Below are positions 1 through 64,000 of a stretch of DNA of 64,000 bases, piece by piece (within the stretch, counting starts at the first letter, position 1; the number at the start of each line of letters is the position of its first letter). Origin of the DNA: an uncultured Chloroflexia bacterium (GTDB lineage: Bacteria; Chloroflexota; Ktedonobacteria; Ktedonobacterales; Ktedonobacteraceae); assembly GCA_963791835.1 (NCBI GenBank), contig CAWBTV010000007.1, forward strand, positions 941,807 through 1,005,806. The letters are read 5' to 3'. Made by a program: the position numbers and the translations under genes. The notes below the pieces were generated by a model, which searched no databases, had not been told where the DNA came from, and saw only the letters and a list, made by a program, of their open reading frames with translations.

Positions 1-133
1 CAGAGATTAGGCCATAGCGTTGACCTCTTTGCAATGTACGTTGAATGCACAAAATACTCATAGGGCCAACAGCCGCCGCGATAGAGAGGCCAATGAAGAG
101 ACCTCGCAAAAAGAAACTTCCATCCATCAATAC
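1..133 (-). CDS. LysE/RhtB-family amino-acid exporter, N-terminal fragment (gene runs off the window start)
   Basis: Reverse-strand ATG at 131-133 preceded by AAAGGAG. The translation MDGSFFLRGLFIGLSIAAAVGPMSILCIQRTLQRG resembles a LysE/ArgO N-terminus. It is absent from the ORF track because it is truncated by the window edge. Confidence 0.5.
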
Positions 134-162
134 GCTCCTTTTTGAACTGCAATAAAACACAA

Positions 163-205
163 AAAAGTCGCCAGACCTAATGTTTAAGGTCTGGCGACTC
201 GTTGC
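163..205 (-). terminator. Hairpin (11-bp stem) followed on the minus strand by TTTTTTGTGTTTTATT; lies in the leader of the LysE-like gene
   Basis: GTCGCCAGACC...GGTCTGGCGAC inverted repeat followed by a T-tract, read on the minus strand. Confidence 0.5.
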
Positions 206-282
206 GTCTGCTTTTATGTAATCAGAGACATGCAAAGGAAACCATACCTGTGATAGGCTGGCTTTGCTGTTGACTTTCGCCT

Positions 283-311
283 GTTATAAGAAAATGGTAG
301 TGCATATGCAA
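283..311 (-). promoter_or_regulatory. Putative sigma70 promoter for the LysE-like gene (-35 TTGCAT, 17-bp spacer, -10 TATAAC on the minus strand)
   Basis: The reverse complement of 283-311 reads TTGCAT-N17-TATAAC, about 150 nt upstream of the LysE start. Confidence 0.45.
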
Positions 312-394
312 TCTCTTTGCTTTTCTGATAGAACATTATCATACCAGATTTTCAATGAAAAGGGAACGTTATGGAAAATTGCCTCTCAAAAGGC

Positions 395-425
395 TTGAGC
401 ATGACGTAACGTCATCCTTTATACT
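395..425 (+). promoter_or_regulatory. MerR-type promoter: -35 TTGAGC (395-400), 19-bp spacer containing perfect palindrome ATGACGT-A-ACGTCAT (401-415), -10 TATACT (420-425)
   Basis: The 19-bp spacer with a centred inverted repeat is the hallmark of MerR-family-controlled promoters. It is followed by AAAGGAGG and a GTG start at 448. Confidence 0.6.
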
Positions 426-447
426 CTTTACAGAAAGGAGGAACACC

Positions 448-1257
448 GTGGATCGCCGATTTTATCATACCAGCGAGTTCGCACAGAAAGCGTCTGTCTC
501 GGTACGCACGTTGCGCTACTACGACAAAGTGGGGTTGTTGTCGCCCTCGACCTATACAGAGAGTGGTTATCGGCTCTATACAGATACCGACCTGCTACGG
601 TTGCAACAAATCCTGGCCTTGAAATTTCTTGGTTTCTCGCTACAAGAGATTCAGCAATTTTTAGCGGCTGAACCACTGCTCCTACAAGAGTCGTTGGCGC
701 AACAGAAGGCCATGATGCAAGAGCGCAGAAGCCAGCTGGATACGGTTATCCAGGCTATAAGCGAGACAGAAGAGTTGTTACAGGCCAACAAACTTAACTG
801 GGAGTCTATTATACGGGTGATCCAGGTGATTCAAATGACACAAAATAACGAATGGCAAGACAAGTACTTCACGCCAGAACAACGCCAGCAGATGGAAGAC
901 TTGAGCAAGAAACATTATTCCGAAGAGCAACGACAACAGATAGCCGAGTGGGGTAAGAATTGGAGTGAGGAGGACCAACGCATTGTAAGCCAGAAATGGG
1001 ATGTCCTCTTTGCGGAGCTAAAGCGTCTCGTCTCAACTGGGCAGAACCCGGATGGGCCAGAGGCACAGGCACTCGTGTCACAATGGAAGGCTCTTGTAGG
1101 CGAGTTCACACACGGCGACTCAGGTATTCAACAAGGCTTGAACGGCATGTGGCAGGATGTTGGCAACACACCTGCCGAACAAAGGCCCTTCGCTATGCCA
1201 TATACACCGGAGGAGGGAGAATTTCTGCTCAAAGCGATGAAGATGCAGAACATCTAA
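448..1257 (+). CDS. MerR-family transcriptional regulator (N-terminal HTH, long C-terminal effector domain; possibly TipAS-like)
   Basis: HTH motif YHTSEFAQKASVSVRTLRYYDKVGLL. GTG at 448 with RBS AAAGGAGG. The ORF-track ORF 355..1257 is trimmed to the RBS-supported start. Confidence 0.75.
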   Translation: MDRRFYHTSEFAQKASVSVRTLRYYDKVGLLSPSTYTESGYRLYTDTDLLRLQQILALKFLGFSLQEIQQFLAAEPLLLQESLAQQKAMMQERRSQLDTVIQAISETEELLQANKLNWESIIRVIQVIQMTQNNEWQDKYFTPEQRQQMEDLSKKHYSEEQRQQIAEWGKNWSEEDQRIVSQKWDVLFAELKRLVSTGQNPDGPEAQALVSQWKALVGEFTHGDSGIQQGLNGMWQDVGNTPAEQRPFAMPYTPEEGEFLLKAMKMQNI

Positions 1258-1317
1258 AAAAGTGTCTACAGGAAATGCGTTGCATTTCCTGTAGACACTT
1301 TTTTAGATGTTCTGCAT
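1243..1317. repeat. 75-bp perfect palindrome (36-bp arms, 3-nt centre) spanning the stop codons and last 4 codons of two convergent genes; bidirectional terminator-like
   Basis: Left arm 1243-1278 is the exact reverse complement of right arm 1282-1317. The arms include ATGCAGAACATCTAA (MQNI*) of both flanking ORFs, with an A-tract and T-tract inside. Confidence 0.85.
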
Positions 1318-2992
1318 TACCAATTCTGCCACAATTTTGCCTGACAACATCACCAATGGCACACCACCACCGGGATGGGTGCTTCCTCCTACAAAGTAGA
1401 GATTACATATTTCGGATGTGTTGCCAGGGCGTGTGAAGGGTGCCATACGTGAGTTCGAGGAGAGGCCGTAGATTGAACCTGCATTCGCACCATATTTATC
1501 ATAGAAGTCCTGGGGGGTGAGCATAGTCTCACAGACAATATGCTCTCGCAGGTCGCTCAGGTCTACTTGTTTATAACTTGCGAGCAGGTCGAGAATACGC
1601 TCACGATATGCGGGTGCTTCGCGTTGCCAATCGCTTTTTGATGTGAGATAGGGCGCGTTGACCAGCACAAACAGGTTTTCGTGTCCTGGGGGTGCCTGTG
1701 TCGGGTCGCTACGCGTGGTAGCACAGACATAGATCGTTGGATTGTTCAAGGGTACATGGCGTTCAAACAGGTCGTCAAACTCGGCGTGATAGTCGTCGGA
1801 GAAAAAGATGTTGTGATGCGACAATTGCGGATACTGCTTATCGAGACCGAGCAGCAAGACAAAGCCAGAGCAGGACGGCTCTAGCTGTTCCAGGCGTTGC
1901 ACACGTCTTCTGTTGCGTATCGCTGGCGATAGCAGTTCGCGATGCGTTGTCACGACATCGCTATTGGCGATCACGATATCACTCCGTAGCACACGCCCGT
2001 CTGCCAGCACAACACCACGAGCAGTATTTCGCTCCACAAGAATACGCTGTACATTACAGCATGTCTCAATCGTGACATCCAATTCACGCGCAACTCGTTC
2101 TAATGCCTGTGCTACCGCATAGATACCACCACGCGGATACCAACCACCATCGGCAAGCTCAACATAGGGAATGATGCGATAGACTGAGGCAACTTGATAT
2201 GGTGAAGACCCGTTATAGGTTGCGTAACGATCAAACAACTGACGTAAGTGCTCATCCTCAAAAAAGTTGTGTACACTCTCATCTAAGGTCTGTGGTGAAA
2301 GGGCGGCAAGGACAGCTTTTAGACGCGAAAGGAGGGTGGAGGGGGGTATATTATTCGTAGGGACCAGATTTATCGCGTCCGTAGGCGATTTATCGCGCGA
2401 GATGCCTTCATGTTCATGTCGTTCTTTGTGTGATCTATAGGCGATAAATCGCCTACGGACGCGATAAATCTGGTCCCTACGACCATCTGGATGTCCTCGT
2501 AACACATAACGTACAAACGTCCTCAAAACATTCGAGCGGACTACCTAAGCTATGATAGAGAAACGGGTCTGCCGCAGCTTGAAAGATGTTATAAGCCGAA
2601 TCAAAGAAGTGCAAGAAGGTGGTGCCATCATGTAGATTGAGTTGTGCAAACTCCTGGGCTAGTCGCTCGTGGTCACGCCATGCATTGAGTATCAGGCCGT
2701 CATGATAAAAGTAACGGCATGTGATGTCGAGCGGAATCAGATCAAGATAGTCTTTGAGATTGCGTTGAGCCGATTGGAAGAGGTCTTCGAGGACGTAAGG
2801 CATGGTGATAAGTGATGGACCTGTATCGAAGCTAAAGCCGTCTATCTGGATAGAATTAAGTTTTCCGCCAACCTGTGCCTGTCGCTCTAAGATGGTGACA
2901 TGATGACCCTGTGCTGCTAAGCGAATGGCTGCTGAGAGACCACCAATACCCGCTCCTATGACGATAATGCTCTTATGTTTGGATGTAGACAC
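1303..2992 (-). pseudogene. CrtI/CrtD-family FAD-dependent carotenoid desaturase split into two ORFs by a 124-bp MITE (2357-2480)
   Basis: N-terminal fragment (2481-2992) has the Rossmann motif IIVIGAGIGGLSAAIRLA. The C-terminal fragment (1303-2356) has CrtI-like GGWYPRGG and a C-terminal GGSTHPGGG. The fragments are in different frames. Deleting exactly 2357-2480 restores one 521-aa ORF. Confidence 0.7.
2357..2480. mobile_element. MITE-like palindromic element, family A (GTAGGGACCnnTTTATCGCGTCC terminal inverted repeats), nested inner repeat
   Basis: Terminal inverted repeats gtagggaccagatttatcgcgtcc / ggacgcgataaatctggtccctac. The same termini recur at least 9 more times in the window. Confidence 0.75.
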
Positions 2993-3065
2993 GCTTGTTT
3001 ATACCTCGTTTGTTTTCGTTATTATAGTGATGTTATTATAGGTGATAAATGGGTAGGGGGTTTAT

Positions 3066-3818
3066 ATGATACCTGCACACAAATTTCCGCTCGGCGAATA
3101 TCTCGTCGAGGGCTTGATAGATGGCTCGTTCCGCAAATATTTTGACCGCATCCATTATCGGCAATATGGGACATATACGGATGAGCAACGGGCGTTACCG
3201 ATGATTATCTGTGCCAATCATTCGACATGGTGGGATGGCTATGTGGCGTTACTGGTGGCGCGTCAACTTGGTGTTGATCCGTATTTGATGATGGAAGAAG
3301 CACAGTTGCGCCGCTATTTCTTTTTTCGCTGGATTGGCTGCTTTTCGGTAGACCGACAGAATGCACGCTCAGCTATGCAGTCTCTGCAATACGCAGCCCG
3401 TATGCTTAAAGAGAAACAAGGACGTATGGTTTGGCTCTTTCCGCAGGGCGAGATTTCACCAAATGATCGTCGTCCGTTTGAATTTTTTACGGGTGCGGCA
3501 CATCTCGCACGCCTGACCACGACGAGTCTTGTTTATCCGCTTGCGATACGCATCGAATATCTCGCCGAACAACGACCTGATCTTTTTATTAGCCTCGGCG
3601 AACCCTTATGCGTTGATGCAGAGATGGCGCATACTCCTGGTTTCCTCAAACATTGTACGCATCAGCTAGAGGGTATGGTGACAGCCGAACTCGACCAGTT
3701 ACGTAGTGACATTGTAGCAGGGGATTACTCGTCCTTCACGTTGTTGATGCGTGGCACATCTTCGACAAACAGGATATTCGACTCGCTCTTACTGCGGAAA
3801 CAGATTGGCAGGCAGTAG
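3066..3818 (+). CDS. Lysophospholipid/PlsC-family acyltransferase (CruD-like carotenoid-glycoside acyltransferase candidate)
   Basis: HX4D acyltransferase motif NHSTWWD. Strong RBS GGGTAGGGGG upstream. Context with the CrtD-like and GT2 genes. Confidence 0.7.
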   Translation: MIPAHKFPLGEYLVEGLIDGSFRKYFDRIHYRQYGTYTDEQRALPMIICANHSTWWDGYVALLVARQLGVDPYLMMEEAQLRRYFFFRWIGCFSVDRQNARSAMQSLQYAARMLKEKQGRMVWLFPQGEISPNDRRPFEFFTGAAHLARLTTTSLVYPLAIRIEYLAEQRPDLFISLGEPLCVDAEMAHTPGFLKHCTHQLEGMVTAELDQLRSDIVAGDYSSFTLLMRGTSSTNRIFDSLLLRKQIGRQ

Positions 3819-3820
3819 AG

Positions 3821-5143
3821 ATGATGAGATTGTTCATAGAAAATGCCTGTAGGGGTCTAATTCATCACACCCTGTTGGCAATGAACCATGCCGGAGAATA
3901 TGGAAAACGTTTAATCAATATCTCACAAGTTTGTTTATCGCCAATAGGGTGTAATGAATTAGACCCCTACAGATACGTTGCCGCACTCGTACTTTGTATT
4001 CTTATCATCCTATTCGCTATCCTCATCATCAACCTGTTCACGTTTTATCGTCTACGACCTCATATTGAGACACAAAACACAGAACAGCCGCTTGTCTCTG
4101 TCCTGGTGCCAGCACGGGATGAAGCGCAATCTATCGAGCGATGTGTGCGTTCGTTGGTAGCCCAAACATATGAGCGATTAGAGATACTTGTATTGGACGA
4201 TCATAGTAGTGATGCGACGGCAACAATTGTGCAGAGCATCATGGATGAATTGCCTGTACAGCAACAAGGAAGGGTACGACTGTTGCAAGGCGAGGAGTTG
4301 CCGTTGGGATGGGGTGGCAAAAACTTTGCATGTCATCAACTGGCACAACACGCGACAGGGAACTATTTGTTTTTTACGGATGCTGATACTGTTCACGACC
4401 CTAAGATGATTGCATCCGTAGTTGATTGTATGCAAATCCGTAAGGTTGCATTGCTCACAGCACAACCAACCTATGAACTTGATAGTATAGGAGAACGTCT
4501 TGTCGTACCGCTCCTCACCTTTACCATTATGACGCTGCTTCCTGTGGCCCTTATTCCTGTGCGACCGGAGCCAAGTCTTGCTACGGGTAATGGACAACTG
4601 TTGTGTTTTGAACGTTCCGCATACGAACATATTGGTGGACATTCGTCGGTGAAGAATCGCATTTTGGAAGATGTGTTACTGGCACGTGCGGTCAAGGCGG
4701 CAGGCTTGCGTATGATTTTTGTGGATGCACAAGACCTTGTGCGTTGTCGCATGTATCGCTCGTTCGCGGAGGTCTGGTCGGGCTTCTCGAAAAACCTGTT
4801 CGCGTTTTATAACTATGCGTTACCCTTCGCGCTTATCGGACTTGTGCTAAATATCCTACTTTTTATTGTGCCAGCATTGCTCATTTTATCAGCCCTATTT
4901 ATACCATTCTCGTTTCCGACATTGCTTTTGGCGACAGGTGCCTATGCGCTTCCTGTCGTGATGCGCATGTTATTAACGCTGCGCTTTACACAGACGCAAC
5001 GAGGGTTGATGCTTTTGCTGTGTCTGCTGCATCCCGTTTCGATTGCGCTTGAATGCCTGATTTTGCTCAATTCGATACGCTGGCATTATCGTAAAGAGGG
5101 AACGGTGTGGAAGGGTCGGCAATATGTGACTTATCAGAAATGA
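3821..5143 (+). CDS. Family-2 glycosyltransferase with C-terminal multi-TM domain (CruC-like); true start uncertain because a MITE occupies the 5' end
   Basis: GT2 motifs VLVPARDE...LVLDDHSSD...FTDADT. Residues about 9-50 of the ORF are encoded by MITE D1, which contains an in-frame ATG at 3881. Confidence 0.7.
   Translation: MMRLFIENACRGLIHHTLLAMNHAGEYGKRLINISQVCLSPIGCNELDPYRYVAALVLCILIILFAILIINLFTFYRLRPHIETQNTEQPLVSVLVPARDEAQSIERCVRSLVAQTYERLEILVLDDHSSDATATIVQSIMDELPVQQQGRVRLLQGEELPLGWGGKNFACHQLAQHATGNYLFFTDADTVHDPKMIASVVDCMQIRKVALLTAQPTYELDSIGERLVVPLLTFTIMTLLPVALIPVRPEPSLATGNGQLLCFERSAYEHIGGHSSVKNRILEDVLLARAVKAAGLRMIFVDAQDLVRCRMYRSFAEVWSGFSKNLFAFYNYALPFALIGLVLNILLFIVPALLILSALFIPFSFPTLLLATGAYALPVVMRMLLTLRFTQTQRGLMLLLCLLHPVSIALECLILLNSIRWHYRKEGTVWKGRQYVTYQK
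3848..3969. mobile_element. MITE-like element, family D (GTAGGGGTCTAATTC terminal inverted repeats)
   Basis: gtaggggtctaattcat...atgaattagacccctac. Related copies at 15983-16130 and a remnant at 10963-10997. Confidence 0.7.
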
Positions 5144-5155
5144 ACACACGCTGAC

Positions 5156-5578
5156 CTAATTCTTCGTTCCATGAAGATGTTGTATCTCCTCTCGAATCTG
5201 GAAGTTCGCAAGCCGTGATTCTTGAAGCATAAAGTAAGCTCCTGCGAGTATCATACACATTCCGAGAATCGTTAGACTCACTGGAAGCCAGGTAAGCATA
5301 TCAGCAAAGTAGCGGTCTACTGCGATAGAGAGACAATCTAGTACCAAGATACCTACCGCGAGAAAGAAAGCGGTCACTGCTCGCTCTGCCAGCAGTGACC
5401 GCGAGGCATACCGATCAAGCCAACGTTTCGACATATCTTGCGTCCAGCCAAGCTTTCTCGTTTCCTCGTCAGACAATTGCAACATTGCTCTGGCACGATC
5501 AATAGCTCGTGCCAGTCGTTGAAGTGCCGTCGCCACAAGGGATGCAGAACCCAGAATCAAAAGAGCAGGTGTAATCAT
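5156..5578 (-). CDS. Small membrane protein (DUF2721-like), start uncertain
   Basis: ORF 5156..5803 trimmed to the internal Met (MITPALLILGSA) downstream of the preceding same-strand gene. Three predicted TM segments. Confidence 0.45.
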   Translation of the reverse strand: MITPALLILGSASLVATALQRLARAIDRARAMLQLSDEETRKLGWTQDMSKRWLDRYASRSLLAERAVTAFFLAVGILVLDCLSIAVDRYFADMLTWLPVSLTILGMCMILAGAYFMLQESRLANFQIREEIQHLHGTKN

Positions 5579-5624
5579 CGCGGATATGATGATGAGAGCA
5601 GGGGAATTTGTGTTATTCAACACC

Positions 5625-6206
5625 TCATTCTCCGCTAACCATATCAAAGAGAATTCCGATGGCCTTTTGTGCTGTTGGTTGCGAGAAATCGCCAGCCAAC
5701 TCTCCCGAAAGCGTTGCAATGGAGACGGTAGATGCTCCCACTTGCACAATACGACGAAGCGCAGCATCTTCCGTACGCCCACTAATTCCCGCGACTGCGT
5801 CAATCACAATAAACACACGATAGCCTAAATCGGAACCTGAAAGTGCAGGCAGTTGTACGGCAACTTCAGTTGCAGCCCCGGCAATCAAAATGGTTTTCCT
5901 CCCCGTCGCCTCAACAGCCTGTTTGATAGCCTGATTCTCGAATGAGTCGGCAGTGGTGCGATAGTAAATCGGCAGTTCTCCCAACCCCTGCGCGATTTCC
6001 GGCATAATCTGTGCCGGACTTCCGTCTTGCCCCTTGACTGCTGAAACAATCGCAGGCATTCCAAACAAATGTGCGAGCCGTGAAAGCGCAAGAACGCCCT
6101 TCTGTAACCTTGCATAGGGAACAGTGAGTGGCAGGTCGGCGATGCCTGCTTGCAAATCTGCGAACAGAACGAGTGTATCATTAACTTCTATTTTTGACTG
6201 CTTCAT
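5625..6206 (-). CDS. Isochorismatase-family cysteine hydrolase
   Basis: Isochorismatase-like fold signature (VLFADLQAG...ILIAGAATEVAVQ). ATG at 6206 preceded by AGGAGGAG. Confidence 0.7.
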   Translation of the reverse strand: MKQSKIEVNDTLVLFADLQAGIADLPLTVPYARLQKGVLALSRLAHLFGMPAIVSAVKGQDGSPAQIMPEIAQGLGELPIYYRTTADSFENQAIKQAVEATGRKTILIAGAATEVAVQLPALSGSDLGYRVFIVIDAVAGISGRTEDAALRRIVQVGASTVSIATLSGELAGDFSQPTAQKAIGILFDMVSGE

Positions 6207-6372
6207 ATTAATACTCCTCCTAGAATTAGAGATAAATCGTGGTCTACCTGTCATATCACCATCGCTCATCAAGCGATTGGTAAGAGCGATACTGCTGTAG
6301 ACATTCGTCATCGCGCACTTACATGATTATAGAATGAGGAAGACAAAGGCATCTTGGAAAAAGATGCTCTTT

Positions 6373-7248
6373 TTATGAGGAAATTGGTAAATTCTTGCTA
6401 TTCTGGCGCAGAAGCGTTTGAGGCGTTACACCAACTACGCGCTTGAAATAACGAGTAAAGTGGCTCTGATCAAAAAAGCCGACCTGCAGTGCAACTTCTG
6501 CAACGGACAATTTCCCTTGTAGCAACAAGCTCTTCGCGCGTTCAATTCGTGTATGCAGTATGTATTGATGAGGTGCCATACCAGTTGCTTGCTTAAAGGT
6601 GCGCGCAAAGTGGTAAGAACTCAGATTGGCAATAAAAGAGAGTTCCGCGAGGGTTAACTGATGGGCAAGGTTATCGTGAATGTACTCAATGACACGCTGT
6701 ATCACAATTCTTGAAGGATGACCTATTGCATCATCAATATTATGCTTCTGAACAGCATAACGACGTAGTACATGTGCCGATAATGCCGTTGCAAGTGCTT
6801 CGGCGTAAAGAGCAGAAGAGGCGACCATACCTGCATCAAGTTCTGCCTTGAGTGCCAACGCTATATGCTGTAATGAGGGATCTCGAAATTCCTTTTTACT
6901 TTCCATAATCTCGATAGGGTCGTAGCTTCCAAGGCTTTCTCCAGTCTGAGCTACAAGTGAGGGGTCGAGAAAGAGAAGTAAAAATTCTGTCTCATCCTGC
7001 CAACGTATCCAATGACGTGAAGATGCAGGATAGATCATCGCCTCGCCTTGTCCAGCATAACTGCTATACAAAGGACCACCATTTACACGCTTCTCAGTAT
7101 GAGACTCGTTGAGAAAAATACAAAAGGTATACTGTGGCGAGTAAAGTTCGCACTCCGCTGGCGGTTGACGATGATGCTCAATACTGATACCATTCCAGGT
7201 AGCACTTTGGGGCAATACAAGTGGTAACTGTTCATTCAGAGCCTGCAT
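6373..7248 (-). CDS. AraC-family transcriptional regulator
   Basis: C-terminal AraC HTH (SYHFARTFKQATGMAPHQY...FFDQSHFTRYFKRVVGVTP). Start set at the Met with upstream AGGA. Confidence 0.7.
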   Translation of the reverse strand: MQALNEQLPLVLPQSATWNGISIEHHRQPPAECELYSPQYTFCIFLNESHTEKRVNGGPLYSSYAGQGEAMIYPASSRHWIRWQDETEFLLLFLDPSLVAQTGESLGSYDPIEIMESKKEFRDPSLQHIALALKAELDAGMVASSALYAEALATALSAHVLRRYAVQKHNIDDAIGHPSRIVIQRVIEYIHDNLAHQLTLAELSFIANLSSYHFARTFKQATGMAPHQYILHTRIERAKSLLLQGKLSVAEVALQVGFFDQSHFTRYFKRVVGVTPQTLLRQNSKNLPISS

Positions 7249-7369
7249 ATTCCTGTATCCATTCTTTTCGTTGTGCTTCTGCACTGCCTTGCTATTTGCA
7301 GCAACTTCATCCTTGAACATCTCCGCAGGCTCCTTAGTGAATATAGCCACAAGGATGACGCAATCAACC

Positions 7370-7780
7370 TTACTTGGTATTCCGTTCTACGCTCGTACAC
7401 CACAAGGCCCATGAGATAAACACGGCTTGAAAGGGCAAGCGTCCCCACATGTAAATCGGTGAGTTCATGAAGCCACCTAGCTTGATATTTGCGACAGCTT
7501 GATAGACGTTGGCAGGAAAAATTCCGACAAGAAGCGCGACCAGGCCCCATGCCGATGCGCGTTGTACTTTGCGGTTGGGGATGAATAGGCCAACACCACC
7601 GAGAAATTCAAGGACACCTGTAATATAGAGTGCCTCACGCCGAAAAGGTAAGAACGGTGGAATGATTTTCAATTCCGCTTCACGCGCCGTAAAGTGCATG
7701 GTAGAGGCAAGAATAAAGAGAATACCCATTGTGAACCGTGCAAGTGTTTTCCATAGACGGGGTGAAGAGAGGTTACGCAT
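7370..7780 (-). CDS. DoxX-family membrane protein
   Basis: Four TM helices and DoxX-like sequence pattern. Confidence 0.6.
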   Translation of the reverse strand: MRNLSSPRLWKTLARFTMGILFILASTMHFTAREAELKIIPPFLPFRREALYITGVLEFLGGVGLFIPNRKVQRASAWGLVALLVGIFPANVYQAVANIKLGGFMNSPIYMWGRLPFQAVFISWALWCTSVERNTK

Positions 7781-8645
7781 ACAATTTTTTCCTTTTTATA
7801 AAAGATAATCCCACTAGAACCAGTCCAGCAAGTATACCAAGCAGTGCGGCCCAATAATAGCCGTGCGTGATATCGACCAGCCCAAACATAAAGAGGCTTG
7901 CGCCAAAGAGAATACGTGGCGTTAATAAAACAAGTCTATAAAATGGCAGGGAGACCGCAAGGGTCTCCCCTGCATTTTCGCGATACCCTCCATATAGGGG
8001 AGACCCTTGCGGTCTCCCTGTTTCCCGAAGTACTCTATCGACGAGTAAGAGTAGTATGAAGGCGACGACGAACCATGCCGCGAAATTTGCTAATGGCACA
8101 GCATAATAGTTGATAGGTCCGGGGGCAAGCCACTCCCAGTAGTGTTCCAGGTGGGCGGCGACAGGCTCAATTTCTAAGTCCAAGAGTGTCGCGAGTGCAG
8201 CACCCAATAATGCACCAGATACGCCAAGAGGCCGCTTTTCCGCACGTATCCAACCATAAGCCCCGAACACAATCAGTACCCACGCGAACATGACAGCCAT
8301 TGGGACTCCAACCGGCAGGCTGGGAAAAAGTACATCGGTATAACGATAAAGGCCAAAGGGAAAGCCTGTTCCTACCCCTATGGCCTCAACGATGTAAGAG
8401 AGAGTGATAACAAGCAAGCCTGCACATACACCACGCAGCCAACCATACTGTAAGCTTGCCGCCACAATGAGTAACATGCCTTCGAGGAAAAGCAGCGCAC
8501 TTCCAGCCCATGCCAGCGAAAAGGGCGGATGCACATCAAAGGCAACACCAGTTACAGCTATCGGATACGCAATACAAAATATGCCGAAAAGCACGAGAAA
8601 GATGCGTGGCCCCCATTTGAAGGTTGAATGTTGCTCAAATGTCAT
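7773..8645 (-). CDS. Polytopic membrane protein, possibly carotenoid 1,2-hydratase CruF-like (DUF422); contains an in-frame MITE (family E) insertion
   Basis: Seven or more TM segments. Sits in the locus with CrtD-, CruC- and CruD-like genes. Residues RETGRPQGSPLYGGYRENAGETLAVSLPF are encoded by repeat 7946-8019. Confidence 0.5.
   Translation of the reverse strand: MTFEQHSTFKWGPRIFLVLFGIFCIAYPIAVTGVAFDVHPPFSLAWAGSALLFLEGMLLIVAASLQYGWLRGVCAGLLVITLSYIVEAIGVGTGFPFGLYRYTDVLFPSLPVGVPMAVMFAWVLIVFGAYGWIRAEKRPLGVSGALLGAALATLLDLEIEPVAAHLEHYWEWLAPGPINYYAVPLANFAAWFVVAFILLLLVDRVLRETGRPQGSPLYGGYRENAGETLAVSLPFYRLVLLTPRILFGASLFMFGLVDITHGYYWAALLGILAGLVLVGLSFIKRKKLYA
7946..8019. mobile_element. MITE-like element, family E (two inverted copies of GGGAGACCGCAAGGGTCTCCC hairpin flanking a 24-nt spacer), translated in frame
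   Basis: Left 7946-7971 and right 7996-8019 are reverse complements. A single-hairpin relative lies at 52685-52749. Confidence 0.7.
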
Positions 8646-10033
8646 ACATTGCCACCCTGCACGGCTGCAATTCCTCGTGCATAGGCTGCTGTTTTTGTAA
8701 TGAGTGCAACTGCACCGTTGCTTGTGTCCAGAGCATAGAGCATACCATCAGAGTAGAATGTCGCAGTAGAGTTGCTAATCCAGGCTCCTAATTCAACAAA
8801 AAGGTCCGTCGAGTTTGCAAGCAATTGTGGCTTTCCCACAATTGGCTGTCCAGCAGAACTCCCGGTATGCACCATGTATACGGCATTGTGACGGTCAAAA
8901 GGAGTTTGGGCATCGCTCGAAAACACAATGTATAAGAGCGAGTGACTATCGGGTGCAAATGTCGGCGTTGTCACCCAATGATAGGCTGCGTTGTTACTAA
9001 GATCGTGCTGTTCGGGCAAAATCATGGATGTGTTTTGCAGTACAGGGTGATTAGCATCCGAAGAAACACCGATATGTGCAAGAGAAAGACTGTTTGCATA
9101 GTTGAGTGCCGAGATATCGCGTGGCACGCTTGAGTCATCGGTCGCAGGAACAACATCTTGCTTGGTCGAGTATAAAAGCGTCGTGCTATCAGGAGAAAGT
9201 GCCAATGGCCCCTGTGATGCATCGTCCGCAAGCAGTTCGAGTGGGTCTTCGAGAGGGGTAGTGGTGAGGCTCAGGCTCCACAAGCCATAATGTACAGCTT
9301 GATGGTCGCCTCGATCATCGGTAAGTAACAACGTCGAGTTTGGCTGTACCCCTTTGCCTTGCCAGAACGCAAAGACACGATAGCAGGGACAATCTGCTGC
9401 ATTATGTTGGTAAATTGGTGCGGATTTTTCTAACGGACCAACATAGAGCGTATTGTTACCAATCCCGTTCGCGGGTTCAGTACTCCATGCAACCGTTGTG
9501 CCATCGTTACTCAATATCATTGAAGTAATCACCTGCCCTGCTGGTAGCGTTGCAATTTGTTTCGGCATACCATTAAATATATCGGTGAGCCAGAGACCAT
9601 TGCCACTATAGAGAAGTTGACCCGAAGGCGTAATAAGTGGTGGGGCTGAGAGATTATAGATATAGCCAGGAGTTGTCAACACTGTCGCAAGTCCACCTGC
9701 AAGCGGAACAATAGAGATATTTTTAGGTTGCTGGTATACAACATATTTGTCCGTGGGAAGTGTAAGTTGTGGTGCTGCTGCCTGTCCAGGTGGGAGTAAA
9801 GGTCCAACATCTTTATCTGAATTGACAGTTGGCGTTGGACGAGGCACGGTACTCGTTCTGCGTGCTACCACCTGGGACAAGTTCCAGAATAACTGACCTG
9901 TAAAAAGCAAGAAAAGCATTCCAACAAGCACAAGTAACACAAATATTGCCTTTTTAGAAACAGGGCTTGAATGTGGTGATAATGGGAATGAAGCCTGTTC
10001 TGATGGAGGAGGGTTTTGTACTTGTTGTGTCAC
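8642..10033 (-). CDS. Membrane-anchored protein with TolB/PD40-like beta-propeller repeats
   Basis: N-terminal TM (IFVLLVLVGMLFLLF) followed by repeats such as LYSGNGLWLTD and TTLLYST. 4-nt overlap with the upstream gene. Confidence 0.5.
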   Translation of the reverse strand: MTQQVQNPPPSEQASFPLSPHSSPVSKKAIFVLLVLVGMLFLLFTGQLFWNLSQVVARRTSTVPRPTPTVNSDKDVGPLLPPGQAAAPQLTLPTDKYVVYQQPKNISIVPLAGGLATVLTTPGYIYNLSAPPLITPSGQLLYSGNGLWLTDIFNGMPKQIATLPAGQVITSMILSNDGTTVAWSTEPANGIGNNTLYVGPLEKSAPIYQHNAADCPCYRVFAFWQGKGVQPNSTLLLTDDRGDHQAVHYGLWSLSLTTTPLEDPLELLADDASQGPLALSPDSTTLLYSTKQDVVPATDDSSVPRDISALNYANSLSLAHIGVSSDANHPVLQNTSMILPEQHDLSNNAAYHWVTTPTFAPDSHSLLYIVFSSDAQTPFDRHNAVYMVHTGSSAGQPIVGKPQLLANSTDLFVELGAWISNSTATFYSDGMLYALDTSNGAVALITKTAAYARGIAAVQGGNV

Positions 10034-10058
10034 ACTACGTTCACTTTCTTCGCTTGGT

Positions 10059-10862
10059 TTATGCGGTCTGGTCGCCTTGAGCAGCCTGTTCTAGCTTCTG
10101 GACATGATGTTGCACAAAGGCAATCGTTTTGGCAAAGACCTCTTCGCGGTCATGGTCTTTCATGATGACATGATACGAACGATGGAATGTTACCAGATGT
10201 TTCTCTTGCGAACCGAGGAGACGGTAAATCGCGCGTCCATCTCGTGCAGGCACCACATGGTCACGCACCGAGGCCATGACGAGGGCAGGTGCGGTAATCT
10301 GTCTCAACTCGTTACGCAACCGAGGCAAGAAGCGAAGCATACTTTCAACGGGAGCCATCGGGGTCCAGCGATAGACATCGCGCGTATAACGACGCCGTGC
10401 CTCCGGGTCGCGTACATCTTCGCGCAATGTTGGTAACAAGGGAGTTACACGTTTCGCGAGTTGAATCATGGGCATCATCCATGGATGCATCGTGATGGGA
10501 GCACACATGGTCACAATACCGGCCACCTCTTCGTGTGCTGCGGCATGGAGACACAGGGCACCACCGAGGGAATGTCCGATCAGAAAGACAACATCACAGC
10601 GTTGCTTGAGTGCATGCAATTCTTCGCGTACCGCCTCAGCCCATTCAGGCCAACCAAGTGGCAACATATCCCGTACATGGCTTCCATGACCGGGTAGCAA
10701 GATATTTTCTGTCACCATCCCCTGTGCATAAAAAAGATCATTGAGTTCTTCCATATCATGCTTGCTTCCATTCAGCCCATGCACAAGCATAACACCAACT
10801 TTTAGCTTTGTGTTGGATGTCGTCTGTTGCTCCGTCTGTTGTAGTGGGGATGTGTTACCCAT
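10059..10862 (-). CDS. Alpha/beta-hydrolase (carboxylesterase/monoacylglycerol-lipase-like)
   Basis: Nucleophile elbow GHSLGG, with the HG oxyanion motif VMLVHGLNGS. Confidence 0.75.
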   Translation of the reverse strand: MGNTSPLQQTEQQTTSNTKLKVGVMLVHGLNGSKHDMEELNDLFYAQGMVTENILLPGHGSHVRDMLPLGWPEWAEAVREELHALKQRCDVVFLIGHSLGGALCLHAAAHEEVAGIVTMCAPITMHPWMMPMIQLAKRVTPLLPTLREDVRDPEARRRYTRDVYRWTPMAPVESMLRFLPRLRNELRQITAPALVMASVRDHVVPARDGRAIYRLLGSQEKHLVTFHRSYHVIMKDHDREEVFAKTIAFVQHHVQKLEQAAQGDQTA

Positions 10863-10962
10863 TTTCGTGTTCCCTTGTGTTTACATATCCGCCGCTATTC
10901 TATCTTATAGCATACCATATTGGATGCGTGAAATGCCCACTAGCCGCATACGATAATTAACG

Positions 10963-10997
10963 AATTGTAGGGGTCTAATTCATTAACCCCTACAATT
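10963..10997. repeat. Family D MITE remnant (solo terminal repeat gaattgtaggggtctaattcattaacccctacaattc)
   Basis: Shares the GTAGGGGTCTAATTCAT terminus with D1 and D3. Confidence 0.55.
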
Positions 10998-11112
10998 CAC
11001 GATCCATTCGTTACAGGAATAATTCCGCGTACATTTTTGGTTACATTAGTATGAACATCAGTCCTTATTTGTTGTACTTTTTCAGACAGAATGCTATATT
11101 TTTCCCATCCTA

Positions 11113-11182
11113 TAGGGACCGAGTTATCGCGTCCTTATAACACATGCAAGAACAGACAAGGACGCGATAAATCGGTCCCTAC
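11113..11182. mobile_element. MITE-like element, family A
   Basis: tagggaccgagttatcgcgtcc...ggacgcgataaatcggtccctac. Confidence 0.7.
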
Positions 11183-11213
11183 ATTTGACGCGCTCATTCT
11201 ATTAGGAGTTATT

Positions 11214-12350
11214 ATGAAATTTTCGACGAAAGCCATTCACGCGGGGCAAGAGCCAGACCCATCAACGGGCGCGATTATGACCCCCATTTATCAGACATCA
11301 ACCTATGCTCAGACGGGGATGGGAGAACATAAAGGGTTCGAGTACGCCCGTACAGGGAATCCAACACGGAGCGCATTGGAAGCATGTATCGCGGCCCTAG
11401 AGAACGGCACACATGGTCTTGCATTCGCAAGTGGTATGGCAGCCGAGAGCGCGGTTTTGAGCTTGTTGAGTGCTGGCGATCATATGATTTCCTGCGACGA
11501 CCTGTATGGTGGCTCATATCGTATCTTTGAACGCATCATGCGGCGTTATAATGTCGAAACGAGTTATGTTACGGCAGGCAACGTTGCGGAGTACGAGAAG
11601 GCTATTCGTCCCAACACCAAACTTATCTGGTTAGAGACTCCTACCAACCCACTACTGCGGCTTGTGGATATTCGTGCGGTGGCAGAGATAGCTCATCGCC
11701 ACAATCTGCTGCTCGTCGTAGACAACACCTTTTCAAGCCCCTACTTTCAGCAGCCCCTTGAACTAGGTGCGGACATCGTGTTGCACAGTACCACAAAATA
11801 TATCAATGGACATAGCGATGTCGTTGGTGGTGCTGTAGTTACCAGCAATGAAGAAGTCTATGAGGCTCTCAAGTTTCATCAAAATGCGGCTGGCGCGGTT
11901 CCTGGTCCTTTCGATGTGTGGCTCACCATGCGCGGTATCAAAACACTTGCGGTACGGATGCGTCAGCATGAAGAAAACGCGTATTCTGTCGCACGCTTCC
12001 TGATGGAACATAAGCGTGTAGAAAAAGTATATTATCCAGGCTTGCCATCGCATCCCGATCATGAGTTAGCCAAACAGCAGATGAGTGGCTTCGGAGGTAT
12101 GGTCTCCTTTCAAATCAAAGGAACGCTTGCCGATGTAGAGCAAGTGGTACGCCGTTTCAAGGTCTTCACCTTTGCCGAGAGTCTTGGCGGTGTAGAGTCG
12201 CTGGTATGTCATCCCGCGACCATGACGCATGGTTCCATTCCAAAAGATATTCGTGAAGCTCGTGGACTTGGTGACACCCTGCTACGCCTGTCTGTCGGTA
12301 TCGAGGATATCGAGGACATTTTGGGCGACCTTGAGCAAGCTTTAGCGTAA
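11214..12350 (+). CDS. Cys/Met-metabolism PLP-dependent enzyme (cystathionine gamma-synthase/beta-lyase family)
   Basis: MKFSTKAIHAGQEPDP...STTKYINGHSDVVGG (PLP lysine motif). The long ORF 11091..12350 is trimmed because its first 40 codons are encoded by MITE A2. Confidence 0.85.
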   Translation: MKFSTKAIHAGQEPDPSTGAIMTPIYQTSTYAQTGMGEHKGFEYARTGNPTRSALEACIAALENGTHGLAFASGMAAESAVLSLLSAGDHMISCDDLYGGSYRIFERIMRRYNVETSYVTAGNVAEYEKAIRPNTKLIWLETPTNPLLRLVDIRAVAEIAHRHNLLLVVDNTFSSPYFQQPLELGADIVLHSTTKYINGHSDVVGGAVVTSNEEVYEALKFHQNAAGAVPGPFDVWLTMRGIKTLAVRMRQHEENAYSVARFLMEHKRVEKVYYPGLPSHPDHELAKQQMSGFGGMVSFQIKGTLADVEQVVRRFKVFTFAESLGGVESLVCHPATMTHGSIPKDIREARGLGDTLLRLSVGIEDIEDILGDLEQALA

Positions 12351-12361
12351 GCAAATCCCTG

Positions 12362-12420
12362 TGCCAAAAAGCTATTGACTCAGCGTACATGTTGTACGCT
12401 GAGTCAATAGCTTTTTGGCA
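12362..12420. terminator. 59-bp perfect palindrome (28-bp arms) downstream of the PLP-enzyme gene
   Basis: tgccaaaaagctattgactcagcgtaca-tgt-tgtacgctgagtcaatagctttttggca. Confidence 0.7.
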
Positions 12421-12550
12421 TACTTCGTTACTTTTTGCTGATCAAACCGATGTATAATACAAAGGAACTATAATCTTTTCTTTCTACTATACTTTTCTAT
12501 TTCTAACTATCTTATTGACCCGTCTATATTCACGAGAGGCTCTTTCTCTA

Positions 12551-14260
12551 ATGATACAGCCCATCTTTCTTTCTACAAAGGGCATACGTCGATTGGTGCC
12601 AACCGCACTCACGATACTACTCTTGGGACTCGTCTTAAGTGCATGTGGTGGCAATGCTCAACTCCAACAACAAGCGACCACAAATAAAGCGTCACTTGAT
12701 ACGGCACTGACGCACGCAAAAGACATTGGTATACCGGACACGATGTTGCAACCCATTGTGCGTCAGGAGATGCAACTGAGTACGACCAATGCACCTGTCA
12801 CCTTGTTTAGCGATCAACCTGCGACGGACTATTATTCCAATCTTTCGCAGCGTTACCATATGCTCGCCATTCAAGTAAATGGCTTGATGACGCAGGCCAC
12901 CCAGCAATTTGATTATCAATCAACACTTGATTTGCAAGCATTCGAGAGTGTACTGGCAAAGCGTCAGGGGCAAGGATTTGTCGAGGCGAAGACATTTGCC
13001 GACCAATTGACCCAGGACCAGAAGTTACAGGCAAAAGCGCAGTATCCCAAAGATTACCTTGCCATTAGCGCAAGCGCGAAAAGTTCAGCACAGGCATTAC
13101 GACTGATGGGACCTGCCTTTGACAAACTCACGACACTGCAAAATACGATCAAGCAATTGCAATCCTCGCATCTCGATGTAACGGCGTTGAACCAGGAATA
13201 TCAGCTTGACGTTCAGCAGTTTCGCACGGCAACGAATTCAGATGGTTTTACACAAATTATTGACCAGTTGAATGCTCAGCTTCAAGAAACAACGACATTC
13301 TCAACGCAAGCCATTCCTTACGTTGGGGCCGCAAAGCTCAAACAACTCGGTAATAGTATTGACCAGATGAAGCAATATGGGCAAGATGTCAGCAGCTTCC
13401 AGAAAATGCTTACGACCGACCAAACAGCATTGAGTACCGCAAAGTCTCTCAGCGATTACCTGAAAGTGTCGGCGCAAATTGACACTGATGTTGCCTCTAT
13501 TCAAACACCGCTTATTAAAGGGCAAGCGAACTATCTCTTGACACAATTCCACCAAGAGGTTACAACGTGGGGCAATGCTCACCTGTATCATAATGCATTT
13601 GATAATAAAAACTACACTCAGGATTATGAATACGATCAGGCTGAGGGTTTCGGCTCCGATGCAGATGTAGCCGTGCAGTCAGCACAAACACCTGACGATT
13701 ATCAAGCCGCGATTGACCTGATTAACAATGACATGATGCATCTCAAAGCGATGGAAGCGGACTTAGCGGATACCACTCCCTGGAGTAAATCACATGCTAC
13801 TGATGTGCAATTGATGCAGCATTATGGCGTTATGACAGGTCCAACGGTTGTCATCTCGCTCATTGAGCAGACACTACGCTTTTATCAGGATGGTCAACTT
13901 GTCAAGGCTTATCAAATCACCTCCGGGCAATTCGATAAGCCATCACCTCCAGGCTTCTGGCATATCTTTGACCGCGAGTCACCTACGAAGTTCAAATCAA
14001 GCGAGCCAAAGGGATCGGCGTTCTGGTATCCAGACACAAAGATCAACTTTGCGATGGAATATCACGATGGCGGCTACTTTCTGCACGATAGCTGGTGGCG
14101 TGTGAACTACGGTGTGGGCACCAATTATCCACACTACGATACAGGTGGTGATGAGTCGTTTGCAGGAACTGGCAGTCACGGCTGTATCAATATGCAAGAA
14201 GATCAGATAGCATGGCTCTATGCCCATACGGGTTACGGCATGGCTGTTGTTATCTACTAA
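12551..14260 (+). CDS. L,D-transpeptidase (YkuD-domain) lipoprotein with long N-terminal domain
   Basis: Lipobox LVLSAC. C-terminal YkuD catalytic motif GTGSHGCINM. Confidence 0.75.
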   Translation: MIQPIFLSTKGIRRLVPTALTILLLGLVLSACGGNAQLQQQATTNKASLDTALTHAKDIGIPDTMLQPIVRQEMQLSTTNAPVTLFSDQPATDYYSNLSQRYHMLAIQVNGLMTQATQQFDYQSTLDLQAFESVLAKRQGQGFVEAKTFADQLTQDQKLQAKAQYPKDYLAISASAKSSAQALRLMGPAFDKLTTLQNTIKQLQSSHLDVTALNQEYQLDVQQFRTATNSDGFTQIIDQLNAQLQETTTFSTQAIPYVGAAKLKQLGNSIDQMKQYGQDVSSFQKMLTTDQTALSTAKSLSDYLKVSAQIDTDVASIQTPLIKGQANYLLTQFHQEVTTWGNAHLYHNAFDNKNYTQDYEYDQAEGFGSDADVAVQSAQTPDDYQAAIDLINNDMMHLKAMEADLADTTPWSKSHATDVQLMQHYGVMTGPTVVISLIEQTLRFYQDGQLVKAYQITSGQFDKPSPPGFWHIFDRESPTKFKSSEPKGSAFWYPDTKINFAMEYHDGGYFLHDSWWRVNYGVGTNYPHYDTGGDESFAGTGSHGCINMQEDQIAWLYAHTGYGMAVVIY

Positions 14261-14267
14261 TTTCCTA

Positions 14268-14321
14268 GAAAACATGGTATTGGTTGGTGCGTGAAGCACG
14301 TCAACCAATACCATGTTTTCT
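14268..14321. terminator. Palindromic terminator (20-bp outer stem plus inner gtgc-gtgaa-gcac hairpin)
   Basis: agaaaacatggtattggttg...caaccaataccatgttttct, directly after the ldt stop. Confidence 0.65.
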
Positions 14322-14332
14322 GTCCTATTGAT

Positions 14333-14362
14333 TTGACATATGAAGCGCATTTCTGCTATAAT
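14333..14362 (+). promoter_or_regulatory. Consensus sigma70 promoter for rpsT (-35 TTGACA, 18-bp spacer, -10 TATAAT) with about 90-nt structured leader
   Basis: TTGACA at 14333-14338 and TATAAT at 14357-14362. The leader contains hairpins ccgacggttcgtcgg and gcccggaacacgggc. Confidence 0.6.
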
Positions 14363-14450
14363 CGTTTGGCACTCAAGACCGACGGTTCGTCGGCATTTTT
14401 ATACAGAAAAGCCCGGAACACGGGCCGATTTCGGGGAGGATTTCTACCAC

Positions 14451-14717
14451 ATGCCCAATAATGCAGCCGCTGAAAAGCGCATGCGCCAGGAACAAACACG
14501 CCGCGCACATAATCGCAGCGTCAAAACGATTGTAAAAACGCAGATCACAAAGGCACGCACCGCCATCACAGCAAAAACAGTCAGTGCGGAAGATGCCGAG
14601 ACGGTAGTACGTGCGGCTGTTAGCGAACTTGATCGCGCCGCCAAAAAAGGTGTTATTCACAAAAACAATGCTGCTCGCCGCAAGTCGCGCTTGATGAAGC
14701 AGCTTAACGCAAAATAG
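14451..14717 (+). CDS. rpsT: 30S ribosomal protein S20
   Basis: MPNNAAAEKRMRQEQTRRAHNRSVKT. RBS GGGGAGGA. The ORF-track ORF is trimmed to this Met. Confidence 0.9.
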   Translation: MPNNAAAEKRMRQEQTRRAHNRSVKTIVKTQITKARTAITAKTVSAEDAETVVRAAVSELDRAAKKGVIHKNNAARRKSRLMKQLNAK

Positions 14718-14789
14718 GTTTTTGCGTCCATTGCTCTCCGGCCTATTCTTCGTTCGCCGAGCACTGAGCGCATTAGGAGGATTTTAGGG

Positions 14790-15311
14790 ATGGCTGATAA
14801 AGCTGACAACAAGGTTATCACGAAGCCAGCAGGTCATGCATTGATTGCTGCTGTCGAAAGCGCTCAGTTACGCAAAGATGTTCCAGAGCTTCGTTCCGGT
14901 GATACAGTACGCCTACAAATTAAGGTTGTTGAGGGAACGCGTGAGCGACTCCAGCCATTTGAGGGCGTGGTTATGCGTCTTCGTGGTGGTGGTATGAGCC
15001 AGAATTTCACCGTTCGGCGTATCACGAATGGTGTTGGGGTTGAACGTACATTTCTCATCAACTCTCCCCGTATCGAGAAGATTGAAGTCTTGCGTCATGC
15101 ACGCGTGCGCCGCCAGCAACTGTACTACCTGCGTGGCTTGACGGGTAAAGCGGCTCGCTTGAAGGAACTACGCCCGTTGACAGCAAAGCAGGTTGCCGCG
15201 AAAGAAGCTGCAAGGATTGCGAGAAACGCCGCAGCACCAACGCCAATCGCCAACACAACACCGACAACTGCACCGGTAGTACCAACACCAACAACGAATG
15301 CTGGCGAATAA
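14790..15311 (+). CDS. rplS: 50S ribosomal protein L19 with about 55-aa Ala/Pro/Thr-rich C-terminal extension
   Basis: L19 core [27 protein letters not shown]...[11 protein letters not shown]. Low-complexity tail. Confidence 0.9.
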
Positions 15312-15975
15312 AAAATACTCACCAACATTGGAAGAAGAAATGGCCCTGTATGAACAGGGCCATTCTTGTATCGCTGGCCTCGATGAGGCTGGTCGTGGTT
15401 GTCTTGCTGGTCCTGTCGTCGCGGCAGCTGTCATTCTTCCTCTTGATGCAGATACACTCACACGTTTCGCAGGTGTCAACGACTCAAAACAGTTGACAGC
15501 GCAGACGCGTGAACGCCTCTATGATGTTATTTATCAACATGCGCTTGCCGTTGGTGTCGGCTTTGGCTCTGTCGAACTGATTGACGAACGCAACATTCTA
15601 CAGGCCACAAAACAAGCGATGCGTAACGCCCTCGCACAGCTTTCTCTCGCGCCACAAGCCCTGTTGCTTGACGCCATTCTGCTAAAAGATATCGCCTTAC
15701 CACAACGTTCGCTCATCAAAGGCGACTCACGTAGCCTCTCCATAGCAGCCGCCTCGATTATTGCCAAAGTCACGCGTGACCGCTTCATGCTACAACTGCA
15801 CGAGCAATACCCCCTCTATGGTTTCGCCCAACACAAAGGGTATGGTACTGAGATGCATCTTGCCGCCCTACGCGAACATGGGGTCACGCCACATCATCGC
15901 CGCAGTTTTGCACCCGTTCGGGAGCGTGTGGAGCAGCTGAGTATGTTTGCAGGTGACGGAGATACATCAATTTGA
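15298..15975 (+). CDS. rnhB: Ribonuclease HII
   Basis: [17 protein letters not shown]...DSKQLT. The rplS-rnhB gene order is conserved. Confidence 0.9.
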
Positions 15976-15982
15976 TGCAATA

Positions 15983-16130
15983 AATACGAAACGTCCGTAG
16001 GGGTCTAATTCTATTACACCCTTGTGGCAATGAACAATCTTGGAAGAGAATGAGAATTGTTACAACATCCTCCCAAATTGTATATTGTTTACAGGGTGCA
16101 ATAGAATTAGACCCCTACGGACGTTTCGTA
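15983..16130. mobile_element. MITE-like element, family D with extended terminal repeats (ATACGAAACGTCCGTAGGGGTCTAATTC)
   Basis: Outer 28-nt terminal repeats are perfect reverse complements. The internal sequence is related to D1. Confidence 0.75.
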
Positions 16131-16137
16131 TCCTAAT

Positions 16138-16494
16138 TTAGCTATCGAGCGATGTTGAAAGATGTTCAAACAAACGCTCTCGGTCAGCATAATTCTTGAC
16201 AACAACTACTTTGTCCTTATACTTTTCGAGATGTATACGCACGAACTCCGCAGTAATTGGTATCTCAAGCATACACTTTTCAAGACGTGCCACTAAAATT
16301 GGTGAGTCAGGGAGTTCAGCATCCTCTGCTTGCTCAGCAAGATATACCTGTACTGCCTCTGCTACAGGTGTAGTGGGACGGATAGTGTCTTTATAGTAGT
16401 GACGTGTGAACTGCAGAAAGTTGAAGAGCGTCTTTACACCAGAATAGGGATTCGTGCCGTCACCAGGACCTCCAAGAATGTGTATTTTTACCAC
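16138..16494 (-). CDS. Hypothetical protein
   Basis: 118-aa ORF ending immediately after MITE D3, with no recognisable motif. It is divergent from tetR. Confidence 0.4.
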   Translation of the reverse strand: MVKIHILGGPGDGTNPYSGVKTLFNFLQFTRHYYKDTIRPTTPVAEAVQVYLAEQAEDAELPDSPILVARLEKCMLEIPITAEFVRIHLEKYKDKVVVVKNYADRERLFEHLSTSLDS

Positions 16495-16540
16495 CGTTTT
16501 TCCTTTTGGTGTTATTGACTTTTCTTTATTATATTATACA

Positions 16541-16557
16541 ATGAATGAGGTTCATTC
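16541..16557. promoter_or_regulatory. Putative TetR operator 1 (TGAATGA-GGT-TCATTCA) in the tetR promoter region
   Basis: Perfect 7-bp inverted repeat overlapping the TACAAT -10-like hexamer. A second, longer copy lies upstream of the P450 gene. Confidence 0.5.
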
Positions 16558-16578
16558 AAAGGTGAAGGAAAAAGAGAG

Positions 16579-17196
16579 ATGGCAGAGCGGATAAATGAAG
16601 AGACACGACCAAAACGAGAACTTATTCTCGCGGCGGCACGCGACCTTTTTGTGAACAGAGGATACGAGGAGACAACGATTGCCGATATAGCTCGGGCGGC
16701 TGGGGTCGCGGTTGGGACGGTTTATCTCTACTTTCGTAACAAGCACGAGGTCTATACAGGAGTTGCGCTTGATGTAAAGGCGATGATTGCAGGTGCATTT
16801 CAAGCACCCTCAATGCTTAACCTACCATTTGAGCAGATACCAGCAGCAATGATTGCAGCTTCGTTTCGTGTATGTCGCGAGCACAAAAATCTGGTCTCAC
16901 TCTTACAAATAGATATGCAATCTTCAGAAGAAATACTTCTGCATAAGCAATCAGAAGAGCGTGTCACGGAAGCCATTGACACTGTATTACGCATTGGTAT
17001 TGCTCAAGGGCATCTCGCTCCATTTAATACACAGATGTATGCTAGAATGCTTAATTTGTCTGCAAGTAGTGTTTTTCATCAATGCTACGCAGTTGAAAGA
17101 GGTGAGCGAGAGGACGTGTATCAAGAGTATCTAACAGAATTTGTTGAACGTCTCTTTTTTGGACCATCACTTCAAGAGGGCAAAAAAGAGTTGTAA
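16579..17196 (+). CDS. TetR/AcrR-family transcriptional regulator
   Basis: N-terminal HTH (AAARDLFVNRGYEETTIADIARAAGVAVGTVYLYFRNKHEV). Confidence 0.85.
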   Translation: MAERINEETRPKRELILAAARDLFVNRGYEETTIADIARAAGVAVGTVYLYFRNKHEVYTGVALDVKAMIAGAFQAPSMLNLPFEQIPAAMIAASFRVCREHKNLVSLLQIDMQSSEEILLHKQSEERVTEAIDTVLRIGIAQGHLAPFNTQMYARMLNLSASSVFHQCYAVERGEREDVYQEYLTEFVERLFFGPSLQEGKKEL

Positions 17197-17242
17197 TATG
17201 TCTAACCTAAGACATATTACAAACGTATACAGTGTAGTCTTT

Positions 17243-17263
17243 AATGAATGAACTTCATTCATT
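17243..17263. promoter_or_regulatory. Putative TetR operator 2 (AATGAATGA-ACT-TCATTCATT) upstream of the P450 gene
   Basis: Shares the TGAATGA/TCATTCA half-sites with operator 1. Located 70 nt upstream of the P450 start. Confidence 0.5.
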
Positions 17264-17334
17264 TTAATAAAGCTTACTTCTGAAGATGTTGTTTCAAGAT
17301 AAAGGATGCTAGCAACAAAGAAAGGTTGCAACCT

Positions 17335-18642
17335 ATGAGTAATGTTTTATCCTATAAAGCTATTCCGACCGTTGCGATTCCGGCGGATTATCAAACAAAT
17401 GTTGGACCGTTTCTCGCGAAGATGTATGAGCAGCATGGACCAATCTTTCGTTCAACGTCGTTTGGTAGTGAGGTTGTCTTCCTGGTCGGACCGGAGGCGA
17501 ACCGCTTTGTGCTGGTCAACAATCGCCAAAAGTTTTCAAACTACGAGGGTTGGGGCAAGATGTTTGGCACACTCGATATGTTTGGGAGGGGTTTGCTTGT
17601 CATGGATGGCAAAGAACATGACGACCATCGGCGCATGATGAACCCGGCCTTTACCATCAGCTATATGAACAACTACCTGCCATTGATGAATCGCATTATT
17701 CGTGAACGAGTGGCGACATGGGCAGAGCAAGGCACGGTAGACATCTATGATGAAGCACGCAAAATCACGTTTGATGTTGCCGCCGAAGCACTCGCCGGAC
17801 TGACTGATGTCGCAGAACGTGACCTGTTCCGTGACCTTTTTTTACGTCTACTTATGACGGGCGCGACGGCAACATCCGAGGAAGACTTTTTTCATAAAGT
17901 CAGTCTCATTCGCGGTGAACTCAACGCCCTGCTCACGCCAAAGATCGAAGAACGTCGTCAGCATCCAACAAACGACCTCTTCGGATTGCTTGTACAGGCA
18001 CGAGACGATGCAGGTAACGCGATGAGCAACGAACAACTGATTGCCCATCTCAACATCCTGCTTGTCGCTGGACATGAAACCTCGACCAGTCTCAGTACAT
18101 GGTTGCTCTACCTCTTAAATCAGCATCAAGACTATACGAAACGCGTGATGGATGAGCAGAATGCATTACTTACATCAGGGGCAGAGCCAACATTAGAAGG
18201 GATTAAACAAATGAAGGTGTTGGATAACGCGTTAAGCGAGGCTGAGCGTATGTATCCACCTGTCGCTAACGGGCCACGTGGTCTTTTTGAAGATGTGGAC
18301 TTTCACGGTTATCACCTGCCCAAAGGCACACCTGTTCTTTATGCTATCGCGGGTTCACACATGATTCCGAGCATTTTCGCGCATCCTGAAAGCTTCGATC
18401 CAGACCGTTTCGCTCCACCGCGTGAGGAACATAAAAAGACACCTTACGCTCTTGTTGGCTTCGGCGGAGGTCCACGTATCTGTATCGGCATCAACTTCGC
18501 GCAAATCGAAATCAAAGCGATGGTCTCGCACATTCTACGCAACTACCAATTAGACTTGATTCCGGGACAGCAAATTCTCCAGTACTATGGCGTCACGGGT
18601 GCGCCAATCAATGGTATTGGTATGCGCGTTACCGCGAAATAA
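17335..18642 (+). CDS. Cytochrome P450
   Basis: Heme loop FGGGPRICIGINFA, I-helix AGHETS, ExxR. ATG at 17335 with AAAGAAAGG upstream. Confidence 0.85.
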   Translation: MSNVLSYKAIPTVAIPADYQTNVGPFLAKMYEQHGPIFRSTSFGSEVVFLVGPEANRFVLVNNRQKFSNYEGWGKMFGTLDMFGRGLLVMDGKEHDDHRRMMNPAFTISYMNNYLPLMNRIIRERVATWAEQGTVDIYDEARKITFDVAAEALAGLTDVAERDLFRDLFLRLLMTGATATSEEDFFHKVSLIRGELNALLTPKIEERRQHPTNDLFGLLVQARDDAGNAMSNEQLIAHLNILLVAGHETSTSLSTWLLYLLNQHQDYTKRVMDEQNALLTSGAEPTLEGIKQMKVLDNALSEAERMYPPVANGPRGLFEDVDFHGYHLPKGTPVLYAIAGSHMIPSIFAHPESFDPDRFAPPREEHKKTPYALVGFGGGPRICIGINFAQIEIKAMVSHILRNYQLDLIPGQQILQYYGVTGAPINGIGMRVTAK

Positions 18643-18681
18643 TATGTAGTCAGGTGCTAGGGTGCCCGCAAGGGGACGCCC

Positions 18682-18746
18682 TGGTCGATGTATCGCGTCC
18701 TTGTTGGCAGTCGATTGCTCAAAAGGACGCGATACATCGGTCCCTA
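18682..18746. mobile_element. MITE-like element, family A (degenerate left terminus)
   Basis: ...ggtcgatgtatcgcgtcc...ggacgcgatacatcggtccctaa. Confidence 0.55.
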
Positions 18747-18781
18747 ATGAATATTGACAACCAAAAACGGGAATTCTTCTC

Positions 18782-18909
18782 GGTAGGGGCAGCAATTCAT
18801 TGCGCCCAATGATGGGGGCGGCGAGGCAACGTGTCGGCAACGATTCACGCTCCCAACGCGAACCCCTCTCGCCCCCATCATTGGGCGCAATGAATTGCTG
18901 CCCCTACCG
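18782..18909. mobile_element. MITE-like element, family B (GGTAGGGGCAGCAATTCATTGCGCCCAATGATGGGGG terminal repeats)
   Basis: 36-nt terminal inverted repeats. The core cgtgtcggcaacg is shared with the family A interior. Further copies at 60254-60383 and a chimera at 46829-46949. Confidence 0.75.
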
Positions 18910-18979
18910 CCATTGCCGTGTTCGATTGTCAAAGTTCATCAGGTGGTAAGATACAAGGAAAAACGTTGGAGGAATTGCT

Positions 18980-20080
18980 ATGTCCGACATACTTTCAGGT
19001 GAATACTTTTTCTTACCACAGGAACATATTGTCTTTGGTTCTGGAAGTCTCACACAACTTGCCGATGAGGTACGACGTGTTGGCGGACAGCGTGCCTTTC
19101 TCATTACGGGCAATTCGCTGGCAACACAGAGCGATGTTGTGACGCGTGTTGAGCAGGCACTTGGCTTTCTGCACGTTGGCACGTTTTCGGGTATCCGACA
19201 ACATTCACCCAAAGGTGATGTGGCACTGGCAGCACAGCAAGCACAAACGCTCAAGGCCGATGTGCTTGTGAGTGTCGGCGGTGGAAGTCCAATTGACGCA
19301 ACCAAAGCTGTTGCACAGGCACTCTATCAGCAAAGTGGGAGCTTATTGCCACATATTGCCATGCCGACAACGCTTTCTGCTGCTGAATTTTCGCATCTTG
19401 TCGGCGTTACTGACGAGAGCGCAAAAATGAAAAAAGGGTTTGCCGATGTGAAACTGACACCACGTAGTGTTATTCTCGATGCCAATCTCACACTTCCAAC
19501 ACCGATGCACCTATGGCTCTCAACGGGTATTCGCTCCCTCGATCATGCCGTCGAGTCGCTGTATGCCCCCGGCACACACCCTATTAACGATGTCTTAGCT
19601 CTGGAAGCCATCCGTAAGCTATTCACCTATTTACCACGTGCAAAGGCACAACCGGACGATTTGGACGCACGGACTGAACTTCAGCTTGCCTCGTGGATGA
19701 GTTTCTTTGGTGAGGTCAATACGCCAATGGGTCTCAGCCACAATTTAGGTAGGCGTATCGGGGCCAGTTATGATGTACCACATGGTATTACATCCTGTAT
19801 TATCTTGCCGCATGTTATGCGTGCCTTCGCGCCAATTTATACACAGCAACTCGGTAGAATAGCACAAGCTCTCGGTCTCATTTCAGAAAATGCAGAGGCA
19901 ACACAACTAGCCCTTTCTGCCGCTGATGCCGTGAGTGGCTTAATTGGACAACTTGCCTTGCCACAACATTTACATGATGTTGGTATTGACGAGAGTGAAC
20001 TACCAAAGATAGCTGCAACAACGCCTAACCGAGAATTTAGCACAGAGGAACTAGAAAAACTGTTACGTGGAATGCTATAA
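18980..20080 (+). CDS. Iron-containing alcohol dehydrogenase family protein (maleylacetate-reductase-like)
   Basis: Fe-ADH motifs GGGSPIDATKA and metal-binding His region. Confidence 0.75.
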   Translation: MSDILSGEYFFLPQEHIVFGSGSLTQLADEVRRVGGQRAFLITGNSLATQSDVVTRVEQALGFLHVGTFSGIRQHSPKGDVALAAQQAQTLKADVLVSVGGGSPIDATKAVAQALYQQSGSLLPHIAMPTTLSAAEFSHLVGVTDESAKMKKGFADVKLTPRSVILDANLTLPTPMHLWLSTGIRSLDHAVESLYAPGTHPINDVLALEAIRKLFTYLPRAKAQPDDLDARTELQLASWMSFFGEVNTPMGLSHNLGRRIGASYDVPHGITSCIILPHVMRAFAPIYTQQLGRIAQALGLISENAEATQLALSAADAVSGLIGQLALPQHLHDVGIDESELPKIAATTPNREFSTEELEKLLRGML

Positions 20081-20369
20081 AAGATAAAATTGAGATCTTT
20101 TTAGACGCGCTCAAGCATACGATCTCCACCATAGATACTCCGTGTTTTGAAAGCAGCAGGGGTCATAACAAGTTGTCTTGCCAGCAGAGCCATTCCACCA
20201 TAGATGCGCAGAAAGCTGTCCAGCGTAACATTTCGAGTGTAGGTGCTAAAGCGATTGGTGTCTCTGCTAACTCTGAATGATCCTCGACAGCAGAACGCCG
20301 CCAATCGTCTAAAAAATCACCAATTGCCACCCATGGACCTGTACCATGAAGAATAAGGAATAACAGTAT

Positions 20370-22199
20370 ATGAGCCTCTCGGTCGCACACAGGCCAAATT
20401 ATGCAACGTACACAAATCTTTTAACAAAATATCTAAAACCACAGTGGCGCAGAGCCGCATTGATGGTGTTCTTATTGCTAACAGGCATTGCTCTACAATT
20501 ACTCAATCCGCAAATCCTGCGCTATTTCATTGATGCCGCCACGACAGGTGTTGCTACGACAACGCTTATGCTCTCTGGCGCATTGTTCGTTGCTATCGCG
20601 CTTGCTAATCAGGTAGTGACGGTAATCGCGACCTACCTTAGCGAAAATGTAGCGTGGACAGCGACAAATAGGCTTCGCGCCGACCTTGTTGCTCATTGCC
20701 TTACGCTCGACATGGCCTTTCACAAAGCTCATACCTCCGGCGAACTTATCGAGCGTATTGACGGAGACGTTGATACACTCTCAACCTTTTTCTCGCAATC
20801 ATTTGTCTACTTGCTGGGAAACTCACTTCTTATTGTCGGCATCGTCGTGTTCTTATTCCTCGCGGACTGGCGCATCGGGTTGGTGATGGGATCATTTACG
20901 CTTATCGCGCTACTGGTCCTGATTCGTCTTCGCTCCTATGCAGTACCATTCTGGGTTCAGGAGCGTCAGAAGGATGGCGAGTTTTTTGGTTTTGTAGGTG
21001 AACAACTCGCGGGTACGGCTGACACACGAGCTAATGGTGCAACGGGTTATGTTATGTGGCGTTTTTATCATCTGCTTCGCGCATGGCTTCCGGCTAGCCG
21101 CAAGGCAAGCATCGCAGGATATGGAATGGTCATGACAACTATCGCCTTATTTGGCGTTGGTAATGCACTCGCGTTTGCCGTTAGTGCTTACCTGTGGAGT
21201 ATTCATGCGATCACGCTTGGAACGATCTATCTCGTTTTCTACTACACAAATCTGCTTGAGCAGCCAATGCAACAGATACGCATGGAGCTACAAAACCTGC
21301 AAAAAGCAGGTGCAGGCATTGAGCGTATCAATCAACTCTTACACACACAGACTGCTATCGACAATGGTGGCGACACAACACTTCCTGCTGGAGCACTTGC
21401 TGTCGAGTTTGAGCATGTCTCTTTTGGCTATACTGCTGCTGAGAAAATCTTACACGACCTGACCTTCACGCTCCAGGCAGGGAAAGTGCTTGGTGTACTT
21501 GGGCGTACCGGAAGTGGGAAAACGACACTCGCACGCCTCTTACTACGCCTTTATGACATACAAGAAGGACGTATTCGTCTCGGCGGTGTTCCTTTACGCG
21601 AAGCACAATTACAGGACATGCGGCGTCACATCGGAATGGTCACACAAGATGTGCAACTTTTTCACGCGTCCGTGCGCGACAATCTCACCTTTTTCAACAA
21701 AAGTATTCCTGATACACGTATCATAGACGTGTTGGACGATCTGGGGCTGACGACGTGGTATCGCTCACTCGCACAAGGGTTGGATACAGAACTTGGATCG
21801 GCTGGTGAAGGCTTATCAGCTGGTGAGGCACAATTGTTAGCCTTCACACGCGTCTTTCTTGCGAATCCTGGTCTGGTTATTCTTGATGAAGCTTCATCAC
21901 GGCTTGATCCAGCGACAGAGCAATTGATCGAACGCGCGGTAAATAAACTCTTTACAGGACGTACAGGCATTATTATTGCTCATCGCCTTAGCACCATACA
22001 ACGTGCCGACGACATTCTCATCCTGGAACGCGGAGGTATGCTTGAGTATGGTGAGAGACTGGCACTAGCACATGATGATACCTCACGTTTCGCTCAACTG
22101 CTGCAAACGGGTTTAGAAGTCTTGCCCATCTATCAAGTAGAGAATAACGATACATCGTCAGCCGTGGATGCGATTTCGCTGAAAGGGATACAAGCATGA
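20370..22199 (+). CDS. ABC exporter, fused permease/ATPase subunit 1
   Basis: Six TM segments, then Walker A GRTGSGKTT, signature LSAGEAQLL, Walker B ILDEASS. Confidence 0.85.
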   Translation: MSLSVAHRPNYATYTNLLTKYLKPQWRRAALMVFLLLTGIALQLLNPQILRYFIDAATTGVATTTLMLSGALFVAIALANQVVTVIATYLSENVAWTATNRLRADLVAHCLTLDMAFHKAHTSGELIERIDGDVDTLSTFFSQSFVYLLGNSLLIVGIVVFLFLADWRIGLVMGSFTLIALLVLIRLRSYAVPFWVQERQKDGEFFGFVGEQLAGTADTRANGATGYVMWRFYHLLRAWLPASRKASIAGYGMVMTTIALFGVGNALAFAVSAYLWSIHAITLGTIYLVFYYTNLLEQPMQQIRMELQNLQKAGAGIERINQLLHTQTAIDNGGDTTLPAGALAVEFEHVSFGYTAAEKILHDLTFTLQAGKVLGVLGRTGSGKTTLARLLLRLYDIQEGRIRLGGVPLREAQLQDMRRHIGMVTQDVQLFHASVRDNLTFFNKSIPDTRIIDVLDDLGLTTWYRSLAQGLDTELGSAGEGLSAGEAQLLAFTRVFLANPGLVILDEASSRLDPATEQLIERAVNKLFTGRTGIIIAHRLSTIQRADDILILERGGMLEYGERLALAHDDTSRFAQLLQTGLEVLPIYQVENNDTSSAVDAISLKGIQA

Positions 22200-24001
22200 G
22201 AACATACTCCTATATGTGGCGCATGATTCGCTATCGTCCCTGGCTGTACACACTAAACGCGATTCTCTGGATCACCATAGCAGTTTTACCTATTGTCCCA
22301 GGTTTAGTAGCCCAACAGTTTTTCAATACGCTTCCGAAAGAGGGGCACCTTACGCCGACGCTCTGGACGCTGATTGTGTTCTTAGTGGTTACAGCGTTTG
22401 CGCGTGTCGTACTTTACCTGGCTGGTGGGTTGGTTGATAACCTGCATCGCTTCTCTATGGCAAGTATTTTGCGTCGCAACTTGTTAGAGCGTATTCTTGA
22501 GCGACCAGGAGCGCGAGCGGTTCCCGACTCGCCTGGAGAGGCCATTAGCCGCTTTCGTGACGATGCAGAACAGGCCGAGAATGCAATCAGTTGGACATTA
22601 GATAATACAGGGGCGGCACTATTCGCTGTCATCGCCGTCCTCATCATGCTCAGAATCGACGTGTTGATTACATTGCTCGTCTTCGTGCCACTGGTGGGCG
22701 TTGTTATAACGGTACAAATCATGAGTACACGCCTGGAAAAATATCGTCGTGCAAGTCGCAAGGCAACAGGTCAAGTGACCAGTGCTATTGGTGAAATTTT
22801 TGGCACCGTGCAAGCTATTCAGGTGGCGGCAGCAGAACCATACATCGTCGAACACTTTCGAGGACTAAATGAGAAGCGACGCGTGACCATGTTGCGAGAC
22901 CGTGTACTTACTCAAGTACTCAATTCGACCTTTGCAAATACCGTTGGTATCGGTACAGGCTTCATTCTCATTCTTGCTGCTCAGGCGATTAGAGCAAAAC
23001 AGCTTGGTATCGGTGATCTCGCCCTGTTCATCTACTATCTGGCCTTTGCTACCGAATTTACGCAGTATTTTGGCGTCTTCCTGGCACATTATAAACAGAC
23101 AAACGTTGCCTTTCGACGCATGAATAAACTACTACAAGGTGCCCCACCAGAACAACTTGTCGCACACAACCCGTTATATCTGAGTGGAAACGTACCTGAC
23201 ATAACCATACACATAAAAACTGATGCACACCACTTACACGTCTTGGAGACAAGAGGGCTAAGCTATCATTATCCTGATACTGGAAGAGGTATTGAAGATA
23301 TTTCTCTACGCTTGCAACGTGGCACGCTGACCGTCGTAACAGGACGCATCGGCTCTGGCAAGACCACTTTTTTAGAGGTCTTGCTGGGTTTATTACCCAC
23401 GGATACAGGCGAAACATTTTGGAATGGACAGCGAGTAGAGGATGCGGCCTCATTCTTTGTCCCACCGCGTAGTGCCTATACCGCGCAAGTACCGCATCTC
23501 TTTAGCGCGACACTGAAAGAAAACATCTTGCTTGGTTTGCCAGAGGATAAGGTGGATATCACAGCTGCTATTCACTCTGCTGTGATGGAGAGCGACCTGG
23601 AAAGCCTGGAGCAGGGCTTAGCTACAACCATTGGCACACGTGGCGTCAAGCTTTCTGGTGGACAGGCACAACGCTCAGCCGCCGCACGTATGTTTGTACG
23701 CGATGCCGAACTCTTCGTCTTCGACGACCTCTCTAGCGCACTCGACGTAGAAACCGAACATATCCTGTGGGAGCGTCTCTTCGCGCAACGCAAAAGTACT
23801 TACCTCGTCGTCTCTCATAGAAGAGCGGTACTGCAGAGAGCTGATCATATTATCGTGCTCAAGAATGGCAGAGTTGATGCAGAAGGGACATTGGAGGAGC
23901 TATTGCGAACGTCACCAGAGTTACAACGCTTATGGTATGGTGATGCAGAGCATACCCTTGACGATGATGAGACAATACAGGTAGCAACACCATCCAATTA
24001 A
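22196..24001 (+). CDS. ABC exporter, fused permease/ATPase subunit 2 (heterodimer partner)
   Basis: Walker A GRIGSGKTT, signature LSGGQAQR, Walker B VFDDLSS. 4-nt overlap with the upstream gene. Confidence 0.85.
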   Translation: MRTYSYMWRMIRYRPWLYTLNAILWITIAVLPIVPGLVAQQFFNTLPKEGHLTPTLWTLIVFLVVTAFARVVLYLAGGLVDNLHRFSMASILRRNLLERILERPGARAVPDSPGEAISRFRDDAEQAENAISWTLDNTGAALFAVIAVLIMLRIDVLITLLVFVPLVGVVITVQIMSTRLEKYRRASRKATGQVTSAIGEIFGTVQAIQVAAAEPYIVEHFRGLNEKRRVTMLRDRVLTQVLNSTFANTVGIGTGFILILAAQAIRAKQLGIGDLALFIYYLAFATEFTQYFGVFLAHYKQTNVAFRRMNKLLQGAPPEQLVAHNPLYLSGNVPDITIHIKTDAHHLHVLETRGLSYHYPDTGRGIEDISLRLQRGTLTVVTGRIGSGKTTFLEVLLGLLPTDTGETFWNGQRVEDAASFFVPPRSAYTAQVPHLFSATLKENILLGLPEDKVDITAAIHSAVMESDLESLEQGLATTIGTRGVKLSGGQAQRSAAARMFVRDAELFVFDDLSSALDVETEHILWERLFAQRKSTYLVVSHRRAVLQRADHIIVLKNGRVDAEGTLEELLRTSPELQRLWYGDAEHTLDDDETIQVATPSN

Positions 24002-24055
24002 ACGCTATAATGCAACGCCAAATGTTGCAAATACTACAAAGACATAAGAAGATAC

Positions 24056-25231
24056 ATGCCACCATTTTCATTTACAATTGACGCCGAATGTCCTGATACA
24101 TGGGCGCGTGCTGGCACCATTCAGACACCACACGGCACGATTTCGACGCCTATCTTTATGCCCGTAGGCACACAGGCAACGGTGAAGAGTGTCGCACCTG
24201 AAGAACTTCATGCAGCCGGGGCGCAAATTATTCTCTCCAATACCTATCACTTAATGCTCCGTCCAGGCTCCGAATTGGTCGCTGATTTTGGTGGTCTCCA
24301 TTCGTTTATGCATTGGGATGGTCCAATTCTGACTGATAGCGGCGGCTTCCAGGTATGGAGTCTGGGCCATTTACGTAAGTTGAGTGAAGATGGCGTGACG
24401 TTTAAATCGCATCTCGATGGTTCAGCCCATACGCTTACACCCGAACGTGTAATGCAGATTGAGGCAGAGCTGGGCGCGGACATCATACTTCCGCTCGACA
24501 TCTGTGCTCCCTACCCATGCGCACCCTTAGAGGCACAGGCCGCGATGGAACGAACGCATCGCTGGGAGGAACGTGCGCTACTTGCCAAAGAACGCTATAA
24601 TCCAGCACAGGCCCTGTTTGGGATTGTACAGGGAGCATTTGAACCTGAGTTACGGAGACAGAGCGCGGAAATCATCGGCAATATGCCTTTTCCGGGTCTC
24701 TCTATTGGTGGGCTTTCTGTTGGAGAACCGAAAGCGATGATGTGGGATATGCTCAATGTCGTCACACCTGCACTACCTCGTAACAAGCCACGTCACCTGC
24801 TCGGTGTTGGTTCACCAGAAGACCTTGTGATAGGTGTCGGGCTAGGTATGGACATGTTTGATTGCGTTCTGCCCACACGCGTTGCCCGACACGGGGGACT
24901 CTTCACGCGTCAGGGTCGTGTTAGTATCAAGGGGGCACGTTTTCGAGCCGAACACAATCCCGTCGAGGTCGGCTGCGATTGCTACACGTGTCGTAACTAT
25001 AGCGCGGCCTACGTCCATCATCTAGCACGTACCGAAGAGCAACTCTATTATCGTCTCGGCAGCATTCACAATATTCGTTTTATGTTGCGTCTCGCGAGTG
25101 AACTACGTGCAGCCATTCTTGCCGGAACCTATACAGCGTTTCGTGATGAGTTCTTAGCAACCTACATGCCCGCATCCGAACAGGTACGCGAGGCGCAACG
25201 CGAAAAATGGAAGATAGCGCGTGGCAGGTAG
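24056..25231 (+). CDS. tgt: Queuine tRNA-ribosyltransferase
   Basis: TPHGTISTPIFMPVGT...LTDSGGFQ...CDCYTCRNYSAAYVHHL (zinc site). The stop TAG lies inside the terminus of MITE A4. Confidence 0.9.
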   Translation: MPPFSFTIDAECPDTWARAGTIQTPHGTISTPIFMPVGTQATVKSVAPEELHAAGAQIILSNTYHLMLRPGSELVADFGGLHSFMHWDGPILTDSGGFQVWSLGHLRKLSEDGVTFKSHLDGSAHTLTPERVMQIEAELGADIILPLDICAPYPCAPLEAQAAMERTHRWEERALLAKERYNPAQALFGIVQGAFEPELRRQSAEIIGNMPFPGLSIGGLSVGEPKAMMWDMLNVVTPALPRNKPRHLLGVGSPEDLVIGVGLGMDMFDCVLPTRVARHGGLFTRQGRVSIKGARFRAEHNPVEVGCDCYTCRNYSAAYVHHLARTEEQLYYRLGSIHNIRFMLRLASELRAAILAGTYTAFRDEFLATYMPASEQVREAQREKWKIARGR

Positions 25232-25330
25232 GGACCGATTTATCACGTCCTGGGGGTGGGGTGGGGCAGCGTGTCGGCGACGATGTGTTTGCCCCACCCC
25301 ACCCCCAGGACGTGATAAATCGGTCCCTAC
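25228..25330. mobile_element. MITE-like element, family A (inner G-rich palindrome); its GTAGGG terminus supplies the tgt stop codon
   Basis: gtagggaccgatttatcacgtcc...ggacgtgataaatcggtccctac. Confidence 0.75.
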
Positions 25331-25344
25331 AGAGGAGATTTCTC

Positions 25345-26166
25345 ATGTCTATAACAACATATCGTTTTGTCAACACAGAACCGTTAGGAGCCGCGTTCAA
25401 CATGGCAGTTGACGAGGCCATCCTGACACATTACCTGCAAGGGTTGGTCCCACCTACGTTACGCACGTTTCGCTGGACACAGACATCTATCACGCTTGGA
25501 CGCTTTCAGAATGTCGAGCGCGAAATCGAGCAGGAACGTTGTCAACAAGAGGGTGTTGCGCTTGTACGGCGTCCTACGGGAGGGCGTGCGGTGTATCACC
25601 GGGACGAGTTCACCTATAGCCTTGTGATTGGCAAACGCGAGCATGTCCCGTCTGGGGTTGTCGCGGCCTATGCCTATCTCGCGCAAGGACTACAGGCAGC
25701 CCTACAACAACTTGGGATTGCGTCTGAACTGAGCGAAGAGCATGTTAGCAAAAACCCATCTGCGGCCTGTTTTGCATCATCGACACAGGCAGATTTGACC
25801 GCGCGTGGCTTCAAAATTATCGGTAGTGCGCAAGTCTGGAAGGATGATGCATTGCTTCAACAAGGATCGCTCCCACTCGATGACCGATCTCAGGAGTTCT
25901 TTTCATTTTTGCGCTTTCCGACTGAGGCCGCGCGTGCCGAAGCACTGGCCCTCTATCAAACAAAAACAACACCGCTTCACACATTTGAGGCAACTATCAC
26001 AAGAGAACAAGTGGGTAAAGCATTTGTTACCGGATTTGGAGAAGCATTACACTCGCAATTCGTACAGGAAGAACTCAGCCAATCAGAATGGGACATGGCG
26101 CGACAACTGGTTGAAGAGAAGTATAATACGCTTGTGTGGATGAAAGAACGCGTCACCCTTCTATAG
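25345..26166 (+). CDS. Lipoate-protein ligase / octanoyltransferase family (BPL_LplA_LipB domain)
   Basis: FRWTQTSITLGRFQNVERE...VRRPTGGRAVYH. The ORF-track ORF 25207..26166 is trimmed because its 5' end is MITE-encoded. Confidence 0.75.
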   Translation: MSITTYRFVNTEPLGAAFNMAVDEAILTHYLQGLVPPTLRTFRWTQTSITLGRFQNVEREIEQERCQQEGVALVRRPTGGRAVYHRDEFTYSLVIGKREHVPSGVVAAYAYLAQGLQAALQQLGIASELSEEHVSKNPSAACFASSTQADLTARGFKIIGSAQVWKDDALLQQGSLPLDDRSQEFFSFLRFPTEAARAEALALYQTKTTPLHTFEATITREQVGKAFVTGFGEALHSQFVQEELSQSEWDMARQLVEEKYNTLVWMKERVTLL

Positions 26167-26274
26167 GATTGCTCAAACAGGTTGAATGATGTACAATAGG
26201 CGCAACGTAGAGGTTCGCCACACACAGGAAAGTCGCCATTTGAATACCGTCACGTTAGAAGGAGAAAACCGGGC

Positions 26275-26982
26275 GTGAGCATGTCTATAGACACAGCGCG
26301 GAAAATATTAGAGGCTAGCAAACAACGCGCTAGAGAATTACGTAGTCCTGTTAGTATTGCGATTGTTGACGCCGGAGGCCATCTGGTCCTCTTTGAGCGC
26401 ATGATGTCTCCCTATGGGTGGGCGACCGGAAATATCAGCATCGCGAAGGCAAGCACCGCTGTTATGTTCAATCAGTCCACAGATGCGGTCGCGCAATGGG
26501 GGGCTGGCATCCCTGGTTTTGCTTCAAGCATGGCAACTATGACTGAAGGAAAATTTATTATGGCGGCTGGCGGTTGGCCCATTCGTGCGGCTGGCGCAAC
26601 CATTGGCGGTATCGGTGTGAGCGGCGGCAACGCTCCGGGACGTGATGATGAAATCGCGCGTGCAGGTATCGCGGCGGTTGATGCTCCTGCAATGCAACCA
26701 GTACAAGCACAGCCAGTGCAGCCACCACCCTCGATTGCATCACAATCGTTACCACCCATTTCTCCTATGCGACCAGTGACGCCATCTTCCTACTCGAATG
26801 TGTTGCCACCATATTATCAACAGGCACCGCAACAGGCACAACCAGACAATACGGCAGGTTCACAGAGCGAGTTTTCAGGTCAGCCACACATCACAAAAGA
26901 TATCGTACCCGATCAGGACGATCCTTATAACGATAACGCGTACAATTCATACAACCCAGACCGTTCGGGAGGTCAAGCATGA
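26275..26982 (+). CDS. GlcG/HbpS-like (DUF336) protein with about 100-aa Pro/Gln-rich C-terminal tail
   Basis: DUF336 core (IAIVDAGGHLVLFERM...GGIGVSGG). GTG start with GAAGGAGAA RBS. Confidence 0.6.
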   Translation: MSMSIDTARKILEASKQRARELRSPVSIAIVDAGGHLVLFERMMSPYGWATGNISIAKASTAVMFNQSTDAVAQWGAGIPGFASSMATMTEGKFIMAAGGWPIRAAGATIGGIGVSGGNAPGRDDEIARAGIAAVDAPAMQPVQAQPVQPPPSIASQSLPPISPMRPVTPSSYSNVLPPYYQQAPQQAQPDNTAGSQSEFSGQPHITKDIVPDQDDPYNDNAYNSYNPDRSGGQA

Positions 26983-27791
26983 GTCAAGAATATTCCAGTA
27001 GCAAACGTACAAGACGGACAGCACGCTCACAACGCAACAAGCCTGTTCTTGTCACAGCTTCAAACAACGACACAGATAATGGCGAGATTGAGAACTCTGC
27101 GGTAAGTACTGCAACGATTGCTGAGCCGAAACCGCTTCTCGTTCCCACACCAGAGCCAATTGAGAAGCCAGCACGCAAGTTACCGGGCTTCTTCTCTACG
27201 GTAAAAAAGAGTGAGCAAGACACAACACCAAAAGAGGCAGAGGTTGTACAAGCACGTCTTGCGCGTGCGACGCGAGGCAAGACACCTGTGGAAGCGACTG
27301 GAACGGTTCCTGCCAAAACGAGTAAAAGTCCCGTTGTTGAAGGAAAAAGCGGTACTTCAACTCCTGCGGCCACCAAACCAAAGGGTTTGTTTAAGACGCG
27401 CTACATCATCGGCATGGGCGTGTACCTGATCGCGGCAGATTTTCTAGGGCTATATGAGCAAAAGTTTTTGCAGTATCTTGGCCTGGAAAAAGAATTGACG
27501 CAGTTTAACCTTTTCGGCGGCACGTTGCACGTAAACACATCAACGATTGTGTTTTTGGCATCCCTCGTCATTATTCTTGTTCTTCTCGCACGCTTCGACC
27601 TCATTCCTCGCAGTCTTGGCGGTGCCACCGCCGCACAAAGACGCGCCGGTCAAACACAAACAAAAAACACTGGTACAACCACGACCGGGGAACGGGTTAT
27701 ACCGCCAACGGTGCGTCAAGGCGTCAAAGGCTCCGACGATACACTTTACCAACAGTATCGAACCAGCCAGCGCCGCCAGAAAAAGAGATAA
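26979..27791 (+). CDS. Hypothetical membrane protein with about 130-aa disordered N-terminal region
   Basis: ATGA overlap with the upstream gene. Two TM helices. Basic low-complexity N- and C-termini. Confidence 0.5.
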   Translation: MSQEYSSSKRTRRTARSQRNKPVLVTASNNDTDNGEIENSAVSTATIAEPKPLLVPTPEPIEKPARKLPGFFSTVKKSEQDTTPKEAEVVQARLARATRGKTPVEATGTVPAKTSKSPVVEGKSGTSTPAATKPKGLFKTRYIIGMGVYLIAADFLGLYEQKFLQYLGLEKELTQFNLFGGTLHVNTSTIVFLASLVIILVLLARFDLIPRSLGGATAAQRRAGQTQTKNTGTTTTGERVIPPTVRQGVKGSDDTLYQQYRTSQRRQKKR

Positions 27792-27792
27792 C

Positions 27793-27857
27793 AAAAGAGC
27801 AGAGAGTGTACATTATGTCCTGATTCTCAGGACATAATGTACACTCTCTGCTCTTTT
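27793..27857. terminator. 65-bp perfect palindrome (31-bp arms) one nt after the stop codon
   Basis: aaaagagcagagagtgtacattatgtcctga-ttc-tcaggacataatgtacactctctgctctttt. Confidence 0.7.
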
Positions 27858-28009
27858 GGAAAATTATACTTGACTTATTTGGAGAGGGTCTCTATAATCA
27901 AAATAGAGACCAAAAAAGATATGGTCAAGAAAGCACACGGACTTATAAAAATGCTCAGCTACAAACAACCAGTACAACAGAATAGCTTTTATTATTGGTT
28001 TAGCCCCCC

Positions 28010-28098
28010 AGCATGATGGTGGGCCTTTTTAGGCTGAGCGACAAACACCACCAGCGTGCTGGGAAAGCAGAGGAAAACAACCTCTGCTTTTTTGTTTC
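28010..28098 (+). promoter_or_regulatory. Structured 5' leader upstream of DAHP synthase: 15-bp long-range stem plus intrinsic terminator (gcagagg-aaaacaa-cctctgc-TTTTTT)
   Basis: ccagcatgatggtgg pairs with ccaccagcgtgctgg (one mismatch, one G-U). The terminator hairpin at 28066-28098 lies about 55 nt before the start codon. Confidence 0.4.
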
Positions 28099-28150
28099 TC
28101 AAAATTTGTACAGGGTTTAACGCCCACAACATGAAAAGAGGATTTATTCC

Positions 28151-29215
28151 ATGATTATCACCATTCGTAGCCAGGCCACAAGCGAAGAACGTACTCAACT
28201 CATGACGCAGGTATGCCGCGTCACAGGCAGTCTACATCCCATCACAACCACTATCATGGATGGACATGAGTTGATCGTCCTTGACGGCACATGCCTTGAC
28301 CGTGAAGCACAGACGCACTTGAGCGAGCAAGCAGCAGTCGAGCGTATCACACGCGTTAAAACAGCCTATAAGCTGGTAAGCCGTGCATTCAAGGCCGAAG
28401 ACACTCGTGTGCTTATCGGTACAGGTCATGACTGCGAGCAGGTGATCATTGGGAACGCAACACCCACCATTATCGCGGGTCCGTGTGCGGTCGAGAACAG
28501 GGAACAGCTTTTACATACCGCTCATGAGGTCAAACATGCAGGTGCGCATGTCCTGCGTGGTGGTGCCTTCAAGCCACGCACTTCACCCTATCAGTTCCAG
28601 GGACTCGGTATCGAAGGGTTGCATCTTTTAGCAGAGGCACGTAATGCAACTGGCTTGCCCATTATCACAGAGGTGATGGAGCCAGATTTGGTTGACGCAG
28701 TTGCTCAGCACGCCGACATTCTGCAAATTGGTAGTCGTAACATGCAAAACTTCCCCTTGCTCCTCGCCGCCGGACGCCATGCCGAGAGACGACCCGTTCT
28801 ATTGAAGCGTGGACTCTCTGCAACGATTGACGAATGGTTATTGGCGGCAGAGTACATTGTCGCGGCGGGCAATCCGAACGTGATTCTATGCGAACGAGGT
28901 ATCCGCAGCTACGATCAGCAAACGCGTAACGTCCTCGACCTCTCCTGTGTTCCCTTGCTCCACGAACTGACACATCTGCCCATCATTGTCGATCCCAGTC
29001 ATGCCACTGGAAAACGTGAGCTTGTGCCTACGATGTCACGTGCAAGTATCGCGGCTGGAGCCAATGGCCTCATCATTGAGGTGCATCAAGACCCCAATAG
29101 TGCGCTTTGCGATGGTCGGCAATCCATCACCCCCGAACAATTGCAAAAAATCGTGCGCGAAACAAGGATGTTGACTGCCATGATGCGCGAAGTAGTCATG
29201 GCGAATGTGGCATAA
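28151..29215 (+). CDS. aroF: 3-deoxy-7-phosphoheptulonate (DAHP) synthase, type I-beta, with about 95-aa N-terminal regulatory extension
   Basis: [28 protein letters not shown] motifs of the KDO8PS-like DAHP synthases. The N-terminal extra domain resembles the Thermotoga-type regulatory domain. Confidence 0.85.
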
Positions 29216-29241
29216 ACAGGCACGTAAAGCGAGTTCACTAA

Positions 29242-29341
29242 CATGACAGGGGCAAGCCCAGTCACTACTATACACGGAACCGCCTGGCTTCGCCCCACAG
29301 GGGCGAACAGTATAGTAGTGACTGGGCTTGCCCCTGTCATG
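29242..29341. mobile_element. MITE-like element, family C (CATGACAGGGGCAAGCCCAGTCACTACTATAC terminal repeats)
   Basis: 32-nt terminal inverted repeats. Further copies at 50119-50205 and 54480-54578. Confidence 0.75.
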
Positions 29342-29482
29342 TTGGCAACATCGGCTTCAACAGCTTTTACATGTCGATTTTCTCTCGACTCATCTTAAAC
29401 AGTATGATATACTCTGTGTACGTAGAGAGGGATTGTTTGTAATACTTGGTCGGGATAGACCAAAGGCTTTGAGGTGAACACG

Positions 29483-30055
29483 ATGCCAACACGGATTATT
29501 ATCGCGGATGATGAGACAATTCAGCGCATGGACTTGAAAGATGTGCTGACCAAGCAGGGCTACCTCGTGGTCGGGGAGGCAGGAGACGGTTTGAGTGCTG
29601 TCAATTTAGCCCGTGAACTACGACCGGACCTGATTATCATGGATATTCGGATGCCCGACATGGACGGCATTGCTGCCGCCGAAACACTCACACAAGAAAA
29701 GATTGCACCAGTGTTGTTGCTCACAGCCTTCGGGGACTTACCTCTTGTTGAACGCGCTAAAGAAGCAGGCGTTGTCAACTATATCGTGAAACCGTTGCGT
29801 GAAAGTGAAGTCACACCAGCTATTGAAGTGGCTCTTGCACGCTATAATGAGTTTCGTGCGCTCGAAGAGAAGACGCGTACTCTCAGCGAACAGCTAGAGA
29901 CACGCAAGATCGTCGAGCGAGCGAAGGGTCTCCTCATGGAAAAGCAAGGCTTATCTGAGTCAGATGCATTCCGTAAGATTCAGCGAGCGAGCATGAACAA
30001 TCGCAAGTCAATGCGTGAAGTTGCGGAGGCCATCCTCCTCACCAACGAAATGTAA
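29483..30055 (+). CDS. ANTAR-domain response regulator (REC + ANTAR RNA-binding antiterminator), no adjacent histidine kinase
   Basis: REC domain (IIIADDE...DLIIMDIRMPDMDG). C-terminal ANTAR (KIVERAKGLLMEKQGLSESDAFRKIQRASMNNRKSMREVAEAIL). Confidence 0.8.
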   Translation: MPTRIIIADDETIQRMDLKDVLTKQGYLVVGEAGDGLSAVNLARELRPDLIIMDIRMPDMDGIAAAETLTQEKIAPVLLLTAFGDLPLVERAKEAGVVNYIVKPLRESEVTPAIEVALARYNEFRALEEKTRTLSEQLETRKIVERAKGLLMEKQGLSESDAFRKIQRASMNNRKSMREVAEAILLTNEM

Positions 30056-30136
30056 AACAATGTATGTGTAGCAATGGTGCTACACATCTTGTAAGGACCG
30101 ATGATACGCTTTGATACATTCATAAGGTACGTCGCC

Positions 30137-30207
30137 TGTAGGGACCGATTTATCGCGTCCTCTTGCGATATCAATTATCGGTGAGGACGCGATAAATCGG
30201 TCCCATT
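30137..30207. mobile_element. MITE-like element, family A
   Basis: gtagggaccgatttatcgcgtcc...ggacgcgataaatcggtccc. Confidence 0.7.
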
Positions 30208-30234
30208 ATATATACAAATAGAGATTGAGCAACT

Positions 30235-31185
30235 ATGTCATTGGCAACGAGTATAGAAAATACCGTGATCGTTACTGGCATTCGTTTCCGTCCTGCTGGG
30301 CGCATCTACCATTTTGATCCGCAGGGCCAAACGTATGCTACAGGTCAGTTTGTTATTGTCGAGACGGTACGCGGTGTTGAGGCTGGTCGTGTGGTGATTG
30401 CCGCAAAAAAAATGGCTGAAAGCGACCTCAGTGACCCACTTAAACCTATCCTGCGCCTGGCAACTGAAGACGAATTACGTATGATGCTTTCCTTCAAAAG
30501 TAAAGAGAAAGAGGCTATCGTGCGTTGTGGTGAGCGTATCGTGCAGCATCAGTTGCCAATGAAGCTAGTCGAGGCCGAATACACGTTTGATGGGAGTCGC
30601 TTGACCTTTTACTTTACAGCCGAAGAACGTGTTGATTTCCGTGCGCTCGTGCGTGATCTTGCGGCGACATTTCGCACACGTATCGAACTACGTCAAATTG
30701 GGGCACGCGATCAGGCCAAGCAACAGGGAGGAGTGGGACCATGTGGAAAAACGCTCTGTTGCAGTTCCTGGATTACAGACTTTGGCGTTGTCTCAATTAA
30801 AATGGCAAAGGAACAAGGGCTACCGCTCAACCCCTCAAAAATATCTGGTGTCTGTGGTCGGCTCTTGTGTTGCCTTTCCTATGAGAACGATAACTATATT
30901 CAGGCGAAACAACAAATGCCACAAATTGGGGCGATGCTTCCAACACCCGATGGGCCGGGGAAAGTTATTTCAGTCAACGTTCCTAAAGATTTAGTGGACG
31001 TAATGCTCGAAAGCGGAGCCATTATTCAAGTACCAGTCAATCCAGCAGTAGTTACAGACTCGGTAGCAAGTAAAGTAGGCGGTTGTGGTTCATGTGGTAG
31101 TGGCGGTTCGTGTGGTAGCGGCGGTTGTGGCACAGGGGGCGGTGGTTGTGGCTCCTGTGGTGTCAAAAAGAAGCTTCAGGTCTAA
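30235..31185 (+). CDS. PSP1-domain protein (YaaT/RicT-like) with Cys/Gly/Ser-rich C-terminal tail
   Basis: PSP1 C-terminal domain pattern with conserved cysteines (GPCGKTLCCSSW...CGRLLCCLSYE). Tail GGCGSCGSGGSCGSGGCGTGGGGCGSCG. Confidence 0.7.
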   Translation: MSLATSIENTVIVTGIRFRPAGRIYHFDPQGQTYATGQFVIVETVRGVEAGRVVIAAKKMAESDLSDPLKPILRLATEDELRMMLSFKSKEKEAIVRCGERIVQHQLPMKLVEAEYTFDGSRLTFYFTAEERVDFRALVRDLAATFRTRIELRQIGARDQAKQQGGVGPCGKTLCCSSWITDFGVVSIKMAKEQGLPLNPSKISGVCGRLLCCLSYENDNYIQAKQQMPQIGAMLPTPDGPGKVISVNVPKDLVDVMLESGAIIQVPVNPAVVTDSVASKVGGCGSCGSGGSCGSGGCGTGGGGCGSCGVKKKLQV

Positions 31186-31217
31186 CAAGAGAAGACGAGA
31201 GAAAGGTATACACGCTC

Positions 31218-32783
31218 ATGCCTTTAGACAGGAAAGACTCAGGCTCTACCTGGCAAGCTCCTCCAACATATAAGAACACTGAGTTTCAGCCAGACGCGCC
31301 CTGGGAACCAGACGACGATGAAATGGATATTCCATCAATTCAGCAGGAACAGGAAATTCCAACGGTTCCAACAGCTATCAATAGCATTCATATTGGAGCA
31401 AACGACCCGGTTGAAAACGAAAGTGAAGAAGCAGTGACCACTGGACGCACTGCACTCATGAGCCAGATTGGTCGTTATTCCTCATTCATCTTGGCCCCAC
31501 TGCTCTTTGCGGGGCTTACCAGTCTGATTGTGTTGCCAACAGTCGCTATTGGTCGTGCCAATTTACCACCGTCAACACTTTTCCCCCTTGCAATTATTAT
31601 CCTGGCGATTGCCCTTGCTCAGGGTGTCGCAACGTATTATACTGATACCACAAGCGGTTTATGGGCTATTTATACTGTTGCAGGCTTTTTCCTTTTTATG
31701 CTTGTCGGCTGTTTCGCGCTCTTTGGTGCCGTTCCGGGTATCATTCTCCTACTCATCCTTGTCGTTCTCTCTATTTTTCTCGCACGACGCTACATTCATC
31801 CAGTGGCAGAGGAATATGTGGATATTGTGCGCTCATTTGGAAAATACAAGCGCACACTCTACCCAGGCTTCAATATCCTGTTGCCGTGGGAGCAAATTTC
31901 GCATCATCTGAGTACGGCTGAAACAATTTGGAAAACGCCTATACAGCGTGTGCAGATGACACGTGACGAGGATGTTGTATTGCGTGGCAGTATGAGCTAC
32001 CAACTATTGCCAGAAGATGCGTATCTTGTGACAGGTGTAAAAAACTGGGAAGAGAGTTTACAAGACATTTTCGTCGCATCACTACAATTAGTTGCGAAGA
32101 CCTTTACACCCGAAGATTTCATTGCATGGCCTCAGGGGATGTATACTCGTCCTACACACGGAAGCGCGATGCCCCTTTCTGAGGGTGAAACTCGCTGGGA
32201 ACAGGTCAATGGGCAAGTCTTGCAGCGAGTGCGAGACCGTGCCGCACTTTGGGGTGTGCAGATTAACGAGGTTCGCCTCTATGATATTGCTCTTGCTCCA
32301 CATGGGCATGGATTACAAGATGAAATAACAGAGCCAATCGCACCAAAAAAGGGAGGAGCGGCGATTCCTCAACAGGCAGCGCCTGCGTTTCAGCCAGTTC
32401 CTCATCCTCAGCCAGTAGCGGTACAGCCACCACAACCCAAGCAGCCTACACCACCACAGCAAGCGGTAGCGAATGTCCAGGTTCCAAAGGGGCTAAAAGA
32501 AGAGACGTTACGTAAAGCATACACCGAAGTAAAGAATGGGAATATCAAAGAACCGGAAACCATTCGCAACCTTGCGGCCCAATTTGAAGCCGTTGCCAAT
32601 AATCCAGAACTGAATAACGCGTTTACCTTTGATGCAAGAAGAGCGGCGATTAACTTGTATGCGGAGGCAGATAGACGACAGGAAGAGGAAGAAGCCAATG
32701 CTGGTACGCTCTTCACGGATGAAACAAAAGTTGATTGGCCCAGACGCCGTGCGACCGATGAAAATATCATGAGTGGGGGGTAG
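31218..32783 (+). CDS. SPFH/band-7 domain membrane protein with Pro/Gln-rich C-terminal region
   Basis: N-terminal TM helices. SPFH-like VRDRAALWGVQINEVRLYDI. Start set at ATG 31218, downstream of the preceding gene's stop. Confidence 0.6.
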   Translation: MPLDRKDSGSTWQAPPTYKNTEFQPDAPWEPDDDEMDIPSIQQEQEIPTVPTAINSIHIGANDPVENESEEAVTTGRTALMSQIGRYSSFILAPLLFAGLTSLIVLPTVAIGRANLPPSTLFPLAIIILAIALAQGVATYYTDTTSGLWAIYTVAGFFLFMLVGCFALFGAVPGIILLLILVVLSIFLARRYIHPVAEEYVDIVRSFGKYKRTLYPGFNILLPWEQISHHLSTAETIWKTPIQRVQMTRDEDVVLRGSMSYQLLPEDAYLVTGVKNWEESLQDIFVASLQLVAKTFTPEDFIAWPQGMYTRPTHGSAMPLSEGETRWEQVNGQVLQRVRDRAALWGVQINEVRLYDIALAPHGHGLQDEITEPIAPKKGGAAIPQQAAPAFQPVPHPQPVAVQPPQPKQPTPPQQAVANVQVPKGLKEETLRKAYTEVKNGNIKEPETIRNLAAQFEAVANNPELNNAFTFDARRAAINLYAEADRRQEEEEANAGTLFTDETKVDWPRRRATDENIMSGG

Positions 32784-32846
32784 CTATCGACGCAATAAAA
32801 TACGCGTGTGCTTTGGCACACGCGTATTTTATTGCGTCGATAGCTA
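32781..32846. terminator. 66-bp perfect palindrome (31-bp arms) running exactly from the TAG stop of the + gene to the CTA (TAG) stop of the convergent - gene
   Basis: tagctatcgacgcaataaaatacgcgtgtgc-tttg-gcacacgcgtattttattgcgtcgatagcta. Confidence 0.8.
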
Positions 32847-33365
32847 CTTTTTCACAAGTGTCGAAGCAACCTTTTCGGCGTTCCCTTCGTCCATCGTGCG
32901 GAGAGCGGCAACGGCTTCATTCGAGATAACTTTGCTTACTTCGGGATCAAACACCACGTCGTCACGCTTGCAATAGCGAAGTTTGTTCCAGGCAGCCGTA
33001 GCACGATCCCAGGCAGGGAAACGCTCTGTTGCCTCGGCATCACCCTTGACGACCCGTTGGAAAGCGTTGTAGGAAACAACAAGCGCGGTCACAATACTGA
33101 TGAATGTTAAAGCGACAAGCACAATCATCCAGAATGGATTCAGGCTTGCTTCCAACCCTCCAATCAGCACAATGATAAGAAAGATGCAAATACCTACGAG
33201 GACGCCACACGCGATGATATATGGCATCATTGATATGTTTCTTGTTGGCATATCTGGTGGCGCAGCACGCGACACACCTGATTCATATGCGGCCTGCATC
33301 GTCATGACCATATCATTTTGATGACATACAGGACAGGTTGGTTTTTCTGCTTCAGTCGTTGCCAT
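32844..33365 (-). CDS. Hypothetical membrane protein with N-terminal CxxC zinc-ribbon-like motif
   Basis: CPVCHQ motif. Two TM helices. No known family recognised. Confidence 0.5.
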   Translation of the reverse strand: MATTEAEKPTCPVCHQNDMVMTMQAAYESGVSRAAPPDMPTRNISMMPYIIACGVLVGICIFLIIVLIGGLEASLNPFWMIVLVALTFISIVTALVVSYNAFQRVVKGDAEATERFPAWDRATAAWNKLRYCKRDDVVFDPEVSKVISNEAVAALRTMDEGNAEKVASTLVKK

Positions 33366-33592
33366 AAAAAAATATACCTCCCTTATAGATGATACATACT
33401 GCTCGAACTGCTGATGAATATGTGGAGCAAAAGTTGCTCTGTTTTTCCTCTATCAAAGGTAGCATAACACGTTGTTGCGTTTTCGACAATGCTTTCTCTT
33501 CTCTGTGAAAGCTTGACAAGGGCAAAAAGATGTACTAGTGTACGCGTAGATGATAAGAACAAATGTTTGTTTGAAAAGGATGGCACGCTGGC

Positions 33593-35626
33593 ATGACCCT
33601 TCCGTCTTACCTCTTTTGTGATACGTGTGGCGCGGCAAATCGTGTACAGGCGACCTTTTGTAAGGCTTGTGGGCAATCTCTGCATATATCTATAACGAAT
33701 GGGACAACCAGTTCCTCTACACAGACAGGGCTTCTTTCACATCAACACGTGTTAAAACAACGCTATATAGTGCTCGCGCAGGTGGGACGTGGTGGCTTCG
33801 GTGCCGTCTACAAAGCGGCGGATACACAGTTTGGCAATCGGCTCGTAGCAATCAAAGAGATGAGCCAGAGCAATATGAATGCCCAAGAACTCCTGGAAGC
33901 CACGCTTTCATTCAAGCGCGAAGCCCTCATGCTAGCAGGACTCACGCATCCTAATTTGCCGCGTATCTATGAGCAGTTCACGGATAATGGACGCTCATAT
34001 CTTGTGATGGACTTTATTGATGGCAAGACACTAGAGCATCATCTCGCGGACCTGGGACACGCACGTCTTCCTATCACGAAAACGCTCACTATCGGCATAC
34101 AGCTCTGCGATGTCCTTAGCTATCTGCACTCACGTCAACCACCAATCATCTTCCGTGACCTGAAACCAGCCAATGTGATGCTCACTCTAACAGGCCATAT
34201 CTACCTGATTGATTTTGGTATCGCGCGTCACTTTAAACCCGGACAAAGCAAAGACACAAGCGCACTCGGCTCAACCGGCTATGCGGCACCAGAGCAGTAT
34301 GGCAAGTCCCAAACAACGGTTCGCGCCGACATTTACAGTCTTGGCGCAACATTACATCAGCTTGTTACAGGACATGATCCCTCGGACACACCGTTTACCT
34401 TTGCGCCCGTTGTTCTCAAAGATATGCCAACGTTGACTGGACTGGGTAGCTTGCTAGCAACTATGGTAAGTGTCGATATTAATAAACGACCTGCAACCAT
34501 TCTGGCGGTGAAACAAGAACTTCAACGCATTGCAACGCAACATCAACAAAGCCAATTCCAACCTATACGAAGTTCTCTTTCCGCTATCTATCAAGCACCT
34601 GCAACGCTCCCGAAAATGCCTGAAAAAGCGACAAGGAGTACTGTCGCGCCACAAATACCACCCATGTCGAACATGTTGTACACCTGCTATGGGCACGGGA
34701 GCCGTGTTACCGCGCTCGCATGGTCGCCTGATGGCAAGTGGCTCGCTTCAGCGAGTTATGACAAGACGGTGCGTGTATGGGATGCTATGAATGGCAAATA
34801 CCTCTTGACTTATAAGGAACATTCTGATCGTGTCAACGCTCTTGCATGGTCGCCGGATAGCACAAAACTTGTTTCAGCAAGCGATGATGGAACCGCACGC
34901 GTGTGGAACGCACTTACAGGAACTCCGGTAGTGGCCTATTACGGACATAACGGACCAGTTCATGCCCTTTCGTGGTCGCCAGCACAATCAGCATATGGGA
35001 ATGCACTCCCATCACACATTGCATCAGCTGGAACAGACAAAACGGTACATGTTTGGGAGAGTTCGCAGGGGACCAATCAGTATATCTTCCGTAACCATAC
35101 CGATGTAGTCTATACAGTCGCGTGGTCGCCTGATGGGAAACGTGTAGCTTCGGCAGGTGAGGATCGCGTGGTATACGTGTGGTATCCAGTCAAAGAGCAA
35201 CCAAAGAAGTCCTTTTTTACGACCCTGACCTCCTTGCTCTCCACGCAACGCGACGTACTGAAAATGGGGAGTCACGAAGGGCGTGTAAATGGTCTTGCAT
35301 GGTCGCCTGATAGTAAATATATTGCCTCAGCGAGTAGCGATCATTGGGTTCTTATTCGAGACGCCATAACTGGGACGACAGCGTATTCTTATGGTATTGG
35401 TAGAAAAGGCATGAAAAACTGTGTTGCATGGGCACCGAACGGAAAGCATATTGCCTCTGGTGGCAATGATAAAACGGTCGAGTTATGGAGTTTGGCAACA
35501 AAAAGCTCCAGTTTCGTCTATCATGGTCACATAGGCTATGTTACCTCGGTTGCGTGGTCGCCCGATAGTACGCGTATCGCGTCCGCTGGTGTTGACCGTA
35601 TCATACAAGTGTGGCAAGCAGTATAG
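33593..35626 (+). CDS. Ser/Thr protein kinase fused to N-terminal zinc ribbon and C-terminal WD40 beta-propeller
   Basis: CDTCGAANRVQATFCKACG. Hanks kinase motifs (VAIKEM, HRDLKPANVML, DFGIA, GSTGYAAPE). At least seven WD repeats (AWSPDGKWLASASYDKTVRVWD...). Confidence 0.85.
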   Translation: MTLPSYLFCDTCGAANRVQATFCKACGQSLHISITNGTTSSSTQTGLLSHQHVLKQRYIVLAQVGRGGFGAVYKAADTQFGNRLVAIKEMSQSNMNAQELLEATLSFKREALMLAGLTHPNLPRIYEQFTDNGRSYLVMDFIDGKTLEHHLADLGHARLPITKTLTIGIQLCDVLSYLHSRQPPIIFRDLKPANVMLTLTGHIYLIDFGIARHFKPGQSKDTSALGSTGYAAPEQYGKSQTTVRADIYSLGATLHQLVTGHDPSDTPFTFAPVVLKDMPTLTGLGSLLATMVSVDINKRPATILAVKQELQRIATQHQQSQFQPIRSSLSAIYQAPATLPKMPEKATRSTVAPQIPPMSNMLYTCYGHGSRVTALAWSPDGKWLASASYDKTVRVWDAMNGKYLLTYKEHSDRVNALAWSPDSTKLVSASDDGTARVWNALTGTPVVAYYGHNGPVHALSWSPAQSAYGNALPSHIASAGTDKTVHVWESSQGTNQYIFRNHTDVVYTVAWSPDGKRVASAGEDRVVYVWYPVKEQPKKSFFTTLTSLLSTQRDVLKMGSHEGRVNGLAWSPDSKYIASASSDHWVLIRDAITGTTAYSYGIGRKGMKNCVAWAPNGKHIASGGNDKTVELWSLATKSSSFVYHGHIGYVTSVAWSPDSTRIASAGVDRIIQVWQAV

Positions 35627-35633
35627 ATAATAG

Positions 35634-35990
35634 TCACAGTTCTATCGTGTAGCGAACAGGGCTTACGGACTCGATGAAGACGAACACTTTGTCACCAAGT
35701 TGTTGCTTCGGACGCATCTCTTGTGGCGCACTTTTGAAACTGTAAGATTGCTGCGTTTTCTCATCCACCCATAATGCATTCACAACCCACCCGTCGTGCC
35801 AGGTTGCATCTTCTAGCGTCACATGCGTTACTCTGGCAGGAACACAACCAACACAGGTACGTAACCTGTTCACTTTTCGCTTATGTTTATAGATGGCTCG
35901 GCCCACATAAAAACCAACAACTGGAACCATACTTGCAAGTAGCACAAGCAATGCCGTTGGCACGCCGAAACATAGGCTAGAAATAGCCAT
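35634..35990 (-). CDS. Small membrane-anchored protein (DUF3592-like)
   Basis: N-terminal TM then a beta-rich domain. ATG with AAAGGA RBS. Confidence 0.45.
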   Translation of the reverse strand: MAISSLCFGVPTALLVLLASMVPVVGFYVGRAIYKHKRKVNRLRTCVGCVPARVTHVTLEDATWHDGWVVNALWVDEKTQQSYSFKSAPQEMRPKQQLGDKVFVFIESVSPVRYTIEL

Positions 35991-36045
35991 ATCTATCCTT
36001 TCCGGGGCGAGTAGGAAGATGACGAGCATCTTCCTACTCGCTTAC

Positions 36046-37017
36046 TTATCCTCTTTTTTGAGCTTCGTTTTCTAACGTTGTCGTCATGTGTGCTCTCATT
36101 CGATCGATATGTCGAGACTCCATTAATGTTGTCACCTCGGCACGAAGTCGTTTATTTTCTTGCTCTAACTGCCCCGTTCGCATTAAACGTGTCAGAAGCA
36201 GGTTGAGCGAGTTACCAATTCGCCACAACATATTGTCTGAATTCATGTGAGCGCGAACGCTACGGTCTCCATTAGCAGCCTGCACTAATATCTGTGAAAG
36301 ATGTTGAACACCTTCGTCAAGATGGCGTTGACGCTCGACTTCGCGGTGCTGAAGTTCTACCTCTCGTTGCTGCAGCCGGGCAATCTCTTCCGCGCGGTCC
36401 GCACGTGCCAGAGCAACAAGGGCACTCCGTACCCAGATGAAGGAAACGATAGCCACAACAATTTGCAAGCCGATTGGTTGCGCGATAGCATTGAAACCCA
36501 TGCTAGAAGTTAACACCATGTGCAATTCATCTGTTTTTGGTTGAAACACGAGATCGGCAACAATAAATGTAATATTGCTGAGCGCAACGGGAAAAACGCT
36601 CATCGGAGGCAGGAGAGAGACAGCAATAAGTTCAGACACAATTAGCACATCAAAGGTTGGAAGATCACTTACACCTAACCCCATAGGCGTTGTGAGCAGC
36701 ATCAGACCACATCCAAGGTCTACCACAGCGATCAGAAGAATGCTTACGATCGTGACTTTGCCCATTTGATTGAACAGCAGAGCAATGGCGCACAAGGCTA
36801 GACCCAGGACAACAGTTCCAATGTCAGCTGGACTCTTCATCAGCACGGCCCCAGGCAAATCAATCAGTTGGAACAGCGCAATAACGAGAAGAATAGCATT
36901 CACAACCTGTTTACGATGTACTTGCTCGCGCAGAGTGCCATACATATTACGTGCCGTTGTCAGTGGCGTATACGAGTTCGCAGGAGTCGTGGTACGGTTT
37001 GTGAGTGGTAGTGCCAT
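36046..37017 (-). CDS. Hypothetical polytopic membrane protein with C-terminal coiled-coil
   Basis: Five or six TM helices followed by a REVELQHREVERQRHL heptad-rich region. Confidence 0.5.
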   Translation of the reverse strand: MALPLTNRTTTPANSYTPLTTARNMYGTLREQVHRKQVVNAILLVIALFQLIDLPGAVLMKSPADIGTVVLGLALCAIALLFNQMGKVTIVSILLIAVVDLGCGLMLLTTPMGLGVSDLPTFDVLIVSELIAVSLLPPMSVFPVALSNITFIVADLVFQPKTDELHMVLTSSMGFNAIAQPIGLQIVVAIVSFIWVRSALVALARADRAEEIARLQQREVELQHREVERQRHLDEGVQHLSQILVQAANGDRSVRAHMNSDNMLWRIGNSLNLLLTRLMRTGQLEQENKRLRAEVTTLMESRHIDRMRAHMTTTLENEAQKRG

Positions 37018-37154
37018 GATCTTTCTCCTTTTCTGTATGCTCTGAAAACATATGCAATACTTGCATGTCCTACTTTTGCTGATAGGTTGGCAAAAGTAGG
37101 ATATGTGTTCTCATGTAGAACGTCCACTTTCTTCACGAGAATATGGCTATCCGA

Positions 37155-38696
37155 TTATTGTGCAGTGCCGTTGATGTATGTTTGTGCTTTTGTCCAAGCC
37201 TGTGTAGCGACCTGTTGACCTAATGCTCTACCATCTTCGTCCGCTTGTTGAAAGTGAATACCACCGTAGCGGCGCGACATGCCTGCTTGTACAGCCGAAG
37301 ACGTAAAGCTAGGCCAGGATAATGTGATACTGGTTGCTGGTGTGACCCCAGGTTCAACAAGAGAGGAGCCAGTGGTAGCTGTAAAGGAGTTGCCGAAAGT
37401 ATCACTTCCGACCACTTGTGTCAGAATATAGCCACCTGCTGCACTAAAGGTACTGTGACCCGATACATACTCGGCGAACGCGGGTGTTGGAAGATAACTC
37501 GCCCATTTGCCCCCGTCAAAGGTCTGCGTACCTTTTCCAGAACCGCCCCATGCAGTGATCGGTTGGCCTGTGTAGAGGTAATGAATAGCAGTCACTGGAC
37601 GAACAGAGTCAAAGGCCCGTTTGCAATCCCAGCAGGCAATACTTGCATCAAATATTGCATTGGTAACAGCAAAGAACATCTTGATATCACCATTAATGTC
37701 ATGTTTGTTCTTGTGTGAAACGAACTGTGCTGAGATAATCTGAGAAAAAAGATCCCAGTGACCGGGAGGGGTTACAGTGTGAGGACCATCAGACCAGTAC
37801 TCGGCAATCACTTTACTTGTATCATCAAGGCCAGCACTCAGTTGAAGCACAGCATCGGCCTGACTCTTATAGCCTGGTTGCGAAACGATAGCTGGACCAG
37901 AAGGGCGAAATTGAGAACCGGAGGAGAGCGCAAAAGGTGTTACCTTGCCCCAATGTGGTGTGAGAAACTGTTGTGCGGAGCCGTTTGCAAGCAGCAAAGG
38001 TTGCCAACGGTTAGGATCGTTAATTGTTGTTGGTGTGTTCACAGGAGCATAGCCTGTGTAATCAGAGTAAGCACCCGTATGAAGGTCTCCTAATTGGTTT
38101 GAGCCATCACTATGTCGGTAATTCAGTACAGCCTGTGCCGCAACATTACCGATGCCGCTAGGAGTTGTCGTGTCAGTAGAGGTATCATTTGGATCGTAGC
38201 CCTGGTTACTTAATAAGGTCGTGAAGGTAGATGCCTGTGATGGGAACAAATCAAGCAACGCACGATAGGCCGCGTAGCATACAGCTTCTGTTGCATCTTT
38301 CCATTTGTTTTTGGCGATACGTGTAATGCCATTTGGACGTGTCGGAACTGCGACAACATCCCAGACTGTCCATGCATCATACATACAAGTGTGAGCAATA
38401 GCGAGTGCGCGTGCGCCAATTGTAGGACCTGTTCCAGTTATTGCGATGGCTTGAAGTGCTGCATTGTTCCACTGAAGAACCACGTTATCGGTTCCTTTAT
38501 CATTTTTCGCCAATGTTGTACTTCGGTGCGTTCCTAGCCAGGCACCTACACCCGTTGCCGTTACCGCTAGCCCTAGCCCTGCCTGTACCACAGTACGACG
38601 GCTGATGTGTTGCTCCATTCTTGTCAGCGGTGCATCATGCTTTGTTTGCTCCTCTGATTGTTGCATTGAGCGTTGATACTTCCTTGTGTCCACCGT
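37155..38696 (-). CDS. Tat-secreted PAP2-superfamily protein, vanadium-dependent haloperoxidase-like
   Basis: Twin-arginine signal SRRTVVQAGLGLAVTATG. PAP2/V-HPO motifs KRAFDSVRP, SGHSTFS, SRRYGGIHFQQAD. Start set at GTG with an AAAGGAGAG RBS (uncertain). Confidence 0.65.
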   Translation of the reverse strand, partial: TVDTRKYQRSMQQSEEQTKHDAPLTRMEQHISRRTVVQAGLGLAVTATGVGAWLGTHRSTTLAKNDKGTDNVVLQWNNAALQAIAITGTGPTIGARALAIAHTCMYDAWTVWDVVAVPTRPNGITRIAKNKWKDATEAVCYAAYRALLDLFPSQASTFTTLLSNQGYDPNDTSTDTTTPSGIGNVAAQAVLNYRHSDGSNQLGDLHTGAYSDYTGYAPVNTPTTINDPNRWQPLLLANGSAQQFLTPHWGKVTPFALSSGSQFRPSGPAIVSQPGYKSQADAVLQLSAGLDDTSKVIAEYWSDGPHTVTPPGHWDLFSQIISAQFVSHKNKHDINGDIKMFFAVTNAIFDASIACWDCKRAFDSVRPVTAIHYLYTGQPITAWGGSGKGTQTFDGGKWASYLPTPAFAEYVSGHSTFSAAGGYILTQVVGSDTFGNSFTATTGSSLVEPGVTPATSITLSWPSFTSSAVQAGMSRRYGGIHFQQADEDGRALGQQVATQAWTKAQTYINGTAQ

Positions 38697-39071
38697 TCTC
38701 TCCTTTTTCAAGCCTCATACAATATCGTTATCTCCTTGCTACACAAGATATTGATGAGACTATTTCAAATATTTCCTACGATATTCTATAGAACGAGTAA
38801 TGGAAACAAAAGTAATTCGTTTGATAGGGGAAGTACTTTTGACTATTTAAGTTGAGAAAAATACATTTTGAGTAGTTCCCCAAAAGCTCATCTTTTACAA
38901 ATACACTACGTTTAGCACCGAAATAGCCCTTGTAGGTCATAGATTAAACTTTTCATGTAGCGATACGTCTTTGTAGGCAGAAGAATACTCTATGTGGTGA
39001 GATAGTGTAGTAGACAGGGGATGGTATCATGTAAGAACACGGATACCTGTCTATCATAGAGTAGGGAAAAC

Positions 39072-40028
39072 ATGTTTTGCCAACACTGCGGAACGTTGAA
39101 TAGCGTTGATACAGTTCTTTGTAGTTCTTGTCGTTACATTTTAAAGATACCAGAGCCTCCTGAGATACATTCTACCGTTGCGAATCTCGTCGTAGCGGCC
39201 TCTCAGACGCTTCTTCACGATAGGTATCGTCTTCTTTCCAGCCTCGGTCAAGGTGGTTTTGGGTCCGTTTTCAAAGCTCAGGACATCCTCTCTCACAACA
39301 AGATCATCGCGATAAAAGAGATTAGCCTCACAGGGCTACAACAGCAAGAGGTACTTGACGCCACCGCATCCTTTAATCGAGAGGTACAGGTTCTTTCTGA
39401 CCTGCACCATCCAGGTTTACCAAAACTTTACGACTATTTTACTGATACAGAACATTGGTATCTTGTGATGGACTTTATTGAAGGTGAAACGCTGGAACGT
39501 CACCTGGAACAAACTATTGGAGGACATTTTCTGCATCTGCTTGATGTATTGCGTGTTGGTGCCCAGCTCTGTGACATCCTTGACTATATGCATACACATC
39601 AACCGCCGATCATCTTCCGTGATCTTAAACCCTCCAATGTGATGTTGATTCCGAACGGCAATATACGCTTAATTGACTTTGGTATCGCCCGCTATTTTAA
39701 GCCGGGGCAATTTCGAGATACGATGGCGTTTGGCTCTCCTGGCTATGCCGCGCCCGAACAATATGGGAAAACACAAACCACGCCCTATGCCGATATTTAT
39801 AGTCTTGGCGCACTTCTGCATCAGATGTTGACGGGCAACGACCCCACTGAAACTCCTTTCCGTTTTCAGCCTTTGCACACCTATAATCTTCATCCACAAA
39901 CTGCCGCACTCCAGCTACTGGATCGCTTACTTATGCAAATGGTTGATTTGGACCCTGCTAACCGCCCTGGTAGCATGGCTCATGTGAAACAGCAATTGGA
40001 GTATATCGCCCAACAATGCGTGGTATGA
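39072..40028 (+). CDS. Ser/Thr protein kinase with N-terminal zinc ribbon (no WD40 domain)
   Basis: MFCQHCGTLNSVDTVLCSSCRY. Kinase motifs HRDLKPSNVML, DFGIA, GSPGYAAPE. Paralogous to the 33593 kinase domain. Confidence 0.85.
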   Translation: MFCQHCGTLNSVDTVLCSSCRYILKIPEPPEIHSTVANLVVAASQTLLHDRYRLLSSLGQGGFGSVFKAQDILSHNKIIAIKEISLTGLQQQEVLDATASFNREVQVLSDLHHPGLPKLYDYFTDTEHWYLVMDFIEGETLERHLEQTIGGHFLHLLDVLRVGAQLCDILDYMHTHQPPIIFRDLKPSNVMLIPNGNIRLIDFGIARYFKPGQFRDTMAFGSPGYAAPEQYGKTQTTPYADIYSLGALLHQMLTGNDPTETPFRFQPLHTYNLHPQTAALQLLDRLLMQMVDLDPANRPGSMAHVKQQLEYIAQQCVV

Positions 40029-40048
40029 TGAATGTAAATGTGTTTGTT

Positions 40049-40118
40049 GTAGGGATCGATGTATCTCGTCCTCGCTGGCAGTCGATTTGGCAAGAGGACG
40101 CGATGCATCGGTCCCTAC
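40049..40118. mobile_element. MITE-like element, family A
   Basis: gtagggatcgatgtatctcgtcc...ggacgcgatgcatcggtccctac. Confidence 0.7.
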
Positions 40119-40149
40119 AATAGGCTATATCATATAAAGGATGCCAAAC

Positions 40150-41295
40150 ATGAATTTTGATCTCAACGACGAGCAATCAGATATACGTGACATGGTACGG
40201 CGTTTCACTGCCCATGAGATTACGCCCTATGCGGAAGAGTGGGACGAGACGCACCATTTTCCACGCGATGTGTACGCGAAGATGGCGGACCTCGGTCTAA
40301 TGGGCATGACCACGCCGGAAGAGCATGGTGGCGTTCTGCTCAGTCGTCTTATGGGAGCCATCGTCTACGAAGAATTGGCACAGGGTGAGATGGCAACCGC
40401 TGTAGGACTTTCTGTTCATAACATGGTTACGGGTTCGTTGGCCCGCTTTGGCAATGACGAACAACGGCGGAGATGGGTGGCACGACTGGCAACAGGTGAA
40501 GTGTTGGGAGCGTTTTCGTTGAGTGAAGCCGCATCCGGTTCAGACGCTGCAAGCTTGCAATGTCGGGCAGAACGTGATGGAGATGCCTATATCCTCAATG
40601 GCTCAAAACTCTGGGTGACAAACGGTGGCGAGGCTGATATTTATCTGCTCATGGTGCGCACAAGGCAAGAACAAGGTTCCTCTGGCATCACCTGCCTTGT
40701 TGCGGAGAAAGACACACCTGGCTTCTCCTTTGGCAAGACCGAGCGCAAAATGGGTCTTCATTCTTCACCCACGCGTGAACTCGTTTTCGAGGATTGTAAG
40801 CTTGCCATTGCCAATCGTATCGGTGAAGAGGGGCAAGGCTTCAAAATCGCGCTGGCCTCACTAGATGGTGGACGCATCAACATTGGAGCCATTGCGGTTG
40901 GAGTCGCACAGGCCGCATTCAATACCGCGCGTACTTATGCACAAGAACGCAAGCAATTTGGCAGAGCCATCGCCAGTTTTCAGGGTATTCAGTTTATGCT
41001 GGCGGACATGGCGATGAAGATCGAAGCCTCGCGTCTCCTCGTCTATGAAGCCGCGCACAAACTTGACACAGGCCAAAACGCAGGTATGTATGCATCAATG
41101 GCAAAGTGCTTCGCGACGGATGCCGCAATGGAAATCGCCACGAATGCGGTTCAGATACTTGGTGGTGCTGGCTATGTTCGCGACTACCCCACGGAACGCT
41201 ATATGCGCGACATTAAGGTCTCGCAGATATTCGAGGGCACGAATCAAATACAGCGCGTCGTGATCGCACGAGCATTATTAGGGGAGATACGGTGA
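40150..41295 (+). CDS. Acyl-CoA dehydrogenase (short/branched-chain type)
   Basis: ACAD signatures (GLMGMTTPEEHGG, SEAASGSDAASL, QILGGAGYVRDYPTERYMRD). Catalytic Glu in the C-terminal FEGTNQIQ region. Confidence 0.85.
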   Translation: MNFDLNDEQSDIRDMVRRFTAHEITPYAEEWDETHHFPRDVYAKMADLGLMGMTTPEEHGGVLLSRLMGAIVYEELAQGEMATAVGLSVHNMVTGSLARFGNDEQRRRWVARLATGEVLGAFSLSEAASGSDAASLQCRAERDGDAYILNGSKLWVTNGGEADIYLLMVRTRQEQGSSGITCLVAEKDTPGFSFGKTERKMGLHSSPTRELVFEDCKLAIANRIGEEGQGFKIALASLDGGRINIGAIAVGVAQAAFNTARTYAQERKQFGRAIASFQGIQFMLADMAMKIEASRLLVYEAAHKLDTGQNAGMYASMAKCFATDAAMEIATNAVQILGGAGYVRDYPTERYMRDIKVSQIFEGTNQIQRVVIARALLGEIR

Positions 41296-41452
41296 ATTAG
41301 CGAGAAACTTAGAGGTGGATAGTTCAAACCTCACAATACCGACGAAAAGTAGTGTTGCATGTGTATAGTATTATGTAATCCTTTTTTCTCCATTGTTTTA
41401 TGCTATACTCATCTTATAATCTTTGCTATTTCTCTGTTTGAAGGAGACATAC

Positions 41453-42247
41453 ATGGATGCAACATTAAGAGGGCCGCACGACATTTTTAAATTAGGCTCA
41501 ACAGTAATACAGGTTGGTCGTGCGCCAAACAATCAACTACGGCTGGACGATACTCAAGTTTCCACGTTTCATGCGCAAATTTTTCCTCAAGGACAAGGGC
41601 ACGCCGTTAAAGATTTGGGAAGCAGAAATGGTACCTTCGTGAACGAACAGAGGCTTGTACCCAATAGCCCGCGTCAGCTTACCGCAGGAGATACAATTCG
41701 GTTTGGCAACACGATATTCGATTATACTCTGGATTTAGTTCCTACAACATTGATGAATACAAATACATCACAGAGCGATGTGCCAAACTGGATAAAAATA
41801 GCAGGCGGATTGGCATCACTGGCGACAATATTTGCAGCGATTTGGGGAATTTACATCTATTTGCATCCCACTCCTACGTCCTCCTCCACGTCACTAGTCG
41901 CGACTTCCTCCATACCTGTTCTTGCTCATTTCTATCAAGGAACGATGAATCGAATTAATGATGGTGCTGTGCTTCCATTTAATTTACAGCAACTCAGTGA
42001 AAATTCCAATGATGGGACTTTTACAGCATCCGCAGTTATCAACGGATGTCCAGCTAATGTAAATGGGCAAATAAAGGCGGACAACACGCTTACATTTAAT
42101 GCGACGCAAACTAACGCTGGTGGCTGTAATGGATTTGAAGGCGAATTTAGGGGGGTGTTACAGTCAGATCGTTCAATTAGCGGGCAATGGAACGTACCAA
42201 ACACGCAAGTAGGTGGTTCATGGTCTGCTAAACCTCAAAAAAGTTAG
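41453..42247 (+). CDS. FHA-domain protein with TM segment and C-terminal extracytoplasmic domain
   Basis: FHA motifs (IQVGRAPNNQLRLDDTQVSTFHAQI...GSRNGTFVN). RBS GAAGGAGA. Confidence 0.75.
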   Translation: MDATLRGPHDIFKLGSTVIQVGRAPNNQLRLDDTQVSTFHAQIFPQGQGHAVKDLGSRNGTFVNEQRLVPNSPRQLTAGDTIRFGNTIFDYTLDLVPTTLMNTNTSQSDVPNWIKIAGGLASLATIFAAIWGIYIYLHPTPTSSSTSLVATSSIPVLAHFYQGTMNRINDGAVLPFNLQQLSENSNDGTFTASAVINGCPANVNGQIKADNTLTFNATQTNAGGCNGFEGEFRGVLQSDRSISGQWNVPNTQVGGSWSAKPQKS

Positions 42248-42352
42248 GAGGTATTTTCCAGGTAAAACGTGTACAGATACTTGAATAGCCAGACAGATAG
42301 AGAAAAGTACTCTCATAGTCTTACTCTTCCCTATCTGCTGTTCTCGTTTGGA

Positions 42353-43321
42353 CTACTTTATGGATGCCGTAGCAAATTCACGAATGAGATTGTTGAACTG
42401 AGCGGCCTGCTCATCCTGGACCTGGAAACTGCTCTTGTCAATGATACGTGTCTCGATACGTGGGTTGACGCGTTTGAATGCCTCGGATGACTCTGCCGGT
42501 GTCAAGAGTGCCTCACGACCCCAGACCGCGACTACAGGCATCTGTAGGCGTGCGAATGCCTCATGGACATCAAGTGTCAGGAAGTTGCTGATGAATGATG
42601 CGGCGGCGTAACGGCTATTCGACTGGTGCGCGGACGTGTAGATGTATTCGACCAGTTCATCGGTGATGAGACCGGGATTGTGATAGCCCTGACGGTCATA
42701 GTAGGCACGAATAGCCTGACGTGAGGTCAACAGATTGTAGACGAACTCACCGAGAATAGGAGTGCGTAATACTCCCTTCCATACGGAGTTCAGAGGTCCG
42801 GGCAGGGACTCTTGCAGGATGGTTGGGTTTGGTGCAACAAGGATTAAACGCTCGAACAACTGGGGCTTGCGGAAGGCTGTGGCAATGACATACGCGCTGG
42901 TCAGACCATGTGCGACAACCGTTGTGGGCTTATTGATAACTTCCTTGATGAAATCACTAATCAGATCGGTGAATGTCTCGGCGGTATAATCAATGGCGGG
43001 ACGATCAGAGAGACCGAAGCCGAGCAGGTCGATTACATAGACGCGGTACTGCTCAGCAAGTGTATCGACGTTCTTGCGCCACTCATAGGATGAAGCACCG
43101 GGACCGAAGCCATGAACCAGCAAGAGTGGCTTGGCATCGCGTACACCCTTTACCTCATAGAACATATCGCCATATTTCCAGGGATAGCGGCGCTCTTCAC
43201 CACGAAGGACGGTGTCAAGTTCGCCAGCCATCGACTGCGTTACTTTGTTATACGCAGCAAGTGCGCCAACCGCGCCACCAAGAACGGCAGTGGTTGTAAG
43301 TAGATTTTTCGTAAAACCCAT
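42353..43321 (-). CDS. Secreted alpha/beta-hydrolase fold protein
   Basis: N-terminal signal peptide. HG motif LLVHGFGPGAS. The nucleophile elbow is atypical (VVAHGLTSAY). Confidence 0.6.
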   Translation of the reverse strand: MGFTKNLLTTTAVLGGAVGALAAYNKVTQSMAGELDTVLRGEERRYPWKYGDMFYEVKGVRDAKPLLLVHGFGPGASSYEWRKNVDTLAEQYRVYVIDLLGFGLSDRPAIDYTAETFTDLISDFIKEVINKPTTVVAHGLTSAYVIATAFRKPQLFERLILVAPNPTILQESLPGPLNSVWKGVLRTPILGEFVYNLLTSRQAIRAYYDRQGYHNPGLITDELVEYIYTSAHQSNSRYAAASFISNFLTLDVHEAFARLQMPVVAVWGREALLTPAESSEAFKRVNPRIETRIIDKSSFQVQDEQAAQFNNLIREFATASIK

Positions 43322-43561
43322 TTTTTATCACTCCTACATTGTGTTGTATATTGTACAAAATAGACTTCGAGAGGTTATCTATAGATATTATAACCCCTAT
43401 GAGTAATCAATAAAATCGCTACAATAATTCTCTCCAGAGAATAGGGACAGCACAAAGGCTACTATAGCATGGACGTATGCGAAGTGCAAATAATCCGCAA
43501 GAGGTCATGTTTAGACACTAGTGATATAGTACAGAAGTATGGATGATAACACACATTTTTT

Positions 43562-44494
43562 ATGGACAGAGGAATGATGCAAAATTTTTCAGCACACATC
43601 GTCATTTCGGACGAAGTACAAACCGCGCTACACGAGCAGAGGCCAGTAGTCGCACTTGAGTCTACCGTCATCGCACATGGGCTGCCCTATCCTGATAATG
43701 TCACGGTGGCACAGGCGATGGAGGCAACTATTCGGCGTGAAGACGCAGTACCAGCCACGATTGGTATTTTCAATGGGAAGATTGTCGTTGGACTGGCACA
43801 GGATGAAATTCTACAGCTTGGTACCGCTCCTGTTGTGCAAAAAGTCAGTCGCCGTGACCTTGCTGTCACGCTGGCAACACGCCAACTGGGGGCCACAACG
43901 GTTGCGGGAACGATGCTTTGTGCAAGTATGGTTGATATTCGCTTTTTCGCGACGGGTGGTATTGGTGGGGTTCATCGTGGAGCCGAGACGAGCATGGATA
44001 TCTCAGCCGACCTGATCGAGTTGAGCCAGACGCCTGTACTGGTGGCCTGTGCTGGCGCGAAGTCCATTCTCGACCTCGACCTGACGCTTGAATATTTAGA
44101 GACGCATGGTGTACCCGTTGTGGGCTGGCAGACCGATGAATTGCCCGCCTTTTATGTGCGTCATAGTGGACGCCGCCTGACGCATCGCGTTGATGATGTA
44201 GCTGTAATAGCCGATATCGCACGGACGCAATGGGAACTTGGTCTGCATGGTATTGTTGTAGGCTGTCCCATCCCTGAACAGTATGCAATGGACGCCGTAC
44301 CCTTAGAGCGTGCAACAGAAGAGGCATTGCAACTCGCAAAACAACAGGGTATACAGGGATCCGCAACGACGCCATTTCTGCTCTCACATGTCGCGAAGGT
44401 GACTGCTGGCGAAAGCGTTGAAGCTAACAAAGCCTTGTTGCTCAATAATGCTATGTGGACGGCACGTTTTGCTAACGCGTATTACAACATGTAG
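43562..44494 (+). CDS. psuG: Pseudouridine-5'-phosphate glycosidase
   Basis: Indigoidine_A/PsuG family motifs (VVALESTVIAHGLPYP, ATGGIGGVHRGAE, VLVACAGAKSILD). The stop TAG lies inside the terminus of MITE A7. Confidence 0.85.
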   Translation: MDRGMMQNFSAHIVISDEVQTALHEQRPVVALESTVIAHGLPYPDNVTVAQAMEATIRREDAVPATIGIFNGKIVVGLAQDEILQLGTAPVVQKVSRRDLAVTLATRQLGATTVAGTMLCASMVDIRFFATGGIGGVHRGAETSMDISADLIELSQTPVLVACAGAKSILDLDLTLEYLETHGVPVVGWQTDELPAFYVRHSGRRLTHRVDDVAVIADIARTQWELGLHGIVVGCPIPEQYAMDAVPLERATEEALQLAKQQGIQGSATTPFLLSHVAKVTAGESVEANKALLLNNAMWTARFANAYYNM

Positions 44495-44566
44495 GGACCG
44501 ATGTATCACGTCCTTTCCTTGTCAGCATGTCAATCGCCAAAGAGGACGTGATACATCGGTCCCTAC
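44491..44566. mobile_element. MITE-like element, family A; supplies the psuG stop codon
   Basis: gtagggaccgatgtatcacgtcc...ggacgtgatacatcggtccctac. Confidence 0.7.
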
Positions 44567-44598
44567 CATCGACATATCCAGATTATCTTGTTAAACCC

Positions 44599-44658
44599 CA
44601 TTATCGCGCCCTCCTGGCGTGTCGATTGCCGACGAGGACGCGATGAATCGGTCCCTAC
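44599..44658. mobile_element. Family A MITE, degenerate copy in tandem with the previous one
   Basis: ...ttatcgcgccctcc...ggacgcgatgaatcggtccctac. Confidence 0.5.
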
Positions 44659-44762
44659 CATATTGATTTATTGAGCAAGTAGGACTACAATACGGATATA
44701 CATTCTATTGGCAAGCGTTCGACGTTCTAATTTCTTCACTCCTCGAAAGGAGCTTTATAGCA

Positions 44763-45152
44763 GTGAATAATCCACTAGAAATACGCAAGGTCATTGGCGG
44801 CGTTCTTCTTACGCTTATCTATGTCTGCTGCTTCTTATTTATCAAATCTTCGTTGGTGATAGACTGGGTGGGAGATGGTAGCGTCACCACAAGCCTCATT
44901 CTATTGGTGGCGGTTATTGGCCTTCTTGTCTTGGTCTTCTATCACATTCTCTATCGGTCCAGTCCAGAAACAACAAAATTAAGCCTGACAGCATCACTGA
45001 CACTCTTGTGGCTCGCGCTGATCATTTTTTATCCATTCCAGCCTCTACAGGCAGGTCAGAATGATGGCTCGGTTGGTTTCTTCGCCCTCATCGGCGGTCT
45101 TGCTGTCTGTGTTCTCTGGGTTCGCTTCTTCTCAGACGAGATTATTGCATAA
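44763..45152 (+). CDS. Hypothetical small membrane protein
   Basis: Four TM helices. GTG start with GAAAGGAG RBS. Confidence 0.5.
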   Translation: MNNPLEIRKVIGGVLLTLIYVCCFLFIKSSLVIDWVGDGSVTTSLILLVAVIGLLVLVFYHILYRSSPETTKLSLTASLTLLWLALIIFYPFQPLQAGQNDGSVGFFALIGGLAVCVLWVRFFSDEIIA

Positions 45153-45214
45153 AAGAATAGAACAACAAAGATGCCAACCGCTCGCGGTTGGCATCTTTGT
45201 TGTTCTATTCTTTT
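45151..45214. terminator. 64-bp perfect palindrome (30-bp arms) bridging the TAA stop of the + gene and the TTA (TAA) stop of purH
   Basis: aaaagaatagaacaacaaagatgccaaccg-ctcg-cggttggcatctttgttgttctattctttt. Confidence 0.8.
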
Positions 45215-46769
45215 AATGTCTAAAGTGTCTTTGGCCTGTAAAGATCATCGCGATGGCGTAATGGTTCGCCATACGAATCGTCTCTTCGTCACGAACGGAA
45301 CCTCCGGGCTGAATGATCGCCGTTACACCTGCTTTCGCAGCAGTTTCGACGCCATCAGCAAAGGGAAAGAATGCGTCGGAGGCAAGGACTGCTCCACGAG
45401 CGCGATTAGAGGCTTTCTCAACGGCAATCTGTACGCTGGTGACACGGTTCATTTGCCCCGCTCCCACACCGACAAGTGATAGCTTATGTGCAAGTACAAT
45501 AGCATTTGACTTAACATGGCGCACGGCCTTCCATGCAAACATCAAGTCCGTCACCTCGTCCAATGTTGGTTCGCGCTCACTCACAACATTGTAGGCGGTG
45601 TCACGATCTCCAACTGCGTCAGGCGTTTGGAGTAAGAGACCGCCGCTTACAGAGCGTACATCAAGTTTCCCTGCACCTATTCCCATAGGCTCAACAGGAC
45701 GATGTGTGGCAAGCAAACGGATATTTTTCTTTTTACGAAGTATCTCAAGCGCATCTGCGGTAAACTCTGGTGCAATCACAGCCTCGTAGAATAGTTGGTT
45801 TATCTCTTGCGCAGTTGCCGCATCTATTGGACGATTGCTGCCAATAATGCCACCATAGGCTGAAATGGGATCACCAGCGTGTGCCTTCTTATACGCCTCT
45901 ACAAGCGACTCATCACACGATAGACCACATGGATTGGTATGCTTGATAATGGCAATGGTCGGCGCGGTAAAACTTTGCGCGGCTGCCAATGCACCATCCA
46001 GATCAAGCAGATTGTTAAATGATAACTCCTTGCCGTGCAAGACTTCGGCGTCGGCAACCGTCGCAGTGGTTGCATCGTTGCCTCGTGTACCCGACCAGCG
46101 ATAGAAGGCTGCTTGCTGATGAGGATTTTCACCGTAGCGCAGTGTTTGCGCACGTTCGAGCGGTAGTGTCACAGTCTGTGGGAAGGTTTCAGTTGTAGAG
46201 GAACGCAGATATTCAGCGATAGTCGTGTCATAGCTGGCAGTTTGCTGAAGGGCGATAGCGGCAAGATGACGACGTGTTGCAAGACTTACCTCACCCTGTT
46301 CACGCCACTCCTGCATAACCGCAGGATAGTCTTCTGGACGTGTCAGGATTAGCACATCTTGAAAGTTTTTCGCGGCTGCACGAGTGAGTGTCACGCCACC
46401 GATGTCTATCTTCTCCAATGCCTCCATCAACGTCACATTTGATTGCGCGATGGTTTTCGCAAATGGATAGAGGTTTGAGACCACAATATCAATTGGGACC
46501 ATATTGTGTATGCGCAACTCCTCTTCGTGTGAAGGGAGGTTTCGACGGGCAAGAATGCCACCCAGAATGGCAGGGTGTAATGTCTTGACACGCCCATCAA
46601 GTATTTCAGGGAAATTTGTCAAGACACTTACCGACTCAGCTTCAATGCCACCAGCGTGTAGTGCTTTTAAGGTTCCACCCGTTGCAAAAATAGTTACGTC
46701 ATGACTTCTTAGTTCTTGCGCTAACTCAAGAAGGCCATTGCGATTGTCAACGCTCATCAATGCTCGCAT
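45213..46769 (-). CDS. purH: Bifunctional AICAR transformylase / IMP cyclohydrolase
   Basis: MGS-like N-terminal domain (RALMSVDNRNGLLELAQELRSHDVTIFATGGT) and AICARFT domain. Confidence 0.9.
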   Translation of the reverse strand: MRALMSVDNRNGLLELAQELRSHDVTIFATGGTLKALHAGGIEAESVSVLTNFPEILDGRVKTLHPAILGGILARRNLPSHEEELRIHNMVPIDIVVSNLYPFAKTIAQSNVTLMEALEKIDIGGVTLTRAAAKNFQDVLILTRPEDYPAVMQEWREQGEVSLATRRHLAAIALQQTASYDTTIAEYLRSSTTETFPQTVTLPLERAQTLRYGENPHQQAAFYRWSGTRGNDATTATVADAEVLHGKELSFNNLLDLDGALAAAQSFTAPTIAIIKHTNPCGLSCDESLVEAYKKAHAGDPISAYGGIIGSNRPIDAATAQEINQLFYEAVIAPEFTADALEILRKKKNIRLLATHRPVEPMGIGAGKLDVRSVSGGLLLQTPDAVGDRDTAYNVVSEREPTLDEVTDLMFAWKAVRHVKSNAIVLAHKLSLVGVGAGQMNRVTSVQIAVEKASNRARGAVLASDAFFPFADGVETAAKAGVTAIIQPGGSVRDEETIRMANHYAIAMIFTGQRHFRH

Positions 46770-46828
46770 TTATGTATCCTTTCGTAAAAATCTTATGAAC
46801 ATAACCCGAACACGATCATTCCTCTTGG

Positions 46829-46949
46829 TAGGGACCGATGTATCGCGTCCAAAGATGGGCAGGGAGGGGTCCGCATTGAAGCGAGAAATCGTTGCCGACA
46901 CGTTGCCTTTCCACCCCATCTTTGGGCGCAATGAATTGCTGCCCCTACC
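46829..46949. mobile_element. Chimeric MITE: family A left terminus joined to family B right terminus
   Basis: gtagggaccgatgtatcgcgtcc...cgttgccgacacg...tgggcgcaatgaattgctgcccctacc. Confidence 0.7.
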
Positions 46950-47324
46950 GACCTTTTCCGTTTTCGGGTACTCACATACATTACTAGAAGTGAAAGTTCT
47001 TTCCCAACAGTATACGACATGGAGGTAAAGAAACCTTAACCTACCTGTGGTACTTTCATGCCAATTTACCATGATATATGCCAATATATTGACGCGGATG
47101 TGGTAATATCGCAACCAGAAGCATACAGAGGTGTATCAAAAACAGCATCAAGGAAGGTTACATCTGCTTTACCGGCGTCTTGTGTGGGGAAAACGCTGAT
47201 AGGCAAGTATTCAAACAACTCTATTTGCTCCATATGTAGGAGCCTGGTTTCTTGTACTCATTTTTCTGAGAAAAAGCACAAAATTGGGTACATAGTGTAA
47301 GTATTTGGAAGGAAGAACGTAGCA

Positions 47325-48920
47325 ATGCAAACAGTAACACGTCCACACGTATCGAGTCCAGATAGTCGGCTACCTAAGCCGAGACGAGGCCGACGTTTTT
47401 CACCATTGATGCTCATCGGCATTACCGTGACAGTGCTTGTCGTAGCAGGTGCGGGAGCATTTCTTGTTGTGCAGAAGTTGACGGGTTCACATGCTGCCGC
47501 TGGCGCCGCAGTGAATATGGACTGCACACTCATTGTACCAAATAATCCGCTTACAGCACAGGGCTTAGCCACTCCCTATCAACTTGTTGCCACTGATGCA
47601 AACAACGGACCGTGTAATGAGACAAATGGAAATCAGACAGCGTTTGTCCAGGGAGCGGTCTTCGATACAGAGACAGGTCAGATATCGGCCTACAATCCTC
47701 TTGTTGTTGACAAAGGAACGAAGGCAGCTGTGGCACCCGTCGTACCAACGCTTCCACAAGGGGCAATCGTCGCACTCTGGTTTGGCTTCAATGGCAATAA
47801 CCTGACGCTAAAGGGAAGCGGCAACAGTCTGCGTAGTGGCAAGTGTGTTAACGGGGTGAATGGTTCGATATTTGGGCAGTTTTCGTACTGTAACGCCCCT
47901 GCATTCTTCCAAGCGGCCAAACGCGCAGTCGCGAGTGGACAGCTTGTTCCGCCCGCACTGGGTATTGGCAAAGATGGACAGATATGCCCAACAGTGCGTG
48001 ACTTCTCGGTTGTGGACCAGGATCAGAGCGACAACGTGACAACCGCGTATCTCATCTCAGGAAACAATCAGATTGCTCAATTAACGGCGGCAAATATGGC
48101 TCAGATGCCCACTGCACAAATACTAAAGAATGGTAGTGATAATCGTCTTTTGAGTGTCGCGCTTGATGGTGCTTTAGGGTGTACACCGTGGAAAGTTGCC
48201 GATCTTGCCGACCCCGGTCAGACAGTGACATCACTACCACTCAACGAAATACAAGCGGCAGCATTACAAGCCAAACCAGTCGCAATGGTACCAAACTTTG
48301 ACCCCATGGTTCTTGTCAACAACCAGCGCAATATAAACAAGCTGAACGCGTATCGCGCAGGTGTCAATCAGCCACAAGTAAATAATCCACAGCAGGCGAG
48401 TGGAAGAGCGTATTGCCTCAATCTTATGAATGTTGCGCCCGCACGTCTCGCACTCGACGCACAGTTTACATCAAAATCAGCATCACCGGATGCAGCTGCC
48501 GCGGATAATCTTTTCAACTTCCTGGGTCAGCGTTTCGCCGCTACCTGGACAAACCTCACCTGCCAGCAGTTGACAGGCAAAGCTAGCCCTATCACTGTCA
48601 AGACGGATGCCAACGGCGTTGCCATTGACACGATGATCAATGGTGTCACGATGAATCCACCAGTAGGCAAAGCTTTAAATTGTACCGTTAATGGAACAGT
48701 GATTGCTGGTTGCACAGGTACAACCGTTATCAATGGACAAACATGCTCGTTTGCGATGGATGCAAACACAAATCAGGTCAACATCACCTGTCCAGCGACC
48801 AAGGTTGGTGGTCAACCAGTGGGTCAGCCTACGATAACCAAAACCGAGGTTACAGGGCAACAAGTGCCAACAGACCCGGTTCAAGGTGGTAAGACGCCCA
48901 ATCAGGTCAAAAACCAGTAG
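47325..48920 (+). CDS. Hypothetical secreted/membrane-anchored Cys-containing protein
   Basis: N-terminal TM (LMLIGITVTVLVVAGAGAFLVV). Large extracytoplasmic domain. No recognised family. Confidence 0.5.
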   Translation: MQTVTRPHVSSPDSRLPKPRRGRRFSPLMLIGITVTVLVVAGAGAFLVVQKLTGSHAAAGAAVNMDCTLIVPNNPLTAQGLATPYQLVATDANNGPCNETNGNQTAFVQGAVFDTETGQISAYNPLVVDKGTKAAVAPVVPTLPQGAIVALWFGFNGNNLTLKGSGNSLRSGKCVNGVNGSIFGQFSYCNAPAFFQAAKRAVASGQLVPPALGIGKDGQICPTVRDFSVVDQDQSDNVTTAYLISGNNQIAQLTAANMAQMPTAQILKNGSDNRLLSVALDGALGCTPWKVADLADPGQTVTSLPLNEIQAAALQAKPVAMVPNFDPMVLVNNQRNINKLNAYRAGVNQPQVNNPQQASGRAYCLNLMNVAPARLALDAQFTSKSASPDAAAADNLFNFLGQRFAATWTNLTCQQLTGKASPITVKTDANGVAIDTMINGVTMNPPVGKALNCTVNGTVIAGCTGTTVINGQTCSFAMDANTNQVNITCPATKVGGQPVGQPTITKTEVTGQQVPTDPVQGGKTPNQVKNQ

Positions 48921-48925
48921 TAGGG

Positions 48926-49000
48926 AAAAGAGAAGAGAAAAGGGTGGGGGCAATGCATGAGAATCTCATGCATTGCCCCCACCCTTTTCTCTTCTCTTTT
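48926..49000. terminator. 75-bp perfect palindrome (36-bp arms) between two convergent stop codons
   Basis: aaaagagaagagaaaagggtgggggcaatgcatgag-aat-ctcatgcattgcccccacccttttctcttctctttt. Confidence 0.8.
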
Positions 49001-49003
49001 TAG

Positions 49004-49330
49004 CTATTGACCAGCGACAGCGGTCTGCTCGGCCTCAAAGCTTGCGAGAATTTCGGCGATTGAGGGGCGATTGGGAAACTCTGTCACGATGCTCACATCG
49101 CGATGTTTGCGCGAGTCATGCCCAAACTTGACGTAGCCATCGATCAAGGCAAAGAGCGTATGGTCGCGACCAACACCGACCTTCACTCCTGGCTTGATCT
49201 TCGTGCCACGCTGACGCACAATGATGCTACCAGCGGAGACAAGCTCGCCATCATATTTTTTCACACCAAGCATCTTCGGCTGGCTATCTCGTCCATTACG
49301 AGAGCTGCCCATACCTTTTTTATGTGCCAT
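49004..49330 (-). CDS. rpmA: 50S ribosomal protein L27 (with short C-terminal extension)
   Basis: [48 protein letters not shown]. Confidence 0.9.
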
Positions 49331-49336
49331 AACGTT

Positions 49337-49831
49337 TTATACCTCTGTATTGCTTTCAGTACTCTCATCAGACAAGGTACGACGGCGACGCGTGCGTGTC
49401 TCGGTCTCGGAGGTCTCGTCTACAGGTGCAAGTGTGTCAGCATCAGCGTTTGTTGCGACACCCTCATCCTGTGCGACCACTCTAGCCTGAGGAGCCTCGC
49501 CCGTTATCAGGCTCTTCCCATCAGCTACAATATCGTCGATGCTTAGAAGGGTCAATTCCTGGCGATGACCCTTGCGATGACGAATACGTTTTTTCGGTTT
49601 GTATCGGAAAACGATCAATTTTTCTCCGCGTGCCTGTTTGACCGCAGTTGCGACCACCGATGCATTCGCCACAAATGGTGTTCCCACCATGGCACGTTCA
49701 GCATCGGAAATCAGTAACACTTCGTCGAACAGGACCTGCGCTCCGTCTTCGACTGCGAGTCGATTGACTTCGAGCGTCTGGCCCACAGAAACCTTGTATT
49801 GTCTTCCACCACTTTTAATTACCGCGAACAT
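49337..49831 (-). CDS. rplU: 50S ribosomal protein L21 with about 60-aa acidic/Thr-rich C-terminal extension
   Basis: MFAVIKSGGRQYKVSVGQTLEVNRL...KLIVFRYKPKKRIRHRKGHRQELT. Confidence 0.9.
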   Translation of the reverse strand: MFAVIKSGGRQYKVSVGQTLEVNRLAVEDGAQVLFDEVLLISDAERAMVGTPFVANASVVATAVKQARGEKLIVFRYKPKKRIRHRKGHRQELTLLSIDDIVADGKSLITGEAPQARVVAQDEGVATNADADTLAPVDETSETETRTRRRRTLSDESTESNTEV

Positions 49832-50063
49832 GATTTCTCCTTATATTTTCCTGCCCCACTGCCCCTTTGCATAGCACCAGGGGATACGTGGGAGGCATAG
49901 GTGGAGAGCCATCCAGCACAGTTCCGTGTCCTGATTGCTTACGTGTCTCACATGTTCATTTCGTCATGGGAGACGCATTGAACCGAGTTTCGTGCTTCGC
50001 CTTGTGGCGTAAGGGGTTGCCTACATGCAGATAGAACAGCCGTAGGCATACGGTAGCCACACT

Positions 50064-50092
50064 ATGATAGCAGGATGGGACGGATGTGTCAA
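50064..50092 (-). promoter_or_regulatory. Putative rplU-rpmA promoter (-35 TTGACA, 17-bp spacer, -10 TATCAT on the minus strand) with about 230-nt leader
   Basis: The reverse complement reads TTGACAcatccgtcccatcctgcTATCAT. The leader contains hairpins gcctacggctgttctatctgcatgtaggc and cgccacaaggcg. Confidence 0.45.
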
Positions 50093-50118
50093 GTGTAGCA
50101 CTAATTTAAAAGCGGCGG

Positions 50119-50205
50119 CATGACAGGGGCAAGCCCAGTCACTACTATACAACGCTCTGCCACGCGACCCATTGTATAGTAGTGACTGGGCTTGCCCCTG
50201 TCATG
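50119..50205. mobile_element. MITE-like element, family C
   Basis: catgacaggggcaagcccagtcactactatac...gtatagtagtgactgggcttgcccctgtcatg. Confidence 0.75.
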
Positions 50206-50241
50206 CCGAATATACTTCAATGACCTTTAAATCATCCTATA

Positions 50242-51243
50242 TTAAGTGTAAGAACGTTGCGCCTCACGAATGAAACGATAGGGATAAATGTCTTCTACCG
50301 CACTAGCCTCAGAAAGATGGTGTACCTGCTCCTCGCTTAAGGCCCAATCGACGGCCCCAAGATTGTCGTTCAGTTGTTCGAGTGAACGAGCACCAATAAT
50401 AGGAGCGGTAATGCCAGGAGTGCGCAGTAACCAGTTGAGCGCAATCTGGGCATAGGATTTACCAGTTTCTTTCGAGATAGCATCCATTTCGTCGATAACG
50501 CACCAGTTTTGCTCGGTTGCGCGGCGTTGCCAGTGCTCTTCCAGGCGTTCACCAGCTTGAGCAATGCGTGTGCCTTCTGGTGGTTGCTCTCCCTTTTTGT
50601 ATTTGCCGGAGAGGAACCCACCACCGAGTGGACTCCACGGGAGAACGGCGATATTTTCTTCACGGCACAAGGGCAGTATTTCGTAGTCAAGGTGACGCTC
50701 GACAAGCGAATATTGCGGCTGCAGCGAGACGATACGTTCAAAACTGTGTGTACGGCTCACGTGGAGTGCGTTCATAATTTGCCAAGCGGTAAAGTTTGAG
50801 ACTCCAATGTAGCGTACTTTTCCCTGACGCACAAGGTCGGTGAAGGCCGAAAGCGTTTCTTCCAGGGGCGTGGCAGCATCCCAACAATGCGCCTGATAGA
50901 GGTCGATATAGTCGGTACCCAACCGCCGTAAGCTAGCCTCGCAGCCCTCGATGATGTGCTTACGCGATAAGCCAACATCGTTTGGCCCTTTGCCCATAGG
51001 GAAACGCACCTTCGTTGCTAATACTAGTTCTCTTCGTCTCTCCCGAATGGCACGCCCTGTAATTTCCTCAGAGATGCCCTGTGAATACACATCTGCGGTA
51101 TCAAGAAAATTGCCACCAGCGTCTATAAAACGGGAAATGATGGCTTTAGATTGTTCTTCGTTTGCCTCTTTCCCAAAGGTCATGCAACCCAGACATAGCT
51201 CAGAAACTATAGTGCCTGTCGCACCTAAACGTCGCATTTGCAT
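50242..51243 (-). CDS. Aldo/keto reductase
   Basis: AKR signature (LGCMTFG, active-site [15 protein letters not shown]). Start at MQMRRLG with AAAGGAGAGG upstream. Confidence 0.8.
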
Positions 51244-51497
51244 AGTGTAGTGTCCTCTCCTTTGTCGCACATTTCTCTAATACACACGTTTGAAGCTATA
51301 TTTTCGTTCCTAAATGCCGTCTTTCATGGTTTTGTTTTTCTCTCCACCTTTTTGTGAACTAGCACTTGCAACATTCGAGAGAGTCCTGTTCTTGCAACCA
51401 TTCTGGTATGTATGAGGGCTACCTTGTTACGCAATTGTGTTCAATCCGTTGAGTAAGCAGGGGAAAAAATATTTAATAAGGGGATGCTAAAATATTT

Positions 51498-52673
51498 ATG
51501 AATACACATTCATCAATTTTTGTACACAAAAATATTGGTACTTCACTACGTTTTCTGTTTTCGCTCACTGCTATCGTAATCGCTATGGTAACAGCCTTTG
51601 CCATGCTTGCTAGTGCGCTTCATGCTACAAAGGCGGCATCAAGTTTCCGTGAAATCACTTTACCTTCTTCATATCCGTGGGGTATTGCCTCTGATACAAA
51701 GGGGAATGTATGGGTAGCGGAACCGGGCTGCGATCCGCATCCCTTTGTGTGTAGCAGTACACAGACGGGAAGTATTGCTTTAGTGAATTGTTCCTCGTTC
51801 AGCGTCACCACGAATTTCACGGAACCGTCAGGATTTACTAGCCCATTCTTCCTTATTCTTGATTCATTTGGGCACCTCTGGTTCGCAGAGCCAAATGCCA
51901 ACGCGATTGGCGAATTGATTCCGAACCTGCACAATCCCTCTGCCTCCATATGGCACCAATGGGCTGTTCCAACGTACAATGCTGCTCCATTTCAGGTTGC
52001 ATTTGACAACCGTGGCTTACTCTGGTTCACGGAACCCCAGGCCAATCAGATCGGCTCATTCAACACGACAAAACATACATTCACTGAAACGGCCACACCG
52101 AGTGCTCAAAGCACCCCTTATGGCATCACAGGACCTGATGCAAAGGGTGGCATGTGGTTTACCGAAAATAATTCGGCAGTAGCTCGTGTTGCCAGTTTTG
52201 TACCACCTAAGAAGGGCGCACTTAAAACAGCAGCGATAAGCGAGTATCTCTCGGTCAATCCTAGTGGGGGTACAACGATACACCTCATCACACTTGACCA
52301 TAAGGGTCGCGTCTGGTGGACTGAGGGTTTTGATGGACGAATTGGTAGTCTGACTATCAGTCAGGCAGTGAAGGGAACGTCTAAAGGCGTGCATGAGTAC
52401 TCAATTCCAGCGTGTAACAACTGTGGCACGCACGTCTCTGGTATAGCTGTCGATAATGCAGGAATTGTGTGGTTCGACGACTCGTTAAGAAATTGGGTTG
52501 ACTCTTATAATCCTGCCACCAACACTTTCTCAACTCCATTTCAACTCGCGAACGGAAGTCATCCACATGATGGCTTGATAGTGGCAAGTGACAATAGCGT
52601 CTTCTTTGCCGAAGAGTTTTCGCAGAAACTTGGTCAAATCCCACAAGCCAGTGCAAACAAAAACGAGAAATAA
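51498..52673 (+). CDS. Secreted beta-propeller protein with Vgb (streptogramin-B lyase)-like repeats
   Basis: Signal peptide. Seven repeats of the xWFtE/aE....IGxx pattern (VWVAEPG, LWFAEPNANAIGEL, LWFTEPQANQIGSF, MWFTENN, VWWTEGFDGRIGSL, VWFDDS, VFFAEEFSQKLGQI). Confidence 0.6.
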   Translation: MNTHSSIFVHKNIGTSLRFLFSLTAIVIAMVTAFAMLASALHATKAASSFREITLPSSYPWGIASDTKGNVWVAEPGCDPHPFVCSSTQTGSIALVNCSSFSVTTNFTEPSGFTSPFFLILDSFGHLWFAEPNANAIGELIPNLHNPSASIWHQWAVPTYNAAPFQVAFDNRGLLWFTEPQANQIGSFNTTKHTFTETATPSAQSTPYGITGPDAKGGMWFTENNSAVARVASFVPPKKGALKTAAISEYLSVNPSGGTTIHLITLDHKGRVWWTEGFDGRIGSLTISQAVKGTSKGVHEYSIPACNNCGTHVSGIAVDNAGIVWFDDSLRNWVDSYNPATNTFSTPFQLANGSHPHDGLIVASDNSVFFAEEFSQKLGQIPQASANKNEK

Positions 52674-52684
52674 GCCCTTTTATG

Positions 52685-52749
52685 AAGATAAGAAAATAAT
52701 CGAACAGGAGACCGCAAGGGTCTCCTGTTCGATTATTTTCTTATCTTCT
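52685..52749. repeat. Family E single hairpin (CAGGAGACCGCAAGGGTCTCCTG) embedded in a 65-bp palindrome between convergent genes; terminator-like
   Basis: gaagataagaaaataatcgaacaggagaccgcaagggtctcctgttcgattattttcttatcttc. Confidence 0.7.
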
Positions 52750-52763
52750 TTTGGGTACAACAA

Positions 52764-53516
52764 TTATGTTTTGTTAAACAGCGCGATAGGACGCAAAGGG
52801 GAGCCTGAGCCGCCCTTGATTTTTAGTGGTAGGGCAATGAAGTAGAAGCTTGTCGGAACGTTGGCAAGACCATATAGCCCCTCGATGATAAAGATGCCAT
52901 TGGGCAAAAAATACTTCATATGCCCAAAACCAGATTTTAGTTTCCCGTTGACCTGGGCGATATCACATGCTGCCGTATCGGAACCAACAGCTTTTACACC
53001 GGCTTCGTAGAGAAAACGGCAGGTATCCTCGGCAAGCCCTGGCTCGTTTTGACCCCACCAGTTACGCTCGTGGGGTGCCTTCTTCTCAACATCGACAAGA
53101 TATTTGTCATAGCCAAAATCAATAATCGCGATATCACCCTTCTCAAGCGTGATAGCTGATCTCTGCATGACTTCTTGCACCTTGCTCAACGGCACGAGTT
53201 CACCGGGGGCGTAGTTTTCTTGCGACAAATCAATCTTTTTGGCAACACCTATGAGGGATGTAGCCGGAAAAATATCTATCGTTTGATCGGCTTTATTAGG
53301 CAGCATATGCGCTGGCGCATCAACATGACAGCCACTATGTTCCGGCAAAATCAACGTTTGTAGGAAATAGCCGCTCTGCCCAAAGTTACGCGCGTCTTCG
53401 ATGATCGACACGTCGGGATGTGAGTGCCAGTGGGGCATGTTCGAGTATAACAGAGGCGAAAGATCAACCGCTTCCATACTGCCTAACAAGCTAGCTAATT
53501 CCTGGATTGACGCCAT
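52764..53516 (-). CDS. Cyclase-family protein (kynurenine-formamidase-like metal hydrolase)
   Basis: HxGxHxDxPxH-type motif (SGCHVDAPAHM). Start at MASIQ with a GAGGAG RBS. Confidence 0.65.
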   Translation of the reverse strand: MASIQELASLLGSMEAVDLSPLLYSNMPHWHSHPDVSIIEDARNFGQSGYFLQTLILPEHSGCHVDAPAHMLPNKADQTIDIFPATSLIGVAKKIDLSQENYAPGELVPLSKVQEVMQRSAITLEKGDIAIIDFGYDKYLVDVEKKAPHERNWWGQNEPGLAEDTCRFLYEAGVKAVGSDTAACDIAQVNGKLKSGFGHMKYFLPNGIFIIEGLYGLANVPTSFYFIALPLKIKGGSGSPLRPIALFNKT

Positions 53517-53644
53517 GTTCTTATGCTCCTCTTTGATATTGAAAGAACAATGTTTGTTCTGGAATTGTACAAGTATGGTATCACATGAACGGGCTAAAAG
53601 CGTGCTATGATGTAGCACACACATGTCCGTTGAAGGAGGATGTT

Positions 53645-54454
53645 ATGGAACAGCGAATGCTAGGGAAAACAGGATTGCAAGTACCAGTAGTGGGTATGGG
53701 AACATGGCGCACGTTTGATGTACGTGGCAATGAGGCAAAACGCAATACGCAGAATATTGTCGATACAGCACTGGCATCGGGCGCGAACTTCCTGGATTCC
53801 TCTCCGATGTATGGAGCAGCAGAGCAGGTACTAGGCGAGGCACTACAGGGGAGACGCGATAAGGCATTGATCGCGACAAAGGTATGGACACCAACACGAA
53901 GTGAGGCACAAGCACAAATCAAGCGTGCGCTCTCATTCTTTCAAAATAGAATTGACCTGTATCAAATCCATAATCTTGTCAACTGGTTAGAGCACCTGGC
54001 ATTGTTAGAACGGTTACGCGATGAAGGTAAGGTACGCGCTATAGGGGCCACACACTATAGCAGTTCGGCTTTCAAAGAGTTACGGCAGGTGATGAAGACG
54101 GGTCGTATTACGGCGGTTCAGATACCCTATAATCCACTACAACGCGAGGTTGAGCGCGACATTTTACCACTCGCCGCCGACCTCGGTTTAGGTGTGGTCG
54201 TCATGCGTCCCTTCGCGGAAGGTAGCTTGATGCGTCGTAGTCCTTCACAGGCAGAACTTGAACCCCTTAAACCATTTGGGGTGACAACATGGGGACAGGC
54301 TTTGCTCAAGTGGGTCTTGAGCGATACACGTTGTCATGTGGCTATACCAGCCACAACACGTCCCGAACGTGTAAGCGAAAACGCGCTAGCTGGCAATGCA
54401 CCATGGTTTGGCACAGAAGAAAGAGCGTTGGTAGCAAGATTGGCTGGGGTGTAA
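53645..54454 (+). CDS. Aldo/keto reductase
   Basis: MEQRMLGKTGLQVPVVGMGTW...FLDSSPMYG. Strong RBS GAAGGAGGA. Confidence 0.8.
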   Translation: MEQRMLGKTGLQVPVVGMGTWRTFDVRGNEAKRNTQNIVDTALASGANFLDSSPMYGAAEQVLGEALQGRRDKALIATKVWTPTRSEAQAQIKRALSFFQNRIDLYQIHNLVNWLEHLALLERLRDEGKVRAIGATHYSSSAFKELRQVMKTGRITAVQIPYNPLQREVERDILPLAADLGLGVVVMRPFAEGSLMRRSPSQAELEPLKPFGVTTWGQALLKWVLSDTRCHVAIPATTRPERVSENALAGNAPWFGTEERALVARLAGV

Positions 54455-54479
54455 ATTATTATATGAGAGGCAAAAGAGG

Positions 54480-54578
54480 CATGACAGGGGCAAGCCCTGT
54501 CACTACTATACACGGGTGACGCATGGCAGAGCCACGCTGTGAGGTCAGTATAGTAGTGACAGGGCTTGCCCCTGTCGT
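54480..54578. mobile_element. MITE-like element, family C
   Basis: catgacaggggcaagccctgtcactactatac...gtatagtagtgacagggcttgcccctgtcgtg. Confidence 0.75.
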
Positions 54579-54732
54579 GCTGATAATCAAACAAATGTAC
54601 GCGTTAGTTAGAGTCAATGACATGAATTTCATTCCCTGGAAATTCTCGTGTTGACAACAGAAGAACAAAGTAGGTATACTACGATAGTTGGCTAGCCAAT
54701 TAAAAATAAGTTACAATCCAGGAGAACAAACG

Positions 54733-55644
54733 ATGGAAACATGGCCTGAATTACCCTATGAGGCGTGGAAGGATACGCGCGACACGTTGCATTTAATGAC
54801 GCAAATCGTGGGAAAGGTCAAGCTGGAACTTTGTCCCTTTCTCAATCAGTGGTGGGAAATTTCCTTCCACCTGACAGCGCGTGGCCTGAATACAGGTTCT
54901 ATTCCCTGGCAAGGAGAGAGCTTTGAAATCGACCTTGATTTCATTGACCATCGTCTCTCCATTCGTGTAAGTGATGGCCGTATTGAGGCGATACCGCTTG
55001 AGCCACGCACAGTCGCCGATTTCTATTCTTTGTTCATGCAGACACTCACATCCCTTAGTATTGAAGTGGCGATTTCGACTCAGCCGGCAGAGATGCAAAA
55101 TGGCATTCCATTTGAGCAAGACACGACTCATGCATCGTATGATAAAGATTTTGTGTACCGTTGGTGGCGTGTGATGCTGGCAACGGGGCGCGTCATGGAG
55201 CAGTTTAGAACACCGTTTCATGGCAAGAGTAGTCCAGTGCAGTTCTTCTGGGGTGGCTTTGATTTAGATGCCACACGCTTCAATGGGAAGCGAGCAACGC
55301 CACCATCATACGGGGGACGTATCATGAAATTTGGCGAGAACGAAGAAAACTTCGCGATTGGTTTCTGGCCCGGTACCGACCAGTTTCCGCACGCGGCCTT
55401 TTACGCCTATATGTCGCCCGCTCCCAACAACATCGAGAAAGCTCATATTCAGCCCAATATTGCTCACTTCGACACGACACTCAGCGAGTTCGTTCTGCTC
55501 TATGATGATATGCGGCGTGCATCATCTCCCGAAGAGACACTTGGCACATTTTTTCAAAGTACTTATGAAGCGTGTGCGCTCCTGGCAGGATGGGACCGTG
55601 CATCGCTAGAAGGCAATGTACCAAACTTGACAAGGGTGAAATAG
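54733..55644 (+). CDS. Conserved hypothetical protein (family assignment uncertain; possibly DUF5996-like)
   Basis: ATG with AGGAGAA RBS. 303-aa soluble protein with no recognised catalytic motif. Confidence 0.5.
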   Translation: METWPELPYEAWKDTRDTLHLMTQIVGKVKLELCPFLNQWWEISFHLTARGLNTGSIPWQGESFEIDLDFIDHRLSIRVSDGRIEAIPLEPRTVADFYSLFMQTLTSLSIEVAISTQPAEMQNGIPFEQDTTHASYDKDFVYRWWRVMLATGRVMEQFRTPFHGKSSPVQFFWGGFDLDATRFNGKRATPPSYGGRIMKFGENEENFAIGFWPGTDQFPHAAFYAYMSPAPNNIEKAHIQPNIAHFDTTLSEFVLLYDDMRRASSPEETLGTFFQSTYEACALLAGWDRASLEGNVPNLTRVK

Positions 55645-55667
55645 GAAGATAAGAAAGGAACACTTCT

Positions 55668-56141
55668 ATGTCCGATACAGTACAACCAATCGTCGAGCAT
55701 ACTGGAGAGGGTCATGTCCTCCAATTTAGCCCAAGTGAGAAGCTTATCTGGAAAGCAACGGCGGCTACAACTGGTGGTGTTATGGACCAGTTCGAGTTGA
55801 TAGCTTTGCCCGACCACTTCGGCGCACCAGAGCATGTGCATCACGCCGTCGATGAATTTTTCTATATATTGGAGGGCGCATTCCGCTTCAAAGTAGGGGA
55901 TGAGATACTACTCGCCGAAGCTGGCTCCTTCCTCTTCGTGCCACGCGAGACGAATCACACATGGCGCAATGGAGCGGAGACAACATCGCGTATGCTACTT
56001 ACCTATATCCCCGGCGGTATGGAGCCATTTTTCGAGGAAGTATCGCCATACATGTTTGTCAATCCGCCCGATCAGGATGGTATCGAAAAGATCAATCAGA
56101 AATATAATACAGACGTTGTGGGACCGCCACTACCAGCGTAA
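55668..56141 (+). CDS. Cupin-domain protein
   Basis: Two-His/Glu cupin motifs (GAPEHVHHAVDEFFYILEG...FVPRETNHTWRN). Confidence 0.7.
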   Translation: MSDTVQPIVEHTGEGHVLQFSPSEKLIWKATAATTGGVMDQFELIALPDHFGAPEHVHHAVDEFFYILEGAFRFKVGDEILLAEAGSFLFVPRETNHTWRNGAETTSRMLLTYIPGGMEPFFEEVSPYMFVNPPDQDGIEKINQKYNTDVVGPPLPA

Positions 56142-56293
56142 ACGAATGCATGGACGCCCACAAATCACAACGGACGCCCACAAGGGGCTACCCTTGTGGG
56201 CGTCCTGTCCTTCTCATTCATAAAGCGTTGTCGCAAGCCAGGCGGATGACGTATACTGGTGCATTATTGGTAATAAAGAGAAGGACACAGATA

Positions 56294-56716
56294 ATGGTTT
56301 CCATTCAAGAGACGACAGGCTTTCACCTGGCACTGGTCTGTCGTTCTCGCCGTAACCTGATTGCTACCGCAGTTGAGCCATTCGGATTGTATGTGGGTCA
56401 AGACCTCATTATGGTACAACTGTGGAATGAGGAAGGGTTGACCCAATCACATCTTGCTGAGCGCGTGGGCATAGAGGTTTCCACGATGACGAAGGCTTTA
56501 CAACGCCTGGAGCGGTATGGATTTGTCGAGCGTCGCCAGGATACGCAGGATACACGCGTCTGGCGCGTCTTTTTGACCGAGCAAGGACGCGCTCTTTGTC
56601 CTATCGTGACGGAAAAATGGAATCAAGCGGAGCAATGCACATTCGCAGACTTTACTACTGATGAACAGGCACTTCTTGTCAGCTTTTTACAGCGTATTGA
56701 GAAAAATCTTGCCTGA
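56294..56716 (+). CDS. MarR-family transcriptional regulator
   Basis: Winged HTH (LTQSHLAERVGIEVSTMTKALQRLERYGFVERRQDTQDTRV). Confidence 0.8.
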   Translation: MVSIQETTGFHLALVCRSRRNLIATAVEPFGLYVGQDLIMVQLWNEEGLTQSHLAERVGIEVSTMTKALQRLERYGFVERRQDTQDTRVWRVFLTEQGRALCPIVTEKWNQAEQCTFADFTTDEQALLVSFLQRIEKNLA

Positions 56717-56863
56717 TTCTTTACGTTAGCAACAACACTTGTGTATACTATTCTTGACCATAGGAAGCCTATTCTTGTGTATAAAAGCTTGGTTAACCAA
56801 ATACATAAGCGAAATTACGACCACTTTCAACATCAACAACCAATAATTAAGGAGAAGAGAACC

Positions 56864-57574
56864 ATGGATATACAAAAAGACGAACAGAAACCTATGGAGC
56901 TACCTTCACAACTGGTAACAATCATCACCACGGAACACTATAACCTACAAACGGGCCGCTCAATGACCATCTCAGAGGCGAATGGTCGAGCGAGCTTATT
57001 TCTCTCAACCGTATCAAGTACACTGGTTGCGCTGGCTTTTGTGGGACAAATCGCTCATTTAGGGGTGGCTTTTTTTGTATTCAGCCTTGTTCTGTTCCCC
57101 TCACTCTTATTTCTCGGTCTGGTGACATTTGAACGCGTCTTGCAATCGAGCATCGAAGACACGATCTATGCACGTGGCATCAATCGGCTCCGCCACTTGT
57201 ACCTGGAATATGCACCACAGATGGAGCCATATTTCATTCTTTCGCGCTACGATGATAGCACTGGCATCATGACTAATATGGGTGTGCGTGGCAGTTGGTG
57301 GCAGACGTTTCTCTCGATGCCTGGGATGATCGAGGTAATCAATAGTATTCTCACGGGTGCCTTTGTGGGCTTGTTGCTATACGCCATCTTTCTTGGTGCA
57401 TCCGCAACATTCGCACAAACATCGTTGGCACTGGTAATATGTGCATTAGGTGGAATTGTAAGCTTTCTGATTAGTGTCTTATTACATCAAAGATACCAAC
57501 TTATCCAATGGCAACACGCGGACAAGCATCTTGCTGTACGTTTCCCAAGCCCTGCCATATCAGAGAAAGCATAG
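56864..57574 (+). CDS. Hypothetical membrane protein
   Basis: ATG with AAGGAGAAG RBS. Five or six TM helices. Confidence 0.5.
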   Translation: MDIQKDEQKPMELPSQLVTIITTEHYNLQTGRSMTISEANGRASLFLSTVSSTLVALAFVGQIAHLGVAFFVFSLVLFPSLLFLGLVTFERVLQSSIEDTIYARGINRLRHLYLEYAPQMEPYFILSRYDDSTGIMTNMGVRGSWWQTFLSMPGMIEVINSILTGAFVGLLLYAIFLGASATFAQTSLALVICALGGIVSFLISVLLHQRYQLIQWQHADKHLAVRFPSPAISEKA

Positions 57575-57587
57575 GAGTTATATTCAT

Positions 57588-58259
57588 ATGGATGAGAAAG
57601 AAACTGGACGGGTGGAGGCGTTTAGCGATGGCGTTTTTGCCGTCGCTATTACGCTGCTTGTCTTGAATATTCAACCACCACCCATTACTAATGCTGACGC
57701 ATTTAGAGATGGTGTGCTACGTGATTACGTTTTAGCACAATGGCCTGTGCTTCTGGCTTTTGTCGCCAGCTTTGCCACGATAGGCATCATGTGGACAAAC
57801 CATCATAAGGTGTTTAGCCGTGTCAAATACGTAGACAATAACCTGCTCTTGCTCAACTTGTTGCTCTTACTTGTCATCGTCTTTATTCCCTATCCTACGG
57901 CCCTATTGGCGGAGCAGTACAGAAATTATCCTTCGGGACATGACGCGGCAATACTTTACACTGGTACAAACGTAGTGCTGTCAATCTGTTTTAATTTACT
58001 CTGGTTTTACGCCGCGCATCACCGTCGGCTCTTGCGAGAGGACGCGGACCCAGAGGATACGAAGGCAATCAGCCGACAATATATCTTTGGCCCCATTGTG
58101 AACACTCTCATCTTCATTCTGGCGTGGATCAGTGTGCCTATAAGCATCCTGCTCAACTTGCTCCTCGCATTATTCTTTGCTCTCGCGGGTCGCTCTCCAC
58201 AGCTAAGCAAAGCCAGGGAACCATTGGGGGAGTCTATAAAGGCTGAGGATGCAGTTTGA
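57588..58259 (+). CDS. DUF1211 / TMEM175-like potassium-channel family membrane protein
   Basis: Signature RVEAFSDGVFAVAITLLVL near the N-terminus. Six TM helices. Confidence 0.7.
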   Translation: MDEKETGRVEAFSDGVFAVAITLLVLNIQPPPITNADAFRDGVLRDYVLAQWPVLLAFVASFATIGIMWTNHHKVFSRVKYVDNNLLLLNLLLLLVIVFIPYPTALLAEQYRNYPSGHDAAILYTGTNVVLSICFNLLWFYAAHHRRLLREDADPEDTKAISRQYIFGPIVNTLIFILAWISVPISILLNLLLALFFALAGRSPQLSKAREPLGESIKAEDAV

Positions 58260-58435
58260 GGTTGAACGAATTGTGAGATACCTTGCCCCTTATGAGTGAT
58301 TTGATTCTCATCTTTGTGTTGTATAGTATCAAGTGCATCTGACATTTCATAACCTACGTGACACGAGTGTATGAAAGAAACTACTTGATAGGGTTGGGTG
58401 TGGAAATTTGGAATAGTTATTGAGGAGTATAAAGT

Positions 58436-59473
58436 ATGACTCTTTTCAAGCGTTTACTCCTTTTCGCGGTGCTTCTTGTGCCGTTGGCACTCGCGGTTAT
58501 CGGTTTGCAAGCACATGTTGCATATGCTAAACAGGCAACGCCAACGGGGTCGTGTGGCGATACGGTGGCTGATGATGCACAGTTGTTTGGCAACCGAGTT
58601 GGCGATGTGCTGAATCAGGCACAAGCCATGAATAAGGCGTTACAGGCGGATACAAGGGTCGTAACGGTGAGTCAGACGACACTGGGTGGTAAGAGTTTGA
58701 GCGATTACTATTATTATGTGCAGTCGAAATGCCCGAATTGGGCGGGACAAAATTTCATTGTTTTTGTGGTTGCCAAGGGGTTTGACCCATTTCTACATCT
58801 TGGTAGTTCGTTCAATGGCAAGCTGACAAGTGCCGATTATCAGCAAATGACGCTCGGTGTTCGTTCGCAACTGACGGGCGGCAACTACGCTCAGGGTACG
58901 ATTGACGTGATGCAGCAGGTGCAGAGTAAACTTAGCCCGAACTATACATGGATATGGGTTACACTCGCGGTTCTCGTTGTACTGATTGTGGCAGGAGTTT
59001 TGGGCTTTACGTTTGTGCGACGACGACAGAATGTCGCGGTAGAAGCAAATGTGCGCGAACAAGCGATGGCGACAAAGCAAGCGGCAGTCGATCTCGTGAC
59101 TGCTTTGGGCAAGCAGAGCAAAGAGTTAGCACCACGCGTTGAGGTCTTGCTGGCACTTGTCCCTACAGCGACGGCAAATTCGTTGCGTTCGTTGTTTCAA
59201 ACGGCACAGGGGCAACAGAGTAGGACAGAGGAACACCTGGGCAATTTATTGAGCAGTCTGAATGCACCGCCTAATGGGAGTGGACCACAGGTTGACTATT
59301 ACAGACGGATGCAGTTGAACTATCAGCAGGTCTACAATGAAGCACGTGGACCGCAGAACTTGCTACAGGGTGTCGAAACAGCCGTGACAACGCTTGAACA
59401 AAATCCACAGGCACAGATTAATTTCCGACAGTTAACGATGCTCAATGCACCGCAAGAGGGTATCAGACAGTAG
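58436..59473 (+). CDS. TPM-domain (TLP18.3/Psb32/MOLO-1 family) protein with signal peptide, TM helix and cytoplasmic C-terminal region
   Basis: TPM-like core (VADDAQLF...TRVVTVSQTTLGGKSLSDYYYYV...FIVFVVAKG). Confidence 0.6.
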   Translation: MTLFKRLLLFAVLLVPLALAVIGLQAHVAYAKQATPTGSCGDTVADDAQLFGNRVGDVLNQAQAMNKALQADTRVVTVSQTTLGGKSLSDYYYYVQSKCPNWAGQNFIVFVVAKGFDPFLHLGSSFNGKLTSADYQQMTLGVRSQLTGGNYAQGTIDVMQQVQSKLSPNYTWIWVTLAVLVVLIVAGVLGFTFVRRRQNVAVEANVREQAMATKQAAVDLVTALGKQSKELAPRVEVLLALVPTATANSLRSLFQTAQGQQSRTEEHLGNLLSSLNAPPNGSGPQVDYYRRMQLNYQQVYNEARGPQNLLQGVETAVTTLEQNPQAQINFRQLTMLNAPQEGIRQ

Positions 59474-59507
59474 GGTGTAATGTATATAGGAAAAGGAAAG
59501 GTCTATC

Positions 59508-60234
59508 ATGGAAAACTTAGGACAGAAGGCACGCGTGTTGTCTCTGGCATGGCTCCATCAAGTTGCTGATGCTGCGATCGATGCCCATTCAATTCCGGTT
59601 GTGCAACAATATATTCGTGACCTGGAAAAGGCCATGTCCGATTTACGCGAGGCCCAGGCGACGAATACTGGGAGCCATTGCTGGTCTGAACCGACGCATC
59701 AGTCAGTTGCATCAGCAGCAAGCAACGTTGAATACACAGGCAGACGCGTTGCTACAGTTGAGTCCTCCACGGGAAGATTTAGCGGCTACAGTTGAGCAAC
59801 GACTACAGGTGGTAGAGGGAGACCTGACACCGCTCAACAATGAGCTAGAGAAAGTTCGTGCTATTCAGGGACAGTACGAGCAAGCGATGGATTCGCTTGA
59901 GGCGAAACATTCCACCATGATACGCCAACTGCAATCGCTACAATCTATTGATGCCTCGGCAAACGCGGAAACGCGTGCCGCGCAAGCACTGCATTCGGTC
60001 AATAACGCATTGGGCAGTACAAACTCTATCGACAACATTTCTGGCCGTATTCAAAATCGTGCGGATGTCGCACATGCACGCCTTCAACAAGAACTGAACG
60101 CAGCGACTCCGCCAGAAGATCCCGTTGCCGATGTGTTAGCGCAATCCGAAATGCAACAACGTATCGCCGCCCGTAAAGCACGACTCGGTATTGGCGGTGG
60201 TGGGACGAAGGTGACGGAGGAGCCGCAACAATAA
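59508..60234 (+). pseudogene. PspA/IM30-family gene with apparent +1 frameshift near 59650-59700 (either a genuine pseudogene or a sequencing error)
   Basis: N-terminal part in frame 0 (ORF 59508..59795) and coiled-coil remainder in frame +1 (ORF 59563..60234). Together they give a PspA-like coiled-coil protein. Confidence 0.45.
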
Positions 60235-60253
60235 CAGGGAACACATGCACATC

Positions 60254-60383
60254 GGTAGGGGCAGCAATTCATTGCGCCCAATGATGGGTTGGGAGGGGTT
60301 CGTGTCGGGTGAAGGAATTGTCGCTGATAGATTGCCCTTCCGCCGCCCCCATCTTTGGGCACAATGAATTGTTGCCCCTACCG
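60254..60383. mobile_element. MITE-like element, family B
   Basis: ggtaggggcagcaattcattgcgcccaatgatggg...cccatctttgggcacaatgaattgttgcccctacc. Confidence 0.75.
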
Positions 60384-60410
60384 CCCTTTGCATTTCTGAA
60401 AGAGAACACA

Positions 60411-60905
60411 ATGCATTTCACCTTTACATCGATGAATGAGGAGGATGCAAGGGCCATTCAATCATGGCATTATGAAGAACCATACACTACATATAACATG
60501 GATGAAGGGCCAGATGCGTTGACGGAAATGTTGGACAAGCGTAGCCCGTATTATGCGGTTCGTGATGAGCAGAACGTGCTGGTTGGTTTCTATAACTATG
60601 GTACTTCAGCACACGTTGATGGCGAGATGGAGCCGGGGTTGTTTGTCGAGGATCGCATGGTAACTATAGGACTTGGCTTACGACCAGATATGACAGGGCG
60701 AGGTTTGGGACTGGCATTTGTTCATGCTGGGCTGGATATTGCGCGTAAAGCATTCGCGCCGAAGCGTTTTCGTTTGTATGTGTTTGCGTGGAATGAACGC
60801 GCGATACGGGTCTATGAACGTGCTGGTTTTCAACGCATCGGACCGCGTATTGTGCATCATGCAGAGGGAGACCGCGTATTTATCGAGATGCAACGCGAAG
60901 CATAG
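60411..60905 (+). CDS. GNAT-family N-acetyltransferase
   Basis: GNAT motif A region (RGLGLAFVHAGLDIARKAF). ORF trimmed to the first ATG outside MITE B3. Confidence 0.7.
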   Translation: MHFTFTSMNEEDARAIQSWHYEEPYTTYNMDEGPDALTEMLDKRSPYYAVRDEQNVLVGFYNYGTSAHVDGEMEPGLFVEDRMVTIGLGLRPDMTGRGLGLAFVHAGLDIARKAFAPKRFRLYVFAWNERAIRVYERAGFQRIGPRIVHHAEGDRVFIEMQREA

Positions 60906-61099
60906 TATAGCAACCTGTCCTTTCGTTCAGTGTTTTACGCTTCGGCTTGACATCTACCCTTGCTATGGCATACAACTACGGTGTGGGAAGGAACATACGC
61001 ATACACTTTGCCGAACGACGACGTTTTGTGCGTAGTGATTTACCCAAAGAATAAGAGGGGAACAACCCTCATAGTATAGTCGATTGAAGGAGACGTATC

Positions 61100-61717
61100 A
61101 TGGCCTTTGAATTACCACCACTGCCGTATGACTACAACGCATTGGAGCCATACATTGATACTCAAACCATGCAATTGCACCATGACAAACACCATCAAAC
61201 ATACGTGACGAACCTGAACAATGCATTGAAGGATTCCGAGTTCGCTTCATTGCAACCAGAGCAAGTACTGAGCCGCTTGAATGAAGTTCCCGACGCTGTA
61301 CGCGCGGCTGTCCGCAACAACGGCGGTGGTCATGTCAACCACACAATGTTCTGGCAAATCATGAAGCCAAATGGTGGCGGAGAACCAACGGGCGAGATCG
61401 CGAACGCCATTCAGTCTTCTTTTGGCTCGTTTGATGCCTTCAAGACCGCATTCAATGATGCTGGCGTCAAGCAATTTGGTTCTGGCTGGGCATGGGTTAC
61501 ACTTGGTCAGGATGGCAAGCTCCAGATTAGCTCGACTCCAAACCAGGACAGCCCTCTGCTGAATGGCGTCTATCCTATTCTCGGCAATGACGTATGGGAA
61601 CATGCCTATTATCTCAAGTACCAGAACCGTCGTCCAGAGTACCTCAGCAACTGGTGGAACGTCGTTAACTGGGACGAGATCAATAAACGCTACGCGCAGG
61701 CAAAAGGCGCGAAATAA
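61100..61717 (+). CDS. sodA: Fe/Mn superoxide dismutase
   Basis: [25 protein letters not shown]...DVWEHAYYL. Confidence 0.9.
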
Positions 61718-61739
61718 GCGTTTTTATCAACAAAATGTC

Positions 61740-61807
61740 GTAGGGACCACGTTTACGGCGTCCATAGGCAATTAATTGCCTATGGACGCCGTAAACGTGG
61801 TCCCTAT
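61740..61807. mobile_element. MITE-like element, family A variant (GTAGGGACCACGTTTACGGCGTCC termini)
   Basis: Perfect 68-bp palindrome-like element with the same GTAGGGACC...GGTCCCTA ends. Confidence 0.65.
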
Positions 61808-61813
61808 GACATT

Positions 61814-62047
61814 CTATGCTGCGACGTTTATAACAATAGCTTGCGTGTGTTCATGTTCCTCTGGTACTGGCTCACCATCAGCTATAAGAGACTCTATATA
61901 AAGTTGGATAGCCTCTTTTGCCATTACGGTAGTTTCATCGATAGTATCACCCTCTGTAATACATCCAGGCAATGCGGGCACTGTTACTGTATAGCCACCT
62001 TGTTCTTCATCAGGATGAAGTAGTATAGTATAACGGTATTCACTCAT
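61814..62047 (-). CDS. HicB-like (UPF0150) antitoxin-family small protein, no hicA partner seen
   Basis: YTVTVPALPGCITEGDTIDETTVMAKEAIQLYIE. Its start overlaps the stop of the upstream glucosidase gene. Confidence 0.6.
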   Translation of the reverse strand: MSEYRYTILLHPDEEQGGYTVTVPALPGCITEGDTIDETTVMAKEAIQLYIESLIADGEPVPEEHEHTQAIVINVAA

Positions 62048-63654
62048 GTTTTCTCTTCTCCCAACTCAACCAGCAAGCCCTCATTCTCTCGAAGATGTAT
62101 TTCTGATAATGGGATGGGTCCCACGCGGTCTACATATGTAGAGAGCAAGATACGACCTTGACCCTGTTCTGGCAATATCACAGGTTGGTCGTGTGCTGAG
62201 AAGTTGAGGGTTATCAAGCAACGCTGCCCTTCGTATTGGCGCCGGTAAACGAAACAGGAGGTGTTCTCCTGCTCCACGGTTTGATACGAACCAAGCGTAA
62301 GAGCTGGATGAGAACGCCGAATGTCAAGTAAGGCGCGTGTTAACATCAGGAAGGAGCGCGACTCATGTTGCTCAGCCGACACATTGAAGGTCTGGTAGTC
62401 ATGTGCAATGGGCAACCACGGCTGTACCCCATCAGGACAGAAGCCTGCATTAGCACTGGTATCCCATTGCATAGGTGTACGAACGGGATCACGACCAAAC
62501 TCAGGATAGACCTTTCCGCGTGGATCCTGGATCGCCTCTTGCGGCAACTGAACGTCCTGCATACCCAACTCGTCACCATAATAGCAAGTAGGAGTTCCAC
62601 GCAATGTGAGCAACAACATCTGAGTCAGCCTCGCTTGCTTACGTCCCACGCGTGTAGCAATACGTTTTTGATCATGATTACCCAGGACCCAATTAGGCCA
62701 AGCTCCCTGAGGTAGAACTGCTTCATACCTCTCAACGGCCTGACGAACGGTGCTTGCTTCCCAGATTGGCATGTTCACGAAATGGAAATTGAAGGGGAGA
62801 TGGATTTCATCAAGCTGTTTTCCGTAGTATGACATCAAACGCTCAGTTGGTAGGGAGAGTTCGCCAATAAGGACACGTTGACCATAGCTTTCGGTCAAGG
62901 TACGCATTTCCTGCATAATCTCGTGCATTCCTGGTTGATCTACAGCGTAGATTTCGAGCAGACGAGCGTAGAAGGGATCGGTGGGCTGCCACAGAGGATT
63001 TAGCGGATTATCAAGGAAACGCTCGTCTTTGAGAAGCACTTCGAGCGCGTCCACGCGGAAGCCGTCAACGCCTCGGTCGAGCCAGAAGCGCATACCATTC
63101 AACATCGTCTGACGTACATGAGGGTTACGCCAATTCAGATCAGGTTGTTTTCCATCGTACAAGTGTAAGTAGTATTGCTCGGTCCGTGGGTCAAATTGCC
63201 ATGCGGAGCCACCAAATCTGCTTATCCAGTTATTGGGGGGACCGCCATCAGGAGCAGGGGCGCGCCAGATATACCAGTCACGCTTTTCGCTCATGCGACT
63301 GGAACGCGACTCTTGGAACCACGGGTGTTCATCAGAGGTGTGATTAGGGACAAAATCCAGGATGAGCTTGAGGTTACGCCGATGAGCCTGTTGTAATAGA
63401 GTATCCAGGTCCTCAAGAGTTCCGAAGAGTGGATGAACGTTAGTGTAGTTTGTAATATCGTAGCCAAAGTCAGCCATTGGGGACGGATAGATTGGCGAGA
63501 GCCAGATCGCATCAACACCGAGCCAGCACAAGTAATCCAGCTTATGAGTAATGCCAGGAATATCTCCTACTCCATCGCCATTACTATCGAAAAAACTGCG
63601 TGGATAGACCTGATAAACCACTCCCGTTTGCCACCAGAAATGGGGCTGCATCAT
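62044..63654 (-). CDS. GH13 alpha-glucosidase / oligo-1,6-glucosidase
   Basis: QPHFWWQTGVVYQVYPRSFFDSNGDGVGD...GVDAIWLSPIY...GFRVDA...GELS...LGNHD. Start set at MMQPHF (63654) downstream of palindrome 63688-63753. Confidence 0.85.
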   Translation of the reverse strand: MMQPHFWWQTGVVYQVYPRSFFDSNGDGVGDIPGITHKLDYLCWLGVDAIWLSPIYPSPMADFGYDITNYTNVHPLFGTLEDLDTLLQQAHRRNLKLILDFVPNHTSDEHPWFQESRSSRMSEKRDWYIWRAPAPDGGPPNNWISRFGGSAWQFDPRTEQYYLHLYDGKQPDLNWRNPHVRQTMLNGMRFWLDRGVDGFRVDALEVLLKDERFLDNPLNPLWQPTDPFYARLLEIYAVDQPGMHEIMQEMRTLTESYGQRVLIGELSLPTERLMSYYGKQLDEIHLPFNFHFVNMPIWEASTVRQAVERYEAVLPQGAWPNWVLGNHDQKRIATRVGRKQARLTQMLLLTLRGTPTCYYGDELGMQDVQLPQEAIQDPRGKVYPEFGRDPVRTPMQWDTSANAGFCPDGVQPWLPIAHDYQTFNVSAEQHESRSFLMLTRALLDIRRSHPALTLGSYQTVEQENTSCFVYRRQYEGQRCLITLNFSAHDQPVILPEQGQGRILLSTYVDRVGPIPLSEIHLRENEGLLVELGEEKT

Positions 63655-63687
63655 AGGCTGTTTCTCTCTTCCTCGCACAGGATGTTC

Positions 63688-63753
63688 AGCCAATGAGTGT
63701 AAGTAGGCACCCATTTGAGAACTCAAATGGGTGCCTACTTACACTCATTGGCT
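63688..63753. terminator. 66-bp perfect palindrome (32-bp arms) between the permease stop and the glucosidase start
   Basis: agccaatgagtgtaagtaggcacccatttgag-aa-ctcaaatgggtgcctacttacactcattggct. Confidence 0.75.
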
Positions 63754-63767
63754 AAAACATGCTGGCT

Positions 63768-64000
63768 TTAGCCTTTTACGGCACCAGCCGTCAACCCGGA
63801 CACGATTCGTCGTTGCAAGAACAACACCATAATCACCAGTGGAATGGTGACGATAATCGCAGCGGCACTGACCTCGCCAAAAGCAATCTGATGCTCTCCG
63901 TTAAAGAGAGGAATAGCCACGGTTACTGTCTGTGCATTCGAGTCAGTAGTCAGAGTTAAACCGAACAGGAAGTCGTTCCAGACGGTGATGAAGGACAGGA
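63768..64000 (-). CDS. Carbohydrate ABC-transporter permease (MalG-like), C-terminal fragment running off the window end
   Basis: Reverse-strand translation ...IPLVIMVLFLQRRIVSGLTAGAVKG* is a typical sugar-permease C-terminus. The + strand ORF 63759..63959 in the track is its antisense artefact. Confidence 0.6.
   Translation of the reverse strand, partial: LSFITVWNDFLFGLTLTTDSNAQTVTVAIPLFNGEHQIAFGEVSAAAIIVTIPLVIMVLFLQRRIVSGLTAGAVKG

Follow-up and report, generated by a model that had tools for sequence, protein, structure and literature searches.

The stretch of Ktedonobacteraceae DNA analysed here (64,000 nt, hereafter the window) carries 20 palindromic elements of 27 to 148 bp, lying within and between genes that include crtI-like, glycosyltransferase and cystathionine gamma-synthase-like ones, and built from about 36 REP units. 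These comprise ten A-type elements (including two degenerate or half copies), one A/B hybrid, two elements of family B, three of family C, two of family D along with one internally deleted 27-nt copy, and, for family E, one dimer and one single unit. An earlier note had placed five families of small, palindromic, non-autonomous repeats in this window, and a pattern search allowing up to 2-3 mismatches recovered all five, A to E, where it had put them, with 13 termini of A, 5 of B, 6 of C and 5 of D and 3 matches for family E, when shuffled sequence would yield 0-0.02 matches by chance. Inverted-repeat detection agreed with the pattern search and further revealed divergent A subtypes at two places, 2355-2482 and 61734-61813. 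The internal core that families A and B were said to share, CGTGTCGGCRACG, is indeed common to A3, B1 and the A/B hybrid (3 occurrences vs 0.14 expected).

Three elements (A0, D1 and E1) fall within long ORFs whose reading frame continues through them without stops, so that the description of the repeats as non-coding does not hold for them; this location is unusual for "extragenic" palindromes, and intragenic REP copies have been documented (PMC3733652). A0 (2355-2482), a head-to-head REP dimer of an A0 subtype (GTAGGGACCAGATTTATCGCGTCC with inner hairpin GGCGATTTATCGC; ssDNA fold -53.5 kcal/mol, z -14.7), occupies a variable linker of the crtI-like gene and is missing from the orthologous site in two relatives, L125 and L126; its subtype recurs in L008, L027, L039, L094, L100 and L113. 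D1 (3847-3972), a family D dimer of 126 nt with GTAG outside, lies in the 5' part of the glycosyltransferase ORF (3821-5143), at a site that is empty in L126 and holds a family C dimer instead in L125. E1 (7947-8020), a family E dimer with GTAG/ATAG heads inside (-32.2 kcal/mol, z -11.7), falls in a loop of a carotenoid-biosynthesis-type membrane protein (ORF 7773-8645, minus strand), where the orthologues of L125 and L126 have an unrelated loop of 16-23 aa. The comparison of insertion sites between related genomes that the earlier note had suggested reveals gain and loss of elements, orthologous sites in relatives 75-84% identical (L125, L126 and L030) lacking or carrying them.

The remaining elements are intergenic. 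D2 (10967-10993), an internally deleted D dimer of which two GTAGGGGT heads and a short centre are left, is absent in L125, L126 and L030. A1 (11112-11182), a short-form family A dimer of 71 nt, stands in the 5' UTR of the cystathionine gamma-synthase-like gene, since a conserved promoter-like box precedes it and the ribosome-binding site follows; L030 (84% identical) has a decaying copy at this position, and the element is cleanly absent in L126. D3 (15984-16131), with convergent genes on either side, is a D dimer inside an extra palindromic flank of 11-13 nt (ACGAAACGTCC / GGACGTTTCGT), and such flanks are enriched around family D (6/24 vs 0.94 expected, k=4). The side-by-side pair at 18686-18909, the tandem at 44491-44658 and the A/B chimera at 46828-46949 are all as previously claimed. 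The pair consists of A2 (18686-18747), a degenerate A dimer that lacks its left GTAGGGAC head, and B1 (18781-18909), a long-form B dimer that contains an inner G-rich inverted repeat and a conserved spacer core, CGTGTCGGCAACG (-60.3 kcal/mol, z -13.4). This spacer core is also that of A3 (25228-25330), a long-form A dimer (-57.9 kcal/mol, z -14.5) whose GTAG provides the TAG stop of gene 24056-25231. The tandem is formed by A6 (44491-44566), a short-form A dimer whose GTAG likewise provides the TAG stop of gene 43562-44494, and A7 (44596-44658), a half or degenerate A dimer. The hybrid, in a divergent intergenic region, has an A head on the left, a B head on the right and the shared long-form spacer. 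Two other short-form A dimers are A4 (30138-30207), with a mutated right head, and A5 (40049-40118), of 70 nt and 20 nt past a stop codon (-24.4 kcal/mol, z -8.1). The family C dimers, with GTAG inside and the unit GTAG-TGACTGGGC-TTGC-CCCTGTCA, are C1 (29240-29343) and C3 (54479-54580), both 24 nt past a stop codon, and C2 (50116-50208), 33 nt past the stop of gene 50242-51270 on the minus strand (-43.4 kcal/mol, z -15.4). B2 (60253-60383), a long-form B dimer, lies 18 nt past a stop codon, and A8 (61734-61813) is a divergent A-type dimer (GTAGGGACCACGTTTACGGCGTCC) forming a loop-less palindrome whose 40-bp arms reach into the flanks (AATGTC / GACATT; -47.3 kcal/mol, z -16.6) and whose unit is also present in L001 and L008. 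Two copies had been announced for family E; E1 is a dimer, and E2 (52684-52748), between convergent genes, turned out to be a single E unit (52707-52725) at the tip of a perfect palindrome that is otherwise unique and has 30-bp arms, with no second dimer. Long, perfect, unique palindromes are found at gene ends across this lineage.

As to placement, 13 of the 17 intergenic elements lie no more than 45 nt past a stop codon and two supply the TAG stop, a position that matches that of published GTAG REPs (PMC3733652). The copies occupy the kind of slot that in this lineage also holds unique long palindromes. Since most copies lie 8-45 nt past stop codons, they are probably transcribed, and their probable role is that of terminator or mRNA-stabilising hairpins, through which they may affect transcripts. 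The repeats are not confined to the window: the family A terminus was found in at least 113 stretches of Ktedonobacteraceae/Ktedonobacterales genomes, and these A-bearing loci also hold matches to the other families (B 17, C 9, D 39 and E 12). No description of these elements in Ktedonobacteria was found in the papers examined, in line with what the earlier note had supposed.

The units of families A, B, C and E share one anatomy, an unpaired GTAG followed by a bulged (imperfect) hairpin, the full GTAG head being present on family E copies in L125. A dimer is made of two opposed units with a spacer of 20-90 nt and can be folded as one long hairpin, in ssDNA or RNA, with GTAG outside in A, B and D and inside in C and E. 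For homodimers, in which both heads are alike, folding energies range from -24 to -60 kcal/mol (z -8 to -16.6); the A/B hybrid forms a separate hairpin for each REP. Taken alone, the family D unit has a weak fold (-1.7 kcal/mol, z -0.35) and resembles a simple inverted repeat with GTAG at one end. We consider that the repeats are very probably GTAG-tagged REPs, mostly in the form of inverted dimers (REPINs / BIME-like), of Ktedonobacteraceae, a soil lineage in the phylum Chloroflexota. This kind of element (REP/REPIN) is already known; the stem and loop sequences are new. With regard to the chimeras, which had been read as the mark of an actively recombining population, comparable A/B hybrids are also present in L057 and L065, which are other genomes, and heterodimers and hybrid dimers have already been described for REPs (PMC3733652), so that A/B hybrids are a regular REP class and do not point to unusually active recombination. 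Indeed, hybrid dimers, tandem, nested and intragenic copies are all on record for REPs elsewhere (Di Nocera 2013).

The absence of a transposase from the window, as claimed earlier, was upheld for RAYT-type proteins, 120 RAYT homologues having served as tblastn queries, and, by a Pfam scan, for the ten ORFs that were least obvious. A partner transposase with matching repeats, of the RAYT / TnpA-REP tyrosine (HUH) type, was found in relatives, and it is in these related genomes that the linkage is established. In L006, an ORF at 1073-1579 on the minus strand with long-form family A dimers on both sides matches Pfam Y1_Tnp and NCBIfam REP_Tyr_transpos (E 7.5e-17), with marginal profile scores (Pfam 23.3 bits vs a cutoff of 23; NCBIfam 61.6 vs a cutoff of 80). 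Ten further RAYT loci were then chosen by protein identity alone, independently of repeats, and nine of them are flanked by REP units, headed by GTAG in eight and by GGAG in one, the locus of the L147 homologue having no REPs nearby. The flanking variant differs with the RAYT lineage: family A for P0004, family B for P0019, the A0 subtype for P0023 (in L148), GTAGGGACCAATTGATTGCGTCC for P0008, GTAGGGACAGCTTTAGCCCGTCC for P0009, and GTAGGGGCCGATTTATCG for P0051, P0096 and P0103. The HUH motif (H81, H83) and the tyrosine (Y149) are invariant in 40 homologues, JGI gives the name RayT to many homologues, and the AlphaFold model (pLDDT 87) has as its best PDB match 4ER8, that is, TnpA-REP bound to a REP hairpin, followed by TnpA structures of IS200/IS605. 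Families C, D and E may have partners as well; none was found among the relatives' loci examined.

By analogy with the systems of E. coli, Stenotrophomonas and Marinomonas (PMC8266576), the enzyme would be a domesticated HUH/Tyr transposase (RAYT, TnpA-REP) whose gene, present in single copy at another place in the genome, has cognate REPs on its flanks. It would recognise the folded REP on ssDNA through the hairpin and GTAG, cut at a nearby CT dinucleotide and rejoin the strands, thereby spreading or removing REP dimers without target-site duplication. Each RAYT lineage would have its own REP variant, which would explain the coexisting families and the hybrid dimers. The flank consensus of family A is CT/GTAGGG...CCCTAC/AG, and CT is the dinucleotide cleaved by E. 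coli TnpA-REP (PMC8266576). Cleavage and mobilisation of REPs by the Ktedonobacterial RAYTs are putative; direct mobilisation of a REP by a RAYT in vivo has not been demonstrated in any organism (PMC8266576).

One could instead regard the repeats as host structural elements only, that is, terminator or mRNA-stabilising hairpins multiplied by recombination or gene conversion, with an incidental RAYT linkage. The position of most copies just past stops, in the slots of unique long palindromes, speaks for this explanation, as does the fact that RAYT genes act like single-copy housekeeping genes and that REP mobility has never been directly seen (PMC8266576). We nevertheless find it very unlikely, because REPs flank nine of the ten independently fetched RAYT loci and change with the RAYT lineage, because near-identical copies stand in settings that are unrelated to one another, ORFs and a 5' UTR among them, which indicates insertion rather than local evolution, and because neither the conserved unpaired GTAG nor the CT flank has a role in a terminator.

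The earlier note had called the elements MITE-like, comparable to Correia elements, which would make them internally deleted derivatives of a DDE insertion sequence, mobilised in trans via their TIRs by a full-length IS. Their size (65-150 bp), inverted ends, many copies and lack of coding capacity fit this description, and the family D unit, with little hairpin potential of its own, does look like a plain TIR. However, no target-site duplication was detected in any of the five families (102 unique dimers of A, 9 of B, 9 of C, 24 of D and 5 of E), what was taken for TIRs in A, B, C and E consists of REP units, GTAG plus hairpin, the sole transposase-like gene found flanked by the repeats is the Y1/HUH RAYT of relatives, and about 1.1 Mb of related loci contain no recurrent transposase beside the elements, all of which makes both the MITE and the Correia-like labels extremely improbable. 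That the repeats would be non-autonomous IS200/IS605 derivatives (palindrome-associated elements), mobilised by a multi-copy TnpA/TnpB IS and not by a domesticated RAYT, is exceedingly doubtful too, for if the flanked protein has a Y1 HUH fold, with ISDra2 and IS608 ranking just under 4ER8, and target-site duplication is lacking in both, such an IS ends in two different subterminal hairpins rather than in inverted copies of a single GTAG-headed unit, the Y1 genes have no tnpB-like neighbour in the loci examined, the proteins match the REP-associated model NCBIfam NF047646 and, structurally, TnpA-REP best, and each Y1 gene has an ordinary chromosomal context in the few loci examined, P0004 being at the same place in all contigs shown.

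Taking the repeats as REPs, they can be set against the known systems. Correia elements, a MITE of Neisseria, have true TIRs and duplicate a TA target. The Ktedonobacterial elements are like them in size, inverted ends, many copies, intergenic location and likely co-transcription with neighbours, but lack the duplication, and their ends, made of GTAG and a hairpin, are linked to a tyrosine (HUH) transposase. The comparison with the palindromic elements of Rickettsia (RPEs), also made in the earlier note, stands in part: both are small palindromic repeats of which some lie in frame in genes and are translated (here A0, D1 and E1), but RPE-4 and RPE-6 are REPs of the CGTC type without an associated transposase (PMC3733652), whereas the present elements are GTAG-tagged, RAYT-linked, mostly intergenic and without sequence similarity to RPEs. 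With IS200/IS605 are shared the transposase fold, the HUH/Tyr chemistry, the lack of target duplication and the recognition of an ssDNA hairpin with a 5' tetranucleotide guide (PMC8266576); there, however, gene and ends move together in a multi-copy unit whose two end hairpins differ, when here numerous short repeats have between them a Y1 gene in an ordinary chromosomal context. The remaining comparison is with the "REPtron", the GTAG REPs/BIMEs/REPINs and RAYT known from E. coli, Pseudomonas and Stenotrophomonas, GTAG REPs of Chloroflexi being on record for Thermomicrobium roseum (GTAG-23) and Chloroflexus aggregans (PMC3733652, PMC2817692, PMC8266576). Unlike in these systems, the stem and loop sequences are new, Ktedonobacteria are missing from the published surveys examined, C, D and E are without a RAYT found and the D unit folds weakly, and the RAYTs, at about 156-175 aa, are short and share about 17% identity with E. 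coli TnpA-REP in structural alignment. Alike are the unpaired GTAG followed by an imperfect hairpin, the inverted dimers with GTAG outside or inside, the conserved structured spacers of GTAG-outside dimers, the heterodimers and hybrid dimers, the copies clustered in tandem, the presence of several families in one genome, the copies just past stops with TAG stops drawn from GTAG, the occasional in-frame intragenic copies, the dimers nested in longer palindromes, the CT beside GTAG, the absence of any target-site duplication and, on the flanks of each RAYT gene, a REP variant of its own.

The small palindromic repeats scattered over the window are GTAG-tagged REPs and REP dimers, because their anatomy matches the published definition (PMC8266576, PMC3733652): a REP is a 20-50-nt palindrome that follows a conserved tetranucleotide, usually GTAG, and is frequently paired in inverse orientation (PMC8266576), and the two partners of a REP dimer lie 20-100 bp from each other, with their GTAG on the outside or on the inside (PMC3733652). 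The five families (A-E) that the earlier note had described were confirmed in position by terminus searches and by an independent inverted-repeat search. With the quoted termini and 2-3 mismatches allowed, the former gave 13 matches for A, 5 for B, 6 for C, 5 for D, and 3 for E, for a chance expectation of 0-0.02 in dinucleotide-preserving shuffles; the latter returned the same elements and two divergent A-type dimers, A0 at 2355-2482, a divergent A subtype, and A8 at 61734-61813. Altogether, 20 elements made of about 36 units, 27 to 148 bp in size, span the 64 kb (G+C 48.6%), and 17/20 are inverted dimers; an Rfam scan of the window returned no match. The internal core CGTGTCGGCRACG, which A and B had been said to share, indeed occurs three times when 0.14 occurrences are expected, and copies within the window can be identical, the arms of C1 (29240-29343) and C2 (50116-50208) agreeing at 32/32 positions and the B arms at 25/25.

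The termini of these elements are more than plain inverted repeats, as each consists of an unpaired GTAG and then a small imperfect hairpin, family D being doubtful in this respect. The units read GTAG-GGAC-CGAT-tt-ATCG-c-GTCC in family A, GTAG-GGGC-a-GCAAT-tc-ATTGC-GCC in B, GTAG-TGAC-t-GGGC-ttgc-CCC-c-TGTCA in C, GTAG-GGGT...ACCC in D, and (G/A)TAG-GGGAGACC-cttgc-GGTCTCCC in E. In single-stranded DNA folds, units of A, B, C, and E leave the GTAG unpaired and form a mostly bulged or mismatched hairpin (-4.3 to -8.6 kcal/mol); the D unit has the GTAG and a weak hairpin (-1.7 kcal/mol, z -0.35), so that the combination of unpaired GTAG and palindrome is found in four families and is doubtful for D. 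The tetranucleotide points outward in A, B, and D and inward in C and E, and the heads of E1 (7947-8020), ATAG and GCAG in the window, are GTAG in the family E copies of L125, a metagenome locus of a relative. For dimers of two like heads, the folding energies are -24 to -60 kcal/mol (z -8 to -16.6). Among 102 unique family A dimers collected from relatives, lengths peak at 68-73 nt and then at about 103-135 nt, and the inner stem of the family shows some compensatory variants (e.g., CGAT/ATCG, CAAT/ATTG, TGAT/ATCA).

These elements are lineage-wide and extend beyond the window, as follows from a scan for family A and from the matches to B-E in the loci of relatives. Searched with GTAGGGACCGATNNATCNCGTCC, species-representative genomes gave at least 113 stretches and, among the matches listed, all came from about fifteen Ktedonobacteraceae/Ktedonobacterales assemblies, three of them labelled only "uncultured Chloroflexia". 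In about 0.8 Mb of fetched loci, which were selected only for family A, we counted 243 A-type units together with 17 matches to B, 9 to C, 39 to D, and 12 to E. A restriction of the elements to this one window, which the earlier note had regarded as fatal to its reading, is thus not what we observe, since all five families occur in Ktedonobacteraceae relatives.

Which enzyme could mobilize such elements? That no transposase of the RAYT type (REP-associated tyrosine transposase, or TnpA-REP) lies in the window held up: the window is without a homologue of 120 RAYT-family proteins, and ten unassigned ORFs scanned against Pfam are without a transposase domain. In L006, a locus of a relative, we found a 159-aa ORF between long-form family A dimers, with a tandem pair at one flank and a single dimer at the opposite flank. 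This ORF was first picked up with a rough E. coli RayT query, which was used for candidates only and was excluded from the alignment for structure prediction; the identity of the ORF was then verified independently by profiles and fold. The protein scores 23.3 bits against Pfam Y1_Tnp (PF01797; cutoff 23) and 61.6 bits, below the cutoff of 80, against NCBIfam NF047646 "REP-associated tyrosine transposase" (E 7.5e-17). It has 478 homologues, many of which carry the JGI name RayT, and all of 40 homologues retain the HUH histidines and the catalytic Tyr without variation. The best PDB match of an AlphaFold model of the RAYT (pLDDT 87) is 4ER8 (E 8.5e-8, TM 0.61), that is, TnpA-REP bound to a REP hairpin, and IS200/IS605 TnpA structures rank next. 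By its motifs, profile matches, and modeled fold, the REP-associated protein belongs with the Y1 HUH enzymes of the TnpA-REP type.

The loci of ten more RAYTs were retrieved solely by protein identity, independently of the repeats, and REP units flank the RAYT at 9/10 of them, with a variant that changes with the RAYT. The flanking REP is of family A for P0004, of family B on both sides for P0019, and of the A0 subtype for P0023; it is GTAGGGACCAATTGATTGCGTCC for P0008, GTAGGGACAGCTTTAGCCCGTCC in 7 or more copies for P0009, GTAGGGGCCGATTTATCG... for P0051, P0096, and P0103, and a GGAG-headed variant for P0014, and P0044 has none. By locus, RAYT and REP stand together for family A in L006 and L114, for the A0 subtype in L148, and for family B in L123, further REP variants being found at the RAYT loci L118, L119, L120-122, and L146. 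The partner transposase that the earlier note proposed to look for was therefore found in relatives for the A, A0-subtype, and B REPs, and none was found for families C, D, and E among the RAYT loci examined in relatives. Overall, at least seven REP head variants each lie beside a different RAYT lineage, and these lineages are 41-62% identical. This is the layout of the REPtrons known in other phyla, with repeat-specific RAYTs (PMC2817692, PMC3733652). The present series of heads and RAYTs offers a natural co-variation set that could serve to dissect the recognition of hairpins by RAYTs, on which experiments have so far dealt with three RAYT/REP pairs only (PMC8266576).

From these observations, we conclude that the repeats of Ktedonobacteria are GTAG REPs tied to RAYTs, and not MITEs, as had been proposed from the sequence. 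The reading as MITEs is contradicted by the junctions, at which no target-site duplication was found in any of the five families (102 unique dimers for A, 9 for B, 9 for C, 24 for D, and 5 for E). Direct-repeat matches at the flanks stay at the level of shuffled sequence, in family A as in the smaller sets of B-E: those of family A numbered 2 versus 1.0 in shuffled sequence for k=3 and 1 versus 0.7 for k=4, and those of family D 0/24 for k=4; a possible AATT 4-nt duplication at D2 (10967-10993) was rejected, as it had no support from the other 24 family D dimers. What the family A flanks do show is the consensus CT|GTAGGG...CCCTAC|AG, that is, conservation two bases past the GTAG, with T at -1 in 66/102 dimers and C at -2 in 52/102; in E. 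coli, TnpA-REP cleaves at a CT beside the REP, a site whose selection is ascribed to the GTAG (PMC8266576). Neither was a recurrent transposase gene found beside the elements in 0.77 Mb of loci: the protein clusters that do recur near them are ordinary paralogue families (ABC, WD40, P450, SDR, and others). As for L076 (CAXUHF010000193.1), a candidate 4.7-kb composite unit bounded by inverted REPs, it is an assembly artefact: the entire contig is palindromic in mirror-image fashion, and either strand bears the same set of ORFs.

By analogy with model systems, the single-copy RAYT would recognize the folded REP on single-stranded DNA through its hairpin and GTAG, would cut the adjacent CT and rejoin the strands, and could in this way copy or remove REP dimers without duplication. 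The coexistence of several families may then reflect several RAYT lineages with co-evolved REP heads.

Gain and loss of elements can be followed in three loci syntenic with window 1-18,600, namely L125 and L126, which are metagenome loci and 75-80% identical, and L030, the closest relative among the loci compared (84-92% nucleotide identity to the window). L126 is without A0, D1 (3847-3972), D2, A1 (11112-11182), and E1; a family C dimer occupies exactly the D1 site in L125; A1 is present at the same site in L030, where it is decaying; and L030 has at 14,260-14,340 a family C dimer at a site that holds one unique palindrome in the window and another in L126. Taken together, these differences at orthologous sites and the identical copies within the window show a turnover of elements on the timescale of species divergence. 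On the side, L125 holds at ~2800-3060, orthologous to window 12351-12413, a dimer of a further REP family absent from the window (unit TATAGTAGGGGCGTACCCTTGTGGTCGCCCG, GTAG inside), which fills the slot of the unique palindrome at 12362-12420. About 2.3-2.6 kb at window 5144-7391 are missing from the syntenic L125 and L126 and thus form a lineage-specific insertion or deletion; by eye from translations, we take its content to be an isochorismatase-like ORF and an AraC-type regulator.

Hybrid dimers are not confined to this window. The long-form dimers, in which outer REPs enclose a conserved spacer core and an inner inverted repeat rich in G, have their inner part with A heads in L006, L010, L027, L049, L068, L106, and window A3 (25228-25330), with B heads in L014, L037, L062, and window B1 (18781-18909), and in mixed or B-flavoured arrangements in L057, L065, and at window 46828-46949. 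This common inner part in three head settings across genomes makes the hybrids a recurrent class, and heterodimers and hybrid dimers are known among the REPs of Stenotrophomonas and Enterobacteria (PMC3733652).

With respect to genes, 17/20 elements are intergenic, and 13/17 of these lie at most 45 nt after a stop codon, a position from which REP dimers likely act as transcript-end hairpins. The TAG of the GTAG head is itself the stop codon in A3 (25228-25231) for the gene 24056-25231 and in A6 (44491-44566; stop at 44491-44494) for the gene 43562-44494, and A1, at a cystathionine gamma-synthase-like gene, has a conserved promoter-like box at one end and the ribosome-binding site of the gene at the other. 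The three intragenic elements contain no stops and are read through: A0 falls in a crtI-like gene, within a linker of variable length; D1 in a glycosyltransferase ORF, within its 5' part; and E1 in a carotenoid-biosynthesis-type membrane protein, within a loop, at the place where the orthologues have a loop of 16-23 residues. For REPs, it is documented that the GTAG can provide stop codons and that intragenic dimers can lie in frame and encode 20-30 residues, and the three in-frame copies fit these documented exceptions to the extragenic rule (PMC3733652). For gene calling in Ktedonobacteria, this implies that REPs inflate the 5' ends of ORFs, supply stops, and add 25-42 residues in three cases.

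In the crtI-like gene (1303-2992, - strand), the native frame is identical on either side of A0, and the frame is broken by a separate extra A near 2535; that removal of exactly GTAG...CTAC (124 nt) from A0 would restore the frame, which had suggested a precise excision of A0, is a coincidence according to the orthologues. The extra A, at ~2530-2540, is seen by comparison with L125, L126, and L127 (GAATGT vs GATGT in L126) and, immediately upstream of A0, shifts the reading frame of the phytoene-desaturase-like gene; the alternatives are a true pseudogene mutation and a sequencing error. Besides, the linker of the more distant L128-L135 (e.g., L128 10450-10640) holds at the A0 position a long Pro-rich insertion with fragments like REP heads, CCCCTACGCGGGACC and CACGTCCTAC, and several metagenome variants differ by a frame-shifting 28-nt indel. 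This insertion may represent decayed intragenic REPs.

Gene ends carry a second kind of hairpin. The window has about ten unique, perfectly complementary palindromes at gene 3' ends (1243-1317, 12362-12420, 14267-14321, 27792-27858, 32780-32847, 36007-36041, 45150-45215, 48926-49000, and 63688-63753), whose arms measure 15-37 bp and whose loops measure 1-15 nt, and the orthologous sites of L125 and L126 have perfect palindromes too, of unrelated sequence. These look like terminator hairpins that are kept perfect while their sequence turns over. When the count is limited to perfect palindromes whose arms reach 20 bp or more and whose loops do not exceed 8 nt, the density is 12.5 per 100 kb in the window, 4.2 per 100 kb in other Ktedonobacteraceae loci (762 kb), and 0 per 100 kb in distant crtI-gene loci (70 kb). 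In the examined stretches, gene 3' ends commonly have a REP dimer or a unique perfect palindrome of 15-37 bp; moreover, REP units lie at the tip of or inside unique palindromes in E2 (52684-52748), A8, and D3 (15984-16131), and 6/24 family D dimers are inside palindromic flanks versus 0.94 expected. That REP dimers are one aspect of a "perfect hairpin" system found at gene ends throughout the Ktedonobacteraceae is a speculation that we deem rather improbable. If it were true, RAYT-mediated insertion may target hairpin tips or, alternatively, arm-to-arm copying (e.g., template switching) may perfect and extend the palindromes, in which case the final codons of convergent genes would be overwritten, as at 1243-1317. 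This palindrome spans, in each of two convergent genes, 355-1257 (+ strand) and 1303-... (- strand), the stop and the four codons before it, and, because it covers both gene ends, both proteins end in MQNI; an inverted copy of the C-terminus of one gene seems to have overwritten that of the other.

Set against known systems, the likeness to Rickettsia palindromic elements that the earlier note had drawn extends to in-frame insertion only: RPE-4 and RPE-6 are CGTC-tagged (PMC3733652), whereas the heads in the window are GTAG, and the host belongs to the Ktedonobacteraceae. GTAG REPs are on record in two other Chloroflexi, Thermomicrobium roseum and Chloroflexus aggregans, and the claim that such elements had not been described in the present lineage agrees with the REP/RAYT papers and supplements examined, in which we found no mention of Ktedonobacteria. 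The gain for annotation is a correct label for very abundant repeats of the Ktedonobacteria, whose large soil genomes are poorly studied. Our current understanding of REPs is left unchanged and a specialist would not be surprised, since all of the structural peculiarities listed in the earlier note have published counterparts among GTAG REPs.

Follow-up and report, generated by a model that had tools for sequence, protein, structure and literature searches.

A GTAG-type REP dimer probably read in frame in the helix 6-7 loop of a cruF-like gene from Ktedonobacteraceae

Results

The locus and the cruF-like gene

The cruF-like gene described here was examined together with its neighbours in a 64-kb window, by which is meant the whole stretch of DNA that was analysed (Table 1). 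An earlier reading made from the sequence alone had placed the gene in a carotenoid tailoring locus, and this was borne out by the crtD-like, acyltransferase and CruG-like GT2 genes found in the same syntenic locus.

Table 1. Coordinates of the genes, repeat elements and predicted helices discussed in the text (positions in the window).
Feature	Position	Strand	Description and basis
crtD-like, acyltransferase and CruG-like genes together	1303..5143	both	carotenoid tailoring genes in the same syntenic locus as the cruF-like gene; profile matches and synteny
crtD-like amino oxidase (desaturase)	1303-2992	minus	split into two ORFs
Second in-frame palindrome, family A	2355..2482		GTAGGGACC...ATTTATCGCGTCC, 128 bp, 42-nt perfect arms, in the crtD-like gene
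Acyltransferase	3066-3818	plus	
CruG-like GT2	3821-5143	plus	
DoxX-like gene	7370..7780	minus	downstream, 8-nt overlap with the cruF-like stop, operon context; ORF list, Pfam and synteny
cruF-like gene	7773..8645	minus	PF04240 Caroten_synth, 290 aa, ATG start, intact; ORF list, Pfam, alignment and AlphaFold
Helices 7 and 8, coding region	7779..7961	minus	residues 229-289, conserved; alignment, codon counts and AlphaFold
Palindromic element, tail-to-tail dimer of GTAG-type REP ('family E')	7947..8020		74 bp, codons 209-233 in frame (TGRPQGSPLYGGYRENAGETLAVSL)
Arm 1	7947..7971		CAGGGAGACCGCAAGGGTCTCCCCT; own hairpin GGGAGACC-GCAAG-GGTCTCCC at 7949-7969
Spacer	7972..7995		24 nt, varies among family-E members; 16/24 identical to the spacer of the L001 copy
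Arm 2	7996..8020		AGGGGAGACCCTTGCGGTCTCCCTG
Helix 6, coding region	8025..8093	minus	residues 185-207, immediately before the insert; AlphaFold
PD40-like gene	8642..10033	minus	upstream, 4-nt overlap on the cruF-like start, operon context; ORF list, Pfam and synteny

The product of the ORF matched the Pfam family PF04240 (Caroten_synth) with an E-value of 2e-28 and 100.2 bits against a gathering cut-off of 25, and a database search with the protein returned 159 relatives, all of which carry PF04240 and the named ones of which are Ktedonobacteraceae. The description of the protein as CruF-like therefore stands at the level of the Pfam family and is further matched by synteny with the crtD-like, CruG-like and acyltransferase genes, but it does not extend to the CruF 1',2'-hydratase family as NCBIfam delimits it, for which the scores are far too low (TIGR03460, 74.3 against an equivalog cut-off of 154.7; NF041333, 42 against 300; NF045693, 34.8 against 400). 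As these scores lie below the cut-offs, the presumed role as a carotenoid 1,2-hydratase, both substrate and reaction, is taken entirely from the Pfam family and the gene context. The PF04240 alignment ends at residue 209, which is the start of the insert described below, and the NCBIfam alignments break off there as well. A PDB sequence search with the family profile returned no solved-structure relative.

A palindrome within the reading frame

The 74-bp element lies wholly inside the cruF-like ORF and covers 25 codons (T209-L233). Its 25-nt arms are 100% complementary, and the predicted RNA hairpin of 25 bp has a folding energy of -61 kcal/mol (z = -8.7). Both the palindrome and its frame had been recognised in the sequence-only reading, with coordinates one base off (7946-8019); it ascribed roughly 26 residues to the insertion, and the peptide that it quoted is 29 residues long. 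None of 100 dinucleotide-preserving shuffles of the window contained a match to the arm.

Five of the six frames of the REP unit are free of stop codons and the length added in total is divisible by three, which lets the reading frame pass through the element. From the comparison with orthologs we infer that the element-derived segment of the gene is translated, and tryptic digestion of such a product would be expected to yield the peptides PQGSPLYGGYR and ENAGETLAVSLPFYR.

The window holds one copy of the family, namely this element, and consequently 'family E' is seen as a repeat family in related genomes only. The one further match to the arm in the window, at 52706, has three mismatches and forms the tip of an unrelated 30-bp hairpin. 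Matches in Rfam were all below threshold and to models of animal microRNA precursors, such as any long hairpin produces, and are meaningless here.

Comparison with orthologous genes

In close orthologs of 269-272 aa, a loop of 12 codons is found where the window has 31. At the empty site of locus L127 this loop is encoded by 36 nt of DNA compared with 93 nt in the window, which amounts to a net gain of 19 codons, and the insertion that had been proposed for this position is present. Short loops were found in P0006, P0007, P0010, P0012, P0015, P0018, P0020 and L127 (for example LFRAYIPSRPSSK, where the window has RETGRPQGSPLYGGYRENAGETLAVSLPFYR), so element-free orthologs do not share the residues of the insert. 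The same is seen in a 30-sequence alignment, in which many close orthologs have only a short segment between LLLLVD and PRILFG; proteins of 269-272 aa read, for example, LFRAYAPVLSSSK at this place, and the window reads RVLRETGRPQGSPLYGGYRENAGETLAVSLPFYR. Across the orthologs the length of the loop ranges from 9 to about 120 residues.

The part of the protein that follows the insert belongs to the same family as the part that precedes it, as the sequence-only reading had supposed. Residues P243, L246, S250, L251, M253-L256, T260, H261, Y263 and Y264 are invariant in the 30 orthologs, and in each of the ten pairs compared over the 48 codons that follow the loop, more of the codon differences are synonymous than non-synonymous (16 vs 7 between the window and L002; 14 vs 7 between the window and L120). 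The conserved residues and the synonymous excess show that the downstream part is neither fortuitous read-through, which is ruled out by these conserved and synonymously diverging codons, nor a decaying remnant; the C-terminal helices of the cruF-like protein are kept under purifying selection.

Predicted position of the insert in the protein

An AlphaFold model of the cruF-like protein, built with 96 homologs, consists of eight long helices (pLDDT 87, pTM 0.87). Residues 208-228 are modelled as coil with a pLDDT of about 54, between helices at 185-207 and 229-260, and the start of the latter helix (LAVSL) is encoded by the element. This agrees with the earlier claim that the insert lies between hydrophobic segments and is followed by further transmembrane helices, which are helix 6 on one side and helices 7 and 8 on the other. 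A count of lysine and arginine gives a positive charge to both termini, to loops 66-71 and 134-140 and to the insert loop, but not to loops 36-43, 94-115, 167-184 and 261-263, which carry most of the invariant residues. When the positive-inside rule is applied to this distribution, the insert loop is probably placed in the cytoplasm, on the face opposite the conserved motifs in the model. Five of the eight spacer-encoded residues differ between the window and L001, which argues that the peptide itself is without constraint.

Family E in related genomes

Exact matches to the 21-nt arm occur in at least 115 stretches of DNA from a species-representative genome collection. Among the matches listed, the stretches that carry it are nearly all from Ktedonobacteraceae or Ktedonobacterales MAGs, and tens of copies per MAG occur in the assemblies CAXUGH, CAXUHG, CAXUHF and CAXUIS. 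The related loci that were examined contain 26 inverted doublets of 61-77 nt with conserved arms, CA...TG ends and unrelated spacers (three longer doublet entries are broken up by runs of N or by additional sequence), and 107 single arms. When the copies were clustered into 127 family-E sites, 89 were single-arm sites and 29 were '+-' doublets. A target-site duplication was absent at all 26 doublets, and no direct repeat flanks them; the flanks of a doublet are often inverted repeats of each other, and in many copies the unique flanks prolong the palindrome.

The sequence CTACA follows the arm in 117 of 164 arms, and corresponds to GTAG on the opposite strand directly beside the stem. The repeat unit can therefore be written T-GTAG-GGGAGACC-CTTGC-GGTCTCCC-TG, with the tag directly 5' of the stem. 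According to the published rule, REPs carry GTAG or GTGG 0-2 nt 5' of a fully paired stem of 7-20 bp with a loop of 2-5 nt (PMC6006769). Family E has such a tag at the level of the family, in the 117 arms just mentioned, the window copy itself being degenerate; its stem of GGGAGACC paired with GGTCTCCC is 8 bp long and its loop, GCAAG or CTTGC, is 5 nt. It is also present in many copies that are mostly intergenic, with 110 of the 127 sites not spanned by a long open frame, and the perfectly complementary arms, the 24-nt spacer, the stable predicted fold and the 26 doublets correspond to the inverted-pair structure of REPINs. The inward-facing tags make the doublet what PMC3733652 calls a tail-to-tail dimer.

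In the window copy both tags carry one substitution relative to the family-E consensus; ATAG is found at 7994-7997 in place of GTAG, and CTGC at 7970-7973, the complement of a tag that reads GCAG, in place of CTAC. This copy is therefore probably no longer mobile and would be a fossil.

A tblastn search of 1.3 Mb of related DNA with an approximate E. coli RAYT query gave one weak match (E 0.003), in an ORF that looks by eye like a nucleotide kinase and not like a RAYT; RAYTs are single-copy genes, and 1.3 Mb is a small sample in which to look for one. Among the ORFs located between family-E arms in the same 1.3 Mb, none resembled a transposase by eye, and those seen were GroES-like, possibly glyoxalase-like or translations of the repeat.

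Other in-frame elements

Of the 127 family-E sites in the related loci, 17 are spanned by an open frame that extends for 50 codons or more to either side. Apart from the cruF-like gene, several of these 17 have Pfam domains on both sides of the site or across it. In L053 the site is in the linker that joins the membrane domain of an ABC transporter to its ATPase domain, and in L031 and L071 it is in the linker between two ABC domains; in L051 it comes just after the Pyr_redox_2 domain of a 1178-aa Pyr_redox_2/FHA/Fer4 redox protein, and in L018 it falls inside a Cu-oxidase_4 domain. Judged from these sequences, in-frame REP insertion appears to be general in the Ktedonobacteraceae genomes examined.

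The family-A palindrome in the crtD-like gene of the window is likewise in frame and is also present in L001; in orthologs of this gene the corresponding position is taken by F/G-type units. The window's crtD-like gene additionally carries a 1-nt insertion near position 2531 (GAATG vs GATG) that causes a frameshift. This frameshift could be real, in which case the carotenoid pathway could be decaying in this organism, or it could be an assembly error.

Occupation of the loop in other lineages

A family-E element is found in the same loop in L001 (P0002), L121 (P0005) and L129. The right flanks of these copies are homologous to that of the window, and the window spacer agrees with that of L001 at 16 of 24 positions, which together point to one ancestral insertion common to all four. 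In L121 and L129 the left flank is 24 nt and the length of the element is divisible by three. The left flank of the window and of L001 is 7 nt and the element 74 nt, so that a loss of 17 nt is offset by 2 extra bases; the left arm is read as GRPQGSPL instead of QGDRKGLPY, and the downstream frame is unchanged. That the length changes compensate each other and keep this frame is direct evidence that the C-terminal helices are selected for.

Other lineages have other repeats at the same place. Family F (CAGGGCGCCCGCAAGGGGACGCCCCTCCCATAC) is found in L119 and L120, whose copies differ by one change per arm with pairing preserved, and family G in L122, L123, L126 and L124. The ortholog in L002, which appears short, retains a 13-nt remnant of an F right arm and is therefore a deletion derivative from which nearly the whole element has gone. 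In L129 the right arm is disrupted and the gene is intact. More distant lineages have independent insertions; L125 carries a family-A element of about 130 nt, L146 a different and perfect 26-nt GTAG palindrome and L144 a remnant.

The distribution of families E, F and G departs from the gene tree. L001 (E) and L119 (F) share about 94% DNA identity over 4.3 kb, and for L121 (E) and L122 (G) the identity within the gene is 89%. A history of a single clean insertion was dropped, since the distribution is not that of the gene tree; the families may have replaced one another in place, an ancestral composite cluster may have been sorted among the lineages, or the lineages may have recombined. When the loop sequences were compared by eye, an apparent half-arm remnant of G type was seen beside the E element of L121.

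The arms of the window and L001 copies are identical at 50 of 50 positions, compared with 84% identity in coding DNA and 67% in the spacer, and they equal the family consensus, which goes beyond mere complementarity to each other. Such identity exceeds what neutral drift of a fossil would leave, and could be due to gene conversion from other copies or to sequence-specific selection.

Discussion

The reading that we favour, with a probability of roughly 0.8, is that a GTAG-REP dimer occupies the DNA of the helix 6-7 loop of the CruF-like protein and is read through in frame, its peptide being a tolerated passenger. On this reading the 74-bp element is a non-autonomous pair of GTAG-tagged REPs with tags inward and a variable spacer, and the comparison with orthologs shows that a member of family E landed in the loop DNA in an ancestor that the window lineage shares with three or more further lineages of Ktedonobacteraceae. 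A RAYT-type tyrosine transposase is assumed, purely by analogy, to have mobilised it. The inserted peptide would be a disordered passenger that adds a net 19 residues to a loop of naturally variable length, and would persist through tolerance and not through any usefulness of the peptide.

A different explanation of that persistence is that the element is kept for the structure of its DNA or RNA, with the peptide as a by-product. It might pause the ribosome during membrane insertion, reduce expression of the downstream doxX-like gene by serving as an RNase or terminator site, or bind a protein. The greater conservation of the arms than of the spacer and the surrounding coding DNA would fit such a function, as would the pairing-preserving changes between the F copies of L119 and L120, the stability of the hairpin and a terminator-like match on the coding strand, which consists of one REP hairpin (7948-7970, the arm-1 region) followed by GCCATTTTAT. 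The T-rich tail is missing from the orthologous L001 copy, however, and the terminator match has for this reason been treated as incidental and not as an internal intrinsic terminator. The gene is nonetheless intact in L002, from which almost all of the element is gone, and in L129, where the right arm is disrupted; different families occupy the site in different lineages; and agreement of the arms with the family consensus, beyond what pairing demands, is what gene conversion would be expected to produce. A structural function is accordingly regarded as unlikely.

The element had previously been called a MITE of family E. The family is confirmed as a repeat by its many occurrences in related genomes, but the MITE label is not retained. 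In favour of a classical MITE, that is, a deletion derivative of an IS whose terminal inverted repeats are recognised by a DDE transposase in trans, are the small size, the perfect terminal inverted repeats, the conserved CA...TG ends and the high copy number. Against it, target-site duplications are lacking at every doublet and the flanks are often inverted repeats; single units outnumber doublets, both in the raw and in the clustered counts; the units are GTAG-tagged hairpins as in REPs; and the spacers show no relationship from copy to copy, which is not what the interior of an IS derivative would be like. We regard a classical MITE as improbable. The element is better called a GTAG-REP tail-to-tail dimer (REPIN-like), because there is no target-site duplication and a GTAG tag stands beside an 8-bp stem.

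Inactivation of the cruF-like protein by the insertion, or a gene on its way to becoming a pseudogene with the open frame as a leftover, would accord with the split crtD-like desaturase gene nearby and with an insert inside a polytopic membrane protein at which the Pfam and NCBIfam alignments stop. The frame is nevertheless open over all 290 codons, the 48 downstream codons show the synonymous excess in every comparison, and the window shares with L001 two indels that together restore the frame. Genes bearing an insert are moreover intact in at least ten lineages, and the C-terminal helices are packed confidently against the rest of the protein in the AlphaFold model, so that loss of function seems quite improbable. 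A native, lineage-specific loop with a coincidental palindrome, which the variable loop length of the orthologs might suggest, is most implausible in view of the same 21-mer at at least 115 other places, the orthologs with an empty site and the failure of any shuffle to reproduce the arm.

Relation to known repeats

GTAG REPs have been described as single repeats or as inverted dimers 20-100 bp apart, with variable spacers in tail-to-tail dimers (Di Nocera, De Gregorio & Rocco 2013, PMC3733652). In that study they are mostly intergenic, intragenic dimers encode 20-30 residues, some dimers lie within longer palindromes, and GTAG repeats are reported in the Chloroflexi, in Thermomicrobium roseum; intragenic repeats were proposed to be neutral on account of their position in linkers or loops (PMC3733652). 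The element described here resembles these in having GTAG directly 5' of a short G+C-rich stem-loop, a variable spacer and a dimer within a gene. It differs in belonging to another sequence family and in its host, Ktedonobacteraceae not being covered there, in its position in a loop of a polytopic membrane protein and in the presence of several REP families in one loop across lineages.

REPINs are numerous per genome, persist at orthologous positions and are mobilised by RAYTs (Bertels & Rainey 2011, PMC3116915; PMC3337134); they are described as extragenic, and what defines them is the association with a RAYT gene that is present in one copy and has the same REPs on both sides (PMC3116915; PMC3337134). 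The numerous inverted pairs and their persistence in orthologs are shared by family E, but the copy studied here is in coding sequence, and no RAYT was found in 1.3 Mb. The palindromic elements of Rickettsia (RPEs), as far as they are summarised in PMC10969869 after Ogata 2000 and 2002, are palindromic repeats that entered genes of unrelated kinds in frame and are translated, adding surface segments that the fold of the host protein accommodates; as first described they were about 150 bp long and from Rickettsia. In-frame insertion with the host gene intact and under purifying selection, together with the other Pfam-flanked family-E sites, is reminiscent of these. The present element differs from the RPEs as described there in its length of 74 bp, its GTAG-REP units and its host from the free-living, large-genome Chloroflexota. 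Among the papers on Ktedonobacter listed in a literature search, none deals with such palindromic repeats or brings in REP, REPIN, RAYT or MITE elements. Since intragenic REP and RPE insertions are documented and in-frame palindromic insertions are thus already known, what is described here is a new family and a new host clade and not a new kind of element.

Possible turnover and significance

The sole part that goes beyond the literature is that one loop is occupied again and again, with turnover of its repeats. Across lineages it holds four or more unrelated families of GTAG type (E, F/G, A and the L146 type), and the REP stems keep the family consensus while spacer, tags and flanks drift. 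On this basis we suggest, tentatively and as a possibility that we hold in some doubt, that the DNA of the helix 6-7 loop is a site of repeated REP colonisation and turnover and not a single frozen accident.

Annotators of Ktedonobacteraceae proteins are cautioned that segments such as GRPQGSPL, GETLAVSL, QGDRKGLPY and RDKSGPY are repeat-derived. The loop is also a natural map of insertion tolerance in a CruF-type protein, which is useful for tagging or engineering in a family for which the PDB search gave no structure. At this one site a series is available that includes the empty site, the intact dimer, a dimer whose shift of frame is compensated, one with a disrupted arm, a deletion that is almost complete and sites taken over by other families, and it forms a compact record of the birth, tolerance and erasure of such insertions. 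If recurrent colonisation is true, it would imply an active, sequence-directed process in a coding region, be it REP-targeted insertion, precise excision or gene conversion, and REPs would be a steady source of loop diversity in the proteins of Ktedonobacteraceae.

Palindromic repeats elsewhere in the window

At least three further abundant palindromic families, typified by GTAGGGACCGATTTATCGCGTCC, GGTAGGGGCAGCAATTCATTGCGCCC and CATGACAGGGGCAAGCCCAGTCACTACTATAC, are present in the window, the first with 11 arms at no more than 2 mismatches. As both GTAGGGACCGATTTATCGCGTCC and GGTAGGGGCAGCAATTCATTGCGCCC start with GTAG, these two families are probably REPs too. The position of the single GGGTGCCCGCAAGGGGACGCCCT unit, just downstream of an ORF, is the usual one for a REP.

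Seven long palindromes consist of unique sequence, with 28-37 nt arms that are 100% complementary and loops of 1-5 nt, and are much longer than usual terminator stems. The tip of the last of these carries a core resembling that of the GTAG-tagged family E (GGAGACC-GCAAG-GGTCTCC) without the GTAG; similarly, unique flanks prolong the palindrome in many family-E doublets of other MAGs.

Repeats and associated features of the window
Feature	Position	Strand	Description
GTAGGGACCGATTTATCGCGTCC family	11113-11181, 25228-25330, 30141-30204, 44491-44566, 61734-61813		examples
GGTAGGGGCAGCAATTCATTGCGCCC family	18781-18909, 60253-60383		examples
CATGACAGGGGCAAGCCCAGTCACTACTATAC family	29240-29343, 50116-50208, 54479-54580		examples
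GGGTGCCCGCAAGGGGACGCCCT	18660-18682		single F-type unit, 18 nt past the stop of ORF 17326..18642
Long perfect palindromes	1243-1317, 12362-12420, 27792-27858, 32780-32847, 45150-45215, 48926-49000, 52684-52748		unique sequence
Longest inverted repeat	15984-16131		64-nt arms, 83% complementary, 20-nt spacer
crtD-like amino oxidase	1303-2992	minus	two overlapping ORFs, 2477..2992 and 1303..2526
Family-A element	2355-2482		in frame, in loop of crtD-like gene

Annotated N-terminal extensions, e.g. HDRGKPCHYNT, were observed in the cruF-like orthologs P0019 (L125:10001-11050), P0021 and P0028. These are the translated CATGACAGGGGCAAGCCC...CACTAC repeat, and the start codons have probably been annotated too far upstream, across an intergenic repeat.

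The carotenoid locus and its crtD-like gene

The region downstream of the doxX-like gene was compared between the related loci L119 and L120 and loci L001 and L002 for a block encoding an AraC regulator, (SnoaL), an isochorismatase and DUF2721. In the window, L120 and L123 this block lies downstream of the doxX-like gene, between cruF-doxX and GT2-acyltransferase-crtD; it is missing from L002, L121, L122 and L124, and DUF2721 is its sole gene present in L001. This distribution indicates that gene insertion has broken up the carotenoid locus in some lineages.

The crtD-like gene is split into two ORFs by a single extra A around position 2531 (GAATG in the window, GATG in L001); the in-frame palindrome of family A follows approximately 30 nt downstream. 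The extra A is either a real frameshift, and hence pathway decay, or an assembly error.

REP-type elements occur in frame in the loop of this gene, with family A found in both the window and L001 (in the region of about 10428-12122). The same loop carries F/G-type units in L122 and two F-type arms in direct orientation in L124 (13099-13202). The crtD-like gene is a second gene of the carotenoid locus that behaves like the cruF-like gene in carrying REP-type elements in frame.

What the first reader, a model, noticed from the sequence alone, without database searches (positions are those of the whole stretch)
12362..63753. A class of unusually long, perfectly symmetric, unique-sequence palindromes sits exactly at gene 3' ends, often stop codon to stop codon
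Eight or more loci share the same architecture. They are at 1243-1317, 12362-12420, 14268-14321, 27793-27857, 32781-32846, 45151-45214, 48926-49000 and 63688-63753, plus 52685-52749. Each is a perfect inverted repeat with 20-36-bp arms, a 2-4-nt centre and A-run/T-run outer ends, and begins within 0-12 nt of a stop codon. At 32781-32846 and 45151-45214 the palindrome runs precisely from the stop of the + gene to the stop of the convergent - gene. Ordinary intrinsic terminators have 5-12-bp imperfect stems. Here the sequences are all different but the symmetry is perfect, which suggests an active process that generates or maintains them, such as gene-conversion-like symmetrisation or a hairpin-binding or hairpin-processing factor, rather than a mobile repeat family.
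Basis: seen in the sequence. Interest (0 to 1): 0.7.

Follow-up and report, generated by a model that had tools for sequence, protein, structure and literature searches.

The report
Self-symmetrising giant terminator hairpins in Ktedonobacteria
In this Ktedonobacteria (Chloroflexota) genome, the hairpins at gene ends have grown into 28-37-bp perfect palindromes that stay exactly symmetric while their sequence drifts, best explained by one arm being repeatedly re-copied from the other at the DNA level, sometimes overwriting the last codons of a neighbouring gene.

Summary
The window holds nine perfect palindromes with 28-37-nt arms and 0-5-nt loops. None has arms of 16-27 nt, and shuffled sequence gives none with arms of 12 nt or more. 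Eight are unique in sequence.

All lie at gene 3' ends, and six fill convergent gaps almost from stop codon to stop codon. The organism belongs to Ktedonobacteraceae.

About 0.9 Mb from relatives shows the same class at roughly 7 per 100 kb, against 0.4 per 100 kb in unrelated bacteria. The enrichment is strongest in convergent gaps.

At orthologous gene ends, relatives about 80% identical in DNA carry palindromes with recognisably homologous cores. Their arms differ at about 20-30% of positions. All 55 substitutions (30 transversions) and 24 indel columns are mirrored in the partner arm.

More distant, higher-GC relatives have ordinary 7-9-bp terminators with A and T tracts at the same site.

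At the MerR/amine-oxidase gap the arms enter both coding regions. In the window the MerR C-terminus (VQK* in relatives) was replaced by an inverted copy of the oxidase end (MQNI*). In one relative the copying went the other way.

Best reading: these are intrinsic, mostly bidirectional terminators whose arms are homogenised and extended by DNA-level template switching, with coding constraint setting the limit. This is an extreme lineage-specific variant of a known process.

The parts
1243..1317 (.). Perfect palindrome, 36-nt arms, 3-nt loop, between the convergent MerR/TipAS gene (355-1257, +) and the amine oxidase gene (1303-2992, -). The arms include the last four codons and the stop codon of both genes (ATG CAG AAC ATC TAA = MQNI*). 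Core stem is GTGTCTACAGGAAATGC, flanked by A6 and T6.
12362..12420 (.). Perfect palindrome, 28-nt arms, 3-nt loop, 11 nt after the stop of the Cys/Met-metabolism PLP enzyme gene (11091-12350, +) in a tandem context. It has AAAAAG and CTTTTT flanks. The ortholog in L170 (19687-19746) has 30-nt arms with a diverged sequence.
14268..14321 (.). Imperfect member of the class: 19 perfect outer pairs and an inner part with a 2-nt bulge. It lies 7 nt after the stop of the YkuD-domain gene (12515-14260, +). A consensus promoter for rpsT follows directly.
27792..27858 (.). Perfect palindrome, 32-nt arms, 3-nt loop, starting on the base after the stop of gene 26979-27791 (+) in a tandem context.
32780..32847 (.). 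Perfect palindrome, 32-nt arms, 4-nt loop. It spans from the TAG stop of the Band_7 gene (31125-32783, +) to the TAG stop of the convergent 173-aa gene (32844-33365, -). The inner 10-bp GC-rich stem with ATTTTATT looks like a canonical bidirectional terminator, and the symmetry continues 14 nt beyond the T tract.
45150..45215 (.). Perfect palindrome, 32-nt arms, 2-nt loop. It runs from the TAA stop of the 129-aa gene (44763-45152, +) to the TAA stop of purH (45213-46769, -). Orthologous gaps in L085, L087 and L089 hold 37-, 34- and 35-nt-arm palindromes of different sequence.
48926..49000 (.). Perfect palindrome, 37-nt arms, 1-nt loop, between the 531-aa gene (47325-48920, +) and rpmA/L27 (49004-49330, -). 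It lies 5 and 3 nt from the two stops. Orthologs in L081 (29-nt arms) and L082 (33-nt arms) have homologous but diverged arms.
52684..52748 (.). Perfect palindrome, 30-nt arms, 5-nt loop (GCAAG), between the Vgb-lyase-family gene (51498-52673, +) and the cyclase gene (52764-53624, -). It lies 10 and 15 nt from the two stops.
63688..63753 (.). Perfect palindrome, 32-nt arms, 2-nt loop, with no A/T tracts. It lies 14 nt after the stop of a partial minus-strand ORF (63768-64000, no Pfam match) and upstream of the alpha-amylase gene. The assignment to a 3' end is less secure here.
61741..61806 (.). Perfect palindrome, 33-nt arms, no loop, in the convergent gap between sodA (61100-61717, +) and the HicB-like gene (61814-62047, -). 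It is built from the dispersed TAGGGACC...GGCGTCC repeat family, so it has a different origin from the unique palindromes.

Best explanation
These are Rho-independent transcription terminator hairpins, mostly bidirectional ones shared by convergent genes. In this Ktedonobacteraceae lineage they have been enlarged into 20-56-bp perfect palindromes by a DNA-level process.

The process uses one arm, and sequence beyond it, as the template to re-synthesise the other arm in inverted orientation. The most likely mechanism is intrastrand or cross-fork template switching during replication, also called quasipalindrome correction.

A mutation in one arm is then quickly either erased or copied to the partner. 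The pair therefore drifts in sequence at roughly the neutral rate and yet stays perfectly symmetric.

When the return switch occurs further out, the palindrome grows. Growth stops where it would damage a coding sequence. That is why convergent gaps are palindromic from stop to stop, why both genes then share the same stop codon, and why a few terminal codons are occasionally overwritten.

Status of each step:
- Shown here: location, symmetry, lineage specificity, mirrored divergence, and copying into coding regions in both directions.
- Inferred: termination function, the replication-based enzymology, and why the process is so strong in this lineage.
For: (1) Location. In 834 kb of the clade, 70 perfect inverted repeats with arms of 20 nt or more fall as follows: 33 in convergent gaps (108 such gaps available), 27 in tandem gaps (250 available), 6 in divergent gaps (115 available), 1 inside a gene, and 3 at contig edges. 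One contig (L085/L091) entered these counts twice. In tandem gaps, 12 of 17 palindromes with small loops lie within 20 nt of the upstream stop. In convergent gaps the median palindrome covers 72% of the gap.

(2) Terminator identity. At the purH/129-aa gap, higher-GC relatives (L001, L002, L116, L147) have 7-9-bp GC stems. L001, L002 and L116 also show an A run before the stem. L001 shows a clear T run after it. L147 shows neither. Closer relatives have 14-37-nt perfect arms at the same site. Of 58 palindromes with an A/T bias, 41 have A-rich 5' arms and T-rich 3' arms (p = 0.002).

(3) Concerted evolution. Ten ortholog pairs gave 275 aligned arm positions, with 55 substitutions (30 transversions) and 24 indel columns. 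All are mirrored, because both partners are perfect over those arms. The same genome pairs are only 71-87% identical in alignable DNA. Arm divergence is therefore about neutral, which is not what purifying selection would produce.

(4) Perfection. In one scan, 63 of 73 long hairpins were perfect; in a more permissive scan, 52 of 88 were. Internal mismatches are rare. In the stricter scan, 12 of 13 mismatches were transition-type, split equally between G-T and A-C (6 each), so there is no enrichment for RNA-tolerated G-U.

(5) Symmetry beyond the RNA. At 1243, 32780 and 45150 the arms continue 10-14 nt past the T tract where termination should occur. That distal part of the 3' arm would not be present in the transcript.

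(6) Direct copying footprints. Sixteen MerR relatives were fetched; most end in V/A-Q/E-K/Q*. Oxidase relatives end ISQNT* or VMQKKT*. In the window both genes end MQNI*, encoded by the two arms. In L171 both genes end K* (AAATAA) and the oxidase is shortened to AELIK*. Inverted copying has therefore overwritten a gene end in opposite directions in two lineages.

(7) Lineage specificity. Perfect palindromes with arms of 20 nt or more number 57 in 807 kb of clade contigs and 12 in the 64-kb window, against 5 in 1.36 Mb from 77 unrelated bacteria.

(8) The mechanism is established in other organisms (PMC5941160, PMC8794818, PMC7202029).
Against: No RNA 3'-end data exist for this lineage, so termination is inferred rather than shown.

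Only about half of the clade's palindromes (29 of 60) have a clear T tract, and 17 of 58 have the opposite A/T polarity. 63688 has no T tract at all.

Some of the ten ortholog arm alignments are of doubtful homology, namely window vs L171 and the Band_7 site. The secure mirrored count is therefore smaller: about 20 substitutions and 6 indel columns in 99 positions from the three best pairs.

My gene calls are heuristic, based on ORFs and a codon score. One contig (L085/L091) entered the context counts twice.

Template switching was not distinguished from other DNA-level routes such as mismatch correction in an extruded cruciform or fold-back repair. No reason for the lineage specificity was identified.

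Long perfect palindromes are expected to be unstable in organisms with SbcCD. Whether this lineage has SbcCD was not examined.
Confidence: 0.7

Rival explanations
1. RNA-level selection only. Very long perfect stems are selected in the transcript, for example for termination strength, resistance to antitermination or to 3' exonucleases, or RNase III processing. The arms then co-vary through ordinary compensatory mutations.
For: The palindromes lie at 3' ends and have terminator polarity. Long stems can confer resistance to processive antitermination in Bacillus (PMC10325885). Within species, inverted-repeat arms near terminators carry fewer SNVs than their spacers (PMC13155455).
Against: Arm divergence between relatives is about neutral (20-30% against about 20% in the mostly coding flanks), which is not the reduced rate expected under selection. 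More than half of the mirrored substitutions are transversions, which have no G-U intermediate. Indels are mirrored too. No G-T positions occur in the window's eight unique perfect palindromes, about 260 stem pairs. A single mismatch in a stem of -50 to -67 kcal/mol should be nearly neutral. Symmetry continues past the T tract and into coding sequence, duplicating whole codons of the convergent gene. Even a stem called 'extraordinarily long' in the literature is only 15 bp (PMC10325885).
Confidence: 0.1
2. A different DNA-level route produces the symmetry. Candidates are mismatch correction within extruded cruciforms or hairpins, or repair of breaks at terminators through fold-back priming or hairpin-capped intermediates. 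A lineage-specific hairpin-processing enzyme could be involved.
For: The same evidence that supports DNA-level symmetrisation applies. None of it identifies the enzymology. The strong lineage specificity would fit a gained or lost factor.
Against: Cruciform mismatch correction explains homogenisation. It does not readily explain outward extension into non-complementary flanks and coding sequence. Fold-back repair normally yields large inverted duplications rather than local replacements of 10-40 nt. No candidate gene was seen next to the palindromes.
Confidence: 0.15
3. The palindromes are insertions of mobile or enzyme-deposited hairpin elements (MITE, REP/RAYT or IS200/IS605-type) that target terminators.
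For: The window is rich in dispersed palindromic repeat families that occupy similar intergenic positions. One perfect palindrome (61741-61806) is built from such a family.
Against: The eight listed perfect palindromes have no second copy in about 2.4 Mb. By inspection of the sequences listed, they share no termini, loop or target duplication; no motif search was run. Orthologous sites in relatives carry homologous cores that diverge gradually. This indicates vertical descent rather than repeated insertion.
Confidence: 0.04
4. The palindromes are assembly or sequencing artefacts, such as chimeric inverted duplications.
For: One relative's assembly breaks into poly-G and Ns exactly at the purH palindrome site (L084). 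Two assemblies of one sample differ at a single base inside a palindrome arm.
Against: The same architecture appears in many independent assemblies, made with SPAdes, MEGAHIT and long-read-style contigs, from ENA, JGI and NCBI. It always appears at gene 3' ends and at orthologous positions.
Confidence: 0.01

Closest known systems
Rho-independent (intrinsic) terminators, especially bidirectional terminators between convergent genes
   Same: They sit directly after stop codons and are shared by convergent genes. The 5' arm is A-rich and the 3' arm is T-rich. Several have an inner GC-rich stem followed by a T tract. At the same site, distant relatives have ordinary terminators.
   Different: Typical stems are 7-9 bp, and 15 bp has been called 'extraordinarily long' (PMC10325885). 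In E. coli all short inverted repeats surveyed had arms under 20 bp (PMC5941160). Here the arms are 28-37 bp, reaching 56 bp in relatives, and are perfect with GC of only 36-46%. They extend beyond the T tract to or into the stop codons.
Quasipalindrome correction and template-switch mutation, which drive concerted evolution of inverted-repeat arms (Ripley model; PMC5941160, PMC8794818, PMC8604942)
   Same: Imperfect arms are made perfect. Multi-base and indel differences are mirrored. Arms expand by inverted copying of a flank. Coding sequence can be rewritten.
   Different: Previously the process was documented as rare events or as a statistical excess of short inverted repeats. Here it appears to dominate the evolution of a whole class of loci in one lineage. 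It fills entire convergent gaps and keeps stems of about 30 bp perfect across about 20% genomic divergence.
REP, MITE and RPE-type dispersed palindromic elements
   Same: They are intergenic hairpin-forming palindromes, often at 3' ends. Such families co-occur in this window.
   Different: Those elements are multi-copy families with conserved sequence. The palindromes studied here are each unique, and their orthologs descend vertically.
Coding palindromes in Nematomorpha mitochondrial genes (PMC6649704)
   Same: They are long perfect inverted repeats whose arms overlap coding sequence and are kept identical by a DNA-level process.
   Different: Those lie inside genes, reach up to 284 bp, and occur in animal mitochondria. 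Here only the last 1-5 codons are involved, and the elements sit at terminators in a bacterium.

Membership tests
Rho-independent terminator | Located in the intergenic region directly downstream of a stop codon | tested here: met
   All nine window palindromes lie at or within 15 nt of a stop codon. Across the clade, 60 of 70 are in convergent or tandem gaps and only 1 is inside a gene.
Rho-independent terminator | Stable stem-loop followed immediately by a U/T tract | tested here: inconclusive
   Seven of the window's nine have T-rich distal 3' arms. In several the T tract lies inside the paired region, with a GC-rich inner stem. In the clade, 29 of 60 have a 6-nt window with at least 5 T, and 41 of 58 have terminator polarity.
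Rho-independent terminator | RNA 3' ends map to the T tract in vivo | not testable with these tools
   No transcriptome data are available. Term-seq or 3'-RACE is needed.
Bidirectional terminator | A single symmetric hairpin with an A tract on one side and a T tract on the other, shared by convergent genes | tested here: met
   1243, 32780, 45150, 48926 and 52684 fit this description. At the purH gap, relative L001 has the ordinary short version with an A run and a T run, L002 and L116 show the A run only, and L147 shows neither.
Template-switch / quasipalindrome-correction products | Differences between orthologous inverted repeats are mirrored in both arms, including multi-base changes and indels | tested here: met
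   All 55 substitutions and 24 indel columns in 275 aligned arm positions are mirrored. Example sites are shown.
Template-switch / quasipalindrome-correction products | A stretch on one side is replaced by the reverse complement of the sequence on the other side | tested here: met
   In the window the MerR C-terminus VQK* became MQNI*, the same codons that end the convergent oxidase gene. In L171 the oxidase end was replaced by MerR's AAATAA.
Template-switch / quasipalindrome-correction products | Dependence on replication (strand, direction, exonucleases) | not testable with these tools
   This requires genetics or mutation-accumulation experiments.
REP / MITE / RPE dispersed palindromic repeats | Multiple copies with a conserved sequence across the genome | tested here: not met
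   The eight listed perfect palindromes match only themselves in about 2.4 Mb. Only 61741-61806 matches a repeat family.
Known structured RNA families (Rfam) | Match to a curated covariance model at the gathering score | tested here: not met
   There were no matches anywhere in the window.

The most novel reading that the evidence does not exclude
This Ktedonobacteraceae lineage carries a heritable change in DNA metabolism. It could be the loss of a suppressor of hairpin-templated synthesis, such as the 3' exonucleases or SbcCD. It could instead be a polymerase or repair activity that favours fold-back copying. Either would turn every terminator hairpin into a self-copying, outward-growing palindrome. 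That would amount to a lineage-wide mutational drive that sculpts all 3' intergenic regions, equalises the stop codons of convergent genes, and recurrently rewrites protein C-termini.
Probability: 0.35. Interest if true: 0.75.

Novelty: new variant of a known kind. Interest (0 to 1): 0.6.

Why it matters
Template switching has been proposed as the answer to an old puzzle: how long RNA or DNA stems arise and stay perfectly paired. Natural evidence so far consists mostly of statistical excesses of short repeats or of rare reconstructed events.

Here a whole bacterial lineage shows the process at full strength:
- Dozens of unique 30-bp stems stay perfect across about 20% genome divergence.
- The palindromes grow until they meet coding sequence.
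- Gene ends are visibly overwritten, in both directions.

This gives a natural system for measuring conversion rates against mutation rates. It also allows a search for the genetic determinants of hairpin-templated mutagenesis and palindrome tolerance, and a test of what very long terminator stems do to transcription.

There are practical consequences too. Terminator predictors, gene-end annotation and assemblers will all behave oddly in these genomes.

Tried and rejected
- **Exact-protein look-ups.** Look-ups of the window's PurH and L27 found nothing. The source genome is not in the collection, so no near-identical strains were available and recent single events in the window's own lineage could not be dated.
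- **Genome-contig scan with PurH.** Its best relative was only 75% identical. It was still useful as a 77-locus background set of unrelated bacteria.
- **Rfam.** No family matched anywhere in the window.
- **Literature.** No paper in the library links Ktedonobacteria to palindromes other than CRISPR or IS topics.
- **Chance.** Rejected by shuffles.
- **Mobile repeat family.** Rejected for eight of the nine perfect palindromes.
- **Integron attC-like sites.** Considered and rejected by inspection. The genes are ordinary housekeeping genes in conserved synteny rather than cassettes, the stems are perfect without extrahelical bases, and there is no shared core motif.
- **Stop-to-stop boundaries as a gene-calling artefact.** Rejected because the same boundaries appear with the collection's own gene calls in relatives.
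- **Longer stems as compensation for lower GC.** Rejected because the predicted energies (-48 to -67 kcal/mol) are far more negative than a 7-9-bp terminator stem could reach.
- **Polarity of the purH palindrome extension.** I tried to infer which side was copied in the window from the L081 and L082 flanks, but the flanks are too diverged to decide.
- **The 64-nt-arm, 83% inverted repeat at 15984-16131.** It proved to be a repeat-family element, not a member of this class.

Full report
**1. Observation**

An inverted-repeat scan and an exhaustive palindrome search found nine perfect palindromes in the 64-kb window, with arms of 28-37 nt and loops of 0-5 nt. Their start coordinates are 1243, 12362, 27792, 32780, 45150, 48926, 52684, 61741 and 63688.

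The length distribution has a gap: there are no perfect palindromes with arms of 16-27 nt, and only four weaker ones with arms of 13-15 nt. Thirty first-order Markov shuffles never produced arms of 12 nt or more. The analytic expectation for arms of 28 nt or more is about 1e-11.

14268-14321 is a near-perfect relative of the class, with 19 outer pairs and then a bulged inner part. As RNA the hairpins would have energies of -48 to -67 kcal/mol.

61741-61806 is made from a dispersed repeat family.

**2. Genomic context in the window**

ORF and Pfam analysis places every palindrome at a gene 3' end.
- Six of the eight convergent gaps longer than 40 nt are filled by a perfect palindrome.
- 32780 and 45150 run exactly from stop codon to stop codon, and the two genes in each pair therefore use the same stop codon.
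- 48926 and 52684 leave 3-15 nt on either side.
- 1243 reaches 15 nt into both genes, so both end with the identical codons ATG CAG AAC ATC TAA.
- In tandem gaps the palindrome sits next to the upstream stop (0, 7, 11 and 14 nt away) and far from the next start codon.
- Most have an A-rich outer 5' arm and a T-rich outer 3' arm.
- Several contain what looks like a canonical terminator in the middle. An example is ACGCGTGTGC-TTTG-GCACACGCGT followed by ATTTTATT at 32780, where the symmetry continues 10-14 nt beyond the T tract.

**3. Organism and relatives**

PurH and MerR homologs identify the source as Ktedonobacteraceae, in the Chloroflexota. The window's own proteins are not in the collection.

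The closest relatives have PurH 84-92% identical to the window's and are about 72-83% identical in alignable DNA. I fetched three sets of loci:
- syntenic loci around purH and rpmA (L081-L088);
- syntenic loci around the MerR/amine-oxidase pair (L169-L172);
- 80 metagenome loci, found through a lineage-specific 531-aa protein (L089-L168).

**4. The class is specific to this lineage and tied to 3' ends**

Perfect inverted repeats with arms of 20 nt or more (loop up to 20 nt) number:
- 12 in the 64-kb window;
- 57 in 807 kb of clade contigs, with arms up to 56 nt and a flat length distribution from 20 to about 37 nt;
- 5 in 1.36 Mb from 77 unrelated bacteria.

With heuristic gene calls over 834 kb of the clade, 33 lie in convergent gaps (108 available), 27 in tandem gaps (250 available), 6 in divergent gaps (115 available), 1 inside a gene and 3 at contig edges. 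One contig was counted twice in this set.

Convergent-gap palindromes cover a median 72% of the gap, and about 10 touch or nearly touch both stops. In tandem gaps, 12 of 17 lie within 20 nt of the upstream stop.

Density falls in the higher-GC members of the group.

Two published benchmarks give scale:
- Mean terminator stems are 7-9 bp, and a 15-bp stem has been called 'extraordinarily long' (PMC10325885).
- All short inverted repeats surveyed in E. coli had arms under 20 bp (PMC5941160).

Enrichment of perfect inverted repeats just after bacterial stop codons is already known in general (PMC13155455).

**5. Orthologous comparison, the decisive test**

*The purH/129-aa convergent gap.* Perfect arm lengths are 32 nt in the window, 16 in L081, 18 in L082, 37 in L085, 14 in L083, 22 in L100, 35 in L089 and 34 in L087.

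Three of these (window, L085 and L087) run exactly stop to stop. Their sequences differ but share a recognisable A-rich and core pattern.

More distant, higher-GC relatives (L001, L002, L116, L147) have ordinary 7-9-bp GC stems at the same place. L001, L002 and L116 also show an A run before the stem. L001 shows a clear T run after it.

L111 and L141 have long arms with one internal mismatch each.

*Other sites.* The same pattern holds downstream of rpmA, the Vgb-lyase gene, the Band_7 gene, the 531-aa gene, the Cys/Met enzyme gene and in the MerR/oxidase gap.

*Counting differences.* Aligning the left arms of ten ortholog pairs gave 275 positions with 55 substitutions (30 transversions) and 24 indel columns. 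Both members of each pair are perfect over these arms, so every difference is mirrored in the right arm. Restricting to the three most securely homologous pairs still leaves 20 substitutions and 6 indel columns in 99 positions.

Arm divergence of 20-30% is at least as high as that of the mostly coding alignable DNA of the same genome pairs, which is 13-29%.

*Snapshot across the clade.* In a strict scan 63 of 73 long hairpins are perfect, and in a permissive scan 52 of 88 are. Internal mismatches are rare. In the strict scan, 12 of 13 mismatches are transition-type, split equally between G-T and A-C.

**6. Why this points to a DNA-level copying process**

Five observations point away from selection on RNA pairing.
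- Under purifying selection the arms should be conserved. Instead they drift at about the neutral rate.
- Compensatory evolution through G-U intermediates cannot explain the mirrored transversions and indels. It also cannot explain the complete absence of G-T positions in the window's eight unique perfect palindromes, about 260 stem pairs.
- One mismatch in a stem of -50 to -67 kcal/mol should be invisible to selection.
- Where an internal T tract exists, the distal 3' arm would not be transcribed, yet it is still perfectly symmetric.
- The arms enter coding sequence.

A process that copies one arm from the other predicts exactly what is seen. Each new mutation is either erased or doubled, so the substitution rate per pair is roughly neutral while asymmetry stays near zero.

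**7. Direct footprints of inverted copying**

Sixteen MerR/TipAS relatives were fetched. Most end ...KAMK-(V/A)(Q/E)(K/Q)* and are 268 aa long. The convergent amine oxidase ends ...AELISQNT* in L169 and ...AELVMQKKT* in L170.

In the window the oxidase ends ...AELVMQNI*, which is within that natural variation. MerR ends ...KAMKMQNI*, using the same 15 nt in inverted orientation. The MerR end was therefore overwritten by the reverse complement of the oxidase end.

In L171 the 37-nt arms make both genes end AAA TAA. MerR keeps its native ...VEK*, and the oxidase is cut back to ...AELIK*. The copying there went the other way.

In L169 and L170 the left arm starts inside MerR's stop codon and mirrors the oxidase's last codons.

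These are the four-point footprints expected of template-switch mutations (PMC8794818, PMC5941160). They also explain why palindromes end at stop codons: extension is tolerated only until it changes a protein.

A small anecdote fits the same picture. Two assemblies of one sample differ at a single base in 18.5 kb. That base lies in a palindrome arm, which is perfect in one assembly and carries a T-T mismatch in the other.

**8. Function**

Four lines of evidence make intrinsic, mostly bidirectional termination the most likely function:
- the position of the palindromes;
- the A/T polarity, 41 against 17, p = 0.002;
- the embedded canonical terminator cores;
- homology of position with ordinary terminators in distant relatives.

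This is inferred, not shown. About half lack a clear T tract. At least one relative in this group encodes Rho (L085).

**9. What is known and what is new**

Already described:
- excess and conservation of perfect inverted repeats in bacteria;
- their concentration after stop codons;
- template switching as the homogenising and expanding mechanism (PMC5941160, PMC8794818, PMC8604942, PMC13155455, PMC7202029).

I found no report of a bacterial lineage with this combination:
- terminators are routinely perfect palindromes of 25-56 bp;
- they fill convergent gaps from stop to stop;
- they rewrite gene ends.

I also found nothing on palindromes in Ktedonobacteria.

I therefore classify this as a new, extreme variant of a known kind.

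Three things remain open:
- the enzymology, which could be template switching, cruciform mismatch correction or fold-back repair;
- the reason for the lineage specificity;
- whether the great length has any function.

**10. Verdict**

Interest is moderate to high for genome-evolution and mutagenesis specialists.

Noticed in passing
window 2355-2482, 3847-3972, 7947-8020, 11113-11181, 18781-18909, 25228-25330, 29240-29343, 30141-30204, 40047-40120, 44491-44566, 46831-46943, 50116-50208, 54479-54580, 60253-60383: At least three dispersed repeat families form inverted repeats with 20-60-nt spacers in intergenic regions. Their units are GTAGGGACCGATTTATCGCGTCC, CGGTAGGGGCAGCAATTCATTGCGCCC and CATGACAGGGGCAAGCCCAGTCACTACTATAC. 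They look like MITE or REP elements and also occur in relatives (for example L081 15813-15890 and L169 7065-7113). They are a separate phenomenon from the unique palindromes.
   Followed up: partly
window 2355-2482 (inside the amine oxidase gene 1303-2992, minus strand); L169 10865-12559: One repeat-family element, with 42-nt perfect arms and a 44-nt spacer, lies inside the amine oxidase coding region. It is read in frame as ...GRRDQIYRVR...SRDKSPTDAINLVPT.... The same insert is present and translated in the 564-aa ortholog of L169, which recalls the in-frame palindromic elements of Rickettsia. In the window the gene also has a frameshift near 2522-2532 relative to L169, so it may be a pseudogene or carry a sequencing error.
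   Followed up: partly
window 15984-16131: An inverted repeat with 64-nt arms (83% complementary; the outer 32 nt are perfect) fills the convergent gap after the RNase HII gene (15298-15975). It is built from the GTAGGGGTCTAATTC repeat family, and its predicted fold energy is -84 kcal/mol.
   Followed up: partly
window 14333-14362: A perfect sigma-70 consensus promoter (TTGACA, 18-nt spacer with extended TG, TATAAT; 12 of 12 matches) lies 12 nt after the 14268-14321 hairpin and upstream of rpsT (S20, 14340-14717). Its position suggests a terminator followed by a strong promoter. The annotated ATG at 14340 is probably too far upstream, because the S20 domain starts at residue 39.
   Followed up: no
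L087 and L088, position 7839: Two assemblies of the same metagenome sample are identical over 18.5 kb except for one base. That base lies in the left arm of the palindrome downstream of rpmA: A gives perfect 29-nt arms, and T gives a T-T mismatch. This is either a population polymorphism or an assembly difference located exactly in a palindrome arm.
   Followed up: partly
L084 about 6461-6656: In this relative the purH/129-aa convergent gap is replaced by long poly-G/poly-C runs and a block of Ns. The assembly failed exactly where the other relatives carry the palindrome.
   Followed up: no
L087 2782-3113 vs L088 2726-3113: The two assemblies differ by a 56-nt copy-number change in a tandemly arranged GGGGCGCAATCAATTGCGC-type repeat element in the gap after dnaN.
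   Followed up: no
window 33593-35626; also L081, L082 and L087: The region and its relatives contain several Ser/Thr protein kinase genes fused to WD40 beta-propellers.
   Followed up: no
window 61814-62047: A small HicB-like antitoxin gene lies directly upstream of the alpha-amylase gene and overlaps it by 4 nt. No HicA partner is evident next to it.
   Followed up: no
window 52684-52748 and 7947-8020; L002 1111-1206: The motif GAGACC-GCAAG-GGTCTC, a pentaloop hairpin, recurs in three places. It forms the core of the unique 52684 palindrome. It also occurs in a repeat-type inverted repeat at 7947-8020 and, in a similar form (GACACCC-CTTGC-GGGTGTC), in a distant relative. This may be a small shared hairpin module that seeds larger palindromes.
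   Followed up: no
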